The notes under the pieces: generated by a model | Database searches by the model: none | What the model was told of the DNA's origin: nothing | What the model saw: only the letters and a program-made list of their open reading frames with translations | DNA from: a virus | Length of the DNA stretch: 64,000 nt | Strand: one strand, 5' to 3' | IMG/VR virus record: IMGVR_UViG_3300027708_001637 | Shown: positions 1-64,000 of the stretch, piece after piece | Layout of the letters: each line of letters opens with the position of its first letter | How positions within the stretch are numbered: position 1 is the stretch's first letter | Position numbers and translations under genes: made by a program

Positions 1-1
1 G

Positions 2-2308
2 AGCAGTATTCTTACCCCAGTTATTCAACGATGTTGCATCTGCTGGCAAGCGGAATGGTGCATCTCCAACAACCAATGCTAACTGTCCAATATCACTGTT
101 TAAATTAATCATGTTAGTGATCAATTCGGTGTAACCCGGAGTTGCGATTAAGTTGTAGTTTAAAGTATCTGTATCACGAATTGCTTGGCTTGTAGATACC
201 AATGCCTTCAACGCTTCAACAACCACAGCACGTTGTGCCATACGACCAAATGCACTACCACTTTCAGTCACCCAACGATCTGCAAAATAGTGTGTAGTAG
301 ATTCGTTAGAAGCATCACTTGGATAACGTGGGTTTACTGTGCTAAAGTTAGTAGGAATAAAGTTAGAGTAATATCTCTTAACATTGTTACCACTACGACG
401 AGTATTGAATAAACGTGTTCCTTTTGGATATAACAACGGATCTGGACAATCTGGATCAACAAAGTTACTTGTTAACATTGAACTGATTGGTGTCAACACT
501 TCCATATTAGTTGTACTTGTGTTGCTCCAACGTGCATCTGCAAAAACCCATCCATTAGGACTGTAATTGTCATTGACGTCTTGCATTACCCACTTTTGTC
601 CAACAGCATTTGTACTATTGTAAACATAGATATTTTGTCCATACATATCTGGAACACTGGTGTCAACCCAAATATCGCCAGTAACCAATGCTGAGCCTTG
701 GCTATTAACTGTAGGAGCAGTTGCACTGATTAACGGACCATTTGGATCACTAGCAGTGAATGCGCCTGAATTTCTATAACCAACCCACTTAGTTCCATCA
801 TTATACATGATGTCAACTGCGGAAATGTTATTGTCAAACCATAGTTTTCCATCTGCTGGAGCAGCACTAGGTGCGTAAGATAAAGCAGTATAAGCCAATG
901 GGGCCCAATTGCTGACTAAAAATACTGTAGCTGGACTTCCAACGAATGACAAATGATCGCCTGCTGGTGCAGGATATACATTGGCCTTGGTAGCACTAAT
1001 GCCAGCAGCAGTCAAGTATGCGCCGGACTGATCATCAGTAATTTCAAAATCGCCACCCAATGCGTGTGTAATAGTTAGAACGCTAGTTCCGGCATTCCAA
1101 ACAGCGTGTAAATTACCAGCACTAATACTATTATTTAATGCTGTAGTAATTTGGGATCCAATTGGTGTTGCGCTTGCTGCCATGGACAGTGTAGTAACAC
1201 TTGTCCAAGTTCCATTAGCAGCGGTTTGTCTAACAAAAATATTACCACTGCTGCCCAATGTTGTTCCTGCACTTACAGTAAGTGTAGTTGGAGAACTTGC
1301 ATTACGTTTCCATAATTTAAATGATGCGCTGGCCTTACCTAATGCTGTTAGATTATTATAATCATATTCAACAAAAACAGTACCTACTGGAATATTTACA
1401 CCGCCTCCAACAGAATCTAGACTGTTAATAGCAGATTGTGTGCTGCCAAATAATGGAGCATTGACAGTTTTCCAAGCAGCAGTAGCAGCATTAAACTGTT
1501 TTACATCCCAGTTAGCACCTTGACCAGGAACATTAGTTTTGACCCAAACACTTCCAGTTGCAGTGTTTGCTGTAAATGGCGGGTATTGATAGTTGGGGCT
1601 CAAATAAACAGATTTACCTAATGTATCAAATGTATTTGTAACTGTAGTCCAGCTACTTGTAGTTTTATACCATAATTGATTAGTATTTGCACTAGTTAAT
1701 ACCATTGCATAACTACCAATAGAACCAAAACCTGTATTTGGGGTATATGTTATGTTTCCAAAATAGTCAGGGCTGGATACAGTTGCATTAGTAGCAGTGG
1801 TACTATCGTCAATAATGTTTACTGATTTTACAGTAAATGAATTGGTTGTTGTAGACCATTCGTTAACACCAAATGTGCTATCAGATGTGTCAATCCAAAT
1901 ACTGCCGTCAGCAGGTGTACTACTTGGCGGATTAGCAGATCCAGCTAATGCACCTAAGTCAACATCTGCACGAACAACATATGCTTGGCTACTTGCACCC
2001 AATACACTATATGCAGATTGTAAACCGTACTCGCTAAGTTCACTAGCGTTTACTGGATTATTACTACTGTCTGTTTGGAAATACGGTGTGCCAAAAGTGT
2101 CAGTTAGATCACGTTGACTTGTGATGACCCAAACTGTGCCTGCATTGGCTTTAGTGGTTCCTTGAGCAATACCAGTTGCACTGGCATTGGACTTATTTTC
2201 GGCAGTTGCTACGAAAATTAACGGAACGGTTCCTGGCGCAGCTGGTGTATAGAAACTTTGATCTATAACGGATACGTTTACGCCCGGGGATGATAATGAT
2301 TGTGCCAT
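2..2308 (-). CDS. gp18: Contractile tail sheath protein (T4 gp18-like), truncated at window start
   Basis: Absent from the ORF track because it runs off the window. Manual translation from ATG at 2308 gives MAQSLSSPGVNVSVIDQSFYTPAAPGTVPLIFVATAENK...TSQRDLTDTFGTP...ELSEYGLQSAYSVLG...AYVVRADVDL, the typical myovirus sheath N-terminus. GGAG SD and TAAATA lie upstream. Confidence 0.9.
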   Translation of the reverse strand, partial: MAQSLSSPGVNVSVIDQSFYTPAAPGTVPLIFVATAENKSNASATGIAQGTTKANAGTVWVITSQRDLTDTFGTPYFQTDSSNNPVNASELSEYGLQSAYSVLGASSQAYVVRADVDLGALAGSANPPSSTPADGSIWIDTSDSTFGVNEWSTTTNSFTVKSVNIIDDSTTATNATVSSPDYFGNITYTPNTGFGSIGSYAMVLTSANTNQLWYKTTSSWTTVTNTFDTLGKSVYLSPNYQYPPFTANTATGSVWVKTNVPGQGANWDVKQFNAATAAWKTVNAPLFGSTQSAINSLDSVGGGVNIPVGTVFVEYDYNNLTALGKASASFKLWKRNASSPTTLTVSAGTTLGSSGNIFVRQTAANGTWTSVTTLSMAASATPIGSQITTALNNSISAGNLHAVWNAGTSVLTITHALGGDFEITDDQSGAYLTAAGISATKANVYPAPAGDHLSFVGSPATVFLVSNWAPLAYTALSYAPSAAPADGKLWFDNNISAVDIMYNDGTKWVGYRNSGAFTASDPNGPLISATAPTVNSQGSALVTGDIWVDTSVPDMYGQNIYVYNSTNAVGQKWVMQDVNDNYSPNGWVFADARWSNTSTTNMEVLTPISSMLTSNFVDPDCPDPLLYPKGTRLFNTRRSGNNVKRYYSNFIPTNFSTVNPRYPSDASNESTTHYFADRWVTESGSAFGRMAQRAVVVEALKALVSTSQAIRDTDTLNYNLIATPGYTELITNMINLNSDIGQLALVVGDAPFRLPADATSLNNWGKNTA

Positions 2309-2407
2309 CTTACAAAACTCCTTAATGGATTACTTTGTTTTATTTAGCACCAAACTTAAAAAAACTATGGTAAATATCTTGTGGAAAAGGCGCTATAAAG
2401 GGCGGAT

Positions 2408-2743
2408 ATGAGAAAGTTATGTAAGAAATGCAGTGATAAGCCAGTGGCAATCAACTATCATAAAGATGGTAAAACTTTCTACAGGTCTATGTGTGACCAC
2501 TGTGCCAAAGGGAGAAAACAGTCTCGTCCATTGTGGGCGCTGGCCGGATACAGAAAAAAATTACTTTGCGAAAAGTGTAATTATACTTCTCCGCATAGTG
2601 AACAGTTTAATGTGTTTTATATCGACGGTAATTTAACTAACAATAGATACACTAATCTAAAAACTGTATGCGCCAACTGTCAACGCATACTACATAAAGA
2701 GGGCATCAAGTGGCGACAGGGAGATTTAATTCCGGATTTGTGA
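2408..2743 (+). CDS. Zn-finger / HNH-endonuclease-like protein with apparently degenerate active site
   Basis: Four CxxC pairs (CKKC, CDHC, CEKC, CANC) and an HNH-like core VFYIDGNLTNNRYTNLKTVCANCQ. Confidence 0.7.
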   Translation: MRKLCKKCSDKPVAINYHKDGKTFYRSMCDHCAKGRKQSRPLWALAGYRKKLLCEKCNYTSPHSEQFNVFYIDGNLTNNRYTNLKTVCANCQRILHKEGIKWRQGDLIPDL

Positions 2744-3368
2744 CAAGCAGGCCCAACTGTTCAAACAGAGCATCAATGGTGGTGTCATTTGAAACCACAC
2801 TGTCAAATTTGCTGCCAACCCAGGAGTACTCACTTGCGTGTATCTTCATAGTTTCCAATTTCATTTTACTTAGAGACCAAGTAGAGTTGCCATCAGGGCC
2901 GTGATTGAAAGAAATAGCAGCGTCATACCATTCAGGATCTGGACCACGCTTTACACGAATAACTTGTCCACCTGCATTATGTATTGCTTTGATTTCGTTA
3001 GGAAAACGCACATCACTGATCACAATATTATCCCCAGTCTTACGCATTTTGTTTTCTAGACTAGCGATCCAAATATCGTCGTGGAATCCGTGTCTGCATA
3101 CCTCTGTGCCCCAGTATTGTAAAATCCAACGAGGAGTAAGGTTGGGTTTATTTAAACGCTCTGCCCACCAAGGATCTACTTGTTCGCGCCATTCACGGGC
3201 TTCTTTTGTTCGACCTTCTAACAGTGTTCTGTCCCACCCAAACACACAAGCCACTGCATCTTTAAGTGTGTTGGCAAAACTGTCTCGTCTAAATCCGTGA
3301 TAGTTAACAAGGTAGTCTGCGGCTGTATCTTTACCAGCGCCTATTAATCCGACGAAACCAATAATCAT
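2706..3368 (-). CDS. gp1: Deoxynucleoside monophosphate kinase (T4 gp1-like)
   Basis: P-loop GLIGAGKDT, plus LQYWGTEVCR and VISDVRFPNE motifs typical of phage dNMP kinases. Confidence 0.9.
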   Translation of the reverse strand: MIIGFVGLIGAGKDTAADYLVNYHGFRRDSFANTLKDAVACVFGWDRTLLEGRTKEAREWREQVDPWWAERLNKPNLTPRWILQYWGTEVCRHGFHDDIWIASLENKMRKTGDNIVISDVRFPNEIKAIHNAGGQVIRVKRGPDPEWYDAAISFNHGPDGNSTWSLSKMKLETMKIHASEYSWVGSKFDSVVSNDTTIDALFEQLGLLVTNPELNLPVAT

Positions 3369-3389
3369 AAGTATCTCCAGTGATACATA

Positions 3390-3418
3390 AGTTTATAACA
3401 GTTTTATTACAAGGTCAA
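3390..3418 (-). promoter_or_regulatory. sigma70-like promoter for the dNMP kinase gene
   Basis: The minus strand reads TTGACC-N17-TAAACT, followed by GGAG SD and ATG at 3368. Confidence 0.55.
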
Positions 3419-3426
3419 TGATTATT

Positions 3427-4185
3427 TTAGCCAGTTACCCAAGTAAGTGGTTGACTGCCTTCTTTGTAGTTGATTAGATCTAACTCAAGTTGATCCATTT
3501 CTGCTTTGGCTTCTGCCTTAAGTGTGGCACCATTTAACCCTGATCCGCCTTGTGGACTAGAAATAGTAGGAAATTTTTCACGTGCCTGGCCTAGCATCAT
3601 TTTGGCATTGGCTAGTGAATAGTCTTTTAACCACTGGCCAGCATATACATCTTGCAGCAAATTAAAATCTGGGCGATAATTGTACATCCAAACTAGTAAT
3701 TCTTCACTAGTCTGTGCACGTTGTTGTATTGTTAACATTTTGGTAGTGGGATTAAAAGTAAAATTAATGTCACTACCAAACATTTTACCCACTTGCTTTT
3801 GATATGATGCAAATGAATAGTATGTGGCCAAGCCGCCCATATTAGTACTTGCTAACAAATAAGTATTAGAATATGCTAAATTGAACGGTTCAAATAAACT
3901 GCCACCATCTCCTCCGCCACTTCTACTTCCAATGCTACGTCTAAACAACTGTCGTACGCTCATTACTTCTTTGGGCAGTTGATATTCATTAACATCTGTC
4001 GTTAATGTTAAAAAGCCCATACTTTCCTCTACAGCATTACTGCTACGTTGACGGTATTTAGACAATGCTTTATCAATAGCAATAGTATAATCTCGGGGAT
4101 CTAGTTCCACATCAACCATACTTCCGCCTAGGAAAGCATTGATGTATTCTACGATTTGTTCACGGGCTTGTATAGTTTCTTCCAT
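3427..4185 (-). CDS. gp13: Neck protein (T4 gp13-like head-tail adaptor)
   Basis: LGGSMVDVELD...IDKALSKYRQ and WLKDYSLANAKMMLGQAREKF...GGSGLNG motifs; position among neck and tail genes. Confidence 0.8.
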   Translation of the reverse strand: MEETIQAREQIVEYINAFLGGSMVDVELDPRDYTIAIDKALSKYRQRSSNAVEESMGFLTLTTDVNEYQLPKEVMSVRQLFRRSIGSRSGGGDGGSLFEPFNLAYSNTYLLASTNMGGLATYYSFASYQKQVGKMFGSDINFTFNPTTKMLTIQQRAQTSEELLVWMYNYRPDFNLLQDVYAGQWLKDYSLANAKMMLGQAREKFPTISSPQGGSGLNGATLKAEAKAEMDQLELDLINYKEGSQPLTWVTG

Positions 4186-4190
4186 ACAAA

Positions 4191-4227
4191 TATTTAGCCA
4201 ATTACTACAACCACAGTGGGCTAAATA
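4191..4227. promoter_or_regulatory. Back-to-back TAAATA late-type promoters (divergent gp13/gp14)
   Basis: Inverted repeat TATTTAGCC (4191-4199) ... GGCTAAATA (4219-4227). Each TAAATA is exactly 5 nt from an ATG. Confidence 0.75.
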
Positions 4228-4232
4228 TACGT

Positions 4233-5438
4233 ATGACCAGGCTCAGTTTATACCGCCCCGAAAAAGGCAAAGATTTTAAATTCATCGATCGTGTAGTTAA
4301 CGAACGCTTTCAAGTGGGTGGCGTGGATGTATATATCCACAAATACCTAGGCCCAGTTGATCCTGCAACTGGCACTGCTACACCCACTACCCCCACAAAT
4401 GCCAATCCCATTAAAGAATTAGGCATTCAAGATGTATTGTTTATGGAAACTAGGGATCGCAATTATGATCCGGATGTATATGTACTCCGTGGCATTTATA
4501 CAATGCAAGATTTAGATTTTAATCTAAGTCAATTTGGCCTGTTCCTACAGAATGATACTATAATGATGCACTTTCATCTTAGTACCAGTGTTGATGCATT
4601 AAGTCGTAAAATTATGGCCGGTGACGTCATAGAATTGCCTCATTTAAAAGACGAATATGCAATGGATGACAACTATGTAGCGTTGAAACGTTTTTACGTT
4701 GTCCAAGATGTAAGTCGTCCTACAGCAGGTTTTAGTCAAACTTGGTATCCGCATTTATTAAAAGCCAAATGCGTACCATTAGTTGACAGTCAAGAATTTA
4801 AACAAATATTGGATCAAGACAGCGGTAATGGCGATGGCAGTAGCCTACGTGATTTGCTATCTACATACAATAAGAGTATTGAAATCAATGATCAGATTAT
4901 TGAACAGGCCATGGCAGATGCGCCTGTTAGCGGGTATAATACTAGAAGTTTTTATGTTATACCAACTCGTGATAATGGCTTGATCGACGTTGCTGATACT
5001 AGTGATATTTGGAGTGATGCCAGCATCGACCAGTCAATATTAGATGCCAGCGCAGTTTTACGTAGTCCCAAAGGAACGTTATATCTAGGATATAACACAG
5101 GTAATGGAATTCCACCAAACGGTGCACCATTTACACAAGGATTAGAATTTCCACACAGTCCTGCAAACGGGGCATTTTGTTTAAGAACTGATTATATTCC
5201 TAACAATTTATACAGATATAATGGCAAAGTTTGGTCCTTGTATTCTACCAAAGTTCAAATGACATTGAACGAGTTTGGCTATGAAGATGTTGCCAGCGGC
5301 GTGTTTGCTGGCCAAGATGTACGTTTGACCGAAAAGACTGGATTTATTAATAACAATAATACCACTACAGTACACGGAAGCATTGTACCAGAACGCCAAG
5401 CATTAAGCAAGGCATTAAAGCCAGTAGCAGATAATTAA
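4233..5438 (+). CDS. gp14: Neck/head-closure protein (T4 gp14-like) with C-terminal extension
   Basis: Motifs DVLFMETRDRNYD, LSQFGLFLQNDTIMMHFH, and GDVIELPHL...FYVVQDV. Confidence 0.75.
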   Translation: MTRLSLYRPEKGKDFKFIDRVVNERFQVGGVDVYIHKYLGPVDPATGTATPTTPTNANPIKELGIQDVLFMETRDRNYDPDVYVLRGIYTMQDLDFNLSQFGLFLQNDTIMMHFHLSTSVDALSRKIMAGDVIELPHLKDEYAMDDNYVALKRFYVVQDVSRPTAGFSQTWYPHLLKAKCVPLVDSQEFKQILDQDSGNGDGSSLRDLLSTYNKSIEINDQIIEQAMADAPVSGYNTRSFYVIPTRDNGLIDVADTSDIWSDASIDQSILDASAVLRSPKGTLYLGYNTGNGIPPNGAPFTQGLEFPHSPANGAFCLRTDYIPNNLYRYNGKVWSLYSTKVQMTLNEFGYEDVASGVFAGQDVRLTEKTGFINNNNTTTVHGSIVPERQALSKALKPVADN

Positions 5439-5449
5439 AGGGGCATATC

Positions 5450-6811
5450 ATCGATCATTTTTATGACGGTCAAGTACGCAGATATTTGACACAATTTATA
5501 AGAGTAATGAGCAACTTTGCTTATAAAGATGCTACGGGCAAACTTGTTCAGATCCCAGTTATGTATGGCGATCCTAGTCGCCAGTCTGCCAGTGTTTTGA
5601 AAAAGAATACAGAAAATACTATACCCAGTGCTCCATTTATTGCTTGCTATATAAAAGGGCTGGAGTATGATCAAACTAGATTACAAGATCCAACCTTTGT
5701 AAGTAAGGTGCAAGTTCGTGAACGTGCTATTGATGATACAACAGGCGAGTATATAACAACTCAAGGTCAAGGTTTTATGGTTGAGCGTATTATGCCAAGT
5801 CCGTACAAACTGACATTTGCTGCCGACATATGGACCACTAACACAGATCAAAAATTACAAATATTTGAACAAATTGCTTATTTGTTTAATCCTAGTTTGG
5901 AATTACAAACTAGCAATAATTATTTAGATTGGACCAGTTTGACTGTATTGCAACTAAAAAGTAATGTATGGACCAGTAGACAAATTCCGCAAGGCGTTGA
6001 ACAGAATATAGATATTTTGAATATGACGTTTGAAACTCCTATTTGGATTACTCCTCCTGCAAAAGTTAAACGATTAGGAATCATTACTAAAATTATTGCC
6101 AATGCATTCATTGATTCGCCAGGCACTATTAATTTAGACTACAACGATAACCTTGCCGTATATCCATCCTTAGGAGATCCCTTGTTTAAAACAGTAGTCA
6201 CTCCTGGTAATTTTGAATTGTTAGTATTAAACAATACCGCAGGCCTAATGGTAAATGATGCCAGTATTGCAGAAAATCTAACCGCAGTTAAGACTAATGG
6301 CATATCTTGGCATAAATTATTAGATTTATATCCAGGACAATTTAGAGCAAATCTAAGTCAATTAAGATTAACTACACCAACTGGTAATCAAATTGTGGCG
6401 TATATTAATTTAGATCCAGTTGATGATTCAAAGATGATACTGCATTTTGACGTGGATACTATACCGCACAGTACAATATCAATCAATGCCATTATCAATC
6501 CTGAAACATTTAAACCAGTTAATCCAGTTACAGGGGTAAAATATCTTATCTTAGAACCAATTAATTCAGTTACAAACGTTGGCCCTGCTGCTTGGTTTAA
6601 TAGCGATGCGTCTGGATTTAGTGCTAATGCTAACGATATTATTCAATGGACTGGTACAAATTGGGAAATTATATTCGATTCTACTGCACCACAAGATATA
6701 ACTTATATAACTAACTTATATACAGGTATACAATACAAGTGGCAAAACGGTGAGTGGAGTAAGAGTTTTGAAGGAATATACTCAAAAGAGTCCTGGTCGC
6801 TTGTGCTATAA
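5450..6811 (+). CDS. gp15: Tail sheath stabiliser / tail terminator (T4 gp15-like), probably starting at ATC 5450 rather than TTG 5486
   Basis: The frame is open from 5435 and reads I-DHFYDGQVRRYLTQFIR...IPVMYGDPSRQ...PSPYKLTFAADIW...QIFEQI..LFNP, typical of gp15-like proteins. AAGGGG SD at 5438-5443; no ATG in frame before TTG 5486. Confidence 0.8.
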   Translation: MDHFYDGQVRRYLTQFIRVMSNFAYKDATGKLVQIPVMYGDPSRQSASVLKKNTENTIPSAPFIACYIKGLEYDQTRLQDPTFVSKVQVRERAIDDTTGEYITTQGQGFMVERIMPSPYKLTFAADIWTTNTDQKLQIFEQIAYLFNPSLELQTSNNYLDWTSLTVLQLKSNVWTSRQIPQGVEQNIDILNMTFETPIWITPPAKVKRLGIITKIIANAFIDSPGTINLDYNDNLAVYPSLGDPLFKTVVTPGNFELLVLNNTAGLMVNDASIAENLTAVKTNGISWHKLLDLYPGQFRANLSQLRLTTPTGNQIVAYINLDPVDDSKMILHFDVDTIPHSTISINAIINPETFKPVNPVTGVKYLILEPINSVTNVGPAAWFNSDASGFSANANDIIQWTGTNWEIIFDSTAPQDITYITNLYTGIQYKWQNGEWSKSFEGIYSKESWSLVL

Positions 6812-6818
6812 TTAATTA

Positions 6819-7256
6819 ATGGACAATAAATTAAATCAAATTGTGTGCAGTGGTGGGATATTTTTAGCCCGAGATACTAAACGATTTTTATTCTTACTAC
6901 GCACCCAAGGCAAAACTGCCAACACCTGGGGTCTAGTTGGTGGTAAGAAAGAGCCTACAGACACTACTGCTTACGAAGCACTTGATAGAGAAATTTCTGA
7001 AGAAGTCGGGAAGACTCCACCTATCAAGAAAGTAATTCCTTTAGAATTGTTTACCAGCAATGATCAAAATTTCCAATACAACACCTATGTATTGATAGTA
7101 GATAAGGAATTTATTCCTACACTAAATGAAGAGCATAGCGGTTATGCTTGGTGTAGTTTTGATCTATGGCCTAAACCATTGCATCAAGGTGTTAAGAACA
7201 GCTTCAACAATAAGGCAGTTAGAGCTAAGTTGGAATTGTTGTTAGAATTAATCTAA
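6819..7256 (+). CDS. Nudix hydrolase
   Basis: Nudix box GGKKEPTDTTAYEALDREISEEVG. Confidence 0.9.
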   Translation: MDNKLNQIVCSGGIFLARDTKRFLFLLRTQGKTANTWGLVGGKKEPTDTTAYEALDREISEEVGKTPPIKKVIPLELFTSNDQNFQYNTYVLIVDKEFIPTLNEEHSGYAWCSFDLWPKPLHQGVKNSFNNKAVRAKLELLLELI

Positions 7257-7454
7257 TCTACCCCATTTAATTCTGTTCCATATTCTCTCGTGGAACCAAT
7301 ATAAAATACTATTAGCAAATAGCTGAGTTATTGCAATTCCAGAACTTAAGAATAATTGTCCGGTAGTTAAGTATACAATTAAAAAAGTTGAACCGCTACC
7401 GGTTATTCGCCAAGTAACGGTTTTAACTATACTTCGAATGTTTGTGTCACTCAA
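7248..7454 (-). CDS. DUF2061-like small membrane protein
   Basis: RSIVKTVTWRI...YWFHERIWNRIKWG signature with two hydrophobic helices. Confidence 0.8.
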   Translation of the reverse strand: MSDTNIRSIVKTVTWRITGSGSTFLIVYLTTGQLFLSSGIAITQLFANSILYWFHERIWNRIKWGRLD

Positions 7455-8304
7455 GACCTAAACTCTTTCTAATCTTAGTAGCAGAAATATCGGTAATGCT
7501 TTCATCAAATGTTTCTTCCCCGTGAGTATATCCTACACCACGACCCCAGCCAATGTGTACAATATTAGGTACAACTTGTATTTCGTATTGACCTTGAAAC
7601 AACGGATCTAAATCACGTTTAATAAAGCCCCTAACTTGATCAATGGCAAATGGATTAGAACCCTGCCATCCCTGTACATCGCGTACTTGAATGACAACTT
7701 GGCCAGTCTTTGCAATCAATCTTTCAAATAATGCACGATGTCCGGCGTGCCAAGGTTGCCAACGTCCCAGCATCTGTACAGTTTCTTTCTGCCAATCAAA
7801 TTTAGGGCGGTGGCGGTTTTCTAAAATATGTGAACCAATAAACTCGGCCCATTTTTCTGCATTTTGCTCAGTGACTCGGAAGTCGTAAATAGAGGGAGGG
7901 ATAAATGCTTTATTAGTATCATCAAACCGCCCAGACTCAATAGTGTCTACCCAAATAGTCCAGTCTGCTTTGAAGTTATTACGCATTTCTACCAAAGGTG
8001 CAACAAAATCACAAATGACATAATCACCTGATGAATTTAATGCAAAGTCTGCCATTCGTAAACTTTGACGAATTCGGCCTTCTTTACTAAAATCCCAATC
8101 ATTATAACGCTTTCTAATTTCATCAGCATTGAACCAATCTACTCGAACACGAAAATCTGAATTTGAGGGAATGCCCTCGTTATTCATTAATCTGCCTGGA
8201 TTGATCTTAAACAGATCACCGTGTGTTTCTAAGTATTTTTTTAATGCTGTTGCTAGATAAGTTTTACCCGAGCCAGGGAGGCCCATGATTAGAATTTTTT
8301 GCAT
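7447..8304 (-). CDS. cysC: Adenylylsulfate (APS) kinase fused to a C-terminal HxGH nucleotidyltransferase (cytidylyltransferase-like) domain
   Basis: N-terminal half has GLPGSGKT, FNADEIRK..DWDFSKEGRIRQ, DFVAP and FIPP (CysC-like). C-terminal half has MLGRWQPWHAGH. Confidence 0.8.
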   Translation of the reverse strand: MQKILIMGLPGSGKTYLATALKKYLETHGDLFKINPGRLMNNEGIPSNSDFRVRVDWFNADEIRKRYNDWDFSKEGRIRQSLRMADFALNSSGDYVICDFVAPLVEMRNNFKADWTIWVDTIESGRFDDTNKAFIPPSIYDFRVTEQNAEKWAEFIGSHILENRHRPKFDWQKETVQMLGRWQPWHAGHRALFERLIAKTGQVVIQVRDVQGWQGSNPFAIDQVRGFIKRDLDPLFQGQYEIQVVPNIVHIGWGRGVGYTHGEETFDESITDISATKIRKSLGLE

Positions 8305-8310
8305 CAGTTA

Positions 8311-8607
8311 TTACCCGCCTAAAATTTCAGTAAGTCTTGCCATTAGGTCTTCATTGCGCCAGGTGTCACGAACTGCATCGTAATCCGCGCCTTCCCATAC
8401 TGTTACCCCACGCCCGCCTGATCCACGAGTTTCTGTGCGGCCATCTGGAAAAGTTTCGGTAGTAAATGGACCGAGGTCAATTTCTACTTGCACGCGGCGT
8501 TGTTGAACGTTTTCTTGAATTTGGCGAATAACAAATTCATTTGTTACTTTTCGTTCTGCAAGAACAATTTCGTTGTCCAATGTTAATGTATCTACAATAG
8601 TTGTCAT
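8311..8607 (-). CDS. Hypothetical protein (98 aa)
   Basis: Clean ORF with AAGGAG SD and TAAATA at 8639-8644. Confidence 0.7.
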   Translation of the reverse strand: MTTIVDTLTLDNEIVLAERKVTNEFVIRQIQENVQQRRVQVEIDLGPFTTETFPDGRTETRGSGGRGVTVWEGADYDAVRDTWRNEDLMARLTEILGG

Positions 8608-8641
8608 ATTATCTCCTTAAGAATGACGATTTCAGTAATAT

Positions 8642-9523
8642 TTATAGTTGTTTGCCTAGCGTAGGTAGTATCTTTTTAGCACCTGGCGCCGTTTGCATAC
8701 CTGTGATCCAATTTAAGTTTTTCTTTTGATCAAAGTTTTGTTTCCAAAAACTCTTGGGGCTGTATGTATCCCATAATTCGCCTGGCAAAATACTACGTCT
8801 TTCTTTATATTCTACTCGTCGACGCACAGTATGCAATCCTGTTATTTTAGCCTGAACGTCAAACTCGTCGTAACTATCTTCAACATTTTCAAAATCATGC
8901 TCATACCAAGATTCGCCTAAGAATTGATAAATTTGTTGAAGTACAGCTTTGGGATTTTTAACCAGTGTGTCATATTCTACATAACAAATTTGATTAATTT
9001 CGTTACAAAACATACTTTGCTGTACGTTGATTAACGGTCCGTGAACATAGCCACCAAAGTTTGGCACCTTTCCCATTAACATACTGCATCGATCGTGAAT
9101 ATTGCCCAACTCTTGATGATGATATAACGGTTTGATTGTATGGGGATTCTTTGCATTGAGTTGTTCAAAGCTATCCAAGATCCACGGAACATCTCTAAGA
9201 CAAACAATCATCTTAAAGTCGGGGAATAAATCTTTTAATAAAGCAGTGTCTGCACTCCAACCACGATTGGTATTAAAGCATACTTGGTTACCATATTTGT
9301 AAAAGCTATCAAATAGGTCACGCATTAGTTCACGTCGCCGTTCAAGCGGAACTGCGGCATCCATTCCTACGGCAGTATTAGTATCTTTAGTGATACTATG
9401 CATATAGCTAGCCAAAGGATCACTTATTCCTGCTGTAAATCTAGGATTCTGTTTTAAGATGGCACTTAATAAGGTTGATCCAGATCTAGGTAATCCAGAA
9501 ATAAAGTGGTAAGTTTTGCTCAT
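8642..9523 (-). CDS. PAPS-dependent sulfotransferase
   Basis: 5'-PSB loop ISGLPRSGSTLL, plus KMIVCLRDV...DS and VEYDTLVKNP...QIYQFLG. Confidence 0.88.
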   Translation of the reverse strand: MSKTYHFISGLPRSGSTLLSAILKQNPRFTAGISDPLASYMHSITKDTNTAVGMDAAVPLERRRELMRDLFDSFYKYGNQVCFNTNRGWSADTALLKDLFPDFKMIVCLRDVPWILDSFEQLNAKNPHTIKPLYHHQELGNIHDRCSMLMGKVPNFGGYVHGPLINVQQSMFCNEINQICYVEYDTLVKNPKAVLQQIYQFLGESWYEHDFENVEDSYDEFDVQAKITGLHTVRRRVEYKERRSILPGELWDTYSPKSFWKQNFDQKKNLNWITGMQTAPGAKKILPTLGKQL

Positions 9524-11217
9524 TTATTTTTCTTAACAAGTTTACCAACATCGGGCAAATACAAATATTCAATATCACTGTTAAACAAAGTAACTAATGC
9601 ATCAATAATTGTTTCAACTAGTGGCTGGCCAGCTAGATTAAAACTAGTATTGAACAACAAAGGCACCCCTGTGAGTTTTTGGAACTCACTAATCAGTTCA
9701 TAGTAATGAGGATTTTGATCTGGATTGACAGTTTGCACTCTGCAAGTATTATCTACGTGTGTTACTGCTGGAATTTGTTCAATTTTATCTTCACGAACAT
9801 CTACAGCATACATCATAAATGGACTAGATGTCATTCCTGCCATATCAAACCATTCATTAGCGTGTTCTTCTAAGACAGATCCAGCAAATGGGCGGAACCA
9901 TTCGCGACGTTTAACACGATTAACAAAGTCTTTGCCATCAGGTCTACGTGGATCAAACAATATACTACGATTGCCTAATGCACGTGGGCCTCCCTCTGCA
10001 CGACCTTGGAATAGTGCAACAATATTTCCTTGATCAATTAACTGTGCAATATCGCTAGCAGTCGCATCAACAACTTCAGCATTAAGTTTATTTTGTTCAA
10101 TTAAACTTAATTGACTATAATCAGGAGGAGCACTTAGATATACTGTAGATAATTCTTTTGGCGTAGTTTCTAAAGATTGAACAAACCAAGCATACCTTGC
10201 AAGACCAATAGCAGTGCCGCCATCGTGAGCAATGGGGTCAATATAGAACTTCAAATTAGGAAAACGTTTAACAAATTTATAATTTGCCACACAATTTAGA
10301 CCAAAACCTCCAGAAATAACCACGTTTGTTTCACCAGTAATATCAACAGCCTTTTGTATTAGATCATACATCTGTTCTTCAACAGCCTGTTGTACGTGAT
10401 ATGCAAGATTCTTATCCACATCACGAATAAGATTAAAATCGTTATGCCATTCTTTAGGTTCAGCAAAACGTTTCAAATAAGGATTACGGTTTTCGTCAAT
10501 ACGTGCGCCAGCAGGATATAATGGCATCAATAAATTCTTATTGCCCTTACCATTAATAAAAAATTCAGGAATATATTCATCGCGCTCGCCGTATGGCGCA
10601 AGCCCCATAGTCTTACCCGCTTCGATAAAGCCAAAACCTAGATAATCACTCACTGCTTCGTACGCTTTGGTAATAGTTACTGAGTTATCAAATTCTTGGA
10701 TACCGTTATCATAATATGCAGCATTGCCATCTGCATAACGTTTGTATACTGCATTAAATTCGTGAGGATAGGAACATTGATAAATTGTTTCAGTTTCAAA
10801 TCCCCCTACTACAAAGTTTTCATTTACTTGTTCTTGATGAAATGACCCAGCGCCGTCCACAATAATTGCTACCGCAGAGTCAAAACCTGACCCATAAAAT
10901 GTATTTGCTGCGTGTCCTAAATGATGTAAATGACCCATCTTTGTAATTTTAACATTAGGATTGAATTTACGGGCAAGTGCAGAATACGCATCTTCTCCAG
11001 TCCACGGTAATTGTGATAATTGATTAGTGGTCCCGCCAATAACGATTTCATCAACTACGTGATTGATTAAAACGTGTATCATTGCTCTAAATGGATTGCC
11101 GTCATATTTCATACGGCTTAATCTTTCTTCTTCTGAATAATAAACAACTTCGCCGTCGACTACTAGTGCAGCCGAACCGTTATGTCCAGGATTAATTGCT
11201 AAAATGCTGTATGTCAT
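9520..11217 (-). CDS. O-carbamoyltransferase, NodU/CmcH/TobZ family
   Basis: Motifs EEERLSRMK, HHLGHA, IVDGAG, GKTMGLAPYG, DGGTAIG, GPRALGNRS, REWFRPFA, HVDNTCRVQTV and NTSFN. Confidence 0.93.
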   Translation of the reverse strand: MTYSILAINPGHNGSAALVVDGEVVYYSEEERLSRMKYDGNPFRAMIHVLINHVVDEIVIGGTTNQLSQLPWTGEDAYSALARKFNPNVKITKMGHLHHLGHAANTFYGSGFDSAVAIIVDGAGSFHQEQVNENFVVGGFETETIYQCSYPHEFNAVYKRYADGNAAYYDNGIQEFDNSVTITKAYEAVSDYLGFGFIEAGKTMGLAPYGERDEYIPEFFINGKGNKNLLMPLYPAGARIDENRNPYLKRFAEPKEWHNDFNLIRDVDKNLAYHVQQAVEEQMYDLIQKAVDITGETNVVISGGFGLNCVANYKFVKRFPNLKFYIDPIAHDGGTAIGLARYAWFVQSLETTPKELSTVYLSAPPDYSQLSLIEQNKLNAEVVDATASDIAQLIDQGNIVALFQGRAEGGPRALGNRSILFDPRRPDGKDFVNRVKRREWFRPFAGSVLEEHANEWFDMAGMTSSPFMMYAVDVREDKIEQIPAVTHVDNTCRVQTVNPDQNPHYYELISEFQKLTGVPLLFNTSFNLAGQPLVETIIDALVTLFNSDIEYLYLPDVGKLVKKNK

Positions 11218-12146
11218 TATTTTGTCTTTCTATCAATGTCTGCTACAATACTACTGTAAATAGAATTCAATTCTATATCGCTAAAATTCATAGCGTTTTC
11301 ATTTAACCGATTGGATAGGGATACATCCAAACCTGCAATACGAATTGGGCTGTATTTTCTAATCTTACCCATATCGATACAATTGAAATAGTCGGGATAA
11401 CTTGTATTAATTGGGAATGTACTACCAAAGATAACTGATCCAGGTGTACCTACGGCTCGAGCCAAATGCTGGCCCACTGAATCACATCCAATAAAGTAAT
11501 CAGCTTCTGCAATCAATGCGCCCCACTGACGCAGATCGCACGTATATTTCTGTGCGTATGTATCTTGTTTTAATTGAAATTCTGGTTCGCCAAAGAAAAC
11601 CATATTATATTTTTGTGACAATTTACGAACTAAGAACAAATAATCTTTTTGTCCAAGGCTGCGACTTTCTTCGTCGATAACTTGCTCACGATCCATTTTG
11701 GCACCACGGCCAAATGGTTGGAAGATAACAGTCTTAGGACGTTTTTGCAAATTCTTTAAATCGTTGATTGTATTTTCTGCAACTAATTGTTCTTGACGAT
11801 TGAACACCAATGAAGGAACACCAAGATCGCTATGATCAGTAGTGTTGTTGATCTCACGGTCAAATGCTTGTACCAAACTAATTTCTTGACGGAAGTATGC
11901 AGGATTACGATATGGCTCGGGGGTAATAATTAAATCTGCATTTTTAACTACGTTATCGAACACACCTTTAGTGTCCAAATTATATGCACGATCTTGTAAT
12001 TCTGGAATACCCCAAAGCAAGAAGTCCCACGCCCCAATTAGTACTGCCCAATCTGTATTAGGATTTAATCTGTTGTATTTTAACAAAGCAGGAATTGCTG
12101 CTACCACACGGCCTGCACCGCCATCGATCCAAAATATCTTCTTCAT
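11217..12146 (-). CDS. GT9-like glycosyltransferase (ADP-heptose:LPS heptosyltransferase fold)
   Basis: C-terminal FIGCDSVGQHLARAVGTPGSVIFGST is the GT9 signature; N-terminal GGAGRVVAAIPAL. Confidence 0.75.
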   Translation of the reverse strand: MKKIFWIDGGAGRVVAAIPALLKYNRLNPNTDWAVLIGAWDFLLWGIPELQDRAYNLDTKGVFDNVVKNADLIITPEPYRNPAYFRQEISLVQAFDREINNTTDHSDLGVPSLVFNRQEQLVAENTINDLKNLQKRPKTVIFQPFGRGAKMDREQVIDEESRSLGQKDYLFLVRKLSQKYNMVFFGEPEFQLKQDTYAQKYTCDLRQWGALIAEADYFIGCDSVGQHLARAVGTPGSVIFGSTFPINTSYPDYFNCIDMGKIRKYSPIRIAGLDVSLSNRLNENAMNFSDIELNSIYSSIVADIDRKTK

Positions 12147-12203
12147 TATATGTTTCCTTGTCTATTATTTAATGCGCAGTTAATGCTGCTTAACAATTCT
12201 TGA

Positions 12204-13610
12204 TTAGCGGTACCAGAACCAAACATTCTTACTAGTATGTTGTATTTCTGTAGTAATGTCAAGCTCTTTTCTAAAATCATTTACTGCTCGATTTACTTCA
12301 GGCAAGTTCCAATCGTGTCCTGCAAATATCCCGCCAGGTTTTACTTTGGACCAATATGCTCTAAGATCTCGGCTCACTGCGGCATAGCTGTGGTCACCAT
12401 CAATAAAAATATAATCCAATTCATTATCTGCAATATGATCTGCCGCTGCAATAGAATCCATCTCTAACATTTCAATTTGATCTGCATAGGGGGCAAGCAA
12501 GCTAACAGCGTGATTACGCCACACATCAACCATATCCTGTGTCACAGGTCCCCACCAATCTTGATATGGCTGGTAAGCATCAATAGCATAAACTTTATTA
12601 ATTTCACTGGAGTGGTCTAAAAAGTACCTCAATGTCCAGGCCCAACATACTCCTAGTTCACAGCCAACTAAATTTGTGCCTAATTTTTTAATATAGGCCA
12701 ACAGGCCATCTGCACTTACCTTATCCATAGGAACTATACTATTACCCTGTTTAATCCATAACATCTGTTTAATCATACCAGTGAAATTATTATTTTGAAA
12801 ATAATTCCATAGTTGGTATTTGTCTGCTACACGTCTTGCATCGCCGCCAGTCAATAATAAATTTGTTAACTCACTACCCCAAAGTTCAACAAATCTTTGA
12901 TAATATTGAGTATCACGCTGTTTAGTTTCTTGTGCAGTTTCTACCCCACTCCAACTGCTTTTTCCTTGAAAGTGCAGCAGATAAGATTGACTAACGTACT
13001 TTACATCAAATCCTGCTTGAATAGCTCTGATTCTATAATCAACATCTTCCCCGCCGTGACCGTACAACTCATCAAAGCCGCCAATTTTCTTATAAATTTT
13101 AGAAGGAATTTTAACAGCGTAAAACGGTATGAGGTGGCGGTCAAATAGACCTGGTTTAACTGAGGATTTATGTTGACGTACTATATTGTTTAACTCATAC
13201 TCATTGTATTGATCAATATTCATCGCCGATTCTAATGTAAAATTATCACTAGAATATATATGAGTTTGATTGCAACTTGGCACAACAATACAGTTACTAT
13301 ATCCTTGAAGAGGCACAGCCCAATCAGGAGTAAATGCAATATCATTGTTTAAGATTACAACATCTTTACCATCAGCCAATGCAATAATTTTGTTAACATT
13401 TTTAGCAAAATTCTGCGGCACTTCATTTGCAATAATCGTAACTGCTTTATCACCGTGTGCACCAACTGCATCGTTATCAATTAGATAAAATTTATCATCA
13501 GGTCCAAGTTTTGTATATTTTAAAAATGTATCAATTGCAAGGCCTGTATAAAAATCAGATTTTGCAGTAGATATAATTGCGTAAACAGTACCTTTCATTT
13601 CTTTCTCCAA
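12204..13610 (-). CDS. GT2-like glycosyltransferase fused to a class I SAM methyltransferase (Methyltransf_24-like)
   Basis: N-terminal half has LNNDI, IGGFDELYGHGGEDVDY and LLHFQGKS. C-terminal half has ELGV, IFIDGDHSY and KVKPGGIFAGHDW. True start may be the second Met. Confidence 0.82.
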   Translation of the reverse strand: MEKEMKGTVYAIISTAKSDFYTGLAIDTFLKYTKLGPDDKFYLIDNDAVGAHGDKAVTIIANEVPQNFAKNVNKIIALADGKDVVILNNDIAFTPDWAVPLQGYSNCIVVPSCNQTHIYSSDNFTLESAMNIDQYNEYELNNIVRQHKSSVKPGLFDRHLIPFYAVKIPSKIYKKIGGFDELYGHGGEDVDYRIRAIQAGFDVKYVSQSYLLHFQGKSSWSGVETAQETKQRDTQYYQRFVELWGSELTNLLLTGGDARRVADKYQLWNYFQNNNFTGMIKQMLWIKQGNSIVPMDKVSADGLLAYIKKLGTNLVGCELGVCWAWTLRYFLDHSSEINKVYAIDAYQPYQDWWGPVTQDMVDVWRNHAVSLLAPYADQIEMLEMDSIAAADHIADNELDYIFIDGDHSYAAVSRDLRAYWSKVKPGGIFAGHDWNLPEVNRAVNDFRKELDITTEIQHTSKNVWFWYR

Positions 13611-14395
13611 AATTCTAAATGCATATTTCTATACATATTAGTCAACTCTCTGCCAATAACTTCTTCAGGTGGGGGACTGGCTTTCTTCAATGTAGGCCTA
13701 ACATCGTGTAGTCCAACAAGGCCGCCGTGAAACCCATCATTCTCATCCATGGGCTGTAGATTATTTGTATCTAATTTAAATGTATCAATGTTGATAAAAT
13801 TACAAATCTTATCAATAGTTTCTTGACCATTGCCTACAATATCTTTGTATTCTAAAAATAACATTTCAACATCGCCCGAATTAACACCAATACGTAAACT
13901 AGTATAAGGATGGGAGATGTATTTTTCCCAAAGTATTTTACATCGATTTTTAGTGTTGACTGGTAAACCCGAATCAATTAAATCCTGGTCGACGAATGTA
14001 ACTCTATCATTATTACGCTCAATCAATAAACAGTATGATGCTAGAATATCAGGAATACTACGAACCGTACAAATAATCAATGGCTTGAATCCAAACACTT
14101 GTCTAGTAATGGCGCCATATCTGGGCCACAATCTATTTTTATCAACGATTGTTTGTTTATCAATATGTTTATATGCACCATCGATTGCACCCAACATAAT
14201 ATTGCTGTACTGTTTGGGGTGCGGATCAACTAATGCTTGACTAATATTAGGCCACTGTTCGCCAATTATGCCAACTAGGTCTGCTACTGGGCTGGTAGTT
14301 GATGCATATATTTCTGGATGTTGATTTAACATTGAACTGAGTACTTGACTGCCAGATCTAGGAATTCCAGAAAGCATAACAAAATTCTTGTTCAT
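13595..14395 (-). CDS. Second PAPS-dependent sulfotransferase
   Basis: LSGIPRSGSQVL, VDKNRLW and IICTVRSIPDILAS; clearly paralogous to 8642..9523. Confidence 0.85.
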   Translation of the reverse strand: MNKNFVMLSGIPRSGSQVLSSMLNQHPEIYASTTSPVADLVGIIGEQWPNISQALVDPHPKQYSNIMLGAIDGAYKHIDKQTIVDKNRLWPRYGAITRQVFGFKPLIICTVRSIPDILASYCLLIERNNDRVTFVDQDLIDSGLPVNTKNRCKILWEKYISHPYTSLRIGVNSGDVEMLFLEYKDIVGNGQETIDKICNFINIDTFKLDTNNLQPMDENDGFHGGLVGLHDVRPTLKKASPPPEEVIGRELTNMYRNMHLEFWRKK

Positions 14396-15114
14396 AATTG
14401 TCTACGGGGCAACGATGGAATTTTAGGCACAACAGGTTTTACTATTGCGGGCGGAGTAATAGTTGCGGGTCGGCCAGCTTTGGACCAAACAGAATAATCA
14501 CCTTGGAATTTATAAGGACCGATGTGACTGCAAGTCATACTGGGATCTAACCAAATTTTAAATCCACCGTCTATTAATTTTTGTAATGCATAAATGTCTT
14601 CACTCATCAAATCGTTATCAGTTACAATGACATCAAAAATCATTCTGCGTTCTTTGTTGTCTTTCTTGTCAATATAAGATTTATTAGTATCCCACAAGTA
14701 TTGCATTGCCTTACGATTCATACGTAGGAACCCAGTCCCTAAACCTTGAACTTCTATTAAGCCAGTTTTTGAATCAATTGGACCAGGGACTCTAACAACA
14801 TACTCTTCTCGGTCACCTTTTTTTCGATAAGTGCCGCCCACAACATCAACTGGATATTCTAGCAGTTTGAAGAACCATTCAGGTTGCCATTCGATGTCAC
14901 TGTCAATCCAGATGAGATCGTCGATGCCTGTTTCCAATGCAATATGAATAGTATCATTACGGGCACGCTGTATTAATGCATCAAAGCTGACCCACATTGG
15001 GGTGATTTCTACGTCGTGTTTGGCTGCTTGTTTAATAGTGTTTACTAAACTATTCGTATACCAAACATCTAATCTTCCGTCGTAGCACGGAGTACCTATC
15101 ATTACTTTACGCAT
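14392..15114 (-). CDS. GT-A fold glycosyltransferase (GT2-related)
   Basis: IGTPCY, RARN, DxD motif WIDSD, GLGTGFL, SED and CSHIG. Confidence 0.72.
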   Translation of the reverse strand: MRKVMIGTPCYDGRLDVWYTNSLVNTIKQAAKHDVEITPMWVSFDALIQRARNDTIHIALETGIDDLIWIDSDIEWQPEWFFKLLEYPVDVVGGTYRKKGDREEYVVRVPGPIDSKTGLIEVQGLGTGFLRMNRKAMQYLWDTNKSYIDKKDNKERRMIFDVIVTDNDLMSEDIYALQKLIDGGFKIWLDPSMTCSHIGPYKFQGDYSVWSKAGRPATITPPAIVKPVVPKIPSLPRRQL

Positions 15115-16016
15115 ATTTTATTAAAAAACTCCAACCATTCTCGAGCACGAGTGTGCCAAGAATATTGTTCATTGAACCAAAGACTTTGTTCATTTATAGT
15201 ATAGCTGTTAGCCCAATATGAGTCAATGGCAGCGTTTAGCGTTTCTGCATATCTTTCTGCCAAAAGATCCAAATCATCGCCGTATTGATAATCAACGTAA
15301 GTTGCCCATTTATCACAAGTTTCGGGTAGTGCTCCTAGATCAGTAGTTACAATTTTACATCCTGCTGCACCCGCTTCTATGGCAGCAAGGCAACTGGTTT
15401 CTTCATATATGCTAGGGTAGGCTAATATATGGCTTTGCTGTAATGCTTGTCTCACTGCCTTGTTCATTGCATACCCACGATAAATTATGCCGGGAGTCGT
15501 ACGACATTGATGAAATAAATGGTCGTGAGCGCCAGCAAGCTGATTGCTATATCCCTTACCATAAATTATATTACTGGAAAATACTGTTAGTTCAATATCT
15601 TTTCTATTGAGTATTTTAAACGCCTTGAGCAATACTTCCAAACCTCTATTTGGTGTAGAAGTATATATCAATTTAATTTTATCTTTTGGTTTTTCTTTAA
15701 ACTCGATGGGCTCTATAGCATTTTTGATTACGTGATTTTGACTTAGATTGATAGGGAATCTATTTTGAAATTGGGCCAGTTGCCAATCGCTAACATAAAC
15801 AAAGTGATCAATGGCTTCTATAAAATTAGTGTCAGCCATTCCTGCAATTGCACCTTGATCGTAGGCAAGATGTTGCCAAACAACATTAACACGATTGGGA
15901 TCAATGTATGCAGGATCACACACGCTTAGAACAAGATTGACTTTTCTTTGCCAATCTTGTCCAGCGTATTTTAAGAGATTATTGTTTAATATTTCAGAGC
16001 CGCCAAGAGGACGCAT
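15102..16016 (-). CDS. GT4 (GT-B fold) glycosyltransferase
   Basis: YTSTPNRGL, and LAYPSIYEETSCLAAIEA (the ExxxxxxxE motif of GT4). Confidence 0.85.
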   Translation of the reverse strand: MRPLGGSEILNNNLLKYAGQDWQRKVNLVLSVCDPAYIDPNRVNVVWQHLAYDQGAIAGMADTNFIEAIDHFVYVSDWQLAQFQNRFPINLSQNHVIKNAIEPIEFKEKPKDKIKLIYTSTPNRGLEVLLKAFKILNRKDIELTVFSSNIIYGKGYSNQLAGAHDHLFHQCRTTPGIIYRGYAMNKAVRQALQQSHILAYPSIYEETSCLAAIEAGAAGCKIVTTDLGALPETCDKWATYVDYQYGDDLDLLAERYAETLNAAIDSYWANSYTINEQSLWFNEQYSWHTRAREWLEFFNKICVK

Positions 16017-16026
16017 AGTAACACCG

Positions 16027-19000
16027 TTAAGTGCTACTATTTAACCTGTCTTCTAAGGCTGTTATACGAGTCTTGAGACTGGCATTTTCTTCAGCAAGTT
16101 CTTGAATTGCTCGTACTATAATGGGTAATAGTTTTCCGGGAGTGGCTTCTAGCCGTTCTGGATTTTCTTCCAGCACCAATGGCAACCAATCCTTGACACC
16201 ATACTTTTCAGTAACTGCTAACAATTCCTGGGCAATAAATCCAGCTTCTGAAACGCCAACCTTTCCGCCGTCACGCATATTCCAGGTAAATTTAACTGGA
16301 CGGAGATCCATGATAAATTTTAGACCTAATGGAACATTTTCAACACTAGTTTTATCCCTAATATCAGACAGTGCGGTAATTGTAGTTACTTGAGCACGAA
16401 TTGTGGCAATATTTGCATCACCTAATGTGATTGTGTTGTTGCTGGTTGCAGTGAGACCTTGTGCGTTACAACCTAAGAATACATTATTAGAACCAGAAAA
16501 GGCCGCCGCAAATGCAGTGTTGTAGCCAATAGCAATATTATGATTGCCAGAACTAAAGTTGAGTGCAGACTGTCCAAAGGCAATATTATGGCAACCATTG
16601 CCACCACCACTAAGTGCATTACATCCAATAGCAATATTATTACTGCCAGTGATGTTACCTTGCAATGCACCATTTCCAACAGCCGTGTTACTACTACCAC
16701 TGGTGTTGTTGCAGAGTGCCCTGCATCCAAAAGCGACATTATTATTACCGTAACTATTGCTGTAGAGTGCGCAGATTCCTACAGCAAAATTATTAGCGCC
16801 AGTTGTGTTGAAAATAAGTGAAGCCCATCCAATAGCAACGTTATTACATCCGCTGGTGTTGCAATATAATGCTTGATATCCAATGGCAGTATTATTACAG
16901 CCGGTGTTGTTAAAGTAGAGAGCTCTGTATCCTATAGCCGTGTTACTAGCACCACTGGTGTTGTTGCAGAGTGCCTGACATCCAATGGCAGTATTATTAC
17001 AGCCAATGGTGTTGCCATAGAGTGCACAGGCGCCTACAGCAAAGTTGCCGCTGCCAATGGTGTTACTTGTCAATGCGTTAGAACCAACAGCAAAGTTACT
17101 ACTACCAGTAGTATTAGCTTTGAGTGCCGAATACCCAATTGCTGTGTTGTTGTTACCAGAGGAGTTGAAATAAAGTGCAGAACAGCCTAATGCAACATTA
17201 TTATTTCCCCCAGCGTTATTAGTAAGGGCAGCTTGGCCTACTGCAATATTATTAGAACCAACAAGGCCCGGGCCGCCAGCCTGGCCGTAGAGTGCATTGA
17301 AACCAATAGCAACGTTATTGCAGCCGCTATAGTTGTTAGTAAGTGCTGAGCAGCCAATGGCCAGATTATTTTTACCGCTGGTATTACAGGACAGCGCAAG
17401 GCAACCAATAGCTGTGTTATTTGAACCATTGAGACTGAAGCCAAGTGCAGAAGATCCAATTGCAACATTATTAATACCAGTAGTGTTAGATTTTAGTGCA
17501 CAACAGCCAATAGCAACATTATAGCTACCAGTAGTATTTGATGCTAACGATGTATAACCAATAGCAACATTACTATTACCAGAGGAGTTGGTATCTAGTG
17601 CATTACAACCTACTGCAAAGTTATCACAACCTAACGAATTACTATATAGTGCACCACTACCCAGAGCAGTATTATTGCCTCCAATAGTGTTTAGGAACAG
17701 TGCATTACATCCAATAGCAATGTTATAACCACCAGTAGTATTGCAGCATAATGCATATTGTCCTGCTGCAAAGTTATCACTACCAGCAGTATTTGAATAC
17801 AAGGCACCATAACCGATAGCAACGTTGTTACAACCAGTACGATTACAGTATAATGCAAACGAGCCAATTGCCAAATTATTTGAGCCAGTGGTATTGTTTA
17901 GTAAAGATACTGGTCCAATGGCAACGTTATTACAGCCACCGGTGTTATTAGAAAGTGCGCTGTTTCCTATAGCAGTATTATCAGTGCCAATAGTGTTGCA
18001 ATATAGTGCCTTATATCCCTGGGCAGAGTTGCTGTTGCCAAATGTATTATTGTATAGTGCCAGACAACCAATTGCAATGTTATTGGGACCAGTAGTATTA
18101 TTATAAAGAGCACAGCGTCCTACTGCAAAGTTATTTGAGCCACTAGTATTTTTATAAAGTGCATAAAATCCAATAGCTGTGTTGTTTGAGCCACTAGTAT
18201 TAATACCAAGTGCCTGATAACCAATAGCAGTATTATTATTACCGATGGTATTGGTGAATAATGCAGAACATCCAATAGCAAAGTTGTTGCAGCCATTGGT
18301 GTTCGATGTTAGAGATCCATATCCTATTGCAACGTTATTGATGCCAATAGTATTACAATAAAGTGCGCCACCTCCAATAGCTGTGTTATTACATCCAGAT
18401 GTATTATAGTTTAATGCAAAGGCCCCTACTGCAAAGTTATTTGAGCCAGAAGAATTAGAAGAAAGGGCGTTGCAGCCTAATGCAACATTATTATTGCCAA
18501 TGGTATTGCAAAGTAGCGCACAAGTTCCGTTTGCAATATTATTATTTCCAGAACTGTTGGCTCTTAAAGAATTCGCCCCAAACGCTATATTACCAGACCC
18601 GGTTAAATTACCACACAAGGCCCAATATCCCTGAGCAATATTATAACTTCCGGCTGTATTATTATAGAGCGAACAATATCCAATTGCAATGTTATGAATA
18701 CCAGTTAAGTTGAGCTGCATAGCAGAAAGACCAATGGCTGTGTTGTAAGATCCAGTAGTATTGCAAAACAATGTTTGATATCCAATAGCAATATTACTAA
18801 ATCCGCTAGTGTTAAAGTTCATTGCACTAGTTCCTACAGCAATGTTATTACTGCCAATGGTGTTTGCACATAAGGCACCATTTCCAACAGCAAAGTTACC
18901 GCAACCAATGGTGTTACCTGTCAATGCGTTAGAACCAACAGCAAAGTTACTACTACCAGTAGTATTAGCTCTGAGTGCCGAATACCCAATTGCTGTATTA

Positions 19001-22000
19001 TCAGTGCCAATAGTATTAGAAAGTAGTGCAAAACATCCAATAGCCACATTATTACTACCAGTAGTGTTTGAATATGCTGCACAGAAACCTACTGCAAAGT
19101 TATTTGAGCCGGTGGTGTTGTTTAGTAGTGCATTACATCCAATAGCTGTGTTATTTGAGCCACTAGTATTAATACCAAGTGCCTGATAACCAATAGCAGT
19201 ATTATTATTACCGTTGATATTGGCGAATAATGCAGAACATCCAATAGCAACGTTATGAGTACCGTAGGTGTTTTTGGCAAGCGTGGATGATCCTATTGCA
19301 ACGTTATTACGTCCTGAAGTATTACTACATAACGCAGAGCATCCTATTGCCGTGTTATTATAACCAGATGTATTATTGTACAGTGCCTGATAACCAATAG
19401 CTGTGTTATTACAACCAGCGGTGTTGCCATAGAGTGCAAAATATCCAATAGCTGTGTTATTACAACCAGAGCTGTTGACGTACAGAGATTTCTTTCCAAT
19501 TGCTGTGTTATTATTACCATAAGCGTTACAATACAAAGCCTGATATCCCTGGGCTACGTTATCATTGCCAGCGCAGGTAAAACGCATTGCACAGCCACCA
19601 ATAGCTATGTTATTACTACCAGAAGTGTTATAGTACAGCGTACATAGACCAATGGCTATATTATTTGAGCCGATTTCGTTTGCAGTTAGTGCCCTATATC
19701 CTTGAGCTATGTTATTTGAACCAGTGGTGTTGCAGCGGAGTGTGGCATAACCAATAGCTATGTTATTAGCACCAGTAGTGTTATAGTACAACGCAACTTG
19801 GCCAATAGCAGTGTTATTTGAGCCAGAAATATTACCATACAATGCATTGCAACCTATGGCAGTGTTATTACAACCAATAGTATTACATTTAAGTGCGCCA
19901 AAGCCCAATGCAACGTTGTTACTACCGCTGGTGTTTGTACACATGGCAAAACAACCAATTGCTAAATTATTGTTACCAGTAGTGTTTTTAGTTAGAGCAC
20001 TACACCCAATAGCAATGTTGTTACTACCAATAGTGTTTGCACATAAGGCAAATGGTCCAATGGCAACGTTTGTACAACCAGTAGTATTATTCTTTAATGC
20101 GTTATAACCTTGAGCAAAGTTATAACTACCAATGGTGTTGGCAGCTAATGCGTTGCATCCCGATGCAAAGTTTCCGTTACCAATGGTGTTAGCACATAGT
20201 GCCGCATATCCAACCGCAGCATTATTACTACCAGTAGTATTAGATAATAACGCTAAACATCCAATAGCAATGTTATTAACACCAGTGCTTGTTATATTGC
20301 TACTACAGTATCCTACACTAATATTACCAGTGCCACTTGTGGTATAGGCATACACAGTACCAAGTGCAGTTGGAGTTGCTGCACTTGCGCCACTGGTATT
20401 GACCAATGTATTGTTTACATATAATCCACTATTGTCAACACGAATACGTTCACAAGTACCAGCACCAATCAATACAGTACATACACATCCAGCAGCAGCT
20501 GATAATGAACCAATAATGGTGTTGTTAACACCAGTTGTTAATGCAGACCCTGCTAATGCACCAATTGCAATGTTACTACCAGAAGCATTACTTAATACTA
20601 ATGAACAGCAGCCAATTGCAATACTGTTACTGCCAGTGGTATTACATATAAGTGAATAATACCCTTGAGCAAAGTTATTACTACCACTGGTGTTGCAGAG
20701 AAGTGCATAATAACCTTGAGCAATATTGTTACAGCCAATAGTATTGTTTTGCATTGCACTACGGCCAATTGCTATGTTATTTGACCCAGTTGTAGTAAGT
20801 CTTAAAGACCAATAACCTTGGGCAAAGTTGTTACAGCCAGTAGAGTTGACTCCCAGTGCCTGATAACCTTGAGCAAAGTTAGAACCCCCAATGGTGTTCT
20901 TGCATAGCGCATTAAAACCAACAGCAAAGTTATTGCTACCGGTGGTATTACAATAAAGTGCTAGACTTCCAACCGCAAGATTGTTATTACCAGTACTATT
21001 TTTGGCAGCAGCACAGTAACCAATTGCAACGTTATTACAACCGCTTCCATTCAAAAAGAGTGCATTACAACCAATGGCTGTGTTATTACAGCCGCTGGTA
21101 TTTCCGTAAAGTGCAGCATAACCTAATGCAACATTATTACTTTGTATATTACCTTGGAGAGCACATTGACCAATAGCTATATTATAACAACCAGAAATAT
21201 TTGAGCATTGTGCTTTATACCCAGCGGCAAAGTTTCCAAATCCGTTAACATTAGATCTCAAACCGTAAGTACCAAAGGCAAAATTATCAACCCCAACAGT
21301 ATTGCAAGTAAACGCCTTATATCCCATTGCAATATTATTACAGCCGCCGCCGGCAAAACCAGCACAGAATCCAAACGCTATGTTATTATTGCCAGTAGTG
21401 CCGCAATATTGCGCCTTATACCCTTGAGCAAAGTTTTGACAGCCAATGGTATTATTAGCCAAGGCCTGTGACCCAATGGCAATGTTATTTGAACCAGAAG
21501 TGTTGCAGCAAAGAGCAGCATAGCCAATAGCAGTGTTACATCCGCCACTAGTATTATTGTACAGTGCACACGCACCAATTGCGGTATTACTACAACCAGA
21601 GGTATTATTAGTTAATGTAAGTATTCCAATGGCAACGTTGAAACTTCCCGATTTGTTACCACATAATGCTCGATATCCTTGAGCAACGTTACCGCAGCCA
21701 AACGAGTTACCATATAATGCGTTATTACCAATAGCAATGTTCTGCTGCCCAGAAGTATTGCAGTATAGGGTATTATTACCTAAAGCAATGTTATGACAAC
21801 CAACAGTATTGCATCGTAGAGAATTAGATCCAACAGCAATGTTTCCAGATCCAGTTGTGTTATTCACTAACGCAAACCTTCCAATAGCCACATTAGCACT
21901 GCCGTAGGTATTACAGCCAGCGGCACATAGGCCAACTGCAAAATTGTCCCAACCAGTGGTATTTTTGCATAATGCGCCAAGACCAAATGCAAAGTTATTA

Positions 22001-22563
22001 CAACCCGCATTGAGGGCCAATGCGCCAGTGCCAATACCAAGGCTGTTATAGGTAGCAGACAGTGCAGGAAATGTAGCACCGTTAACATATAATCCAGTAC
22101 TGTCAACTCGAATACGTTCAGTAGCGCCCGCACCAATCAATACTGTAGCAAAACAGCCAGCTGCTGCTGGTAATGAACCAATAACGGTATTAAAAGCACC
22201 AGTGGTAATGTTAACACCTGCACAATATCCAATAGCAATGTTGCTTGATCCACAAGTACTTGCTGCCAATGATACACATCCGATAGCTATGTTATTATTA
22301 CCAGTGGTATTACATTTAAGGGCCGAATATCCTTGAGCAATATTATTGTTGCCGTAAGTAGCACTACAAAGTGCACTGTTTCCAATGGCAATATTATTGT
22401 TACCTGAAGTATTACATTGTAAACTTAGCGTACCAATAGCTACGTTATTACACCCAGTAGTCAGACTAGATAAGTTTGATACACCAACTGCCACGTTACC
22501 GCTGGTGGTATTACATCCTGTTAAGTTAGGTATAATTGTATTTCCGCAAATTTTAATTGCCAT
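16027..22563 (-). CDS. Giant Cys-rich tail fibre/adhesin (2178 aa) with 17-aa NxxAIG..AL..NTTG repeats and a C-terminal S74 intramolecular chaperone
   Basis: Long 51-nt periodic repeat resembling YadA-head beta-rolls. C-terminus SDIRDK...LRPVKFTW...GFIAQEL...coiled coil. Confidence 0.85.
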   Translation of the reverse strand: MAIKICGNTIIPNLTGCNTTSGNVAVGVSNLSSLTTGCNNVAIGTLSLQCNTSGNNNIAIGNSALCSATYGNNNIAQGYSALKCNTTGNNNIAIGCVSLAASTCGSSNIAIGYCAGVNITTGAFNTVIGSLPAAAGCFATVLIGAGATERIRVDSTGLYVNGATFPALSATYNSLGIGTGALALNAGCNNFAFGLGALCKNTTGWDNFAVGLCAAGCNTYGSANVAIGRFALVNNTTGSGNIAVGSNSLRCNTVGCHNIALGNNTLYCNTSGQQNIAIGNNALYGNSFGCGNVAQGYRALCGNKSGSFNVAIGILTLTNNTSGCSNTAIGACALYNNTSGGCNTAIGYAALCCNTSGSNNIAIGSQALANNTIGCQNFAQGYKAQYCGTTGNNNIAFGFCAGFAGGGCNNIAMGYKAFTCNTVGVDNFAFGTYGLRSNVNGFGNFAAGYKAQCSNISGCYNIAIGQCALQGNIQSNNVALGYAALYGNTSGCNNTAIGCNALFLNGSGCNNVAIGYCAAAKNSTGNNNLAVGSLALYCNTTGSNNFAVGFNALCKNTIGGSNFAQGYQALGVNSTGCNNFAQGYWSLRLTTTGSNNIAIGRSAMQNNTIGCNNIAQGYYALLCNTSGSNNFAQGYYSLICNTTGSNSIAIGCCSLVLSNASGSNIAIGALAGSALTTGVNNTIIGSLSAAAGCVCTVLIGAGTCERIRVDNSGLYVNNTLVNTSGASAATPTALGTVYAYTTSGTGNISVGYCSSNITSTGVNNIAIGCLALLSNTTGSNNAAVGYAALCANTIGNGNFASGCNALAANTIGSYNFAQGYNALKNNTTGCTNVAIGPFALCANTIGSNNIAIGCSALTKNTTGNNNLAIGCFAMCTNTSGSNNVALGFGALKCNTIGCNNTAIGCNALYGNISGSNNTAIGQVALYYNTTGANNIAIGYATLRCNTTGSNNIAQGYRALTANEIGSNNIAIGLCTLYYNTSGSNNIAIGGCAMRFTCAGNDNVAQGYQALYCNAYGNNNTAIGKKSLYVNSSGCNNTAIGYFALYGNTAGCNNTAIGYQALYNNTSGYNNTAIGCSALCSNTSGRNNVAIGSSTLAKNTYGTHNVAIGCSALFANINGNNNTAIGYQALGINTSGSNNTAIGCNALLNNTTGSNNFAVGFCAAYSNTTGSNNVAIGCFALLSNTIGTDNTAIGYSALRANTTGSSNFAVGSNALTGNTIGCGNFAVGNGALCANTIGSNNIAVGTSAMNFNTSGFSNIAIGYQTLFCNTTGSYNTAIGLSAMQLNLTGIHNIAIGYCSLYNNTAGSYNIAQGYWALCGNLTGSGNIAFGANSLRANSSGNNNIANGTCALLCNTIGNNNVALGCNALSSNSSGSNNFAVGAFALNYNTSGCNNTAIGGGALYCNTIGINNVAIGYGSLTSNTNGCNNFAIGCSALFTNTIGNNNTAIGYQALGINTSGSNNTAIGFYALYKNTSGSNNFAVGRCALYNNTTGPNNIAIGCLALYNNTFGNSNSAQGYKALYCNTIGTDNTAIGNSALSNNTGGCNNVAIGPVSLLNNTTGSNNLAIGSFALYCNRTGCNNVAIGYGALYSNTAGSDNFAAGQYALCCNTTGGYNIAIGCNALFLNTIGGNNTALGSGALYSNSLGCDNFAVGCNALDTNSSGNSNVAIGYTSLASNTTGSYNVAIGCCALKSNTTGINNVAIGSSALGFSLNGSNNTAIGCLALSCNTSGKNNLAIGCSALTNNYSGCNNVAIGFNALYGQAGGPGLVGSNNIAVGQAALTNNAGGNNNVALGCSALYFNSSGNNNTAIGYSALKANTTGSSNFAVGSNALTSNTIGSGNFAVGACALYGNTIGCNNTAIGCQALCNNTSGASNTAIGYRALYFNNTGCNNTAIGYQALYCNTSGCNNVAIGWASLIFNTTGANNFAVGICALYSNSYGNNNVAFGCRALCNNTSGSSNTAVGNGALQGNITGSNNIAIGCNALSGGGNGCHNIAFGQSALNFSSGNHNIAIGYNTAFAAAFSGSNNVFLGCNAQGLTATSNNTITLGDANIATIRAQVTTITALSDIRDKTSVENVPLGLKFIMDLRPVKFTWNMRDGGKVGVSEAGFIAQELLAVTEKYGVKDWLPLVLEENPERLEATPGKLLPIIVRAIQELAEENASLKTRITALEDRLNSST

Positions 22564-22659
22564 TACGCTGTCCTTTTATTTCTTCTCTAAAGGACGTGAT
22601 GGCATAATAACTTGAATAAGTTATAAGTGCGCCATCATCGTCCGTAAACTCAGCTATGG
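22564..22659 (-). promoter_or_regulatory. Structured 5' leader with two mutually exclusive hairpins, one occluding the SD
   Basis: Long stem GGACG/CGUCC + UGAUGGC/GCCAUCA + AUAACUU/AAGUUAU (22592-22643) versus GUCCUUU/AAAGGAC (22570-22595), which contains the AGGA SD. Confidence 0.6.
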
Positions 22660-22673
22660 TATTTAGCCAAGAT

Positions 22674-25600
22674 TTAGCTTAATTTTGATTGTAGAGCCGT
22701 AATCTGTAGTTGTTGCTGTTTAACTGCTTCAATTAAGAAACCAATTAACGGCAGATAACTAACGGTCTTGTAGTTGTTGGCATCATTACCCACTAGTTCT
22801 GGCAATATTTTTTCCAACTCTTGTGCAATCACACCGTAACTCCTTCGACCACTTTCTTTCCAATTAAATTTAACACCACGTAATTGCTGCAGAATTTCAA
22901 TTGGATTATCAATTATAGCAATGTTAGTCTTAACTGCCGCATCTGAGGTTGAGTTTAATTCAACTACAGTTAATTGTCCAGTGCTGGGATTGTATTTCAA
23001 CTTGGTGGTTGATACATTTATTGCAGATAATGTGCCTGAACTAGTCGTGCTGAATAGTGGAAAGTAATCACTGTTGGTAGTGGTATTATCACTAATTGTT
23101 GCACCCCCAGAAGTGCTGACCAATGTATTGTTTACATAAAGTCCACTATTATCAACACGGATACGTTCACAAGTACCAGCACCAATTAAAACTGTGCATA
23201 CACATCCTGCCGCAGCTGGTAATGAACCAATAATGGTGTTGTTTGATCCGTCAGAATATTGTCCAGCAAGGGTGCCAATTGCAATATTATTTGAACCAGT
23301 TGTATTACAATTAAGTGCATTACAACCAATGGCAATATTATGACAGCCAGTAGTATTAGCTATAAGAGAACATTGTCCAAGTGCGGTGTTATTATTACCA
23401 TATGAGTTACGACATAGTGAATTACATCCAATGGCAATATTACTTGATCCCGTAGTGTTATTAAACAGTGCATTACAACCAATAGCTGTATTGTGATTAC
23501 CGCTAGAATTGTTACCTAGTGCACTTAATCCAATAGCTAGATTACTGCATCCTGATGTATTTTTCCAAAGAGCAAAACAACCAATAGCAGTGTTATCATT
23601 ACCATACAAATTACTGCAAAGTGCAAACGGTCCGATTGCTACATTATTACTGCCTGTGGTATTACCAGCAAGAGTGTTGTATCCAATAGCAGTGTTATTT
23701 GAGCCAGTGGTATTTTTATATAGAGAGCAACAACCTACAGCTTTATTATTACTGCCTAAGGTATTGCAATTAAGTGCCCTGTATCCTTGAGCAGAGTTGT
23801 TGTTACCAATGGTATTTGCACATAACGAATACTGACCAATTGAAATATTATTGACACCAGATATATTAGATTTTAATGCAAAACACCCTATAGCAACGTT
23901 GTTGCAACCAGATGTATTGCTGCCAAGGGCGCAATAGCCTTGGGCAATGTTGCCACATCCAATAGTGTTATTTTGCAATGCACCAAAACCTAGTGCAATA
24001 TTATTACATCCAAATGTATTATAATATAGTGCAGTTGACCCAATTGCCACGTTATTACAGCCAGTGGTGTTAGCTTGAAGAGCATTATTACCAAAGGCAA
24101 TATTATTAGCACCGTAAGTATTAGTTAAAAGGGCACTGATGCCAATAGCAATATTATTAGAAGCATTATTATTTTTGAGAGAATTTAATCCAATGGCTGT
24201 GTTATTAATTCCGGTAATATTAGATTGCAATGAACTAATACCAACAGCAAAGTTATGACATCCGCCAGTAATAGCAAACATTGAACAACAACCAATGGCA
24301 ATGTTACCGCACGAACTGGAGCTGGCATTGGTGCCACCGCCACCTATATACACGCTACATTGGGCGTTTAAACTAACTACACCTTGTGCTCCTTGAACGC
24401 CTTGTGTTCCAGTCCCAGCTGCTCCCTGAACTCCCTGGAATCCTTGTAGTCCCTGTGCTCCTTGAGCACCCGCTTGTCCCTGACTTCCTTGAACGCCCTG
24501 GAATCCTTGTAGTCCCTGTGCTCCTTGAACACCTTGTGAGCCAGTACCAGACGAACCTTGAACGCCTTGGAATCCTTGTGTTCCTTGTGCTCCTTGCACA
24601 CCTTGTGAGCCAGTACCAGGCGAACCTTGAACGCCTTGGAATCCTTGTGTTCCTTGTGCTCCTTGCACACCTTGTGAGCCAGTACCAGGCGAACCTTGAA
24701 CTCCCTGAAGACCTTGGTTTCCTTGAACTCCCTGGAATCCTTGTAGTCCCTGTGCTCCTTGAGCACCCACTTGTCCCTGACTTCCTTGAGCCCCAACTGA
24801 TCCTTGGGCGCCAGATCCAACTAATACATTGTTTACATACAGGCCGCTGTTATCAACACGAATGCGTTCACAAGTGCCAGCACCAATCAACACTGTGCAC
24901 ACGCAGGCAGCGGCAGCATTTAAAGAACCAATAATGGTATTATTGGCACCAGTTGTTATAGCATAACCAGCATTGCTGCCAATAGCTATATTATTGGCGC
25001 CGGTAGTGTTACCATACAGTGCTCTACTTCCAAAAGATATATTATTACTTCCGATAGTATTACAACGTTGTGCACATTGTCCGATGGAAATATTATCAGA
25101 ACCAACAGAGTTATTAACAAGAGAGTAGTTACCAAAAGCTGTATTATTATTACCCGCAGTGTTATTACCAAGTGCATTACATCCAATAGCTGTGTTATGA
25201 CACCCGGTGCGATTGGAATTTAAAGAAGCACATCCAATTGCAATATTATGTGAACCGTAGGTGTTTGACTGGAGTGCAAAACAGCCAATTGCAAAATTTG
25301 ATTTACCAGTGGTATTACTGTTCAAAGCAAGATTACCGATGGCCACATTTGAGCTGCCAGTGGTGTTTGCAGACAACGCATTATTTCCAATAGCTGTATT
25401 ATCTGAACCAATGGTGTTTGCAGACAACGCACTACTTCCAAAAGCTGTATTATTATTACCGTAGGTGTTTGCAGCTAATGCGTATTGTCCAATGGCAATA
25501 TTAGCACATCCAGTAGTGTTAAATCTTAATGCACAAATGCCGATGGCTGTATTACTATTGCCAGTGGTATTTGAGCCAAGTGCACTACATCCAACGGCTG

Positions 25601-28600
25601 TGTTATTATTGCCATAGGTGTTGGAATAAAGAGTGCCGTATCCAATGGCTGTATTACTATTGCCAGTAGTGTTAAGACGTAGTGCGCTGCATCCAATGGC
25701 TGTATTAAAACAACCACTGGTATTTGAGCCAAGTGCGCCGCAGCCAACAGCAGTATTATGGTTACCGTAAGTATTGGTCCTTAGGGAACCAAACCCAATA
25801 GCGGTGTTACTAATACCGGTAGTGTTTGCACTTAATGAAAAACAACCAAAAGCTGTGTTATTGCAACCAGTAGTGTTAGAACATAATGATTTATAACCTT
25901 TGGCATTGTTGTTATTTCCATAGGTATTGCATTTAAGTGCATTATATCCTTGTGCATTATTGTTATTACCAATTGTGTTATTTTTTAGAGCCATTACGCC
26001 TATAGCAACGTTGGCGCAGCCACTAGTATTGCAGTTAAGTGCATTATTACCAACACCAACATTATTGCAGCCACTAGTGTTTGACTGCAAAGCATTTGCC
26101 CCAGCTGCAAAGTTATCGGTACCTCCTGTAGTACCGTAAAGTGCACTGGCGCCAAAAGCTATATTATTAGAACCACCAGATTTAAGTGCATAACTGCCAA
26201 TTGCAATATTATTAAAACCTGTAGTGTTACCACATAATGCGTTAGGACCAGCAGCAAAGTTGTTAGTGCCAATGGTGTTGTTGTAGAGTGCACCAGAACC
26301 CAATGCAATGTTGCCACATCCGGTGGTGTTTGAACACATGGCAAAGCAACCAATTGCAATGTTATTTGAACCAGTAGTGTTTTTAGTTAGAGAACTACAC
26401 CCAATTGCAACGTTATTACATCCAGAAGTGTTTGCACATAGAGCAAATGGTCCAATAGCAACGTTAGTACAACCAGTAGTGTTGTTTCTTAAAGCATTGT
26501 AACCTTGGGCAAAGTTATAGCTACCAATGGTGTTGGCGGCCAATGCAGCACACCCCGATGCAAAGTTGCCTACACCAATTGTATTTCCGCATAGTGCAGC
26601 GTAGCCAACCGCGTCGTTATTACTTCCAGTAGTGTTAGAAAACAATGCCAAACAACCAATAGCAATGTTATTTGATCCAGTGCTAGTTGTATTACCAGCA
26701 CAACAACCAATACTTGTATTTCCATTACCTGTAGTATAACCAAATACCGTACCTAATGTTGTTGGAGTCGCCGCACTCACACCACTGGTATTAACTAATG
26801 TGTTGTTTACATACAGGCCGTTGTTATCAACACGAATGCGTTCACAAGTGCCAGCACCTAATAACAATGTACAAACACAACCAGCAGCAGCTGGTAGTGA
26901 ACCAATGATGGTATTATTGTAACCAGTAGTGATCAAACATCCTGAACAAATACCAATAGCAATATTACCGCTACCAGTGGTATTACTGTTTAAAGCCTTA
27001 TACCCCTGAGCTATGTTATTACACCCAGTTGTATTATTAATTAGTGCATATACCCCGTCAGCAGTGTTGTAACATCCAGTGGAATTGTTATAAAGTGCGC
27101 ATAGACCAATAGCAGTATTACCAATACCAGTAGTATTACAATAAAGTGCAGAAGTACCAATAGCAACGTTGCAACTACCAGTGCTATTGTTATAAAGTGC
27201 AGTTGATCCTAGCGCGACATTATAAGTTCCTAGGGTATTTGATCTAAGTGCATAATTGCCAATCGCAGTATTATTACCAGTGGTGTTGCAATAGAGTGTC
27301 TGGGCACCTATGGCTACGTTATTGTTGCCAGAAATGTTAGCAAATAAAGAATTAACACCTAAACTAACGTTATAACAACCAGTATTATTATAATAAGAAG
27401 CGGTATAACCTATTGCTACATTATAAAGACCGTATGAATTACAATAAAGTGCGCTTTGACCAATTGCAGTATTGGCACATCCAGTGGTATTACTAGTAAG
27501 TGCGTTGGCACCAATAGCGGTGTTAAAATTACCAGTGGTGTTATTTCTAAGTGTACTTGCACCAATGGCCGTGTTGTAATTGGTGGTGTTGCAATATAAT
27601 GCTTGATATCCAATGGCAACGTTATTACAACCGGTATTATTATAAAATAAAGTATACTGTCCTATACCAACGTTATATGCGCCATATAAATTTCTGTTTA
27701 GTGCACATAGGCCAATGGCGGTATTACACGAGCCAGTGGTGTTGCAGAGTAGTGAATTGAATCCAATAGCGACGTTATTATTGCCGTAGGTGTTGCCGCA
27801 GAGTGCATTGTTTCCAATAGCCGTGTTATATGCACCAGTGTTGTTATTTTTAAGTGAACTAATGCCAATAGCTGTGTTATTGTTACCAGTAGTATTATTT
27901 TGTAGTGAATTAATACCAATGGCAAAGTTATTGCAACCGCTGGTAACAGCAAACATTGAACAGCAACCAATGGCAATATTACTTAAAGAACTAGTGTTAG
28001 CACTAGTGCCGCCTCCACCTATATACACGCTGCATTGAGCGTTTAAACTAACTACCCCTTGACTTCCTTGAGCACCGACTCCTGGCGCACCTTGAACTCC
28101 TTGGCTACCTTGAGCGCCCACTTGTCCCTGTGTTCCTTGAACGCCTTGAAGTCCTTGGTTACCTTGAACACCTTGAAGTCCTTGGTTACCTTGAACACCT
28201 TGAAGTCCTTGGTTACCTTGAACACCTTGTAGTCCTTGTGCTCCTTGAACGCCTTGTGTACCAGTACCAGACGAACCTTGAACGCCTTGAAGTCCTTGGT
28301 TACCTTGAACGCCTTGAAGTCCTTGTGCTCCTTGAGCGCCTGCTTGTCCTTGTGCTCCTTGAGCGCCAGTACTTCCCTGGGGTCCAGTACCAGGTGCTTG
28401 GTATTGTAGTGTGTTGGGTGTTGAACTCATTGCCAACACCCAACTTGCTGTAGTAGCATTTACAGTTGGAAACGTTAATGAAGCGGGGTGATTTAAAGCA
28501 GTTCCGCTTCCCAATGTTAGAGTTGAGGTACTTGCTGGTTGAGTAATAATTACATTATTAAATGTTGTAGCAGTCACAGTACCGTTGACAAATATCCCGC

Positions 28601-28790
28601 CATTGACACTTAATTTGGCGCCGCTTTGAGCACTGGTGTATCCAAGGTCAAGATTACCGCTGGTATCTAATCTAAAATATTCAGTATTATTGGCACTAAA
28701 TGTGATAGGCAAACTGATGACATTAAACGTGCCAGTAGTGATTGCTCCAGCAGAGTTTTCTATAAACGTTAAATTACTAGCAATTGACAT
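22674..28790 (-). CDS. Second giant Cys-rich fibre (2038 aa): 17-aa repeats, two collagen-like Gly-X-Gln segments and an S74 chaperone
   Basis: Same repeat as 16027..22563. QGAQGLQGVQG tracts. C-terminus SDAAVK...LRGVKFNWK...YGVIAQELEKILPELV. Confidence 0.85.
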   Translation of the reverse strand: MSIASNLTFIENSAGAITTGTFNVISLPITFSANNTEYFRLDTSGNLDLGYTSAQSGAKLSVNGGIFVNGTVTATTFNNVIITQPASTSTLTLGSGTALNHPASLTFPTVNATTASWVLAMSSTPNTLQYQAPGTGPQGSTGAQGAQGQAGAQGAQGLQGVQGNQGLQGVQGSSGTGTQGVQGAQGLQGVQGNQGLQGVQGNQGLQGVQGNQGLQGVQGTQGQVGAQGSQGVQGAPGVGAQGSQGVVSLNAQCSVYIGGGGTSANTSSLSNIAIGCCSMFAVTSGCNNFAIGINSLQNNTTGNNNTAIGISSLKNNNTGAYNTAIGNNALCGNTYGNNNVAIGFNSLLCNTTGSCNTAIGLCALNRNLYGAYNVGIGQYTLFYNNTGCNNVAIGYQALYCNTTNYNTAIGASTLRNNTTGNFNTAIGANALTSNTTGCANTAIGQSALYCNSYGLYNVAIGYTASYYNNTGCYNVSLGVNSLFANISGNNNVAIGAQTLYCNTTGNNTAIGNYALRSNTLGTYNVALGSTALYNNSTGSCNVAIGTSALYCNTTGIGNTAIGLCALYNNSTGCYNTADGVYALINNTTGCNNIAQGYKALNSNTTGSGNIAIGICSGCLITTGYNNTIIGSLPAAAGCVCTLLLGAGTCERIRVDNNGLYVNNTLVNTSGVSAATPTTLGTVFGYTTGNGNTSIGCCAGNTTSTGSNNIAIGCLALFSNTTGSNNDAVGYAALCGNTIGVGNFASGCAALAANTIGSYNFAQGYNALRNNTTGCTNVAIGPFALCANTSGCNNVAIGCSSLTKNTTGSNNIAIGCFAMCSNTTGCGNIALGSGALYNNTIGTNNFAAGPNALCGNTTGFNNIAIGSYALKSGGSNNIAFGASALYGTTGGTDNFAAGANALQSNTSGCNNVGVGNNALNCNTSGCANVAIGVMALKNNTIGNNNNAQGYNALKCNTYGNNNNAKGYKSLCSNTTGCNNTAFGCFSLSANTTGISNTAIGFGSLRTNTYGNHNTAVGCGALGSNTSGCFNTAIGCSALRLNTTGNSNTAIGYGTLYSNTYGNNNTAVGCSALGSNTTGNSNTAIGICALRFNTTGCANIAIGQYALAANTYGNNNTAFGSSALSANTIGSDNTAIGNNALSANTTGSSNVAIGNLALNSNTTGKSNFAIGCFALQSNTYGSHNIAIGCASLNSNRTGCHNTAIGCNALGNNTAGNNNTAFGNYSLVNNSVGSDNISIGQCAQRCNTIGSNNISFGSRALYGNTTGANNIAIGSNAGYAITTGANNTIIGSLNAAAACVCTVLIGAGTCERIRVDNSGLYVNNVLVGSGAQGSVGAQGSQGQVGAQGAQGLQGFQGVQGNQGLQGVQGSPGTGSQGVQGAQGTQGFQGVQGSPGTGSQGVQGAQGTQGFQGVQGSSGTGSQGVQGAQGLQGFQGVQGSQGQAGAQGAQGLQGFQGVQGAAGTGTQGVQGAQGVVSLNAQCSVYIGGGGTNASSSSCGNIAIGCCSMFAITGGCHNFAVGISSLQSNITGINNTAIGLNSLKNNNASNNIAIGISALLTNTYGANNIAFGNNALQANTTGCNNVAIGSTALYYNTFGCNNIALGFGALQNNTIGCGNIAQGYCALGSNTSGCNNVAIGCFALKSNISGVNNISIGQYSLCANTIGNNNSAQGYRALNCNTLGSNNKAVGCCSLYKNTTGSNNTAIGYNTLAGNTTGSNNVAIGPFALCSNLYGNDNTAIGCFALWKNTSGCSNLAIGLSALGNNSSGNHNTAIGCNALFNNTTGSSNIAIGCNSLCRNSYGNNNTALGQCSLIANTTGCHNIAIGCNALNCNTTGSNNIAIGTLAGQYSDGSNNTIIGSLPAAAGCVCTVLIGAGTCERIRVDNSGLYVNNTLVSTSGGATISDNTTTNSDYFPLFSTTSSGTLSAINVSTTKLKYNPSTGQLTVVELNSTSDAAVKTNIAIIDNPIEILQQLRGVKFNWKESGRRSYGVIAQELEKILPELVGNDANNYKTVSYLPLIGFLIEAVKQQQLQITALQSKLS
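24380..24810 (-). repeat. Collagen-like (G-X-Q)n coding repeat including three tandem 69-bp units
   Basis: CCAGTACCAG recurs at 24541, 24610 and 24679. The unit encodes SPGTGSQGVQGAQGTQGFQGVQG. Confidence 0.9.
28060..28385 (-). repeat. Collagen-like (G-X-Q)n coding repeat with 27-bp tandem units (QGNQGLQGV)
   Basis: CCTTGAAGTCCTTGGTTACCTTGAAC is repeated in tandem at about 28146-28225. Confidence 0.88.
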
Positions 28791-28826
28791 CAGTGCATCC
28801 TAAACAGTAGTGTATTTATTATAAAA

Positions 28827-31800
28827 TTAAGCCTGTGCTTCTCCCCAACGTAGAACTAAGTTTGTTTGTAAACTTGGTCCAGATGTTAGGTATACATTGA
28901 TAAACAATGTGTCGGGCCCATTTGGATAACAACCTCTACCACCTAAGGGAGTATTTGTAAGTTCTTTTAATGCTGACAAGTCCAAAGAATCTTTGTTGGC
29001 AGGACTGGAAATAAACGAGAAAATAGTTTCTCCAGGAACTGCCCAAGAATTTCTATAACCCGTAATTCTTGTTCCACTAGTAACGAGACTTAAAATTGGT
29101 TGTGTTAAAGTAATAGTACCAGCACCAATACTTTGAATTAAACTGTTTCCAGCAACACCTGCACCTGCTGCGGATATAGTAACAACAGCATCGCCAATGG
29201 CCATACTGGCAGTACTATTAACTTGCAATACATAGGTTCCTGTCGAAGCATCGCTACTCAATTGTGTGCTATAACTAGCAGCACCATCAAAATTGATAGA
29301 GCTTGATGGAGCAATTTGAGTAAAACTTGGTTGTCCAGAACCTAATATATTACCACCTTGCACTGAACCATTCAAACTGTACCAAGTAATATTGGTAACT
29401 GTATTTGGAAAATTACTTGGGTTAATTACACCTTCAATTACAATCGCTTGGTTAGCCGATGCTGCACCAGCAGTGTTTTCAATTGATTGTAACAACAATT
29501 GAGAACGGTTAATCAAGTCCCTAACTCCTAAATCACCTACTGTAGCATTACTAACACTGGGTGCTAAACGAATAGCAAACGCTGTAGTTTTTTTAGTAGA
29601 CACAGTAATGTTTGGTGCTTGATAACTGAAAATGTAGCCACGATCTTGATCAAATCCGCCATCTGTTAGGAATGCACTTCCCCAATGACTAATAGTTGGA
29701 GTAGCAGTTTGGCTTGCTAATATAACTCCAGTACCAGCTGTATGAGTAGCAGCAGATCCAGCGGTATAATTTTGTACTGCGCCAATTACCCAAGGGGTTA
29801 ATGCACTGGCACGGGTCAATCCGTTAAGTGTATTTGTGGCGGTAGTCTTACTAGTATAACTAATCAATTCATTATCAACATATACAGTACCAGTGCTAGG
29901 AAAAAATGCAACATTGGTCAATGTCATCGCAGTAGTACCAACTGCATCCATTGCTACCGCTAAAGAATCCTTGGCGCCTTCATTGATAACTTCGTATCTT
30001 ACAGGTTGGTTTCCTGAACGCATATATGCTTCTGTATTAATGTTACTGTTTTTCATACGGTGCACAGTAATGTATTTGCCCTCTGGGCCGCGCAACATCC
30101 AATCAATAAATCCTGCTCCATACCAAGTCCATTGTAAACCAATCATCTGCAATTTCCAAGGTAATAAATTGTATCCACTAGGATTATAAACACCCCCAGT
30201 CCCGTCGCAACGATCAACGTTCCACTGACTTTGTGGAACTATAATATCTTGAGTACGAACCATTTTAGCGCCGTTTGTTGATGTACTCCCGCGGTAGTCA
30301 GGATTAACAGTCATATAAGTTGCACTGGTAATTGATGTTACTACGTGACTCATACCTTTGATAACAACACGATCGCCTGCATATAGTTGATTTTGAAATT
30401 GTGTGTAGTTTCCAACAATTAAATTAATATCGGGCGTGACTGATACAGTACCTGCTGTTTGAAATGTACTAGATCTTTGACCAATTGCCATTTGTATCCC
30501 ATCATATTGCCAATACATTCCATTTTGATCATCATACGTACCAGCACGAATAGTAGCACCGTGCCAACTTGTATGGTATATATAGCAGCCTACCCCAAAT
30601 GCTCCATTGGTGGAACCCAAAGTTGTCGATGCCGTTACTGTAAAAGTACGTTCATCAGTTATTGATACCACTGTATATACCCCATTATATCCAGCGGTAG
30701 TAACACCTGCAACCCCCATTACTGCGCCAGCTTGTAATCCGTGATCCAAGTCGTCTGTAACTATAGTAATAGTACTTCCTGGCGTTGTACCTGATGCAGT
30801 TATACTGCGAATATTGTAATTTGGAGCAAAAAGAGCCGCAGTATTATAGTTAATAGCCTTACCAGATTGATAACGTATGTATTTTTTACTCATACGAACT
30901 GCTTGCGATGAATAGTTTGGTCCGCCTGCTCCCAAACTTACACCACCGTCAAATGGCCTATGTTGATAAAAAGCATCTGATCTACCATATATTACACCAG
31001 TTACTGTTCCCGTAATGGTGCCAGTGTTTCTAGCAAGATATGTCAATGTTGTCAGCGATGGAACTGATTGAATATAAAACGGACCTTGACATAAGATGTT
31101 GTTATTTGTCCCGCTATCGCTAGTAATTGCTGCGTAAATACTTTGTCCAGGAACTAAGCCGTGATTTTGAGCAAATGTAACTGTCACTGTTCCAGTAGTG
31201 GTAGCACCGCTGCCAGATACAGAAAAGGTAGTTGTGCCAATAGCAGCACCAGTATAAAATCCTCCCCTACGAACAATAGTATAGCTAGTGGATATATTTG
31301 TATTAGTCGTTGTGCCAACTTGTGCTCTAGCATAATAATTAAATGACATAGAAGATGGTACTGCGTTAACAACAAATGAACCTTGCGCTCGAGCCGCACC
31401 AGTTACTGTTGTATCTAAATTTTGTACAGTAATAGCAGTGCCTGTTGAAAAATTATGTGGATTTTGTGTAGTGACTGTGATTAAACTTTCTACCTTTGTG
31501 TTTAAGCCGCCACCACTGGCATCAGTAATCATGGATGTTACATTCAAATCAGTTCCAGGTATTTCATAAATGCCAGGATACCCACGGGCAGTACTGATAG
31601 TTTGCCATTTGGTAGGCTGTAATCCATATTCAAAGTCAGCATCAAGCATACTTTGCGGAGTAGATGTGCGGGTACGCTCAAAAGCATCTGTCCCCATTTC
31701 CCAAGGGCGGGTAACAACAGCACCGTCACCCCGCTCAGTGAATACTTGCAAGATATCAGAACTTGTCATTCCGGTAGTATTATACCCCAAAGTAATAGTG

Positions 31801-32033
31801 GTCACGCCATCAGTATTTTGCAAAGCCTGCGGAAATTGTGTTGTATTTGCTCGATTGAAACTCACGGTGGTACCCACATAGCTCAAATCAGCAAAATTAT
31901 AAATTATTGTGTTGCGTGTGACATTGGTAATGATCAATATTTGACTTAAATCATAAAATCCAGGAATTTGTACCGTTCCAGCACCTGCTGCGCCAGGCGT
32001 AAACACATAACTTCTTACTAATTGCTTTGCCAT
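28827..32033 (-). CDS. Virion structural / fibre-associated protein (1068 aa)
   Basis: Thr/Gly/Ser-rich beta protein with DADFEYGLQPTKW and YIRYQSGK motifs I associate with T4-like aquatic phage structural proteins. Confidence 0.6.
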   Translation of the reverse strand: MAKQLVRSYVFTPGAAGAGTVQIPGFYDLSQILIITNVTRNTIIYNFADLSYVGTTVSFNRANTTQFPQALQNTDGVTTITLGYNTTGMTSSDILQVFTERGDGAVVTRPWEMGTDAFERTRTSTPQSMLDADFEYGLQPTKWQTISTARGYPGIYEIPGTDLNVTSMITDASGGGLNTKVESLITVTTQNPHNFSTGTAITVQNLDTTVTGAARAQGSFVVNAVPSSMSFNYYARAQVGTTTNTNISTSYTIVRRGGFYTGAAIGTTTFSVSGSGATTTGTVTVTFAQNHGLVPGQSIYAAITSDSGTNNNILCQGPFYIQSVPSLTTLTYLARNTGTITGTVTGVIYGRSDAFYQHRPFDGGVSLGAGGPNYSSQAVRMSKKYIRYQSGKAINYNTAALFAPNYNIRSITASGTTPGSTITIVTDDLDHGLQAGAVMGVAGVTTAGYNGVYTVVSITDERTFTVTASTTLGSTNGAFGVGCYIYHTSWHGATIRAGTYDDQNGMYWQYDGIQMAIGQRSSTFQTAGTVSVTPDINLIVGNYTQFQNQLYAGDRVVIKGMSHVVTSITSATYMTVNPDYRGSTSTNGAKMVRTQDIIVPQSQWNVDRCDGTGGVYNPSGYNLLPWKLQMIGLQWTWYGAGFIDWMLRGPEGKYITVHRMKNSNINTEAYMRSGNQPVRYEVINEGAKDSLAVAMDAVGTTAMTLTNVAFFPSTGTVYVDNELISYTSKTTATNTLNGLTRASALTPWVIGAVQNYTAGSAATHTAGTGVILASQTATPTISHWGSAFLTDGGFDQDRGYIFSYQAPNITVSTKKTTAFAIRLAPSVSNATVGDLGVRDLINRSQLLLQSIENTAGAASANQAIVIEGVINPSNFPNTVTNITWYSLNGSVQGGNILGSGQPSFTQIAPSSSINFDGAASYSTQLSSDASTGTYVLQVNSTASMAIGDAVVTISAAGAGVAGNSLIQSIGAGTITLTQPILSLVTSGTRITGYRNSWAVPGETIFSFISSPANKDSLDLSALKELTNTPLGGRGCYPNGPDTLFINVYLTSGPSLQTNLVLRWGEAQA

Positions 32034-32048
32034 TTTATTCTTTATCCT

Positions 32049-35000
32049 TTACATAGCCATTGCTACAGCCATTGCTGTAGCGTAACTTTTAACATTTACA
32101 CCGCTTACTTGCAAATTGCCGGTGACATTTAATGTTCCATTTATTGTGCCACCACTACTACTTATCGCGTTGGCAATGCTCACTGAATTAAAACTAACCA
32201 CACCAATTACAGTTCCATTACTTGGAATACTGCCAAATATAATGCTTGTTCCATTGGTAGCACTATATGTAGTTGGCATTTGTAGTATGCCGTTTTGAAA
32301 TACCTGTACTGTTGCTGTATTATAATTGGTGGCAAATGTTGTGGTCGTTCCGTTACTAGTATACTGATTGAATATATAAGCCCGTTGGGCACTTACTGCG
32401 TATCCCTGTTGACTTACCACCTGCACAACGTCGCCACTGTTTCTAGGAGTTGATAACACAATAGTACTACCATTAGCGGTATAATCGCCCGCGGTGGCAC
32501 TTAAACTAATACCGTTAACAAATACTTGTTGCTGGCCAACTACATATCCGCCACTAATAGCAAATGTTGTCGAATTTGCTGAAGATATGAATGTTTGAAT
32601 AGTAGTTGGCAACAGTTGAGAACCGTTGGTATAAATGTTGGCGGCATACAAATTACCGCCAATTCCTACGCCGCCTGCTACAGTAAGTGCACCAGTGAGA
32701 GTACTGGTACTGCTGGCAGTGCTGGTTAAAATTATTCCGCCAGTTTTGAATGTACCATAGCTACCTTTAATAGTGCTGGTTGAATCTTCAATGCCACTGC
32801 CATACCACTCTAAATATTTTGAATCATTGGCCAGCACAAGTGCAGCATTTTGATCACCGGCACTATAGTAATGGAATCGTAGACCTATATCTTTGCCATC
32901 ATCTACAGTCCAAACGGTGCCAGTACTGGGATAGTGCAGTTCAAGAATGTTGTCAGTATATACAGTATTGGTTGATAATACATACGTGGTTGTGCCACTG
33001 AATGTGACACTGTTGTTGAACACTGCTGGGCCTGTTACATATAAGGACTGGCCAATTCCTACACCACCAGCCACATAAAGCGCATTGTTTTGAACACTAC
33101 CTGTGCTGGCCAATGTGCTTAATACGGTGGCGGTACCTTGAGCTTGTAAGTTTTGTACAGTTACTACTTGTGTGCCAGGATTGACCAAAAATGTACTGGT
33201 TGTGTACTCAGGCATATATACGCCAGTGGCATTATTTGCACTTACAAATACTGGGTAATATGAACCTGCAGAAATTTGTTGTGTGGTCAACACATTATTA
33301 GCATTGGTAGAAGTGCCTGCACTTAATCCACTTACTGCTTGCCAAGTTGCAGTGTTTATACCCGCAGTTAATACATAACCATTTGTACCCAAAGGAATAA
33401 ACGCCGTAGCACCAGCAGCAGTTTGCATTAGTATGCTACCTGTGGCGCCACCTGCAATGTTAGTAGCAGTTGTTGCAGTACCAGTCAATGCTCCAACAAA
33501 TGCTGTAGCTGTTACAATGCCGCCAACAAATAAACCACCGTTAATGCCAGCACCGCCTATAACTTGTAACGCACCTGAGTTAGTAGATGAGGCATTAGCA
33601 CTTCCAGTAACAATATGATTAGTTGATGTAACTGTGCCACCAACAAACAAACTGCCGCCAATACCAACACCACCAACAACTTGTAGGGCACCTGAATTGG
33701 TGCTTTGGGAATCAGTCGTATTAGTGGAGGTAAAAATACCACTTATTGTTTGACCGCCGTTGACTGCTAATTTTTCACCGTAATTGAACACGGTTGTGTT
33801 AATTCCCACACTACCAGAGAAATAGTTAGGTGCAGTACCAGACGAGTAAATGTTCCATTTGTTTACACCAGATGTAGCGGGAATTTGACTTGCAAATCCG
33901 TATACGTTTGTAGCAGTGATTGAACTTGGATCAGATGCTCTAAACCCAAAGTGGTTGGTAAAGCGTACATCAGCGGCAGCATTTCTACCAGGATTTTCGC
34001 TACTGAATCCATACCAAGATGTTACTGTGCCACTAGTTGCAGCAGCACTCATATCAATACGTGCAAACGCTCCATACATAGTTCCATATGTTGCAGTATT
34101 GGTTAGTGTTGGTAAGAACAACTGACCATAATAATTGGCAATAGTTGCAGTACTAACTGGTGCTAGAGTGTGTTGGTAATTGAACGCATAGATATTATTG
34201 GTAGTTGTTGTTCCAACCAATGTGCCAGTAGCCACAATAAATCCAGGTGTTGACTGAGTGTAGTTACCACTCATCAATATAGGATTATTTGACGTGCTGC
34301 CTAATGTTATTCCATTGTTAACTGTTGTGGTTCCTGAACCAAGCACCGGGCCGATGTTTATGTTGGTAGTGGATCCAGTAGTGCCATTAGTGCCAATGTT
34401 GACTGTTTTGGTAGAGGCTGAGGCAGTAGCACCACTAGCAATGCCCACTGCTTGAGCAGCAGTTGACTGGCCAATTGTTATGTTACCAGTGGCTGCTGTA
34501 CCACCTACACTTAACGCTCCTGATGATTGACCAGTATAGAAACTCAATGCACCAGTGCTGAGTCCCGTAAATAATGACGCAGCAGCACCACTCTGACCCA
34601 CGTTAATAGTATTGTTATATGTTGTGATATTTCTGCCAGCATAGATATCATAGTCAGTGTATAAGATATTGGTAGCACCTTTGACTCTAACTAAGCCATT
34701 TAAAATAATGTTGCTTGCAGATGTTTCTGGATTAACAAATGAGGCTTGAGTGTTGGTAGAATAACGATATATGGCTGTACTACCAACCATAAATGCATAA
34801 TTGGTTGCAGTATTGTTAATATATAGGCCCAGCATGGATCCATTTTGTAGCCCAACAAAAAATTTATCGTAGTATACTGCTGTAGTTACATCCCACGGGG
34901 TACTTAATCTATATTCTGATACGGAATCGTTAGTTGCGCCAAGAATATACATTCTTGTACCATTATTGTTAAAACTTAAACCTTGCGGACTAGTATCTTC

Positions 35001-36824
35001 AGCTGTAATATATTGTCTAGAATATACCACGGTACTGGTATTAACAACGTATGGTGTGGATAAGGTATATTGATATACCCTACGTACCGTAGTACCTATC
35101 ACATAAAAATTTCCACCAGTATTATCATAAGCACAGGCAGTAGGAGTGGCTTCAGCTGCTGGAATTCCTTGATCGCCAATGGCAAATCTTATTGAACTTA
35201 CTAGAGTGGCACTAGAAGGATCCCAAGGTGTTGCCAATGTAAAATAATAAGCCCTATCTTCACTAGCGGCGCTGCCAACAGTGGCATTGGCTACAGCAGT
35301 ATTACCAACAGTGACCATGCTGGTGCCGTCTGGGCTAAATGTAATTCCAGCAACGGCTGTATCAACTGCGGCCAGTGAGTAGGTTGTACCTGATGTAACT
35401 GATCCAGTTAATGTCCAAGGTGTGCCTAACGTCCATTGAAAAATAGCATTAGTTGATATACCAAACATTTTGGTACCATCTGGCTTAAAGAAAATGTCTT
35501 GATTAGTGACAGTTGATGTATAGGTTGACGTACTATCATATACCCAAGCTGCTACTGTATCTGAACTGGCAGAAATATTAGTTCGTTGAATATAGTGATT
35601 ACCGCTATATAAATCTCCCCCAATACCAACACCACCTACAACTTGTAACGCACCTGAGTTGGTTGAAGTTGCCGAAGTTGTCCCTGATAATGTTAATGTG
35701 TTATTATAAGTAGGAGCATTTATACCGTTACTTACTAATATATTGCCAGCAGTGCCTGTACTTACAAATGATGTTATACCTGGAGAACTTTGATAATGTA
35801 GTTGTCCAGGAGTTCCACTTGCAATATTTGATGCTGTTGTAATGCTACCAGAAAATGTTCCAGATATTGTACCACCAACAGTTAAATTACCGCCAATGCC
35901 TGCGCCGCCCGTAACAGTTAATGCACCTGTAGTAGTGCTACCAGAATTTGTGCTGGCAGCAATATTTAAAGAATTGGCAAAATAACTGTTACCAGTTACA
36001 CCAATACCGCCTTGTTGTATTACTAAAGCAGCATTTCCAGCACTGGTTGGGGCAAAGTAATTATTGACGACAGTGCCTTGATTAACTGCCGCGCTACTAT
36101 TTTGATTTAACGTTACTGTTGGAAAGAATAATAAATTTTGAGTCTGTGTATTTGCCGCAATTGCACTACTTAAAGTAACTGTTGGCACAAATGTTAATGC
36201 TGTGCCAGTTGATACGTTAGTGCTTGTATTGCTGATAGTTACTGATATGTTTGCAGTAATACCAGTAACATAAGTACCAGTAACAACTCCTGAACCTATA
36301 ACAATTTGATTAACTGCAACGTTTGTAGTTGTGCCTATGTACAAAGTATTAGTACCAATAGACGAGCCAGTAGAATTATAAGTTACTGGCAGGCCCGTAT
36401 TACTGATACTAGATACCAAAGTACCATAGGTAATACCAGTGCCACCAACACCAAAACTTGTTGACAGTCCATAAGTTGAAGTTAATGCAACTAAAGTTGA
36501 TGCTGTTGTGGCGGTATATGTTGGTTGATAAGTTGAAAATCCTGCAACAAAACTGGTTACAGTAGTGTTGGCAGCAATATTGGATCCAATGATCAAACCA
36601 CCAGTGCTTAGGTTAGCAGGAACTTGTGTCAAATATAATACTGTGCCAGCAGAGGATTGTGAATAACCAATAGTTAATGGCGCAACTAGACCTGCGATAC
36701 TGGCGGTATTGCCAACGTTTATAAGTCCAATATTAATGCCATCAGAATTTTGATAGGCCATTGTGCCCAAATCAGCGTTGCTGGGCAATTGATAAGGTTC
36801 TTGGCCTACTAACTTATATGTCAT
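32049..36824 (-). CDS. Tail fibre-like protein (1591 aa) with beta-propeller-like F.PDGT..Y...L.TPW repeats
   Basis: N-terminus LPSNADLGTMAYQ, four LxTP(W/Y) blades, GAL.V.GG.GI shaft repeats, and a C-terminal duplicated VFxNG domain. Confidence 0.7.
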   Translation of the reverse strand: MTYKLVGQEPYQLPSNADLGTMAYQNSDGINIGLINVGNTASIAGLVAPLTIGYSQSSAGTVLYLTQVPANLSTGGLIIGSNIAANTTVTSFVAGFSTYQPTYTATTASTLVALTSTYGLSTSFGVGGTGITYGTLVSSISNTGLPVTYNSTGSSIGTNTLYIGTTTNVAVNQIVIGSGVVTGTYVTGITANISVTISNTSTNVSTGTALTFVPTVTLSSAIAANTQTQNLLFFPTVTLNQNSSAAVNQGTVVNNYFAPTSAGNAALVIQQGGIGVTGNSYFANSLNIAASTNSGSTTTGALTVTGGAGIGGNLTVGGTISGTFSGSITTASNIASGTPGQLHYQSSPGITSFVSTGTAGNILVSNGINAPTYNNTLTLSGTTSATSTNSGALQVVGGVGIGGDLYSGNHYIQRTNISASSDTVAAWVYDSTSTYTSTVTNQDIFFKPDGTKMFGISTNAIFQWTLGTPWTLTGSVTSGTTYSLAAVDTAVAGITFSPDGTSMVTVGNTAVANATVGSAASEDRAYYFTLATPWDPSSATLVSSIRFAIGDQGIPAAEATPTACAYDNTGGNFYVIGTTVRRVYQYTLSTPYVVNTSTVVYSRQYITAEDTSPQGLSFNNNGTRMYILGATNDSVSEYRLSTPWDVTTAVYYDKFFVGLQNGSMLGLYINNTATNYAFMVGSTAIYRYSTNTQASFVNPETSASNIILNGLVRVKGATNILYTDYDIYAGRNITTYNNTINVGQSGAAASLFTGLSTGALSFYTGQSSGALSVGGTAATGNITIGQSTAAQAVGIASGATASASTKTVNIGTNGTTGSTTNINIGPVLGSGTTTVNNGITLGSTSNNPILMSGNYTQSTPGFIVATGTLVGTTTTNNIYAFNYQHTLAPVSTATIANYYGQLFLPTLTNTATYGTMYGAFARIDMSAAATSGTVTSWYGFSSENPGRNAAADVRFTNHFGFRASDPSSITATNVYGFASQIPATSGVNKWNIYSSGTAPNYFSGSVGINTTVFNYGEKLAVNGGQTISGIFTSTNTTDSQSTNSGALQVVGGVGIGGSLFVGGTVTSTNHIVTGSANASSTNSGALQVIGGAGINGGLFVGGIVTATAFVGALTGTATTATNIAGGATGSILMQTAAGATAFIPLGTNGYVLTAGINTATWQAVSGLSAGTSTNANNVLTTQQISAGSYYPVFVSANNATGVYMPEYTTSTFLVNPGTQVVTVQNLQAQGTATVLSTLASTGSVQNNALYVAGGVGIGQSLYVTGPAVFNNSVTFSGTTTYVLSTNTVYTDNILELHYPSTGTVWTVDDGKDIGLRFHYYSAGDQNAALVLANDSKYLEWYGSGIEDSTSTIKGSYGTFKTGGIILTSTASSTSTLTGALTVAGGVGIGGNLYAANIYTNGSQLLPTTIQTFISSANSTTFAISGGYVVGQQQVFVNGISLSATAGDYTANGSTIVLSTPRNSGDVVQVVSQQGYAVSAQRAYIFNQYTSNGTTTTFATNYNTATVQVFQNGILQMPTTYSATNGTSIIFGSIPSNGTVIGVVSFNSVSIANAISSSGGTINGTLNVTGNLQVSGVNVKSYATAMAVAMAM

Positions 36825-36837
36825 ATCCTATTCTCTA

Positions 36838-37152
36838 TTATGCCCAAACTCTATGTGGCGTTGCTGGAGCACTAATTAATGGTAATGCTGCCTGTTGTTG
36901 TTCTGTTAAATTACCACGTATATTGGCGTGAAAGCCTTCTATTGGATGATACTCAGGAAATGAAAATCCATTGTTGTCTAAGGTCATATTTCCTGTAGGT
37001 TTATAAATTGTACCAATGATATCCAACGCAATACCTTTTGGAACATTGAAAGTACTATTGTCAGGATTATTTACGGTCATTGCTAGATCCAAATTTAACA
37101 ATAATTCCCATAGTGTTTTTTCATCTGTTGTTTTTAAATAATAATCGTTCAT
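36838..37152 (-). CDS. Hypothetical protein, possible fibre-tip partner or assembly protein
   Basis: 104 aa ending in PATPHRVWA, directly downstream of the lectin-like fibre genes. Confidence 0.55.
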   Translation of the reverse strand: MNDYYLKTTDEKTLWELLLNLDLAMTVNNPDNSTFNVPKGIALDIIGTIYKPTGNMTLDNNGFSFPEYHPIEGFHANIRGNLTEQQQAALPLISAPATPHRVWA

Positions 37153-37155
37153 ATT

Positions 37156-38463
37156 TTAACTCGTTATAGTTTGTAATTGTGCGTCTGCCAACTTTTGTGG
37201 CCAGTAGATAAATCTTTTTATGTGGCCATTAATGCCACCGTTTCCGTTGGGTAATGCACCGAGGCCCAATCTATCTAATGTAGGAAGTCCTGGAATTGAA
37301 CCACTTTGACTTACGCTTCCGTTAAATGATCCAGATATTGCAGTTTGATTATAACCAAAGGCCGCTTTAACAAGTGCTCCGCTAGCAACGTTGGCATTTA
37401 CTGCGTTTAAGTAAGCTGCGCCTCTCCATACCGCCACCTGTGTGCCGCCAGAGGCCGTGACGTATATGTACTGGATTGTGTTATTTTGATTGCTGTTAGC
37501 ATCGCAAAACGCTAGAACACGCGGATAATCTGTCTTAGCGGTGCTATAGGTGTTGTCTGCTTCAATATAAAAACTTCCCTGTGTGCCATTAAAGAAATTA
37601 TTATAACTTTGTCCAATTATTGCACAAGTTTCGTTCAGCCTAGATGCTTGCGCTGAACCAGTAGGAATGAGTGTTGTTGGAAAATAGCCAGCTTCAAATT
37701 GGGCGCCCCAAAGATACACACTGCCAGTGCCAGCACCGTAAGTTCCTATATAAAATGTTCCACCATTTGATGCTGTTGAAAATGTTCGCGTAACACTGCA
37801 TCTATACCATCCATTAGGGTATGGAGTAATGACTGAAGTGTTACCTGTAGCATTGGCAGTAATTTGTCCAGTTGCTAGATTAAATGTAGTTTGAAAATAC
37901 GAAGGACTAGTAATATAATCAGGTATTTCAAAAACCAAAGTGCTTGTGGTGCCTGCTTTACCAAATATGCTTTTTGTGTAAGTTGTTCCAGATGAAGCAA
38001 CGGCAAACGTACCATTTAAATAAGAATTTGTTGTTCCATTTGCATTGACATAAGATGCTGTTTGGTATCCGTCAGGAGATATTGCTGCATTATCGATCAC
38101 AGTATCCAACCCCCCAGATTTTCCCCAAAGGGAAAATGCCGATGAATTAGTATAAAGATTAGTACGAAATTCTTCTATTAATAATCCCTTGCATTGCCCA
38201 GTTATAGGATCATAATCAAACCTAGGTTGATTAGATGGGGAATAAGAAATATAACCATTTGCACCAACAAATGTGGCGCTACTTGCACGGGAAAAAGATA
38301 TTCTAGAATCTAATGATGTAGATCTAGTGAAGTTTAAATCAAGGGAAGGTTTGGCAGTTGTACGTGCTACACTAGTTGTCACTAAATTACTAGCCAAAGA
38401 TATGGTTGCGGTACTTTGTACCACAATGCCATTCTTGACTATAAAGTCATTCTGGTTTGCCAT
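37156..38463 (-). CDS. Fibre/adhesin protein with one LamG/ConA-like carbohydrate-binding module
   Basis: PSLDLNF...RASSATFVG...PRFDY...GLLIEE.RTNL followed by WGAQFE and C-terminal GHIKRFIYWP. Confidence 0.65.
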   Translation of the reverse strand: MANQNDFIVKNGIVVQSTATISLASNLVTTSVARTTAKPSLDLNFTRSTSLDSRISFSRASSATFVGANGYISYSPSNQPRFDYDPITGQCKGLLIEEFRTNLYTNSSAFSLWGKSGGLDTVIDNAAISPDGYQTASYVNANGTTNSYLNGTFAVASSGTTYTKSIFGKAGTTSTLVFEIPDYITSPSYFQTTFNLATGQITANATGNTSVITPYPNGWYRCSVTRTFSTASNGGTFYIGTYGAGTGSVYLWGAQFEAGYFPTTLIPTGSAQASRLNETCAIIGQSYNNFFNGTQGSFYIEADNTYSTAKTDYPRVLAFCDANSNQNNTIQYIYVTASGGTQVAVWRGAAYLNAVNANVASGALVKAAFGYNQTAISGSFNGSVSQSGSIPGLPTLDRLGLGALPNGNGGINGHIKRFIYWPQKLADAQLQTITS

Positions 38464-38480
38464 CTCGCTTCCCTTTCCAC

Positions 38481-38494
38481 GTAACGGCCGTTAC
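38481..38494. repeat. 14-bp perfect palindrome GTAACGGCCGTTAC in the leader of 37156..38463
   Basis: Self-complementary; lies between TAAATA (38506-38511) and the ATG at 38463. Confidence 0.8.
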
Positions 38495-38513
38495 ATTGTA
38501 TTGTTTATTTATA

Positions 38514-41276
38514 TTAAATTACGGTAAGCGATTGTGTTACAGTGTTTGCCAACTGTTCAGGATAATATACAATTCGTCTAATGTGGCCGCACCAAGCAGC
38601 ATCGCCATTGCCTATTCTTAAGTTATCGACAAGTTTTGGCAGTATTGTGGCTGTGCCAGTTGCTGAATTTGTATAATTTAAGGACGACATTTGGTTGCCA
38701 CTACTATAAGATAGTGCAAATTTAAATGTAGTATTGGTAGTAATATTTCCAACTAGAGGTTCAAATCTTGAAACATAAGAGTCATCTGCAATTTTAGGAT
38801 ACGCAGAATTTCCTACTCGGTAAAATCCAATTTTTTGACCATATGCTTGTGATATAGACACTGGCCATCTATAAAGAACTGGGGTTTCAGATACGACCGA
38901 GGCTGCATCTGCTTCTAGGTATAATGTTCCTTGATTAATATTAACCCAACTATTAAAGTTTGGTCCACTCATTGTTGCTAGATCTAATATCCTTGTTGCG
39001 GTAGCAGATCCTGTAGGGATATAACTTGTTACAAAATTTCCTTGCTCAATTTGTGCGCCCCAAACATGAATAGTGGAAGTATTAGTTTGATCCGCTATAA
39101 AATATGCACTATAAGTACCACCCAATACGTTAGTAAATGTTGTGCTGAATCTTTGCCAATTAGAAGTCAAATTTCCAGTATAATTTATTACTGACCTTAC
39201 TGTTGTGGTTGTTGTAGAAGTATTAGAATATGCAATAGATAATATAGTTCCAGACGGCGGAACTGTTCCTGAGTCTAATCTTGCCCAAACACTGGCTGTA
39301 TAAACTGTGCTAGAAGAATAAGTAATACTCCTTGCCAGATATTCGTTGCCGCCGCTGCCATTTCCAGTGACGCTGGCAGCAGTAGAGGATCCGTCTGGTG
39401 CAATTGCTGTTCCTATGTATGTGCTGTTAACCCCATAACTCCATAAACTTGGTGTCATTTGACCAGAATAAATTGCTAAATTAGTTCGTTGTTCTTCCAT
39501 CAACAATCCCAAACAAGTACCTGTGCTGGTAGTACTGTAATCAAATCTTGGAACGTTGTTGCCGACATATTTTATATAACCATCAGGTCCAATTAATGTT
39601 GCTCCGCTGGCACGATTAAATTGTATTCTTGGATCTAATACACCACGTAAGAAATTCAAATTAAGACTAGGCTGCTGTGTTGGTCGAGTTAAGTTAGTAA
39701 TATATAATTTATCTACATCAGGCACTTCTAAATTATTACCAATAACTACACCTTGTTTAACAACAAAGTTAGCTGTAGATGCCGCACTTGTTTTAATAAT
39801 AGAAGAACTTGCAAAATCTCGATCAGCAAAAGTAGTTGTAGTAGTCAACGCTTGTATTTGGCTAGGAGACAAAGTAGCAGGCCACCATTTGATTTTTCTC
39901 ACCCAACCGTCCAAATAATAGTTGGGACCACCACCACAATTCTGATTTCCAATTAATAAAGTATTACAAGGCTGTAAAAAATTATTGTAAACTATGGTAT
40001 TGCTAGATGTTGAAATTGCGCCTGTGGTGCCAGGGACAAGGAGTCCATCAGTCATACCGTAAGTAAAATTTGAGTCCCAGGCAATAACTGACCTATAAAT
40101 TTGCCCTGCGGTTATGTAGGTGCCATTATAGGGCCAAGAATTAACGTTGGAATAGTTGCTTTGATTTCGGCCAAGGTCGGGTACAGCAGCCGCGTTAGAT
40201 GAGGCAGCATTGATGCCAATGCCATAACCATTATAGCCAGCAGCAGCAGGATTAGTGAATCCAGTAACTCCTAATAATCCAGCAAGTGTTGTAGCAGATC
40301 CTTGAATTCCCTCCATCCATTCTGCAAATAATGTTCCGTTATTTTGATTCCAAACACTAGTTATGGACTGTCCCGCTATCTTAGCATCGTCATTACTTCT
40401 AGTTACTTGAGAAGCAAAAGTTGGAATATAACTAGTACCATAATTTGCTTGCCAAGTTGTAAACTGTGCAGTTTCCACTTGAGCACCCCACGAATAAATT
40501 CCGCTAACCCCGTCACCTGCAAATACAGTATTATTACTGTTATCTACTGGCTGAAAGGCAAACACATAGCTACCTGTTGTACTACTTGACAATGCAGTAA
40601 CTGCTATTCTATACCAATTATTTGCGTAAGGCACTATTGAAATAGTAGAACTATTAAGAACGCTTATTACAGACCCTGTAGATAGATCAATAACTGCACC
40701 ATAGTTAGTATTAGAAAATGCAGTATTTCCAAAATTCACCTGTGCCCGTGAATACCCCCCAGATTTTAACCAAATTGAACCTATATAATAAGTGCTAGTT
40801 GTCCCGCTCCAGTTTTTATAAACAATCGAACTACCCAAAGTTGTTGGTTTTAAAATAAAAGTTGCAGATTGAGTGCCATCTGGAGCGACAGCAGCATTGG
40901 CAGTTGGCAAATAATTGTTAGGTGCGGCGTTCATTGCCCACTGTGTTTGATCCTGACTGTAGGAAATAAGATTTGTTCTTTGTTCTTCTATCAACAAACC
41001 TCTAATTGTTCCTGTATTAGAGGGACTGTAATCAAATCTAGGTTGATTATTACTAACATATTTTATAAAACCATCTGACCCAACATAGGTAGCACCACTT
41101 GCTCGAGTAAATGATATTCTAGAATCTAATTGACCGTTTAAGAAATTTAAATTTAAAGTAGGTTGGCTGGCATTATCGTAAGATATTGTTTGAATATTTT
41201 CCAATGTACTAATAGTCGCAGTGTTTCTCACCACAATACTGTTTTTGACTTTGAAGTCCGTTTGATATGTTGTCAT
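38514..41276 (-). CDS. Fibre/adhesin protein with two tandem copies of the same module
   Basis: PTLNLNF...RASGAT..G.DG...PRFDY...GLL.EEQRTNL, WGAQ.E and G..R.I..(W/Y)P each occur twice. Confidence 0.65.
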   Translation of the reverse strand: MTTYQTDFKVKNSIVVRNTATISTLENIQTISYDNASQPTLNLNFLNGQLDSRISFTRASGATYVGSDGFIKYVSNNQPRFDYSPSNTGTIRGLLIEEQRTNLISYSQDQTQWAMNAAPNNYLPTANAAVAPDGTQSATFILKPTTLGSSIVYKNWSGTTSTYYIGSIWLKSGGYSRAQVNFGNTAFSNTNYGAVIDLSTGSVISVLNSSTISIVPYANNWYRIAVTALSSSTTGSYVFAFQPVDNSNNTVFAGDGVSGIYSWGAQVETAQFTTWQANYGTSYIPTFASQVTRSNDDAKIAGQSITSVWNQNNGTLFAEWMEGIQGSATTLAGLLGVTGFTNPAAAGYNGYGIGINAASSNAAAVPDLGRNQSNYSNVNSWPYNGTYITAGQIYRSVIAWDSNFTYGMTDGLLVPGTTGAISTSSNTIVYNNFLQPCNTLLIGNQNCGGGPNYYLDGWVRKIKWWPATLSPSQIQALTTTTTFADRDFASSSIIKTSAASTANFVVKQGVVIGNNLEVPDVDKLYITNLTRPTQQPSLNLNFLRGVLDPRIQFNRASGATLIGPDGYIKYVGNNVPRFDYSTTSTGTCLGLLMEEQRTNLAIYSGQMTPSLWSYGVNSTYIGTAIAPDGSSTAASVTGNGSGGNEYLARSITYSSSTVYTASVWARLDSGTVPPSGTILSIAYSNTSTTTTTVRSVINYTGNLTSNWQRFSTTFTNVLGGTYSAYFIADQTNTSTIHVWGAQIEQGNFVTSYIPTGSATATRILDLATMSGPNFNSWVNINQGTLYLEADAASVVSETPVLYRWPVSISQAYGQKIGFYRVGNSAYPKIADDSYVSRFEPLVGNITTNTTFKFALSYSSGNQMSSLNYTNSATGTATILPKLVDNLRIGNGDAAWCGHIRRIVYYPEQLANTVTQSLTVI

Positions 41277-41329
41277 TGGATATTATTTGTTTTACCTGTT
41301 GAATATTTATTCGTTTAAAAGACACCGTT

Positions 41330-41355
41330 AAAAAAGGGGCACCTAGCCCCTTTTT
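41330..41355 (-). terminator. Rho-independent terminator
   Basis: AAAAAAGGGGC-ACCTA-GCCCC-TTTTT, just after the stop of 41372..45124. Confidence 0.9.
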
Positions 41356-41371
41356 GTTGAATAACTTTACG

Positions 41372-44300
41372 TTATGTAGTGATACCTAAACGCGACACTT
41401 TAATAGTCATTGCAGTTGCAGCAGGACTTGGAGTAAATGTCAGTGTTACTGTGCCAACTGTGCTGGTGTTGTTGGCATCAAATGCACCTAATTCGCCTTG
41501 GTTAGTACTAATACCATATTGGTTCATATATACGTTTGTCCAATCAGTAAACACTGTCATTTCTGTAACGTGAACTTTTCCACTGTCAACAATTTGTATA
41601 ACATATCTAGCAGTTCTATAACTACTGGTTGTCCAGCTATCCAAAGTAACTGTGCTAGATCCTGCTAGTACGGGACTAGTATAAGTAGCAAACGCAGTAT
41701 TTCCGCCTGAGAACGTATAAATTGGTGTGCCAGTAGCTGCACTTTGTAATCCAGCATAAACAGTTCCACCAACGTTTACTGCTCCAGTTATGCCTGCACC
41801 ACCAGCAACAATTAATGCACCAGATCCAGTTCCGTTAGATACTGCACCACTATTAGCAACTAATTGACCGCTGGAAGTTGTAATACCAGAAACAAGTAAG
41901 TTGTTAGCGCTTAATTGATTATTGTTTAAGTTATATGTTAATCCAGAAGTTGCAGTTGTAATACCTGGAGTAAATTGGAATAGAACCTGTTGCGCGGAGA
42001 AACCACCAATGTTGGTTGCAGTTGTAGCATTTCCTGCTGTTATGCTACTTGAAGCTGCCCAGGTTGCAGTAGTTGCCCCAGCAGTCAATACATAACCGCT
42101 TGTTCCCAATGGGATAAATCCAGTAACACCAGGACTTACTTGAATTGGAATACTACCTGTAGCGCCGCCTGCAACGTTAGTAGCAGTTGTGGCACTGAAT
42201 GCAAAAGTTGCAGTAGTAGCAACACCAGTTAAGGCACCGTAGAATGTTGTAGCAGTTACCAAACCGCCAACATATAAACTACCAGCAATACCAGCACCGC
42301 CAGAAACTTGTAGTGCGCCAGAATTAGTTGAACTTGCATTAATTGTGCTTGGAACGGAAACTACGCCAGTTGCATTTAACACCAAAGTGCTAGTAGTTCC
42401 TATACCGCCAGTGTAGAATGTTAAATTACTACCTGTATTAACACTAATACGGCCGTTGTTAGCAGCATAATCAACTACAATACCACTGGTAAGCGCAGTG
42501 ACATATGTACCACTTGCATAAAATCCGGCACCAGCAGTAACTGAACCGCCGGCGTTTACGTTAAGACCAATACCAACACCGCCTGCAACTTGCAATGCAC
42601 CGCTAGTTGTGTTGGTTGCGTTTGTTGTTCCAGTTAAGACTTGATTGGTAGCAGTAACTGTCCCGCCAACAACTAATCCCAATCCAATACCAGCACCACC
42701 AAAAACTTGCAATGCGCCAGTATTAGTTGAGCTTGCGTTAGTAGTTCCATTAATAATATGACTTGTTGAAGTTACAATACCTCCAACATACATACTACCA
42801 GCAATACCAGCACCGCCATAAACAACCAGTACACCTGTATTTGTTGAACTTGCTATAGTGTTAGCTGGATTGATAGTCATTGCCAACTGGTTAAGCAATA
42901 CAGTGGCACTTGTAGCCGCAACTACAAACTTGATGTTGGTTCCAGTAGTTGTTGTTCCAAATGCCAAATCACCGTTACCAGCAACAGCATTTGGTCCAAC
43001 CATGATATAACCATCATTTGGACTTAATATTTGCCCTAAGCTATATGGTTGAGTGCCGTCCCAATTGCTATTGGTAATGCCCATGTCAATGTAGCCGTTG
43101 TTAGTACCAACGTTATCTGCACTTACTACAACATCAGCACTAGACTTTGTACCAGTGTTTACGTTTTGAACGTTGACTTCCATGTAACCATTAAAGTTAC
43201 CTGTAAATTGTGCCATTGTTTGTGCAAATGGTGTATATCCCAATACACCTGCATACAATGCGCCATTACCAGTTGCATCGCCATAGAACTGAGCATTTGT
43301 ACCAGTAAGGTTATTAATAACAACGTTAGTACCAGTAATGTTACCTTGTACGTTTAAGTTACCAGTGATCCACGTATCACCGGATACCTTTAATGATTTG
43401 TCAACACCAACACCACCCTGTACATATAGCGCATTTGCTGAATTAGAGCTTGTACTTGCATTTAAACTTGTAATAACTGCGGTGGTAGCTGTTAAGTTTT
43501 GTCCAATAGTAACACTACCATTTGGCACGGTTAGTGCAACACCAGTACCAGTAACACTAACGTTAACAAATGTACCAGTTGTACCTTGAATTGTATCTAA
43601 ACCAATTCCGTCCAAATAAATGTTGCCAGCAACGTTAAGGTTTCCGCCAACCCACATATCTTTAGTTACAGTTGCTCCACCAACAACTGTTAGTGCGCCG
43701 CCGCCAGTACTTGTAAAGTTTATAGCATTATTGTTACTATTTGCTACAATGTTTGTAGCGGTAAATGTAGTACCATTAAAAGTTAAACCAGCACTGAATG
43801 TTGTTTGACCAGGATTTGTTTGATACGGAATTTGATCTTTTAAACCAGCAGCAATATTACTTGCTGTACTAGCATTACCTGCACTCAATCCACTTGGTGA
43901 TGTCCAAACAGGTATACCGCCAACCAAATATAACAATTGACCGTTTGTGCCAGACGATACAAATGCCGTCACATTGGCATTAGATTGGTAAACAAGTTGG
44001 CCAAGGCCGTTTGTTGTACCACCATATAAATTAGCACCAGTCCCAATTGCGCCTGCACCTGGGCCACCCAAGTATCCAATGAAATTACTTGCAGTTACTG
44101 CGCCGCCGACAAAAGCTCCGCCAGCAACACCAATGCTACCTGCTACTTGCAAGGCGCCTGTATTAGTAGAACTTGCAGCGGTTGTGGCATTAATTTTTAA
44201 ACCGTTGGCAGTATACCAGTAGCCCGGAGTTGTTCCGCCATCATATAAGAATGTAGCATAGGCCTGTGATGTTACTGTATTACCAATTTGTAAACCAGAT

Positions 44301-45124
44301 CCGGACGCTAGTGCGGCACTAGTAGTACCAGACGACAGTGTTAATACATTATCAACAGTGGCAATATCGTGTTTATTAACAATAAACTGTGTACCGTCGA
44401 CATATAAGTCTCCTGCCAAAAAGGTATTTCCGCCAACCCATAATTGACCAGCAATGGCAGCACCACCGCTGTTAGTTACTTGTAAAGCACCTGTTCCATT
44501 CGCAGCGCCGGTGGGATTAGAACCTTGACTTATTGTTACAATACCGCCTATACCAGCAGAGCCTGTAACTGTTAAACTAGTTGCAGAGAATAAAGTAGCA
44601 GTTACCGCAGCAAGTGTACTTTGACCAGTAACATTTAGTGAACCGCCAATTGTTTCATTGCCTGTTACAGTTATACTGGTAGCAGAGAATAAAGTAGCAG
44701 TTACCGCAGCAAGTGTACTTTGACCAGTAACATTTAGTGAACCAGTAATACTTTCATTACCATTAACTGTTACGCTAGTAGCGGTGAATAGTGTAGCAGT
44801 TACTGTAGAAAATATACTTTGACCAGTAACAGTAACACTGGTAGCTGATAATAAAGTAGCAGTTACCGCAGCAAGTGTACTTTGACCAGTAACATTTAAT
44901 GTACTATTTACAGTAACTGGTTGATTGACCGTTAACGAGCCATATAGTGTAGTAGGACCATATATACTTGCAGTTGTACCAACAATCAAGTTGGCTGCAA
45001 TAGCCGCTCCGCTATTTACTTGCAGAGCACCAGATTGCGCGGTACTCGAGGTAACCGCACTCGTACCTTTTATAACCACGCCTGCTTGCGTTATAAAATC
45101 TTTGCCAATTGATGTTAGTGCCAT
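41372..45124 (-). CDS. Long fibre protein (1250 aa) with many STxTGAL.V.GG.GI shaft repeats and a C-terminal YRTARYVIQ domain
   Basis: Thr/Gly/Ala/Asn-rich. N-terminal near-tandem LNVTGQSTLAAVTATL repeats. Confidence 0.7.
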   Translation of the reverse strand: MALTSIGKDFITQAGVVIKGTSAVTSSTAQSGALQVNSGAAIAANLIVGTTASIYGPTTLYGSLTVNQPVTVNSTLNVTGQSTLAAVTATLLSATSVTVTGQSIFSTVTATLFTATSVTVNGNESITGSLNVTGQSTLAAVTATLFSATSITVTGNETIGGSLNVTGQSTLAAVTATLFSATSLTVTGSAGIGGIVTISQGSNPTGAANGTGALQVTNSGGAAIAGQLWVGGNTFLAGDLYVDGTQFIVNKHDIATVDNVLTLSSGTTSAALASGSGLQIGNTVTSQAYATFLYDGGTTPGYWYTANGLKINATTAASSTNTGALQVAGSIGVAGGAFVGGAVTASNFIGYLGGPGAGAIGTGANLYGGTTNGLGQLVYQSNANVTAFVSSGTNGQLLYLVGGIPVWTSPSGLSAGNASTASNIAAGLKDQIPYQTNPGQTTFSAGLTFNGTTFTATNIVANSNNNAINFTSTGGGALTVVGGATVTKDMWVGGNLNVAGNIYLDGIGLDTIQGTTGTFVNVSVTGTGVALTVPNGSVTIGQNLTATTAVITSLNASTSSNSANALYVQGGVGVDKSLKVSGDTWITGNLNVQGNITGTNVVINNLTGTNAQFYGDATGNGALYAGVLGYTPFAQTMAQFTGNFNGYMEVNVQNVNTGTKSSADVVVSADNVGTNNGYIDMGITNSNWDGTQPYSLGQILSPNDGYIMVGPNAVAGNGDLAFGTTTTGTNIKFVVAATSATVLLNQLAMTINPANTIASSTNTGVLVVYGGAGIAGSMYVGGIVTSTSHIINGTTNASSTNTGALQVFGGAGIGLGLVVGGTVTATNQVLTGTTNATNTTSGALQVAGGVGIGLNVNAGGSVTAGAGFYASGTYVTALTSGIVVDYAANNGRISVNTGSNLTFYTGGIGTTSTLVLNATGVVSVPSTINASSTNSGALQVSGGAGIAGSLYVGGLVTATTFYGALTGVATTATFAFSATTATNVAGGATGSIPIQVSPGVTGFIPLGTSGYVLTAGATTATWAASSSITAGNATTATNIGGFSAQQVLFQFTPGITTATSGLTYNLNNNQLSANNLLVSGITTSSGQLVANSGAVSNGTGSGALIVAGGAGITGAVNVGGTVYAGLQSAATGTPIYTFSGGNTAFATYTSPVLAGSSTVTLDSWTTSSYRTARYVIQIVDSGKVHVTEMTVFTDWTNVYMNQYGISTNQGELGAFDANNTSTVGTVTLTFTPSPAATAMTIKVSRLGITT

Positions 45125-45142
45125 TTCAACTTCCTTGTTTTA

Positions 45143-46204
45143 TTAAGAACTTAGTCCCGTTCTTAGTATTTTTAAAATCTTTTCTGAGTCTTCATAAGGC
45201 GTAAAATACAAATTTACATTATTTGTTATAATATCCAATGACGCAGAAAATTCCCCTAATTCTTTCACTGATGATAATACAGCATATTCAGTTGCATATA
45301 TTGTACCCATATTATCTATCAATAATAATATCTCAATTACTTGGAATTGTGCACTAGGACCAGTACCACTATCAATCTGTATCAAATATTTTGCAGATCT
45401 AAAAGTGCTATAAGGGTAATAATCCACAACTACCGTTGCTGTATTATTTACCATAATTGACATAGAATCAAAGATTGCATCTGCAATCTGAACACTTTCT
45501 GAGTTTATTCGACCTGCCACCCCTAAGCCGCCAGCAATTGTTACGGCCCCTGTAGTACTTGATGTGGATTGAGTGGTATTAGAAAACGATATCTGCTGGT
45601 CAGACGTTGCGCCACGCTCTGTTACGCTTTGTAATGTACTAATGTCACTAAAATATACTACCCCTGTATCAGTTGCGGTAATTAAAATATCAGTACCGGC
45701 TCCAATTTGGCCCGCAAACGTTGAAGTGGTTAAAACCGTGTGTCCTTGGACAAAAAAATCGCCGCCAATCCAAAGATCGCCGCCAATACCAACACTGCCA
45801 GTAACAACTAATGCACCAGTTGTTGTTCCCGTAGACCCGCTATTATTACTAATAGCAATTGGGTTATTTGTTGTTGAACCTCGATTTGTAACTGATTGCA
45901 GAGTACTAGTATTCCATACAGTAACAACACCAACGTTTGCACTTACAGCAGTATCTGTACCAGCATATAGTGCAGTAACAGCTCTAGTTATTAAGGTGCT
46001 AGACGTTATAACCACAGATCCATTAACGGTGATTGTACCACTACCAACTGATATAGTAGAAGTTCCGGTACCCACAGTAATTGATTTGGGATTTTGTGCT
46101 GCTTGAACCTGTATGGCCCAAGCATTTCCATTCCAAATATAAGTTTGGGTACCTAATGTGTATGTATCGCCTAGGGCAGGGTTTGAGGGAAATCCTAATG
46201 ACAT
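45143..46204 (-). CDS. Fibre-like structural protein with an N-terminal FPSNP..GDTY motif and a C-terminal FRSAKYLIQ domain
   Basis: C-terminal domain is paralogous to that of 41372..45124; one shaft repeat. Confidence 0.6.
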   Translation of the reverse strand: MSLGFPSNPALGDTYTLGTQTYIWNGNAWAIQVQAAQNPKSITVGTGTSTISVGSGTITVNGSVVITSSTLITRAVTALYAGTDTAVSANVGVVTVWNTSTLQSVTNRGSTTNNPIAISNNSGSTGTTTGALVVTGSVGIGGDLWIGGDFFVQGHTVLTTSTFAGQIGAGTDILITATDTGVVYFSDISTLQSVTERGATSDQQISFSNTTQSTSSTTGAVTIAGGLGVAGRINSESVQIADAIFDSMSIMVNNTATVVVDYYPYSTFRSAKYLIQIDSGTGPSAQFQVIEILLLIDNMGTIYATEYAVLSSVKELGEFSASLDIITNNVNLYFTPYEDSEKILKILRTGLSS

Positions 46205-46217
46205 AGTTTAAACTCTT

Positions 46218-48284
46218 TTATAATATTGTTATTTGTAACCAAAACTTATTTCCACCATCGTTAATCCATTGATAATAAGCAAGGCTATTTAAATCAATCC
46301 AAATGTCTCCAACGTGATTGGTAGCAGTAGTAGGGGGTGTGGGGGATACGCTCACTTTTGGAGAATATAGTAGATAATTTTCTTGATTATTACCATCACG
46401 ACTACGAACATTACCTTTTACTCCGATGCCGCCGGCAACTGTCAATGCTCCAGTAGTAGTACTAGTACTTGCAAGGGTTGATGTAATTGTTGCTTTGGTA
46501 ACAGATAGTTTGCTGTCAGAGGTATCGTAACTAAGATTGCTATCCCCGTCAATTAGACTAAAATCACCAATTACTTCTGCTAGTGCTGGATAATATAATG
46601 TGCTTGGCAATACATTTTGAACAAAAATATTGTACGTATTAGTTGACGTAGATGCAGTATGTGCATTAATTCCGCCAGATGCACCTTGATTGTAACTAAC
46701 TTCATTAGTAATAGTATTATAAAACAACACATAATTAGTTGCAATTGAAGGTAATCCGCCAATATACATATTACCTTGAATGCCAACGCCGCCAACGACT
46801 GTTAGTGCACCAGTGATACTACTGATACTAGTAGTACTTGACAAAATTTCTAAAGTTTGAGATTGTAAATCTAAGAAATGCCCATCCCTAGGTTGGGTAG
46901 ATCCAATAAACATATTATCTATATTTCCAGGGTGCAAAGATTGTGGATAGATAGTAACTGTACCGCCAGCTTGTGGTTCAATATTTACACTGCCGTCGAT
47001 GGGGCTTAATGTTACTGTACCCGGTCCCTGGACAGATAAATTTTTACCAATATATAAACTCTTGCTAATTCCAACACCGCCATAAACATTTAATGCGCCA
47101 GTGCTAGTTGCGTCAGTGGCTTCATCACCTAAGCCAAGGCCCACATTTGTGTCTAGTTCTAAATATCCACCACCATTGTAATAAATGGCTGAGCCAATGC
47201 TAATTTGACTATCTAACCCGTCAACTAATCTGTTTCCACCAAGAGAAATATTAAAATTACCGCGGGTCATATTGCCCACATCTTGATTTCCTATGAAAAA
47301 GTTATAACTACCAGTTGTAAATTGATTAGATACTTGATGTCCTATAAAGAAATTACTGACGCCTTCATAAAATTTTGAAGCTGCTCCAGTACCAATAGCA
47401 ATATTGTTTTCAGTAGTCCACGTTCTTGACACAGTACCACTATTAACATATGAGTGGGTAGTACGAATTGGTGTTACTAAATTTGGATCATAGATTGAGA
47501 ATAATTCAAGCGTATTATTATTAACAATATTTACAAGATAATGGTTTCCATTTAACTCCGTAGTCCCAACTACATTATTAATAACTACTTCAGTTCCAGT
47601 AGATAATCCGTGGCCCGCAACGGTGACTAATGTAGTAGTACCTGTTGCAATAGCAGAAATATTTCCTATTAATACCGATTTAATTGTACCAGCTGATTGT
47701 AAACTGTTGTTACCAATAGCAATAGTATTAACAAGATTAGTCCCTGTTCCCAATGCATAACTGCCAAGAGCAATTGTGTTTAAAGATTTGTTGATACCAG
47801 CTAGTGTATTATAACCAATGGCAATGCTATTTTCCCCGTCAGCTATTGTTTGACCCTGCGTACTAGCAACTCCACGCATTACAATATTGTTATATCCTTG
47901 ATACCCTTGTCCAATTTGTAACCCATTGACATAAATGTCTTTACCAGTGTACAAACCGTCTGCAATACCAATACCGCCCTGAACAACTAATACTCCAGTA
48001 TTGGTACTGGTGTTAGCTTGCGAGCCAGAAACAATAACTGTACTAGTTCCTGTACCTAATAATTGAATACTATGAGAAGGAACATTGCTATATATGGTAC
48101 TTGAAGTAAATTGTAGATCACCTAAACTACTAACAAAGGTGGCTTTTGAATTTGAATCAGTAATTAATGTATAACCAGTACTTGTCGTTGGGGTTGGGCC
48201 AAGTTTGTATTGAAGAGTACCTACATTTGCATAGTCTGTTGGCGAACTTTTGTTAAGTTTTGATCCGCTTAATAATGATGGCAT
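46218..48284 (-). CDS. Fibre-like structural protein (688 aa)
   Basis: Shaft repeats TGAL.V.GG.GI, a few Cys-free NxIAIG repeats, and C-terminal GDIWID. Confidence 0.6.
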   Translation of the reverse strand: MPSLLSGSKLNKSSPTDYANVGTLQYKLGPTPTTSTGYTLITDSNSKATFVSSLGDLQFTSSTIYSNVPSHSIQLLGTGTSTVIVSGSQANTSTNTGVLVVQGGIGIADGLYTGKDIYVNGLQIGQGYQGYNNIVMRGVASTQGQTIADGENSIAIGYNTLAGINKSLNTIALGSYALGTGTNLVNTIAIGNNSLQSAGTIKSVLIGNISAIATGTTTLVTVAGHGLSTGTEVVINNVVGTTELNGNHYLVNIVNNNTLELFSIYDPNLVTPIRTTHSYVNSGTVSRTWTTENNIAIGTGAASKFYEGVSNFFIGHQVSNQFTTGSYNFFIGNQDVGNMTRGNFNISLGGNRLVDGLDSQISIGSAIYYNGGGYLELDTNVGLGLGDEATDATSTGALNVYGGVGISKSLYIGKNLSVQGPGTVTLSPIDGSVNIEPQAGGTVTIYPQSLHPGNIDNMFIGSTQPRDGHFLDLQSQTLEILSSTTSISSITGALTVVGGVGIQGNMYIGGLPSIATNYVLFYNTITNEVSYNQGASGGINAHTASTSTNTYNIFVQNVLPSTLYYPALAEVIGDFSLIDGDSNLSYDTSDSKLSVTKATITSTLASTSTTTGALTVAGGIGVKGNVRSRDGNNQENYLLYSPKVSVSPTPPTTATNHVGDIWIDLNSLAYYQWINDGGNKFWLQITIL

Positions 48285-48296
48285 TGTGTTATCCTA

Positions 48297-48692
48297 TTAT
48301 GCGTTGGCAGTTTCTAATATACTCAATACCAACTGTAATTGTCCATTAACATCGGCGTAGGCTTGAATACTGTCCAACTGTTCAACAATCAATTTACCAG
48401 TTAATGGACTACCAGCATCAGCAGATGGAATAGCATAGTTCAATACTAAGGTACTGGTAGTTTGTGCTGTTTGACCACCATTACCTTGTGCGTCAGCCAA
48501 AATTGGACGATTTCTAAAATGACTAAAACTAACGTAATGGGTCGCAGTATCCAAATTTGATACTTGTGCCATCAAAATAATTGCCGTAGTTCCAATAGGC
48601 GCAGTATAAACAGTGGCCGTTGAGCCACTTTTCCAAGTACTTTGCAGTTTTGCAGTTTTAGTTTTAAATGTGTTTAATGGTAATTGTGCCAT
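48297..48692 (-). CDS. Hypothetical virion-associated protein (131 aa)
   Basis: Clean ORF with SD, tightly packed in the fibre operon; VYTAP motif. Confidence 0.6.
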   Translation of the reverse strand: MAQLPLNTFKTKTAKLQSTWKSGSTATVYTAPIGTTAIILMAQVSNLDTATHYVSFSHFRNRPILADAQGNGGQTAQTTSTLVLNYAIPSADAGSPLTGKLIVEQLDSIQAYADVNGQLQLVLSILETANA

Positions 48693-48702
48693 TTTTTATC
48701 CT

Positions 48703-51700
48703 TTATAGAGCTTCAATAGCCAATATGAACGGTGTCATATTGGCAAATAGTGATTGTGTAAATGTTCTTCCTGATATAACACCAGTAGCTTGACTAATAA
48801 CTAGATTTGGACCAATTCTAAAATCACCGTTTTGATCAGTGCTGGTAAAAAATACCTTTCCGCTGTTCAACTGAACAGTTTCACGTTTCTGAACTGGGTC
48901 AGACTGTCCTACCTGAGGCAATGCTCCGTAGTTACTGCCGGCTCCAACATATTCAAACACATAACCACTTGCACTGATATAACTTCTTTGATAGAAATTA
49001 ACAGTGGAGCCGTCTTTGAATAGTTCAGTATCTGTAACTGCCTCTCCTAATTCAACAATGTGATATGTCCCAGGTCGACTCCAGTAACTTAACCCAGAGT
49101 AAATCATGTTATAATTACCGCCAGTTTCTAAATCATAGATCAACTGTTGGCAAATTAGTTCTACATCTCGCTGACATTTTAACTTTTGACCAGTACTATT
49201 ACTTCCGTCTAAAAGTCCAGGGTATGTGGCCTGTGTGTATGCGTATACTTCAGCACCAATTAGAAGTATATTTTCCCTAATCAATGTAATAGCATCAGCT
49301 GCACCGTTTGGAATTACGCCATTTTGTGTAATTGCATTAGATGGAACTACACTTAGTGCTGCATTGATATTAGTAGCTGTGATAATTGCTGTCAAATATC
49401 CAAATCTCAAATCAATAAAATCTTTTGCTAACGCACCTGTTGATCCAAAGTTAGATTCAAATGTTTGAGTAACAGTATTACCAGCACTTCTGTCAATTGC
49501 AGTATTATTAATAATACTATCAATTGTTAAATTCATACGGCGCAATGCATCTGCGTGTTGAGTAATTTGGCTTACTGCTGGACCTTGATATTTTGGATCA
49601 TTATTTGCTGTTAAAATATTAGTGCCTAACTTGTACGGATTATCAGCCACTGTGCTAGTTTGTACTGTATAATAGGCGTTTCCACAGAAATACAAAGTAA
49701 AATATCCGTTGTTGAACGAAAAATTAGCACCGCTAGTCAATGGGTGATTTAAAGAAATACTATTAAAATTAATATCAGTTACATAAGTACCTGTAGCACA
49801 ATACCAAATGCCTTGTGCAGGATTTGTATAGTAAGTGGACGTGGAATTTCCGTGCGTATCAACAGGATTTCCAAAATCATCGTGCAAATAACTAAAGTGA
49901 TCGTAAGGATATCCAAATTGATCCACTATATAGAGTTTGTTATTGATATAAACGTCTGTCGTATCAATGTCCACAAGATTAATAGTACCTGCAACTAATG
50001 TTCCTGTATTAGGTTTGGCATTTAAAAATCCTTCTAATACAACACCATTGGCTGCTAGTTCAGGACTGTTATACTCACTTAAATAATGATCAGGGGGCAC
50101 AACTTCCATGACCAAACTAATATGAGGCCTATTAGCAGTATCAGGTACAAATACTTCAACAGTGCCTCTATTCGGCCAATATCCATTTGGATAATATTGA
50201 TCCAAACCGCTATTAGTATCCCCTGCAACTAATGGATTAAACGGATAAGCTCTAAACAGAGGATTATAAACAGTTCCACTAAATGCTCGTTTACCATAAC
50301 CTTTAGCAACTAAACATAAATCTCCAAAGTTGGCATTACTGTTAACAATACTAGCAATGCCACCGTTGTCAACTTGTACACCCACTGATGAGAAAATTGT
50401 GAACACAGAAACTAACTGTGCATAGCCATTGTTGGTAATATGAATGCCAACGCCGCCTTGTGTTAATTGTGTAAACGCATCATAAACAAACGACTGGATA
50501 GGACTACGGTCGCTGATAACAGCACCGTCTACTAATGATCCGCCCATACCACCAATTGGATCAACTTTACGCTGATCCCAAGATGACTCACTACCAGTTT
50601 GCTGTAAACTCAATTTGTTAACTTGTAAATCTTGTAATGGGTACACATGAGTATCGCCAAAGTATAAACTTGCGTTATTTCCAAAACCTATTGTAGGTTG
50701 ATTTAAGCCTATTAGGTACTGTGTACTACTCAACGTTCCAATATAAGTAACAACCGGACTAAATTTGACATCGAGTCCGTTTATGCCAGTCAAAGCATAC
50801 AATCCGCTTCCAGCATATACTGGGGGTGCGGCAGATACACCATTGTTGATGATATTACTAATAATTCCATAATTTCGAGCTACGGCTTGTTGTGGCATAT
50901 AATTGCCGCCATAGCTGAAGAAAGTGTTAATAGTCTGAGTTGAAATTGTTCCAATTTGAGGAGTAACTGGCGTATTTGCAATAATTTGTTGACTAATTGC
51001 ACTAATATATGATATAGCCGCAGTAGTAGTTGTTAATTCGTCAGCAATATAATTATAGCCTTGATTCCAATAGGCCAAACCTGCTTCAATACTCTTCTGA
51101 TTTCCGCCCAATAAAATATCTTGACTAACAGCATCCACCATTAATCCAACATCTCGATAGCAATAACCTTGATCATAATAGAATGTACCAGTATTATAGG
51201 TATTATTAATATATGCCAAAGTCTCTGCAACTAAAAATGATTTGTTAGCTTCAATAATATTGTATGCATTAATAACATTGATATTGGTATCTGCGGTCAA
51301 ATTAATTGGAGTATAAACATATCCATCTGGACCATTAAGCAGGATATTAGTTAGTGTAGATATACCTTTATTGATTAAAGGAACTACACTTGAATTTGCC
51401 AAAGGTAAATTTGTTATTGGCGATACTTTTGCTTGCAAAGGAACATAGGAATAGACATTAGATGTTACGATAGTATTAATAACTGTATTTAAGAAACTAA
51501 ATGCAGCCACAGTGGCTGGAGTTTCGCCAGGAATATAACTACTACCAGGATCTTGTGAATAATAACTTAAACCACTTTGAATTGCTTGACGATTTCCGCC
51601 GTGTAATAAGTCAAATGCTACACTATTAACAACATAACCTAGATCTCTACGATAAGTTGTTCTAGCGTTGTTTTCATCTAAGAAACTGGGATTTAACGAA

Positions 51701-54555
51701 TCAATATATGCAATAACTTCATCTTGCATATATCCCACATTTGCTAATAATGAACTGTACGCATCTTTTACATTATACAAATTGCTTGGTTTTCCGTTAG
51801 GTATAATATGATCAGTCCAACCAGTAGTATTTCCACTCAAAATGCTTGTAATAATACTAAACTCGCTATTTAGAATTGCAACTTCAGCAACAGTAGCAGA
51901 TTGATTTCCAGTATTTTGCACAGAATTAGAGTAACGTGGGAATCCTAAAAGTGCATCAGTAGCAGAAGTAACATTTTGTATTATTTTAACAGCAATCTTT
52001 TGCAAATATGAAACCGCAGCAGTAGCTGTAGTAAGTCCACTGCTGTAGGCAGGAGACACATATCCGCCCTTGGTAAAATATTGTTTACCTGCAAATGTCA
52101 TTTGACTATACGTTGATGTTGAATATAGTAAATCAGAAGCAATACTATCAACGATAATACCCGTGTCTCTTGCACATTTAATTTGGTTGTATGGGAGATA
52201 ACCTGGTCCGCCACTAATTAAATTTTGATTTATATAATTAATAGTATTTTCTTGAATAAATGTTCGATTAGCTTGCAATAATATTTCAGCACTAACATAA
52301 GCTGCATCAGGACCTTGACTATTATAAATTGCAGGGGCAGCAGATGGCCCATTATTAATAATGGTAGTAATAATATTAAACAAATTATCAATGCTAGGTA
52401 CTGCAACTGCACCGCCTATCATTACAGTATTTCTAACTTGATTAATAGATGGTAAATTTTCAACTGGTAATAATACTGTACAGGTAGTATTGACAACTAC
52501 TTTTTGAAGTAATGAATTTAAATAGTTGATAGCATTGGTTGTTTGAATTTCTCGACCAGCAATTAAACTAACAACACCGTCAAAATATGACTTTCCTACT
52601 TCAATGCTTTTTTCGTTTCCGCCAAATGCAACATCATATGAAACATTTTCAACTAAAATTCCAACATCTCTATAGAATAATGCTTGATCATAAACTAATG
52701 TTGGATAAGTTTGATTCAAATAAGAAACAACTTGCCATTGCAAGAATGGCTTGTTGGCTAACATTAATGTACGAGCATTAAAGAATCCAGGATTTTGATG
52801 CCCACTATCAATACTTTGTCCTAACTGTATACCAGTGGCATTAGTATATACCCAACGATCTTGAGTATCATCCATAATGTATGTATCATACAAGTTAGGA
52901 TTTGTTATTCCTAACAGTTCAGAAGATGTTGCAAGCACAGTTATATAATTTGTTAATGTTTGCAATGAACCAGTATATTGAGTACTACTACTATTTGTAC
53001 GTCCTGTATTAATAAACCCATTAATTGGTAAATTATTAAAGTTTACAACAATTGAAGTTGTATTTGCAACCCAAGTCCCTGTTCCTACCGCAAAAGGAAC
53101 TTGCACAGTTTCATCAGGCACAAACATTGTGCCATCATTTAACCAAGGACCAGATACGTTTGTACAGTTTTGAATATAAGGACTGTGGAATAAATCAATC
53201 CGTTGTCCTTCTGGCAATGGAGGGAACGCCGTAGCATAAGCACCTCTATTAAATCCATTAGCATATTGTCCTGGTAGTAAACCGCTACGACCATTTAAGA
53301 ATTGCATAAATGCCAAATAACATCCGCTATTCATATGGAACAAGTCTTGTGTTTTGTTGATAGGTTCAACTCCAGTTGTACGTAGATCAGAACCTACGAT
53401 ACTTGTGTATGGCTTTAATTGAATTGGATTATTTTCTAAATAGTGACCTGGTGCAACACGAATTTGTGTGCCTGATTGATAGTAAGGACTGTTAATTGCA
53501 CCTGTAATAGTACGGCAAGCACGGCTAGCATCTTGTGCTCGGCCATCATTAGTGTCGTCGCCGTCCATTGTAACGTATAGGATGTTTGTAACAACTGGCG
53601 CAGTACCAATTGGATTAGAACCGCGAGCACGAATCTCACCAAAAATATCAAGGACGCCACCATTGCCTGTATCAGGATAAGCGATACCGTTGTTAGGTGA
53701 TACGTTGATATTTCCTGAACTATTGCCAAGGAATTGAGTGTAAATTTTATTTAGATAGCTGGTCGCCCAAGTAGCACTAGAACTACCAATTGTTCCAGTA
53801 GCTGTATTGCCTGGATATACGCCGCCGCCTACGTAAACATCTTTGGCAATTCCAACACCGCCATCAATAATTACTGATCCGCTGTTTGTCGCAGTAGTTG
53901 TTGCCGTAGATGTAATATGTAAGTTATTAAGAGTTAATCTTCCTAAACTAGGATTATATGTAATATGTGTACGTGCATCTAGCGGTACATCAGTTACGCC
54001 AATAGCATCTCCGTAAAGATAATTAAATCCTAAATCTTGTAAATTTTGTGCCCCAGTGCTGCCGTTATGGGGAATTAATTTATTTGTAAATGCTGGATAA
54101 AATTCATCATTTACATCAGTGGATAATACCAATAATTGCGAACTAGTTGTGGCAGTGGATGCTTGACTAATTCTGCCGTAAATAATTCCACCTACAGACA
54201 AATCTTGTTCAATTCCAACTCCACCAGCAAAATATGTAGAAGCTTCTTGCCTCTCAACAGTTGTACTAAACAGAGCCGTACCGCCTGGTGGCAAACCATA
54301 ACCATCAATAACTGATACTACAGTGCCGCCAACTGTTAATGACCCGTTGACATAACTTTTTGCATATGGATTACAAATAGATCCAACGTTTTGACCATTT
54401 GGAAAACTAGTATAGCCGTTGATAACAGTTTGCCCAGTAATAAAAATACTGGTGTTAACAATATTAATAGACCCTGGATTATTTCCCGGCTGCGGAGCTG
54501 GCAATGGACCGCTACTTGGTGGTCTTTGGGTTGTACCTGATGTTCTTCCTGCCAT
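48703..54555 (-). CDS. Large virion structural protein (1950 aa) with a pectin-lyase-like entry motif and five RD.G...D...GGN repeats
   Basis: NILYVTMDGDDTNDG...ACRTI, IRVAPGHYLE and IVGSDLRTT. Repeats at about 52670, 52170, 51645, 51155 and 49165. Confidence 0.65.
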   Translation of the reverse strand: MAGRTSGTTQRPPSSGPLPAPQPGNNPGSINIVNTSIFITGQTVINGYTSFPNGQNVGSICNPYAKSYVNGSLTVGGTVVSVIDGYGLPPGGTALFSTTVERQEASTYFAGGVGIEQDLSVGGIIYGRISQASTATTSSQLLVLSTDVNDEFYPAFTNKLIPHNGSTGAQNLQDLGFNYLYGDAIGVTDVPLDARTHITYNPSLGRLTLNNLHITSTATTTATNSGSVIIDGGVGIAKDVYVGGGVYPGNTATGTIGSSSATWATSYLNKIYTQFLGNSSGNINVSPNNGIAYPDTGNGGVLDIFGEIRARGSNPIGTAPVVTNILYVTMDGDDTNDGRAQDASRACRTITGAINSPYYQSGTQIRVAPGHYLENNPIQLKPYTSIVGSDLRTTGVEPINKTQDLFHMNSGCYLAFMQFLNGRSGLLPGQYANGFNRGAYATAFPPLPEGQRIDLFHSPYIQNCTNVSGPWLNDGTMFVPDETVQVPFAVGTGTWVANTTSIVVNFNNLPINGFINTGRTNSSSTQYTGSLQTLTNYITVLATSSELLGITNPNLYDTYIMDDTQDRWVYTNATGIQLGQSIDSGHQNPGFFNARTLMLANKPFLQWQVVSYLNQTYPTLVYDQALFYRDVGILVENVSYDVAFGGNEKSIEVGKSYFDGVVSLIAGREIQTTNAINYLNSLLQKVVVNTTCTVLLPVENLPSINQVRNTVMIGGAVAVPSIDNLFNIITTIINNGPSAAPAIYNSQGPDAAYVSAEILLQANRTFIQENTINYINQNLISGGPGYLPYNQIKCARDTGIIVDSIASDLLYSTSTYSQMTFAGKQYFTKGGYVSPAYSSGLTTATAAVSYLQKIAVKIIQNVTSATDALLGFPRYSNSVQNTGNQSATVAEVAILNSEFSIITSILSGNTTGWTDHIIPNGKPSNLYNVKDAYSSLLANVGYMQDEVIAYIDSLNPSFLDENNARTTYRRDLGYVVNSVAFDLLHGGNRQAIQSGLSYYSQDPGSSYIPGETPATVAAFSFLNTVINTIVTSNVYSYVPLQAKVSPITNLPLANSSVVPLINKGISTLTNILLNGPDGYVYTPINLTADTNINVINAYNIIEANKSFLVAETLAYINNTYNTGTFYYDQGYCYRDVGLMVDAVSQDILLGGNQKSIEAGLAYWNQGYNYIADELTTTTAAISYISAISQQIIANTPVTPQIGTISTQTINTFFSYGGNYMPQQAVARNYGIISNIINNGVSAAPPVYAGSGLYALTGINGLDVKFSPVVTYIGTLSSTQYLIGLNQPTIGFGNNASLYFGDTHVYPLQDLQVNKLSLQQTGSESSWDQRKVDPIGGMGGSLVDGAVISDRSPIQSFVYDAFTQLTQGGVGIHITNNGYAQLVSVFTIFSSVGVQVDNGGIASIVNSNANFGDLCLVAKGYGKRAFSGTVYNPLFRAYPFNPLVAGDTNSGLDQYYPNGYWPNRGTVEVFVPDTANRPHISLVMEVVPPDHYLSEYNSPELAANGVVLEGFLNAKPNTGTLVAGTINLVDIDTTDVYINNKLYIVDQFGYPYDHFSYLHDDFGNPVDTHGNSTSTYYTNPAQGIWYCATGTYVTDINFNSISLNHPLTSGANFSFNNGYFTLYFCGNAYYTVQTSTVADNPYKLGTNILTANNDPKYQGPAVSQITQHADALRRMNLTIDSIINNTAIDRSAGNTVTQTFESNFGSTGALAKDFIDLRFGYLTAIITATNINAALSVVPSNAITQNGVIPNGAADAITLIRENILLIGAEVYAYTQATYPGLLDGSNSTGQKLKCQRDVELICQQLIYDLETGGNYNMIYSGLSYWSRPGTYHIVELGEAVTDTELFKDGSTVNFYQRSYISASGYVFEYVGAGSNYGALPQVGQSDPVQKRETVQLNSGKVFFTSTDQNGDFRIGPNLVISQATGVISGRTFTQSLFANMTPFILAIEAL

Positions 54556-54583
54556 TTTATATTCCTTTAGAGTATTTATTGGA

Positions 54584-55126
54584 TTATGTGATCTGAAGTT
54601 GAATTGACTTCAAAGAGGGCACAGTTTTATGTGGCCAATGAGGATGACTTTGATACCTCACTGTAATTCCAAAACTTGGATCACTAATCGTCTCTCTTGT
54701 TAAATTTTTAACACCCCAATTGTCGGATACTCCGCCATAATTAGTAATTGGTGCTAATAAACTTGCTCCTGATCTAGGATCTATAATGCCTGCTGGTTTA
54801 TTGTTACCAATCAACTCCCCTTGATACGTAAGTTGAATAGTATCATCTACAATTCTGCCACCGCGGTCCATAATAATTATTGCTGATATACCTGTTATAA
54901 CATCAGGCAAATTATTAAAATTAAAACCGGTACATTCTAAATACCAAGTCTTATAAGTTAGGTCAAGTTTTGGACTACGTGCAATATGATATAACGGTGC
55001 CACTGTTTCTATATTAGCCAACGGATCAGAAGAAAGATATGCAAAATTTACATCTTGCCAAGCAATATTTTGTTCTGCTTCGGCATATTGTCTGATAGTG
55101 GAAGGACGGGACAACGTAGTAGTCAT
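54584..55126 (-). CDS. Hypothetical protein (180 aa), probably structural
   Basis: Preceded by two TAAATA motifs; contains YGG..DNWG...DPSFG. Confidence 0.6.
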   Translation of the reverse strand: MTTTLSRPSTIRQYAEAEQNIAWQDVNFAYLSSDPLANIETVAPLYHIARSPKLDLTYKTWYLECTGFNFNNLPDVITGISAIIIMDRGGRIVDDTIQLTYQGELIGNNKPAGIIDPRSGASLLAPITNYGGVSDNWGVKNLTRETISDPSFGITVRYQSHPHWPHKTVPSLKSIQLQIT

Positions 55127-55163
55127 CCTGTATTTACCTAAATTATTTACTATGCATTAAATG

Positions 55164-55188
55164 AAAAAAGGCTCCGAAGAGCCTTTTT
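55164..55188 (-). terminator. Rho-independent terminator
   Basis: AAAAAAGGCTC-CGAA-GAGCCTTTTT. Confidence 0.9.
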
Positions 55189-55203
55189 ATAATCGTCAAA
55201 CTA

Positions 55204-56631
55204 TTAAGCGTTTTGGATTTTTACAGTGCCAAGTACGCCGGTAGATGGAGCAGTGGCAGTGCCAAATGTCCAACCAACGTGCTGCGGTTCGTTGCCCAAT
55301 GGACCGCCTAATGGGAAATCAGGAGTACCATCACCTTTTGGATAAACTGTTGCACGGTGTGTAGTTAGTTTAGTAACCCAATAGTTTGCAGTAGTAGTAT
55401 GGTCAGTAGCAGTAATATATGCTTCGCCAACAGCTGGACTATTACTAGCGACTAATTTAACTGTAGCAATACCGTCTGCGGTACGAACTTGATAACGGCT
55501 GCTACCTTTTTGCTTGATAATATCACCAATCTTTGCGCCAGCACCAGTTGTATTGGCATAGATGATAATAGCATTTTCTTGATTAGTTGCAGCATTTTGA
55601 TCAGTACCTACATTATTACCAGAACCTAAGAAGCCGCCACTGTCAGTTGTTAATACTGCGGCGCCTGTTGCGCGAACTTCGCTACCAGACACTGTTGAGA
55701 ATGTTGGAAGTGCGTCTGCTACAGTAGTATAACCAGAACCTTTTTGTGCAATTTCAACAGTCTTAACACCGTAGTATACATCCATCTGAGCAGCAACACT
55801 TGGAGTTGCACCAGATACTCTAGTTACTGATACGTGTGCTGGACTAACTGCTGTGTAGTCACCTGCTGTTACTAGTTCAATGTCACCAATGCCCCATACA
55901 ACATTAATACGAGCGCCGGAACCGTTTGTATCACCAGAACCTTGTCCGTATGCTGGATAACCATTGTGCTGACCGTCAGCACCTGCTGTACTACGTGTGT
56001 TATCACTTGTTAGGTCAAAGTATGCTGGAGGAGTGCCTGTACCTGTCCAACGTCCGCTAGCGGCCACTGTTCCACTAATAAACGAATGATCATTGCCTGC
56101 GGTTGTGCCTGTTGTTGCTGGGAAAATTCTAAATGGGCTTGCCCAGTTTGTGCTGTTACCACCGTTGCTATTGTAACTATCAAGTACAATAGATTCTGTG
56201 CCATCGTAGTTGTTATTACCTTCACCTTCGGTATCTTTTGAAGGGTCAACTAAGAATGATTGAACACGTAAACTTGTTACGCGGAAAGTTGCCGTGGTGC
56301 CTGTGCCTGCGATACTAAAAATATCGCCAACTTGATATCCTTGACCTGCTGCCCACACTGTTGCTGTTGTTGCTTGAACATGAGTTACTGAACCTGTGGC
56401 TTGTACTCCGCCCGGAATATCAGGTGTAGAAAATGTAACTGCTGGAATACGTGCTAAGTAAGAACCAATATTACCGCTGCCAAAGTCGACGTTAGCAACA
56501 CCTTCGCCGCCGATGCCGTCATCTCCGCCGCGTCTGGTAATATTGCCGTTTCCGTCTTTAGTAACGCCTTGGGCACCACCGGTACCAATGTTGCGATTAC
56601 CAAAATATTTTTTATTTAAAGGACGTCCCAT
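55204..56631 (-). CDS. Virion protein downstream of the major capsid gene (possible head decoration or fibre anchor)
   Basis: MGRPLNKKYFG N-terminus, Gly/Thr-rich, with own promoter, SD and terminator. Confidence 0.55.
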   Translation of the reverse strand: MGRPLNKKYFGNRNIGTGGAQGVTKDGNGNITRRGGDDGIGGEGVANVDFGSGNIGSYLARIPAVTFSTPDIPGGVQATGSVTHVQATTATVWAAGQGYQVGDIFSIAGTGTTATFRVTSLRVQSFLVDPSKDTEGEGNNNYDGTESIVLDSYNSNGGNSTNWASPFRIFPATTGTTAGNDHSFISGTVAASGRWTGTGTPPAYFDLTSDNTRSTAGADGQHNGYPAYGQGSGDTNGSGARINVVWGIGDIELVTAGDYTAVSPAHVSVTRVSGATPSVAAQMDVYYGVKTVEIAQKGSGYTTVADALPTFSTVSGSEVRATGAAVLTTDSGGFLGSGNNVGTDQNAATNQENAIIIYANTTGAGAKIGDIIKQKGSSRYQVRTADGIATVKLVASNSPAVGEAYITATDHTTTANYWVTKLTTHRATVYPKGDGTPDFPLGGPLGNEPQHVGWTFGTATAPSTGVLGTVKIQNA

Positions 56632-56652
56632 TTTATTTTCTCCTTAAGAAAT

Positions 56653-56711
56653 TATGACGTTTTAGGTCATACGCGGTTGGATTTCCGCATAAGATTTACC
56701 CAATGTAAATC
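56653..56711 (-). promoter_or_regulatory. Three-hairpin structured 5' leader
   Basis: GAUUUAC/GUAAAUC, AUGCGG/CCGCGU and UAUGAC/GUCAUA lie between TAAATA (56720-56725) and AAGGAG-ATG. Confidence 0.55.
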
Positions 56712-56747
56712 GTACTCTATATTTATGTTGTATATTATTTTAGTCAA

Positions 56748-56779
56748 CAAAAAACCCTCCGAAGAGGGTTTTTGTTTTT
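56748..56779 (-). terminator. Rho-independent terminator after the major capsid gene
   Basis: AAAAAACCCTC-CGAA-GAGGGTTTTT. Confidence 0.92.
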
Positions 56780-56798
56780 AGTAAGTCTAATTAATAGA

Positions 56799-57977
56799 TT
56801 ACTGGAAGCTAACTGTAGCAGAGTTAATTTGAACTTTGCTTAGGTAGTCAGCAGCGTTACCTAAAGAACTAGCAGTATTATTGAGTTCCACATATCCATA
56901 ACGGGTTAGGAAGCCAACAACTGGTTCGAAGGTAGCTGGGTCAAGAACAACACCGGAACTCATCAACGGAATGTATGGGCAATAGAACGCAGCAGCATCT
57001 GCTTCGCTAGTACCTTTGTATCCAACCAATACTTGGTTGCTGTCGTTGCCTAGGTCGTTCAAGTAAGCGTCAACATAAATCTTCATAGCGCCATTCAATG
57101 TACCAACAAACTTGGTGTTAGTTGGAGCTTCGAATGTACCTTCTGTAGTACGAGCAAAAGCGCTAGTAGTAGCAGATTGTAGAATTGTCAATGCTTGGTT
57201 AGAAACAACAGCCCAGTTACCAGCACCACGACGTGTACGCTGAGCAATTAAGTTAGCAACACGGTTGATTTGGATAGCTAGAGCAGCGTGCTCGTCACCG
57301 ACGAATGTAGCAGTACCGCTAACTAAAGATTGATCATAAGTTTGATCAACTGTAGCCAAGCTACGTAGACTGTACAAGATTTCTTGGTCGATTTCAGCAG
57401 TAATTTCTTGTGCTAAAGCAGCCATGATTTCTGCTTCGATGTCAATACCTTGTTGGGCTTGTGCATCTTGAGCAGCTTCAAAAGTCCAGCGAGCGCTTAG
57501 TTTACGAGACTTAGCTTCAACTGGTGCTTTCAAGATTTGGATGCTCATTCTGTTACCAGGAGTTCCTTCAAGTGCACTTGTAGAAGCAGCACCTGGATTG
57601 CCATCATTGGCGTTACCAGAATATGCTTGAGCAATCTTGAATGGGCTCAATGCTTCTTCACCAGCTACAACGTTAGCTGCGGTATCAGCGTAGCGAACAC
57701 GTAGAGTGTGAATTTGACCAACTGGACCAGTCATTGGCTGAACGCCGATGATTTCGTTGGCGATAACTGTTGGCATAACACGACGGATAACAGGAAGAAT
57801 AACACGGTTAAGTGTTGCAATGTTACCAGCGGAAGTACCACCAGAGGTTGCGCTTTCAGCCAAATACTTACGTGTGTTTTCTAAGCATACATTCATGCTT
57901 GCACGACGAGTACCAGATAGGCCTTCAAGCAGAGCGTCTTTGGTCTCTGACCATCTTTCATTTAATAGTTGTGACAT
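56799..57977 (-). CDS. gp23: Major capsid protein (T4 gp23 family)
   Basis: Motifs IIGVQPMTGPVGQIH, SRKLSARWTFEAAQD, EIDQEI, YCPYIP and FLTRYG. Confidence 0.97.
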   Translation of the reverse strand: MSQLLNERWSETKDALLEGLSGTRRASMNVCLENTRKYLAESATSGGTSAGNIATLNRVILPVIRRVMPTVIANEIIGVQPMTGPVGQIHTLRVRYADTAANVVAGEEALSPFKIAQAYSGNANDGNPGAASTSALEGTPGNRMSIQILKAPVEAKSRKLSARWTFEAAQDAQAQQGIDIEAEIMAALAQEITAEIDQEILYSLRSLATVDQTYDQSLVSGTATFVGDEHAALAIQINRVANLIAQRTRRGAGNWAVVSNQALTILQSATTSAFARTTEGTFEAPTNTKFVGTLNGAMKIYVDAYLNDLGNDSNQVLVGYKGTSEADAAAFYCPYIPLMSSGVVLDPATFEPVVGFLTRYGYVELNNTASSLGNAADYLSKVQINSATVSFQ

Positions 57978-58001
57978 TTTATTTGTCTCCTTGAATATAA
58001 A

Positions 58002-59099
58002 TTATTTTAAACCCGCCAATTTGCGGATATCTAAAATGTTGTCTACTGAGCCTACCTCGGCTTTATTTGATTCACGATTTCCAGTTACGGCAGCACCTTC
58101 ACTTAGCATAGTCTTTTTAGGGCTAGTTCTATGTGATTGTCCTTCCATCACTGCTGGTAGGTATTTGTCGAAAGATTCATTAAGTTTTTGTGTCTGTACA
58201 GACTCCAAAAGTTCTTTCATAATCTCTCTCTTATCGGCACCTAATGGAGCCAACAACTCGCTCATAACAGCTTTGCGTTCCATCAAATCTTTAGTAACGC
58301 GAAGATCACGTTTTACTGATTCAACAAGGTTTGCTTTTTCTGCTACGACCTGTTTTGCTTCTGCTAATTCTTGTTCCTTACGTTTGATAATCTGTAACAA
58401 TTTACTTGTTTCAGATTTTTCATTTAAGTAAGAACCAGCAAATTCTTGTGCAAATGCTTCATAAATCTTACGACCAAAGTCATTATTACGTGCGCCGTCG
58501 ATGTCTTCTTTCAATTGCTTGATTTCAGTTGTCAACTTCTTAGTAACCGTGCTTTCAACAACCTTAGCGGCACGTTGAATGAAACTCTGCTTAATTTCAC
58601 CAAACTTGCTTTTAGCTTCGCGGACTAACTTAACTTTCGTTTCAGCTAGATCACGTTTGTCTGTGGCAAATTCACTGATCTCTTTAGCTAGAGCGTGAAC
58701 TACGAATTGCTCTAACTTGCCAAAATTCTCGCTGACTTTTTGACGGTCACTTTGAAATTCAACTAATTCTTTTCCTAACTGCTTGATAACAAAACCTTCT
58801 AACTTTTTAGCATCTTCAGCAATACGTTGTTTGTATGCTTGCTTTGCTTCAGCTAGTGCTTTTTTGTCTTCATGCAATTCTCCCATCTCAGCGGTCAAGC
58901 GGTCACTTAACATCTTGTCGATTGCTTCTACCATCATGGTTTTATCATGATTGTATTTTTGTGCAAACTCTTCACGAAGTTCAGCTGTTACTTGGTCGCG
59001 TGTTTCTTGAATTTTAGTCGCAAATGCAGCTTCAACAACTTGAGTTGTCTCTTCTGTCATTACGCCTGACTCAACTAATTGTTTGAATGCGTCCAACAT
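58002..59099 (-). CDS. gp22: Prohead core/scaffold protein (T4 gp22-like)
   Basis: Coiled-coil, Glu/Lys-rich, located between the protease and MCP genes. Confidence 0.85.
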   Translation of the reverse strand: MLDAFKQLVESGVMTEETTQVVEAAFATKIQETRDQVTAELREEFAQKYNHDKTMMVEAIDKMLSDRLTAEMGELHEDKKALAEAKQAYKQRIAEDAKKLEGFVIKQLGKELVEFQSDRQKVSENFGKLEQFVVHALAKEISEFATDKRDLAETKVKLVREAKSKFGEIKQSFIQRAAKVVESTVTKKLTTEIKQLKEDIDGARNNDFGRKIYEAFAQEFAGSYLNEKSETSKLLQIIKRKEQELAEAKQVVAEKANLVESVKRDLRVTKDLMERKAVMSELLAPLGADKREIMKELLESVQTQKLNESFDKYLPAVMEGQSHRTSPKKTMLSEGAAVTGNRESNKAEVGSVDNILDIRKLAGLK

Positions 59100-59115
59100 T
59101 GTTTTCTCCTCGGGC

Positions 59116-59745
59116 TTAATTTAGACCTTTAATAATATTCAAGAGACTCTCTTGAAGATATTTCTGGGCCTTTGGATCTTCTTTTACTTCTTGTGCTACA
59201 CGGAAAGCCCTAGCACCGCCACGAGCATTCATTAAATGTTCGTAAACTGGTGTAGGGTATGCTCCGGGTGCGCTTGGTTGAGCAACTACGTCTACTGTGA
59301 TAATCTCGAAATCGGATACATGGCCGTTCATGTCGTTAACATTGCCACTACCACGAGAACTTACGCCAAGTTTTACACCTGCTTCGAGCATAGTACGTAC
59401 TAAGTTACCCATTGGAGTAGGAAGGATTTTCATCTTTCCATATCCATTAGGACCTTCCATCCACATTTGAGTAATCATATGGGATACGCGGTCCAAATTC
59501 ACCTTTAAATCATCAGGATGATCCACTTCACCTAATACACTATAACCATTTTTAATTTGGTCCATTAGTGTACTAACTGCACGATCAATTTCATCTACTG
59601 GGTAGATTCTTTGATTTGCATTACGTATGCCACCTTGAATGGCAATACCTTTTAGATAAAGATTTTTGCCATCTTTGTCATCCGACTCCATAACGATGCC
59701 AGATTGATCAAAGCTAAGATGTTCACGTAAGTAAGAATATTTCAT
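59116..59745 (-). CDS. gp21: Prohead protease (T4 gp21-like)
   Basis: Motifs NANQRIYP, LGEVDHP and KLGVSSRGSG. Confidence 0.95.
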   Translation of the reverse strand: MKYSYLREHLSFDQSGIVMESDDKDGKNLYLKGIAIQGGIRNANQRIYPVDEIDRAVSTLMDQIKNGYSVLGEVDHPDDLKVNLDRVSHMITQMWMEGPNGYGKMKILPTPMGNLVRTMLEAGVKLGVSSRGSGNVNDMNGHVSDFEIITVDVVAQPSAPGAYPTPVYEHLMNARGGARAFRVAQEVKEDPKAQKYLQESLLNIIKGLN

Positions 59746-59758
59746 CCTGTTTCTCTAA

Positions 59759-60772
59759 TTATTTTGTGTGCTGTGGTAAAAACTGACGCTTGGTAGCTGG
59801 ATCAATACTTGTCTGTCCAGCTTTGTCACCTGTACCAGAACCTACTGGGCCGGCAGTCTTTCCACCTTGTGGCCAGCCTGTTTCTTTCTTAGCATAACCT
59901 TTAGTATGAGCACCTGGCTTGCTGTTAGCTTCCCACTCTTTACCAGTAAACTGCTCACCCTTTTCTGGGTTAATGCCTTTGCTTACTTTTGGAGGAGTTG
60001 TTCCAGTGTTAGTACCTTCAGCAGTACCTTTTCCACCTAGGATGTTACCAGCATTGGCGCCTGTTGTAGGCTTGCCTTTACCAGAACTAACTGGGCTCTT
60101 ACCTGCGGATGGCTTGCTTTGGCGTTCGCCAGTTCCGGCACCTGCGTCATCACCGTCAGTCTTTTGAGCAGTACCATAGTTATGGCCAACTTTCTCAACG
60201 TACTCACGTGTCATACGACGACCTTCCATGAAGCCCATTCCTTCGTCTTCATCTTCTTCGTCGCCAAATTCTTCTTCGCCGTGTTCTTCACCATCCATAC
60301 CCATTTCAGCTTCTTCGCCGCCTTGAGCACGTTCTAATTCAGCAAACGCAGCTTCTAGTTCTTCAATAGCATTCTTAATGTCCATGATCGCAGTGTCTTC
60401 TTGACCTTCATGATCGTGTTCATCATCCATACCATCGTGTTCTGGAGCATCAAAGTTGTCGCCGTCGGCGGAAATTTCTCCACCAAAGTCATCTGTGGCA
60501 TCACCTGTTTCATCAGCATCCATCATATATGAATCTTCTAGATCCATACTTTCGTCTTGTTGATCTTCGTCGTCTTCTTCTTTAGACTCATCCATTTCTC
60601 TTTCTTCGTCATCCATGGACTCGTCCATGTCCTCATCTGCTTCTTCTTCAGCGATAAGGTTTTCATAAATCTCTCTAGACTTCTCTACAACGATTTCGTG
60701 GAAAAGTTCATTTGCTTTTTCATGATCTTCGTTGACTAGAAAGTCTAACAATTGTTCAAATTTTGTTGACAT
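59759..60772 (-). CDS. Acidic prohead core-like protein (positional analogue of T4 gp67/gp68)
   Basis: Extremely Asp/Glu-rich N-terminal half and Gly/Lys-rich C-terminal half; lies between portal and protease. Confidence 0.55.
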   Translation of the reverse strand: MSTKFEQLLDFLVNEDHEKANELFHEIVVEKSREIYENLIAEEEADEDMDESMDDEEREMDESKEEDDEDQQDESMDLEDSYMMDADETGDATDDFGGEISADGDNFDAPEHDGMDDEHDHEGQEDTAIMDIKNAIEELEAAFAELERAQGGEEAEMGMDGEEHGEEEFGDEEDEDEGMGFMEGRRMTREYVEKVGHNYGTAQKTDGDDAGAGTGERQSKPSAGKSPVSSGKGKPTTGANAGNILGGKGTAEGTNTGTTPPKVSKGINPEKGEQFTGKEWEANSKPGAHTKGYAKKETGWPQGGKTAGPVGSGTGDKAGQTSIDPATKRQFLPQHTK

Positions 60773-60955
60773 AATATTAATTTCTCCTATAAGGGTAGCG
60801 GCAAGGCTGTGTTGTATTTACACGGTAGAAGAATTCCGTGTGCGTAATAGGCTGAAAACCGGGGGTTTTGGCCTTAAAGTGACAGAGTTTAACTCTATAT
60901 TGACTGTTTTTTGTTAAAAATATTTAGTTTTATAAAGTACGAGTAATAGTATACG

Positions 60956-61564
60956 TTATTTACGACAAATGTATTGTCTATCATAATGAAGTTGATCAAC
61001 TAATTGATCGCCATTTAAATAGACCGAATACCCTACTTGAACTATTAATTTATATACTTCTATCAAATCAATTGGATGATGTGTTTCTAAAGATATTAAA
61101 ATATTATTATTTTTTAAAGTTTCTTGAGCACCTTCTAATACATATTGTTCAGCAGTTTCTACATCAATTTTCATTCCAGTAATATTTGTTATATTATGGA
61201 TAGCACAATATTCGTCTATTGTGATTGTATCAACTTCTTCATAATTTTCAGATTCGTGAGTTGTACTTACATTAACAAGACCTAAATTTATAGTAAATCC
61301 TCCCCAATCTGATCCTACTTCATATTTTGGACCGTATAACTTTACTTTACTATTGCTGTTTGATACTGCAATTTTTTCTGTAACAACATTATCTAAACCA
61401 GTTACGGCATTTACTAAAGTTCCGTAAGTCAGCTTGGAAGGTTCAAATGCATAAACTTTTGTAGCTTTTGTTGCCATGCGGGGAGTATAATAACCTACAC
61501 TTGCGCCAATATCAAAAAATACTCCAGGTAGAGCAGTGTCAATCATATATTGATTAGTATCCAT
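60956..61564 (-). CDS. FkbM-family SAM-dependent methyltransferase
   Basis: FFDIGASVGYY, VYAFEP, TITIDEY and MKIDVETAE..VLEGA. Confidence 0.88.
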   Translation of the reverse strand: MDTNQYMIDTALPGVFFDIGASVGYYTPRMATKATKVYAFEPSKLTYGTLVNAVTGLDNVVTEKIAVSNSNSKVKLYGPKYEVGSDWGGFTINLGLVNVSTTHESENYEEVDTITIDEYCAIHNITNITGMKIDVETAEQYVLEGAQETLKNNNILISLETHHPIDLIEVYKLIVQVGYSVYLNGDQLVDQLHYDRQYICRK

Positions 61565-61575
61565 AATTATCCTTA

Positions 61576-61821
61576 TTACATTTGTGCTGCTTCAGGAGGA
61601 GGAGCAGCATACATTTTTCTAACTAAACCAAGTTCTTCCCTATGTTCTTTATCATGAGCCTCACTAGCCTTACGAATATCGTTAATCATTTTTAAAGTCA
61701 AACGAGTCTTTCTTAAATCTTTTTGTTTAAGAATACTGGTATCGTGTTGGCTTTGATAGCGATTATCTTCTTCTGGACCTGCTTGATCTCTGTCAAAATA
61801 AAGGAATTCTCTTAGTATCAT
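61576..61821 (-). CDS. Small hypothetical head-module protein (81 aa)
   Basis: MILREF...RKTRLTL..IN..RK; TAAATA 5 nt upstream. Confidence 0.65.
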   Translation of the reverse strand: MILREFLYFDRDQAGPEEDNRYQSQHDTSILKQKDLRKTRLTLKMINDIRKASEAHDKEHREELGLVRKMYAAPPPEAAQM

Positions 61822-61829
61822 ACGAGTAT

Positions 61830-63587
61830 TTATGCAGGAGCGCCTTCGCCGCCAGGTGCAGCACCTGGGCTTCCGCCAGCAGTTGGCACCGGGCTTGCAC
61901 CTTCATCTCCCTCGTCCCCTGCCATATTTTCTTCTGGAGTGGGTGCACTTAATCCGCCAATATCTCCAGCCATATTGTTGGCAGTGATACCTGCACTACG
62001 AAGTTCACTTGAAGCACTTAGATATTGATCTTCGTCAACATTTTCTTCTTTCCACTGTGTTTCGTTTTGTGCAATTTCTTCTCTTGTTAATCCCAAGAAT
62101 CGTTCCAAAGCAAAACGTTTACTGACGAAAGGTACAGCAACCATAGTGTTAAAAGTATTAACACGAGCGGTATCCATTTCCGCTTGTCTATAGGATGCAA
62201 AGTTTTGCGGAGGATTAAACTTGATATCAAATATGTTGCTGTCAACGTTGATTCCTTTGCTATGAATGTACAATTTGAATTCAGTGTCAAAGGGCTCGTT
62301 AATTAATGATTGTAGTCGCTCGCAATATTTGTTGAAACGTAATTCCTGAATAAAGGCTGTTCCAACTCGTCCGTCATTAAAGTTGCTTCCTCCATCGTCG
62401 CTGCCAGTTGGTAAGTAACTACTAGGGATACGAAGAGCCCTAAATAACTTATTAGTAAAATAACGAAGGTCATCAATTTCTCCTAAGTTTTGTCCACCTT
62501 GTAGCAATGTAACATCACTACCTCGGCCTTCAGCAGTACGTGGGAAGAAATAATCTTCGTTGATACTTAATGGATTATAACTAGCGTCAATTAAACTTTG
62601 ACCGCCGCCGCCCATACTGGGAATACGGCGTTGGTTAATTTCATTTTTTACACGCTCAACAAAGCTCATTGCCAAGTGACTGGGCATATTGCCCACATCA
62701 ATATGGAAAATTCTACGCTCTGGCGCACGTTGTATACGATAGATTAGAATAGCATCTTCTAACAATTCTTTTTGTTTGAATACTTTGAAGATACTTTCCA
62801 TCAAACTATTACCAAATGGATAGTTGTTGTCCAAGCCTTCACTCATAGAGATATGAATAACGTGGCGTGCATCAATAGCATATTGATTTTGATTTTCAGC
62901 AAATCTGCCACCAGCAGCAGTTGTTGGAAATGAACCAGTCATTCCTCTGCCGCCGCCTGCGCCGCCTTGGCCACTGCTATATGCGCCTCCGAACTGACTA
63001 CCGCCACCACTTTGATTACTAGGTTGAATAGCAGTTGTACTCAATGCTTCAAAGTTAGGATTAAAATCACGAATCATATATTGTTCAGGCTTTTTGCCTT
63101 CTGATTCGTTTACAATAATTTTATCTACTTTAGCCGGATCTACATACATCCAAGCCTGTGTTTCTGGGTCACGGACAAAGAAACTATCACCAAACTTAAA
63201 TGCATTTCGTACGATTTTAAACATACGAATAGGGAATTTGTTTAACTTACACCACTGTTGTAGATACTTTTTAATGATCTTAATTTCAGTTGTAGTGGCT
63301 TGTTCTTTAAATTTAATTTGAAATGGAGTTCCGTTTTCTTCATTTAATTGGCAGCAAAACTCTGCTAAAATATCAAATGCAGCATTAACTTCACTGTCGC
63401 TATCCATAGTATCGTACTGACCATAACGTTCTAATCTGTTGGGATGTCCAGCATAAACGTCAGGCAAGTAACTGCTATAATTCGAACGGCTTGGATTATT
63501 GCCACTCATATTCATACTGGCAGAGCCACTGATAGGGCTCATTTTGCCTGCTAAATTAACAGGCGTGAAATATTTTTTCCAACTCAA
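61830..63587 (-). CDS. gp20: Portal vertex protein (T4 gp20 family), TTG start
   Basis: Motifs LLEDAILIYRIQRAPERRIF.IDVGNMP, EDYFFPR, and EIDDLRYF..KL.RALRIP. First codon TTG with GGAG SD. Confidence 0.96.
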   Translation of the reverse strand: MSWKKYFTPVNLAGKMSPISGSASMNMSGNNPSRSNYSSYLPDVYAGHPNRLERYGQYDTMDSDSEVNAAFDILAEFCCQLNEENGTPFQIKFKEQATTTEIKIIKKYLQQWCKLNKFPIRMFKIVRNAFKFGDSFFVRDPETQAWMYVDPAKVDKIIVNESEGKKPEQYMIRDFNPNFEALSTTAIQPSNQSGGGSQFGGAYSSGQGGAGGGRGMTGSFPTTAAGGRFAENQNQYAIDARHVIHISMSEGLDNNYPFGNSLMESIFKVFKQKELLEDAILIYRIQRAPERRIFHIDVGNMPSHLAMSFVERVKNEINQRRIPSMGGGGQSLIDASYNPLSINEDYFFPRTAEGRGSDVTLLQGGQNLGEIDDLRYFTNKLFRALRIPSSYLPTGSDDGGSNFNDGRVGTAFIQELRFNKYCERLQSLINEPFDTEFKLYIHSKGINVDSNIFDIKFNPPQNFASYRQAEMDTARVNTFNTMVAVPFVSKRFALERFLGLTREEIAQNETQWKEENVDEDQYLSASSELRSAGITANNMAGDIGGLSAPTPEENMAGDEGDEGASPVPTAGGSPGAAPGGEGAPA

Positions 63588-63645
63588 AGTAGATTCTCCG
63601 ACTTATACGTTATTTATAGACTTAGTACAGTGGCAGCATATTTCA

Positions 63646-63999
63646 TCAACGGCTACCTAATCCGTTAGGGTAAGCAGATCTGCCAGTCCCTTGAGGAGTG
63701 TTAATTATTACAGGCTGCTGCGGATTATTTTTACTCTCTTCGTAGTGTTCTTGTGCTTGTTTTAATCGACGATCGGCAATTGCATTTGCAATTTGCTGTT
63801 CCGCGTGCAGTTTCTGCAAAAGTTCTGCTTCAGGAGTTAATTCTTTTTTCTTCTTGTTGCTATCACTTTTTAGTGATGCGCCAATTGCATCCCAATTTTG
63901 AAATAATCCTACCCCAGCACCTAATGCGCCGCCCACCGCTGCGCCAACTAGATTTCCAATTACAGGAAAAACAGTTCCCAATTCTGCACCCAACGCTGC
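63646..63999 (-). CDS. C-terminal part of a gene running off the window (Gly-zipper plus coiled coil; possibly tape-measure-like)
   Basis: Frame is open to the window end; GAAVGGALGAGVG. Confidence 0.5.
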   Translation of the reverse strand, partial: AALGAELGTVFPVIGNLVGAAVGGALGAGVGLFQNWDAIGASLKSDSNKKKKELTPEAELLQKLHAEQQIANAIADRRLKQAQEHYEESKNNPQQPVIINTPQGTGRSAYPNGLGSR

Positions 64000-64000
64000 A

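Follow-up and report, generated by a model that had tools for sequence, protein, structure and literature searches.

What does a phage modify with a set of glycan-building and glycan-tailoring enzymes encoded directly behind a giant fibre gene? The question is raised by an uncultured giant freshwater phage of the T4 type, of which we analysed a stretch of 64,000 nucleotides (the window). Ten contiguous minus-strand genes (7248 to 16016; all features below lie on the minus strand) follow the gene for a 2178-aa fibre and, as an earlier note on this DNA had claimed, begin 10 bp past the fibre stop: the gap to the ATG of the first gene, GT4, is exactly 10 nt. The island forms part of the structural module, with the fibres on one side and gp15/gp13/gp14 on the other. 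The 2178-aa fibre (16027 to 22563), the candidate acceptor, has YadA/Hep_Hag-like repeats of ~14 residues with Peptidase_S74 at its end, and is composed of 17% N, 14% G, and 5% C, with many N-T-S/T-G stretches. The 2038-aa fibre (22674 to 28790) carries collagen repeats, YadA-like repeats, and a C-terminal Peptidase_S74 chaperone domain, with AATAAATA ahead of it at 28813. Our preferred answer, to which we assign a probability of roughly 40%, is that this is a late-expressed, phage-lineage island whose glycan-building and tailoring enzymes decorate the phage's own virion proteins, above all these two giant YadA-like/collagen-like fibres.

The enzyme identities given in the earlier note are borne out by domain matches for most genes and more weakly for the second. 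The first gene (15102 to 16016) encodes a 304-aa GT4 glycosyltransferase of the GT-B type (Glycos_transf_1, 9e-12). The second (14392 to 15114) encodes a phage-specific 240-aa protein (phrog_1574) that is GT-A-like by an invariant D-S-D motif, a weak Glycos_transf_2 match (0.019), and viral Anp1/GT2 neighbours in Atlas. Next come sulfotransferase 1 (ST1; 13595 to 14395) and a weakly GT2-like N-domain fused to a Methyltransf_24/TylF-like O-methyltransferase (GT2-like/MT; 12204 to 13610), for which the Methyltransf_24 match is 6e-16 and the GT2 matches are weak. Beyond a 57-nt gap (12147 to 12203) lie a GT9-fold, heptosyltransferase-like glycosyltransferase (11217 to 12146); a NodU/CmcH/TobZ-type O-carbamoyltransferase (CarbT; 9520 to 11217), whose gene overlaps that of GT9 by 1 nt and forms a conserved core pair with it; and sulfotransferase 2 (ST2; 8642 to 9523). 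The island ends with the 98-aa orphan protein hyp98 (8311 to 8607), the kinase fusion KinNT (7447 to 8304), and a 68-aa DUF2061 membrane protein (7248 to 7454), whose gene overlaps that of KinNT by 8 nt. Tight ORF overlaps define two blocks, GT4-GTA-ST1-GT2MT and GT9-CarbT-ST2.

Both sulfotransferases match Sulfotransfer_3 (3e-8 and 1e-15) and carry PRSGS (5'-PSB) near the N-terminus and R-x-x-x-D-x-x-x-S (3'-PB) near residue 110, with the 3'-PB sequences RSIPDILAS in ST1 and RDVPWILDS in ST2. With matches past the Pfam cut-off and both binding motifs, they have the sequence hallmarks of PAPS-dependent sulfotransferases. CarbT matches Carbam_trans_N (74 bits, 2e-20) and Carbam_trans_C (214.7 bits, 8e-64), each past its cut-off, as well as phrog_1601 (8e-160), and scores 149.7 bits (1e-43) against the NodU equivalog, for which the cut-off is 1000; judged by sequence, it is a member of the NodU/CmcH/TobZ family and not a NodU orthologue.

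GT9 is classically an LPS-core family. The match of the island's GT9 protein to Glyco_transf_9 (PF01075) reaches 26.1 bits against a cut-off of 22 and covers residues 204 to 248 only. Its AF2 model (pLDDT 92) has a GT-B fold nearest to solved GT9 enzymes: the top ~30 Foldseek matches (ranks 1 to 25 among the matches listed) were all GT9 (WaaF, 3tov, WaaC, and TibC; 8e-10 to 6e-8), followed by an NDH-PSI-LHCI chain at rank 31 (3e-7) and by other GT-B enzymes from about 2e-5. The LPS heptosyltransferases WaaC/WaaF and the protein heptosyltransferase TibC (E 5e-9) were matched about equally. Residues D222, S223, G225, Q226, and H227 are invariant and align to the C-terminal D-[ST]-G-x-x-H donor-binding motif of WaaC/WaaF; when the family was compared with known GT9 enzymes by hhalign, this C-terminal motif aligned and the N-domain, with the catalytic Asp region, did not. 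Searches of the PDB by sequence and profile returned no match for the GT9 family, the 240-aa protein, or hyp98. Among 185,579 genomes searched, only phage-like contigs carried members of the GT9 family, which had no close bacterial homologues. A search of contigs from ten relatives revealed no GmhA (PF13580). TibC is a protein O-heptosyltransferase of repeat adhesins, and the TibC-like fold is an observation on the side of virion decoration; on the other side, GT9 enzymes classically act on the LPS core and clusters of this kind have been read as LPS genes (PMC3037559).

KinNT combines an APS-kinase-like P-loop domain (residues 1 to 165) with an HxGH/ISxTxIR nucleotidyltransferase domain (171 to 285). 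It scored 31.3 bits against APS_kinase (PF01583; cut-off, 21.1) and 22.3 against the APS kinase equivalog TIGR00455 (cut-off, 138.7), and has F-N-A-D instead of the canonical LDGD while retaining F-x-x-P and the FS...R...R stretch. The AF2 model has a pLDDT of about 80 in the kinase domain, 62 overall, and below 50 in the C-domain; with few exceptions, the top Foldseek matches of the kinase domain were APS kinases (E from 4e-6 upward). No ATP sulfurylase domain (PF01747 or PF01507) was recognizable in the C-domain, which matched CTP_transf_like (0.007) and, nearest, NMN adenylyltransferases only; against the S-CAM1 HldE-like adenylyltransferase, hhalign aligned the HxGH stretch alone. The neighbouring membrane protein matches the DUF2061 profile at 4e-18, and kinase-DUF2061 fusions occur elsewhere. 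KinNT and DUF2061 together may boost PAPS supply. Every island seen to carry KinNT also had a sulfotransferase, and half of the sulfotransferase-bearing islands lacked KinNT; this association has a Fisher p of about 0.012 over lineages but is confounded by phylogeny and is not significant inside the close clade. Members of the family also occur in replication and nucleotide-metabolism operons without sulfotransferases, and homologues lie in replication or early regions of Xylella/Stenotrophomonas phages and of the relative G001. A kinase-like protein in a second island of the relative G002, considered as PAPS support, has a degenerate P-loop and no PDB match and so does not strengthen the idea. 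The literature yielded no report on phage sulfation with an APS kinase and nothing useful on DUF2061.

We next asked when and how the island is expressed. A T4-type late promoter was taken to be TATAAATA on the coding strand, in an intergenic position, about 20 to 45 nt ahead of a start codon. The earlier note had listed three TAAATA late-type motifs in the island, at 16038, 12166, and 8639. All three positions are correct, but the full TATAAATA occurs only at 8639 to 8646, across the ST2 stop codon, where it is followed by an AAGGAG Shine-Dalgarno sequence and hyp98 (8608 to 8646 for the whole element), an arrangement that agrees with the definition. The others are the non-canonical TTAAATA, at 16038 to 16044 ahead of GT4 (T at 16044; TAAATA core, 16038 to 16043) and at 12166 to 12172 (T at 12172; core, 12166 to 12171), 20 nt ahead of the GT9 start. 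About 0.7 copies of TAAATA would be expected at a distance of up to 45 nt ahead of a start, and 15 were counted. All eight copies of ATAAATA in the window are intergenic on the coding strand (8/8), compared with 2/13 for TTAAATA alone. Among relatives, NATAAATA stands 21 to 37 nt ahead of hyp98 in about 25, and hyp98, a protein found in phages only, is kept across relatives and always lies behind this motif; in some, the canonical NATAAATA directly precedes GT4, ST1, or GT9 (the last in several). In keeping with the earlier note, the intergenic gaps of the island are free of terminator-like sites, and neither the count of such sites nor that of sigma-70-like promoters exceeded shuffles. Late expression, also claimed there, is supported by sequence only, its sole basis being T4-type motifs ahead of the gene blocks that are canonical in relatives and, for GT4 and GT9, non-canonical here. 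Lake metatranscriptome library X8 contained eight short exact contigs, of depth 2 to 5 and possibly DNA carry-over, from five island genes and the fibres.

At the fibre/GT4 junction (16015 to 16043), TTAAATA is followed by a hairpin of 10 to 11 bp with the fibre stop UAA in its loop and a 3' arm extending over the first two bases (A and U) of the GT4 AUG. With a dG of -12.6, it is the most stable structure among the 33 start regions in the window. In six relatives the hairpin is 96.7% paired, with one compensatory pair, and a hairpin built in the same way, though not homologous, occurs in L020 (z, -6.3). Because the fibre stop lies in the loop and the GT4 start in the stem, with no Shine-Dalgarno sequence, the predicted structure implies that translation of GT4 is coupled to that of the fibre. 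This conserved link between fibre stop and GT4 start is new, and offers a simple model of enzyme-to-substrate translational coupling that is open to testing.

We then considered how closely the island is tied to the fibres. The synteny survey suggested by the earlier note upheld the position of the island and loosened its link to the fibres. The order fibres, island, gp15/gp13/gp14 was kept in >50 IMG/VR contigs, and gene order persisted as GT9 identity fell from 96% to 65%. A homologous fibre lay upstream of the first island gene in 18 of the 33 loci with upstream sequence, ending 14 to 100 nt away in 13 of these 18 and 0.8 to 4.9 kb away in the other 5. The remaining 15/33 loci had non-homologous orphans there, and PHROG scans of the large orphan ORFs were uninformative; with such orphans, fibre adjacency may only reflect a recombination-tolerant hyperplastic region, a point against virion decoration. 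Strict fibre linkage is weakened by a second CarbT/ST/GT2/MT/GT9-like island in G002 to G005, about 45 kb away and beside an RCC1-repeat protein instead of YadA-like fibres. Content varies among relatives: the sulfotransferases, methyltransferase, and kinase are present in some and missing in others, and nucleotide-sugar genes, tail-fibre chaperones, 2OG oxygenases, and a halogenase are added. The added nucleotide-sugar genes and chaperones are a further observation on the side of virion decoration. At the DNA level, GenBank phages gave no match to the island. The GT9-CarbT pair is found at 36% identity in the cyanophages S-CAM1 and S-SSM7, where it follows the tail fibres and precedes gp13; the core at this fibre-adjacent position is therefore already known from these phages. 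Five large relatives lack psbA, and a cyanobacterial host is therefore not supported for this lineage. Its genome size is estimated at about 240 to 400 kb, and >7600 metagenomic homologues of a single island gene suggest that it is abundant. These data support the island as a real conserved unit that is positionally tied to fibre genes.

If the island decorates virions, fibre promoters would be read through into it late in infection, assisted by internal TAAATA-type promoters. Ribosomes completing the 2178-aa fibre ORF would melt the hairpin, stop at the UAA in the loop, and start anew on GT4, 10 nt further along, and coupling would be handed down the first block through the overlapping ORFs. 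Four soluble enzymes (GT4, GT-A-like, GT2-like, and GT9-fold) could then use nucleotide sugars to assemble a short glycan in the cytoplasm. CarbT, always paired with the GT9-fold enzyme, would O-carbamoylate the sugar that GT9 adds, probably a heptose-like one; the methyltransferase domain would O-methylate the glycan; and ST1 and ST2 would transfer sulfate from PAPS, the supply of which KinNT with DUF2061 may raise. We infer the timing, the acceptor, the identity of the sugar, and the PAPS supply. All island enzymes are predicted to be soluble; a hydropathy scan found no multi-pass protein (at least 4 TM segments) in this island or in those of 50+ relatives; and components of a Wzx/Wzy-, ABC-, or synthase-dependent surface polysaccharide pathway (initiating phosphoglycosyltransferase, flippase/polymerase, or ABC permease) are absent from the top Pfam families of the relatives' islands. 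Soluble enzymes without export proteins fit a cytoplasmic acceptor such as virion proteins. A point against virion decoration is that no recognized protein-glycosylating family (NGT, BAHT-specific features, or OTase) was identified in the island. We think it unlikely that the boldest form of the scheme holds in every part: fibres coated in the cytoplasm with phage-built sulfated, carbamoylated, and methylated glycans, enzyme output set by termination-reinitiation coupling, PAPS topped up by a minimal "one-gene PAPS synthase" (kinase plus HxGH nucleotidyltransferase) tethered to DUF2061, and the first sulfated or carbamoylated virion glycan of any bacteriophage.

The main alternative target is the host cell surface. 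Acting at the cytoplasmic face, the soluble enzymes could modify host lipid-linked intermediates (LPS inner core, EPS/CPS precursors) that the host then exports, with which the missing phage export genes are compatible. The receptor would change late in infection, so that, for example, fewer progeny are lost on debris or superinfection is blocked. WaaF/WaaC are the best match of the GT9 fold, heptose 7-O-carbamoylation by WapO is a known mark of the Pseudomonas LPS core (PMC8005017), and the S-CAM1/S-SSM7 homologues stand beside heptose-nucleotide genes and are annotated as LPS genes (PMC3037559). Several observations speak against it. An island that lies in the late module and carries late motifs would have little opportunity to get its products exported before the cell lyses, and one would not expect the translation of a host-directed enzyme to be coupled to a fibre ORF. 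The GT9 family, moreover, lacks close bacterial homologues, and the core pair is shared by marine cyanomyoviruses and psbA-less freshwater phages, whose hosts evidently differ. We regard host remodelling, and equally its proposed effect on the receptor, as possible but somewhat improbable.

The island may also serve no single pathway, being a hyperplastic accessory region in which independently acquired carbohydrate and tailoring genes with different targets are tolerated beside the fibres and KinNT belongs to nucleotide or NAD metabolism. Its strong variation in content, the KinNT homologues in replication or early regions, and the nearness of the nucleotidyltransferase domain to NMN adenylyltransferases are in line with this. 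We find it doubtful, as the tight overlaps and the order conserved from 96% to 65% GT9 identity argue for a co-functioning unit, and KinNT never occurs in an island without a sulfotransferase. Far less probable is a soluble or lipid-linked tailored oligosaccharide, Nod-factor-like and freed when the cell lyses to act as a signal, a decoy, or a protective matrix: the carbamoyl, sulfate, and methyl chemistry is like that of NodU/NolO, NodH/NoeE, and NodS, yet the weak NCBIfam matches to NodU (1e-43) and NoeE fall far below the equivalog cut-offs and the island has no NodC-type chitin synthase, acyltransferase, or exporter. Phage carbamoyltransferases do make 5-carbamoyloxymethylcytosine (PMC8670742) and phage glycosyltransferases can hypermodify DNA (according to work cited in PMC12619734), but glycosylation or carbamoylation of hydroxymethyl-pyrimidines in phage DNA is an unlikely function to which we give hardly any credence, since a thymidylate-synthase-type hydroxymethylase (PF00303) was not found in ten relatives' contigs (one 93% complete), MetaGPA carbamoyltransferases flanked by glycosyltransferases sat on unmodified contigs (PMC8670742), and a function linked to replication would not be expected in the late structural module.

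Were the fibres the acceptor, the host-recognition organelles of phages could bear charged, tailored glycans, which would influence how phages in lakes and oceans adsorb, behave as colloids, withstand proteases and grazers, and mimic receptors, and the cyanomyovirus "LPS clusters," unexplained since 2005 to 2010, would at last have a function. Were the host envelope the target, the island would give a lytic phage an unusual means of editing receptors late in infection. The acceptor question is directly testable because the core pair is present in culturable cyanophages.

Virion decoration has parallels in several known systems. In chloroviruses and mimivirus, virus-encoded cytoplasmic glycosyltransferases, including glycosyltransferase-methyltransferase fusions, glycosylate capsid or fibril proteins; these are eukaryotic giant viruses with enzymes unrelated to those of the island, and we know of no description of sulfation or carbamoylation of their glycans. 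Like the autotransporter heptosyltransferases TibC/Aah, which act on the repeat adhesins TibA/AIDA-I, the GT9-fold enzyme is encoded beside a long beta-solenoid/repeat adhesin; unlike TibC, it is shorter (309 aa), aligns in sequence only in the C-terminal D-S-x-G-x-H motif, and matches WaaF/WaaC equally well. In mycobacteriophages, glycans have been located by mass spectrometry at the C-termini of capsid and tail-tube proteins (Freeman et al. 2023, as summarized in PMC12619734 and PMC12801897). By these summaries, soluble phage-encoded glycosyltransferases with the phage's own structural proteins as cytoplasmic targets, as proposed here, are a shared feature, whereas the present candidate acceptors are giant repeat fibres, and sulfation and carbamoylation would come in addition. 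For bacterial dioxygenase-sulfotransferase-PAPS synthetase operons, tail-collar or collagen-like proteins are the predicted sulfation targets (Iyer et al. 2010, PMC2938197). Here too sulfotransferases and a putative PAPS-supply gene are encoded with fibre-/collagen-like proteins, with 2OG oxygenases in relatives' islands, but those operons are bacterial, with direct sulfation of hydroxylated amino acids predicted, while the island is dominated by glycosyltransferases and forms a predicted late operon of a lytic phage. In the Pseudomonas LPS inner core, WapO (PA5005) carbamoylates Hep II at 7-O (PMC8005017); as proposed here, a heptosyltransferase-family enzyme and a carbamoyltransferase serve one pathway and the same sugar, yet the WapO system lies in the waa cluster and targets lipid A-core, and our pair is phage-specific and in a late structural module. 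The setting is that of the cyanomyovirus "LPS gene clusters" (S-SSM7, S-SM2, P-SSM2, and S-CAM1), described in 2010 by Sullivan et al. with function unknown (PMC3037559), to which the island belongs by its GT9-CarbT core after the tail fibres in S-CAM1 and S-SSM7. Both have variable, carbohydrate-related content and a homologous pair of GT9-like and Nol-like carbamoyltransferase genes on the same strand, past the tail-fibre genes and ahead of gp13/gp14. The cyanophage clusters have split-HldE, GmhA, and epimerase heptose genes that the present island lacks, whereas the island, from a freshwater psbA-less lineage, adds two sulfotransferases, a GT2-like/methyltransferase fusion, a GT4, a GT-A-like protein, and an APS-kinase-like fusion.

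Gene content assigns the window to a T4-type myovirus: homologues of gp13, gp14, a gp15/gp3-like tail-sheath stabiliser and a dNMP kinase are present together with large virion structural proteins. A 111-aa plus-strand open reading frame between gp14 and the dNMP-kinase-like gene (2408-2743), with zinc-ribbon and weak HNH-like matches, could be what is left of a homing-endonuclease-type insertion. No DNA-level relative was found among GenBank phages; five freshwater metagenome runs are near-identical to the window (0.92 to 0.96 of sampled words), two more match in part. Judging by the CheckV figures of related IMG/VR contigs, genome size in the lineage is ~240 to 400 kb. Two fibre genes lie on the minus strand, at 22674-28790 (2,038 aa) and 16027-22563 (2,178 aa). 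The repeats that make up both fibres are ~14 residues long, YadA/Hep_Hag-like, and rich in N, G, S, T, and C, and N-T-S/T-G motifs are frequent in them. Peptidase_S74 forms the end of each fibre; one also has collagen repeats. Contigs of the best DNA run connect different repeats of the two genes (16600-23900) with skips of 0.3 to 6 kb; either the repeats collapsed during assembly, or the population contains real length or cassette variants of the fibres.

Downstream of both fibres, ten minus-strand genes run from 16016 down to 7248, starting 10 nt after the stop of the 2,178-aa fibre and ending convergently against a NUDIX gene. An earlier note had described this ten-gene cassette and proposed that it is expressed late and coupled to the fibre, sulfating, carbamoylating, and methylating glycans on the virion surface. 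Its observations were confirmed, while its interpretation was supported in part. Searches of Pfam, PHROG, and NCBIfam confirmed several gene identities: the GT4, the NodU/TobZ-type carbamoyltransferase (CarbT), DUF2061, two sulfotransferases (ST1 and ST2), each with visible PAPS-binding motifs, and a Methyltransf_24/TylF-like methyltransferase fused to a weak GT2-like domain (GT2-MT). The GT9 assignment is weak by sequence (26 bits) but solid by predicted fold: the model (pLDDT 92) matches GT9 heptosyltransferases (WaaF, WaaC, a Veillonella GT9, and TibC) down to ~6e-8, with other GT-B enzymes following from ~2e-5 and one NDH-PSI-LHCI chain intervening at 3e-7, and a C-terminal D-S-x-G-x-H motif aligns to WaaC/WaaF. 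A D-S-D motif that never varies, a weak match to GT2, and viral Anp1/GT2 neighbours mark the 240-aa product as a phage-specific GT-A-like protein. No multi-pass membrane protein is encoded in the island or in any relative's island, and hence no flippase, polymerase, phosphoglycosyltransferase, or ABC permease.

The island comprises three blocks of overlapping genes, divided by its only two real gaps. The first block (GT4, GT-A-like, ST1, and GT2-MT) begins 10 nt after the fibre; a 57-nt gap containing TTAAATA separates it from the second (GT9, CarbT, and ST2), and a 34-nt gap containing TATAAATA and AAGGAG precedes the third (a 98-aa orphan, hyp98; the kinase-nucleotidyltransferase fusion, KinNT; and DUF2061). 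Each of the three TAAATA motifs that had been reported in the cassette therefore stands at the head of one block. No terminator was seen in the intergenic gaps, as had been reported. Sigma-70-like promoters show no excess in the island. Across the 64 kb, TATAAATA occurs 3 times versus 9.5 expected; ATAAATA occurs 8 times, always intergenic, on the coding strand, and upstream of a structural gene or hyp98, with no copy inside a gene or on the noncoding strand. This distribution suggests selection against spurious late promoters. Beyond the ~25 relatives that keep a motif ahead of hyp98 (below), several others have canonical motifs immediately in front of GT4, GT9, or ST1. A lake metatranscriptome library contained short contigs that match KinNT/hyp98, CarbT, GT2-MT, ST1, the GT-A-like gene, and both fibres exactly, all at similar low depth; since DNA carry-over is possible, they mark presence only, neither transcription nor timing.

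The phage-restricted hyp98 (8311-8607) is preceded, at 8608-8646, by the island's only canonical TATAAATA and a perfect AAGGAG Shine-Dalgarno sequence. The promoter motif NATAAATA ahead of it is kept in ~25 relatives, even those without the sulfotransferases and the kinase. It looks like an abundant late protein, perhaps a small virion or assembly protein.

At the boundary between the 2,178-aa fibre and GT4, a TAAATA motif is followed by a 10- to 11-bp hairpin whose loop holds the fibre UAA and whose 3' arm takes in the A and U of the start codon (AUG) of GT4; no Shine-Dalgarno sequence precedes GT4. This hairpin is the most stable of the 33 start regions in the window (-12.6 kcal/mol; next, -8.5). 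Across six relatives its pairing stands at 96.7%, one pair being compensatory, and another relative (L020) has a hairpin of different sequence but the same architecture (z = -6.3). The simplest reading would be termination-reinitiation, in which translation of GT4 would depend entirely on ribosomes coming straight from the completion of a fibre chain; overlaps could then extend the coupling from GT4 through the first block. Though inferred, this reading gives the proposed fibre coupling a concrete form.

An IMG/VR scan with the GT9 protein yielded 53 loci, in which gene order was mapped by tblastn. The recurring order is fibres, GT4, GT-A-like, ST1, (GT2-MT), GT9, CarbT, ST2, hyp98, KinNT, and (DUF2061), followed by a NUDIX/gp15-like/structural protein on the opposite strand and then gp13. 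Its invariant core is the GT9-CarbT pair. The two genes are neighbours at all loci with a GT9 identity of ~55% or more, as they are in the closer MAG contigs and in cyanophages S-CAM1 and S-SSM7; in more distant loci (L047 to L053, L063, and L064) they share an island but are reversed or 1 to 2 kb apart. In both cyanophages, the pair follows the tail fibres and precedes gp13, alongside heptose-nucleotide genes, and belongs to the "LPS genes" for which Sullivan et al. did not decide between function and "stuffer DNA" (PMC3037559). Among 185,579 prokaryote genomes, the family of this GT9 protein was confined to phage-like MAG contigs. A contig among them that carries GT9-CarbT at 52% identity is binned in a MAG titled uncultured Polynucleobacter sp., which is a weak clue to what the lineage infects.

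The KinNT N-domain is APS-kinase-like by Pfam (above cutoff), PDB profile match, and Foldseek, whose matches are nearly all APS kinases. The F-x-x-P and FS...R...R substrate stretch is retained, but FNAD replaces LDGD. Homologues of the fusion also occur among early or replication genes of Xylella and Stenotrophomonas phages. A second copy (71% identity), with no sulfotransferase close by, ends a clamp-loader/5'-nucleotidase operon in a relative (G001:C1:4000-18000), where it converges on another YadA-like fibre gene. HxGH and ISxTxIR motifs place the C-domain in the nucleotidyltransferase superfamily; its nearest matches are NMN adenylyltransferases rather than ATP sulfurylase. Direct kinase-DUF2061 fusions without this domain occur in metagenomes (P0123, P0125, and P0128; 206 to 213 aa), which functionally ties kinase and membrane protein and suggests a membrane-tethered kinase, unexpected for a PAPS-making enzyme. 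Counted over lineages, islands have sulfotransferase and kinase in 9, sulfotransferase only in 8, kinase only in 0, and neither in 8, counts that are suggestive of an association but confounded by phylogeny. PAPS supply is a tentative role; NAD or nucleotide metabolism is rather unlikely, and HldE-like sugar activation, for which S-CAM1 offers a PfkB kinase and cytidylyltransferase at the equivalent place, is doubtful. Over the C-terminal half of the fusion (7320-7983), DNA-run depth reaches 56 versus ~22, with a G>A variant at 7975 in six contigs; this conserved segment is common to other abundant phages of the same lake sample, in keeping with >7,600 metagenomic homologues.

We consider that the island may decorate virion proteins, chiefly fibres, with glycan (probability, about 0.42). 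This reading is based on the late-module position, the putative translational coupling to the fibre, soluble enzymes without export genes, and a phage-specific enzyme lineage retained over phages of different hosts (psbA is absent in the relatives), together with the precedents of protein heptosylation by the GT9-fold TibC, virion glycans in mycobacteriophages (PMC12619734), and bacterial sulfotransferase/PAPS-synthetase operons predicted to modify tail-collar and collagen-like proteins (PMC2938197). Strict fibre linkage is weakened by unrelated orphans upstream of the island at 15 of 33 loci and by a second island elsewhere in G002 to G005, adjoining an RCC1-repeat protein and holding a carbamoyltransferase, a sulfotransferase, GT2, a methyltransferase, a GT9-like gene, and a degenerate kinase. 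In G002 (C1:40000-57000), from relatives whose fibre-adjacent island is without sulfotransferases, this second island additionally includes an Mrp/ParA NTPase, a VWA protein, an epimerase, and an aminotransferase, the kinase-like protein having a degenerate P-loop. Remodelling of the host envelope is the main alternative but less likely; in its favour are the classical role of GT9 in LPS and the carbamoyl-heptose of Pseudomonas cores (PMC8005017). Relatives' islands also carry GDP-mannose dehydratase, epimerases, DegT aminotransferase, further glycosyltransferases and methyltransferases, 2OG oxygenases, and tail-fibre assembly chaperones. That the island is a heterogeneous accessory one is improbable. 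DNA modification by its enzymes is unlikely, as no thymidylate-synthase-type hydroxymethylase was found in contigs of ten relatives and MetaGPA carbamoyltransferases with flanking glycosyltransferases lie on unmodified contigs (PMC8670742).

The island is a richer form of a known kind, one that takes in the cyanomyovirus "LPS clusters" and phage or giant-virus virion glycosylation, and no new category. What is new is the predicted sulfation and carbamoylation toolkit in the late operon of a lytic phage, and the conserved hairpin that putatively couples the fibre and GT4.
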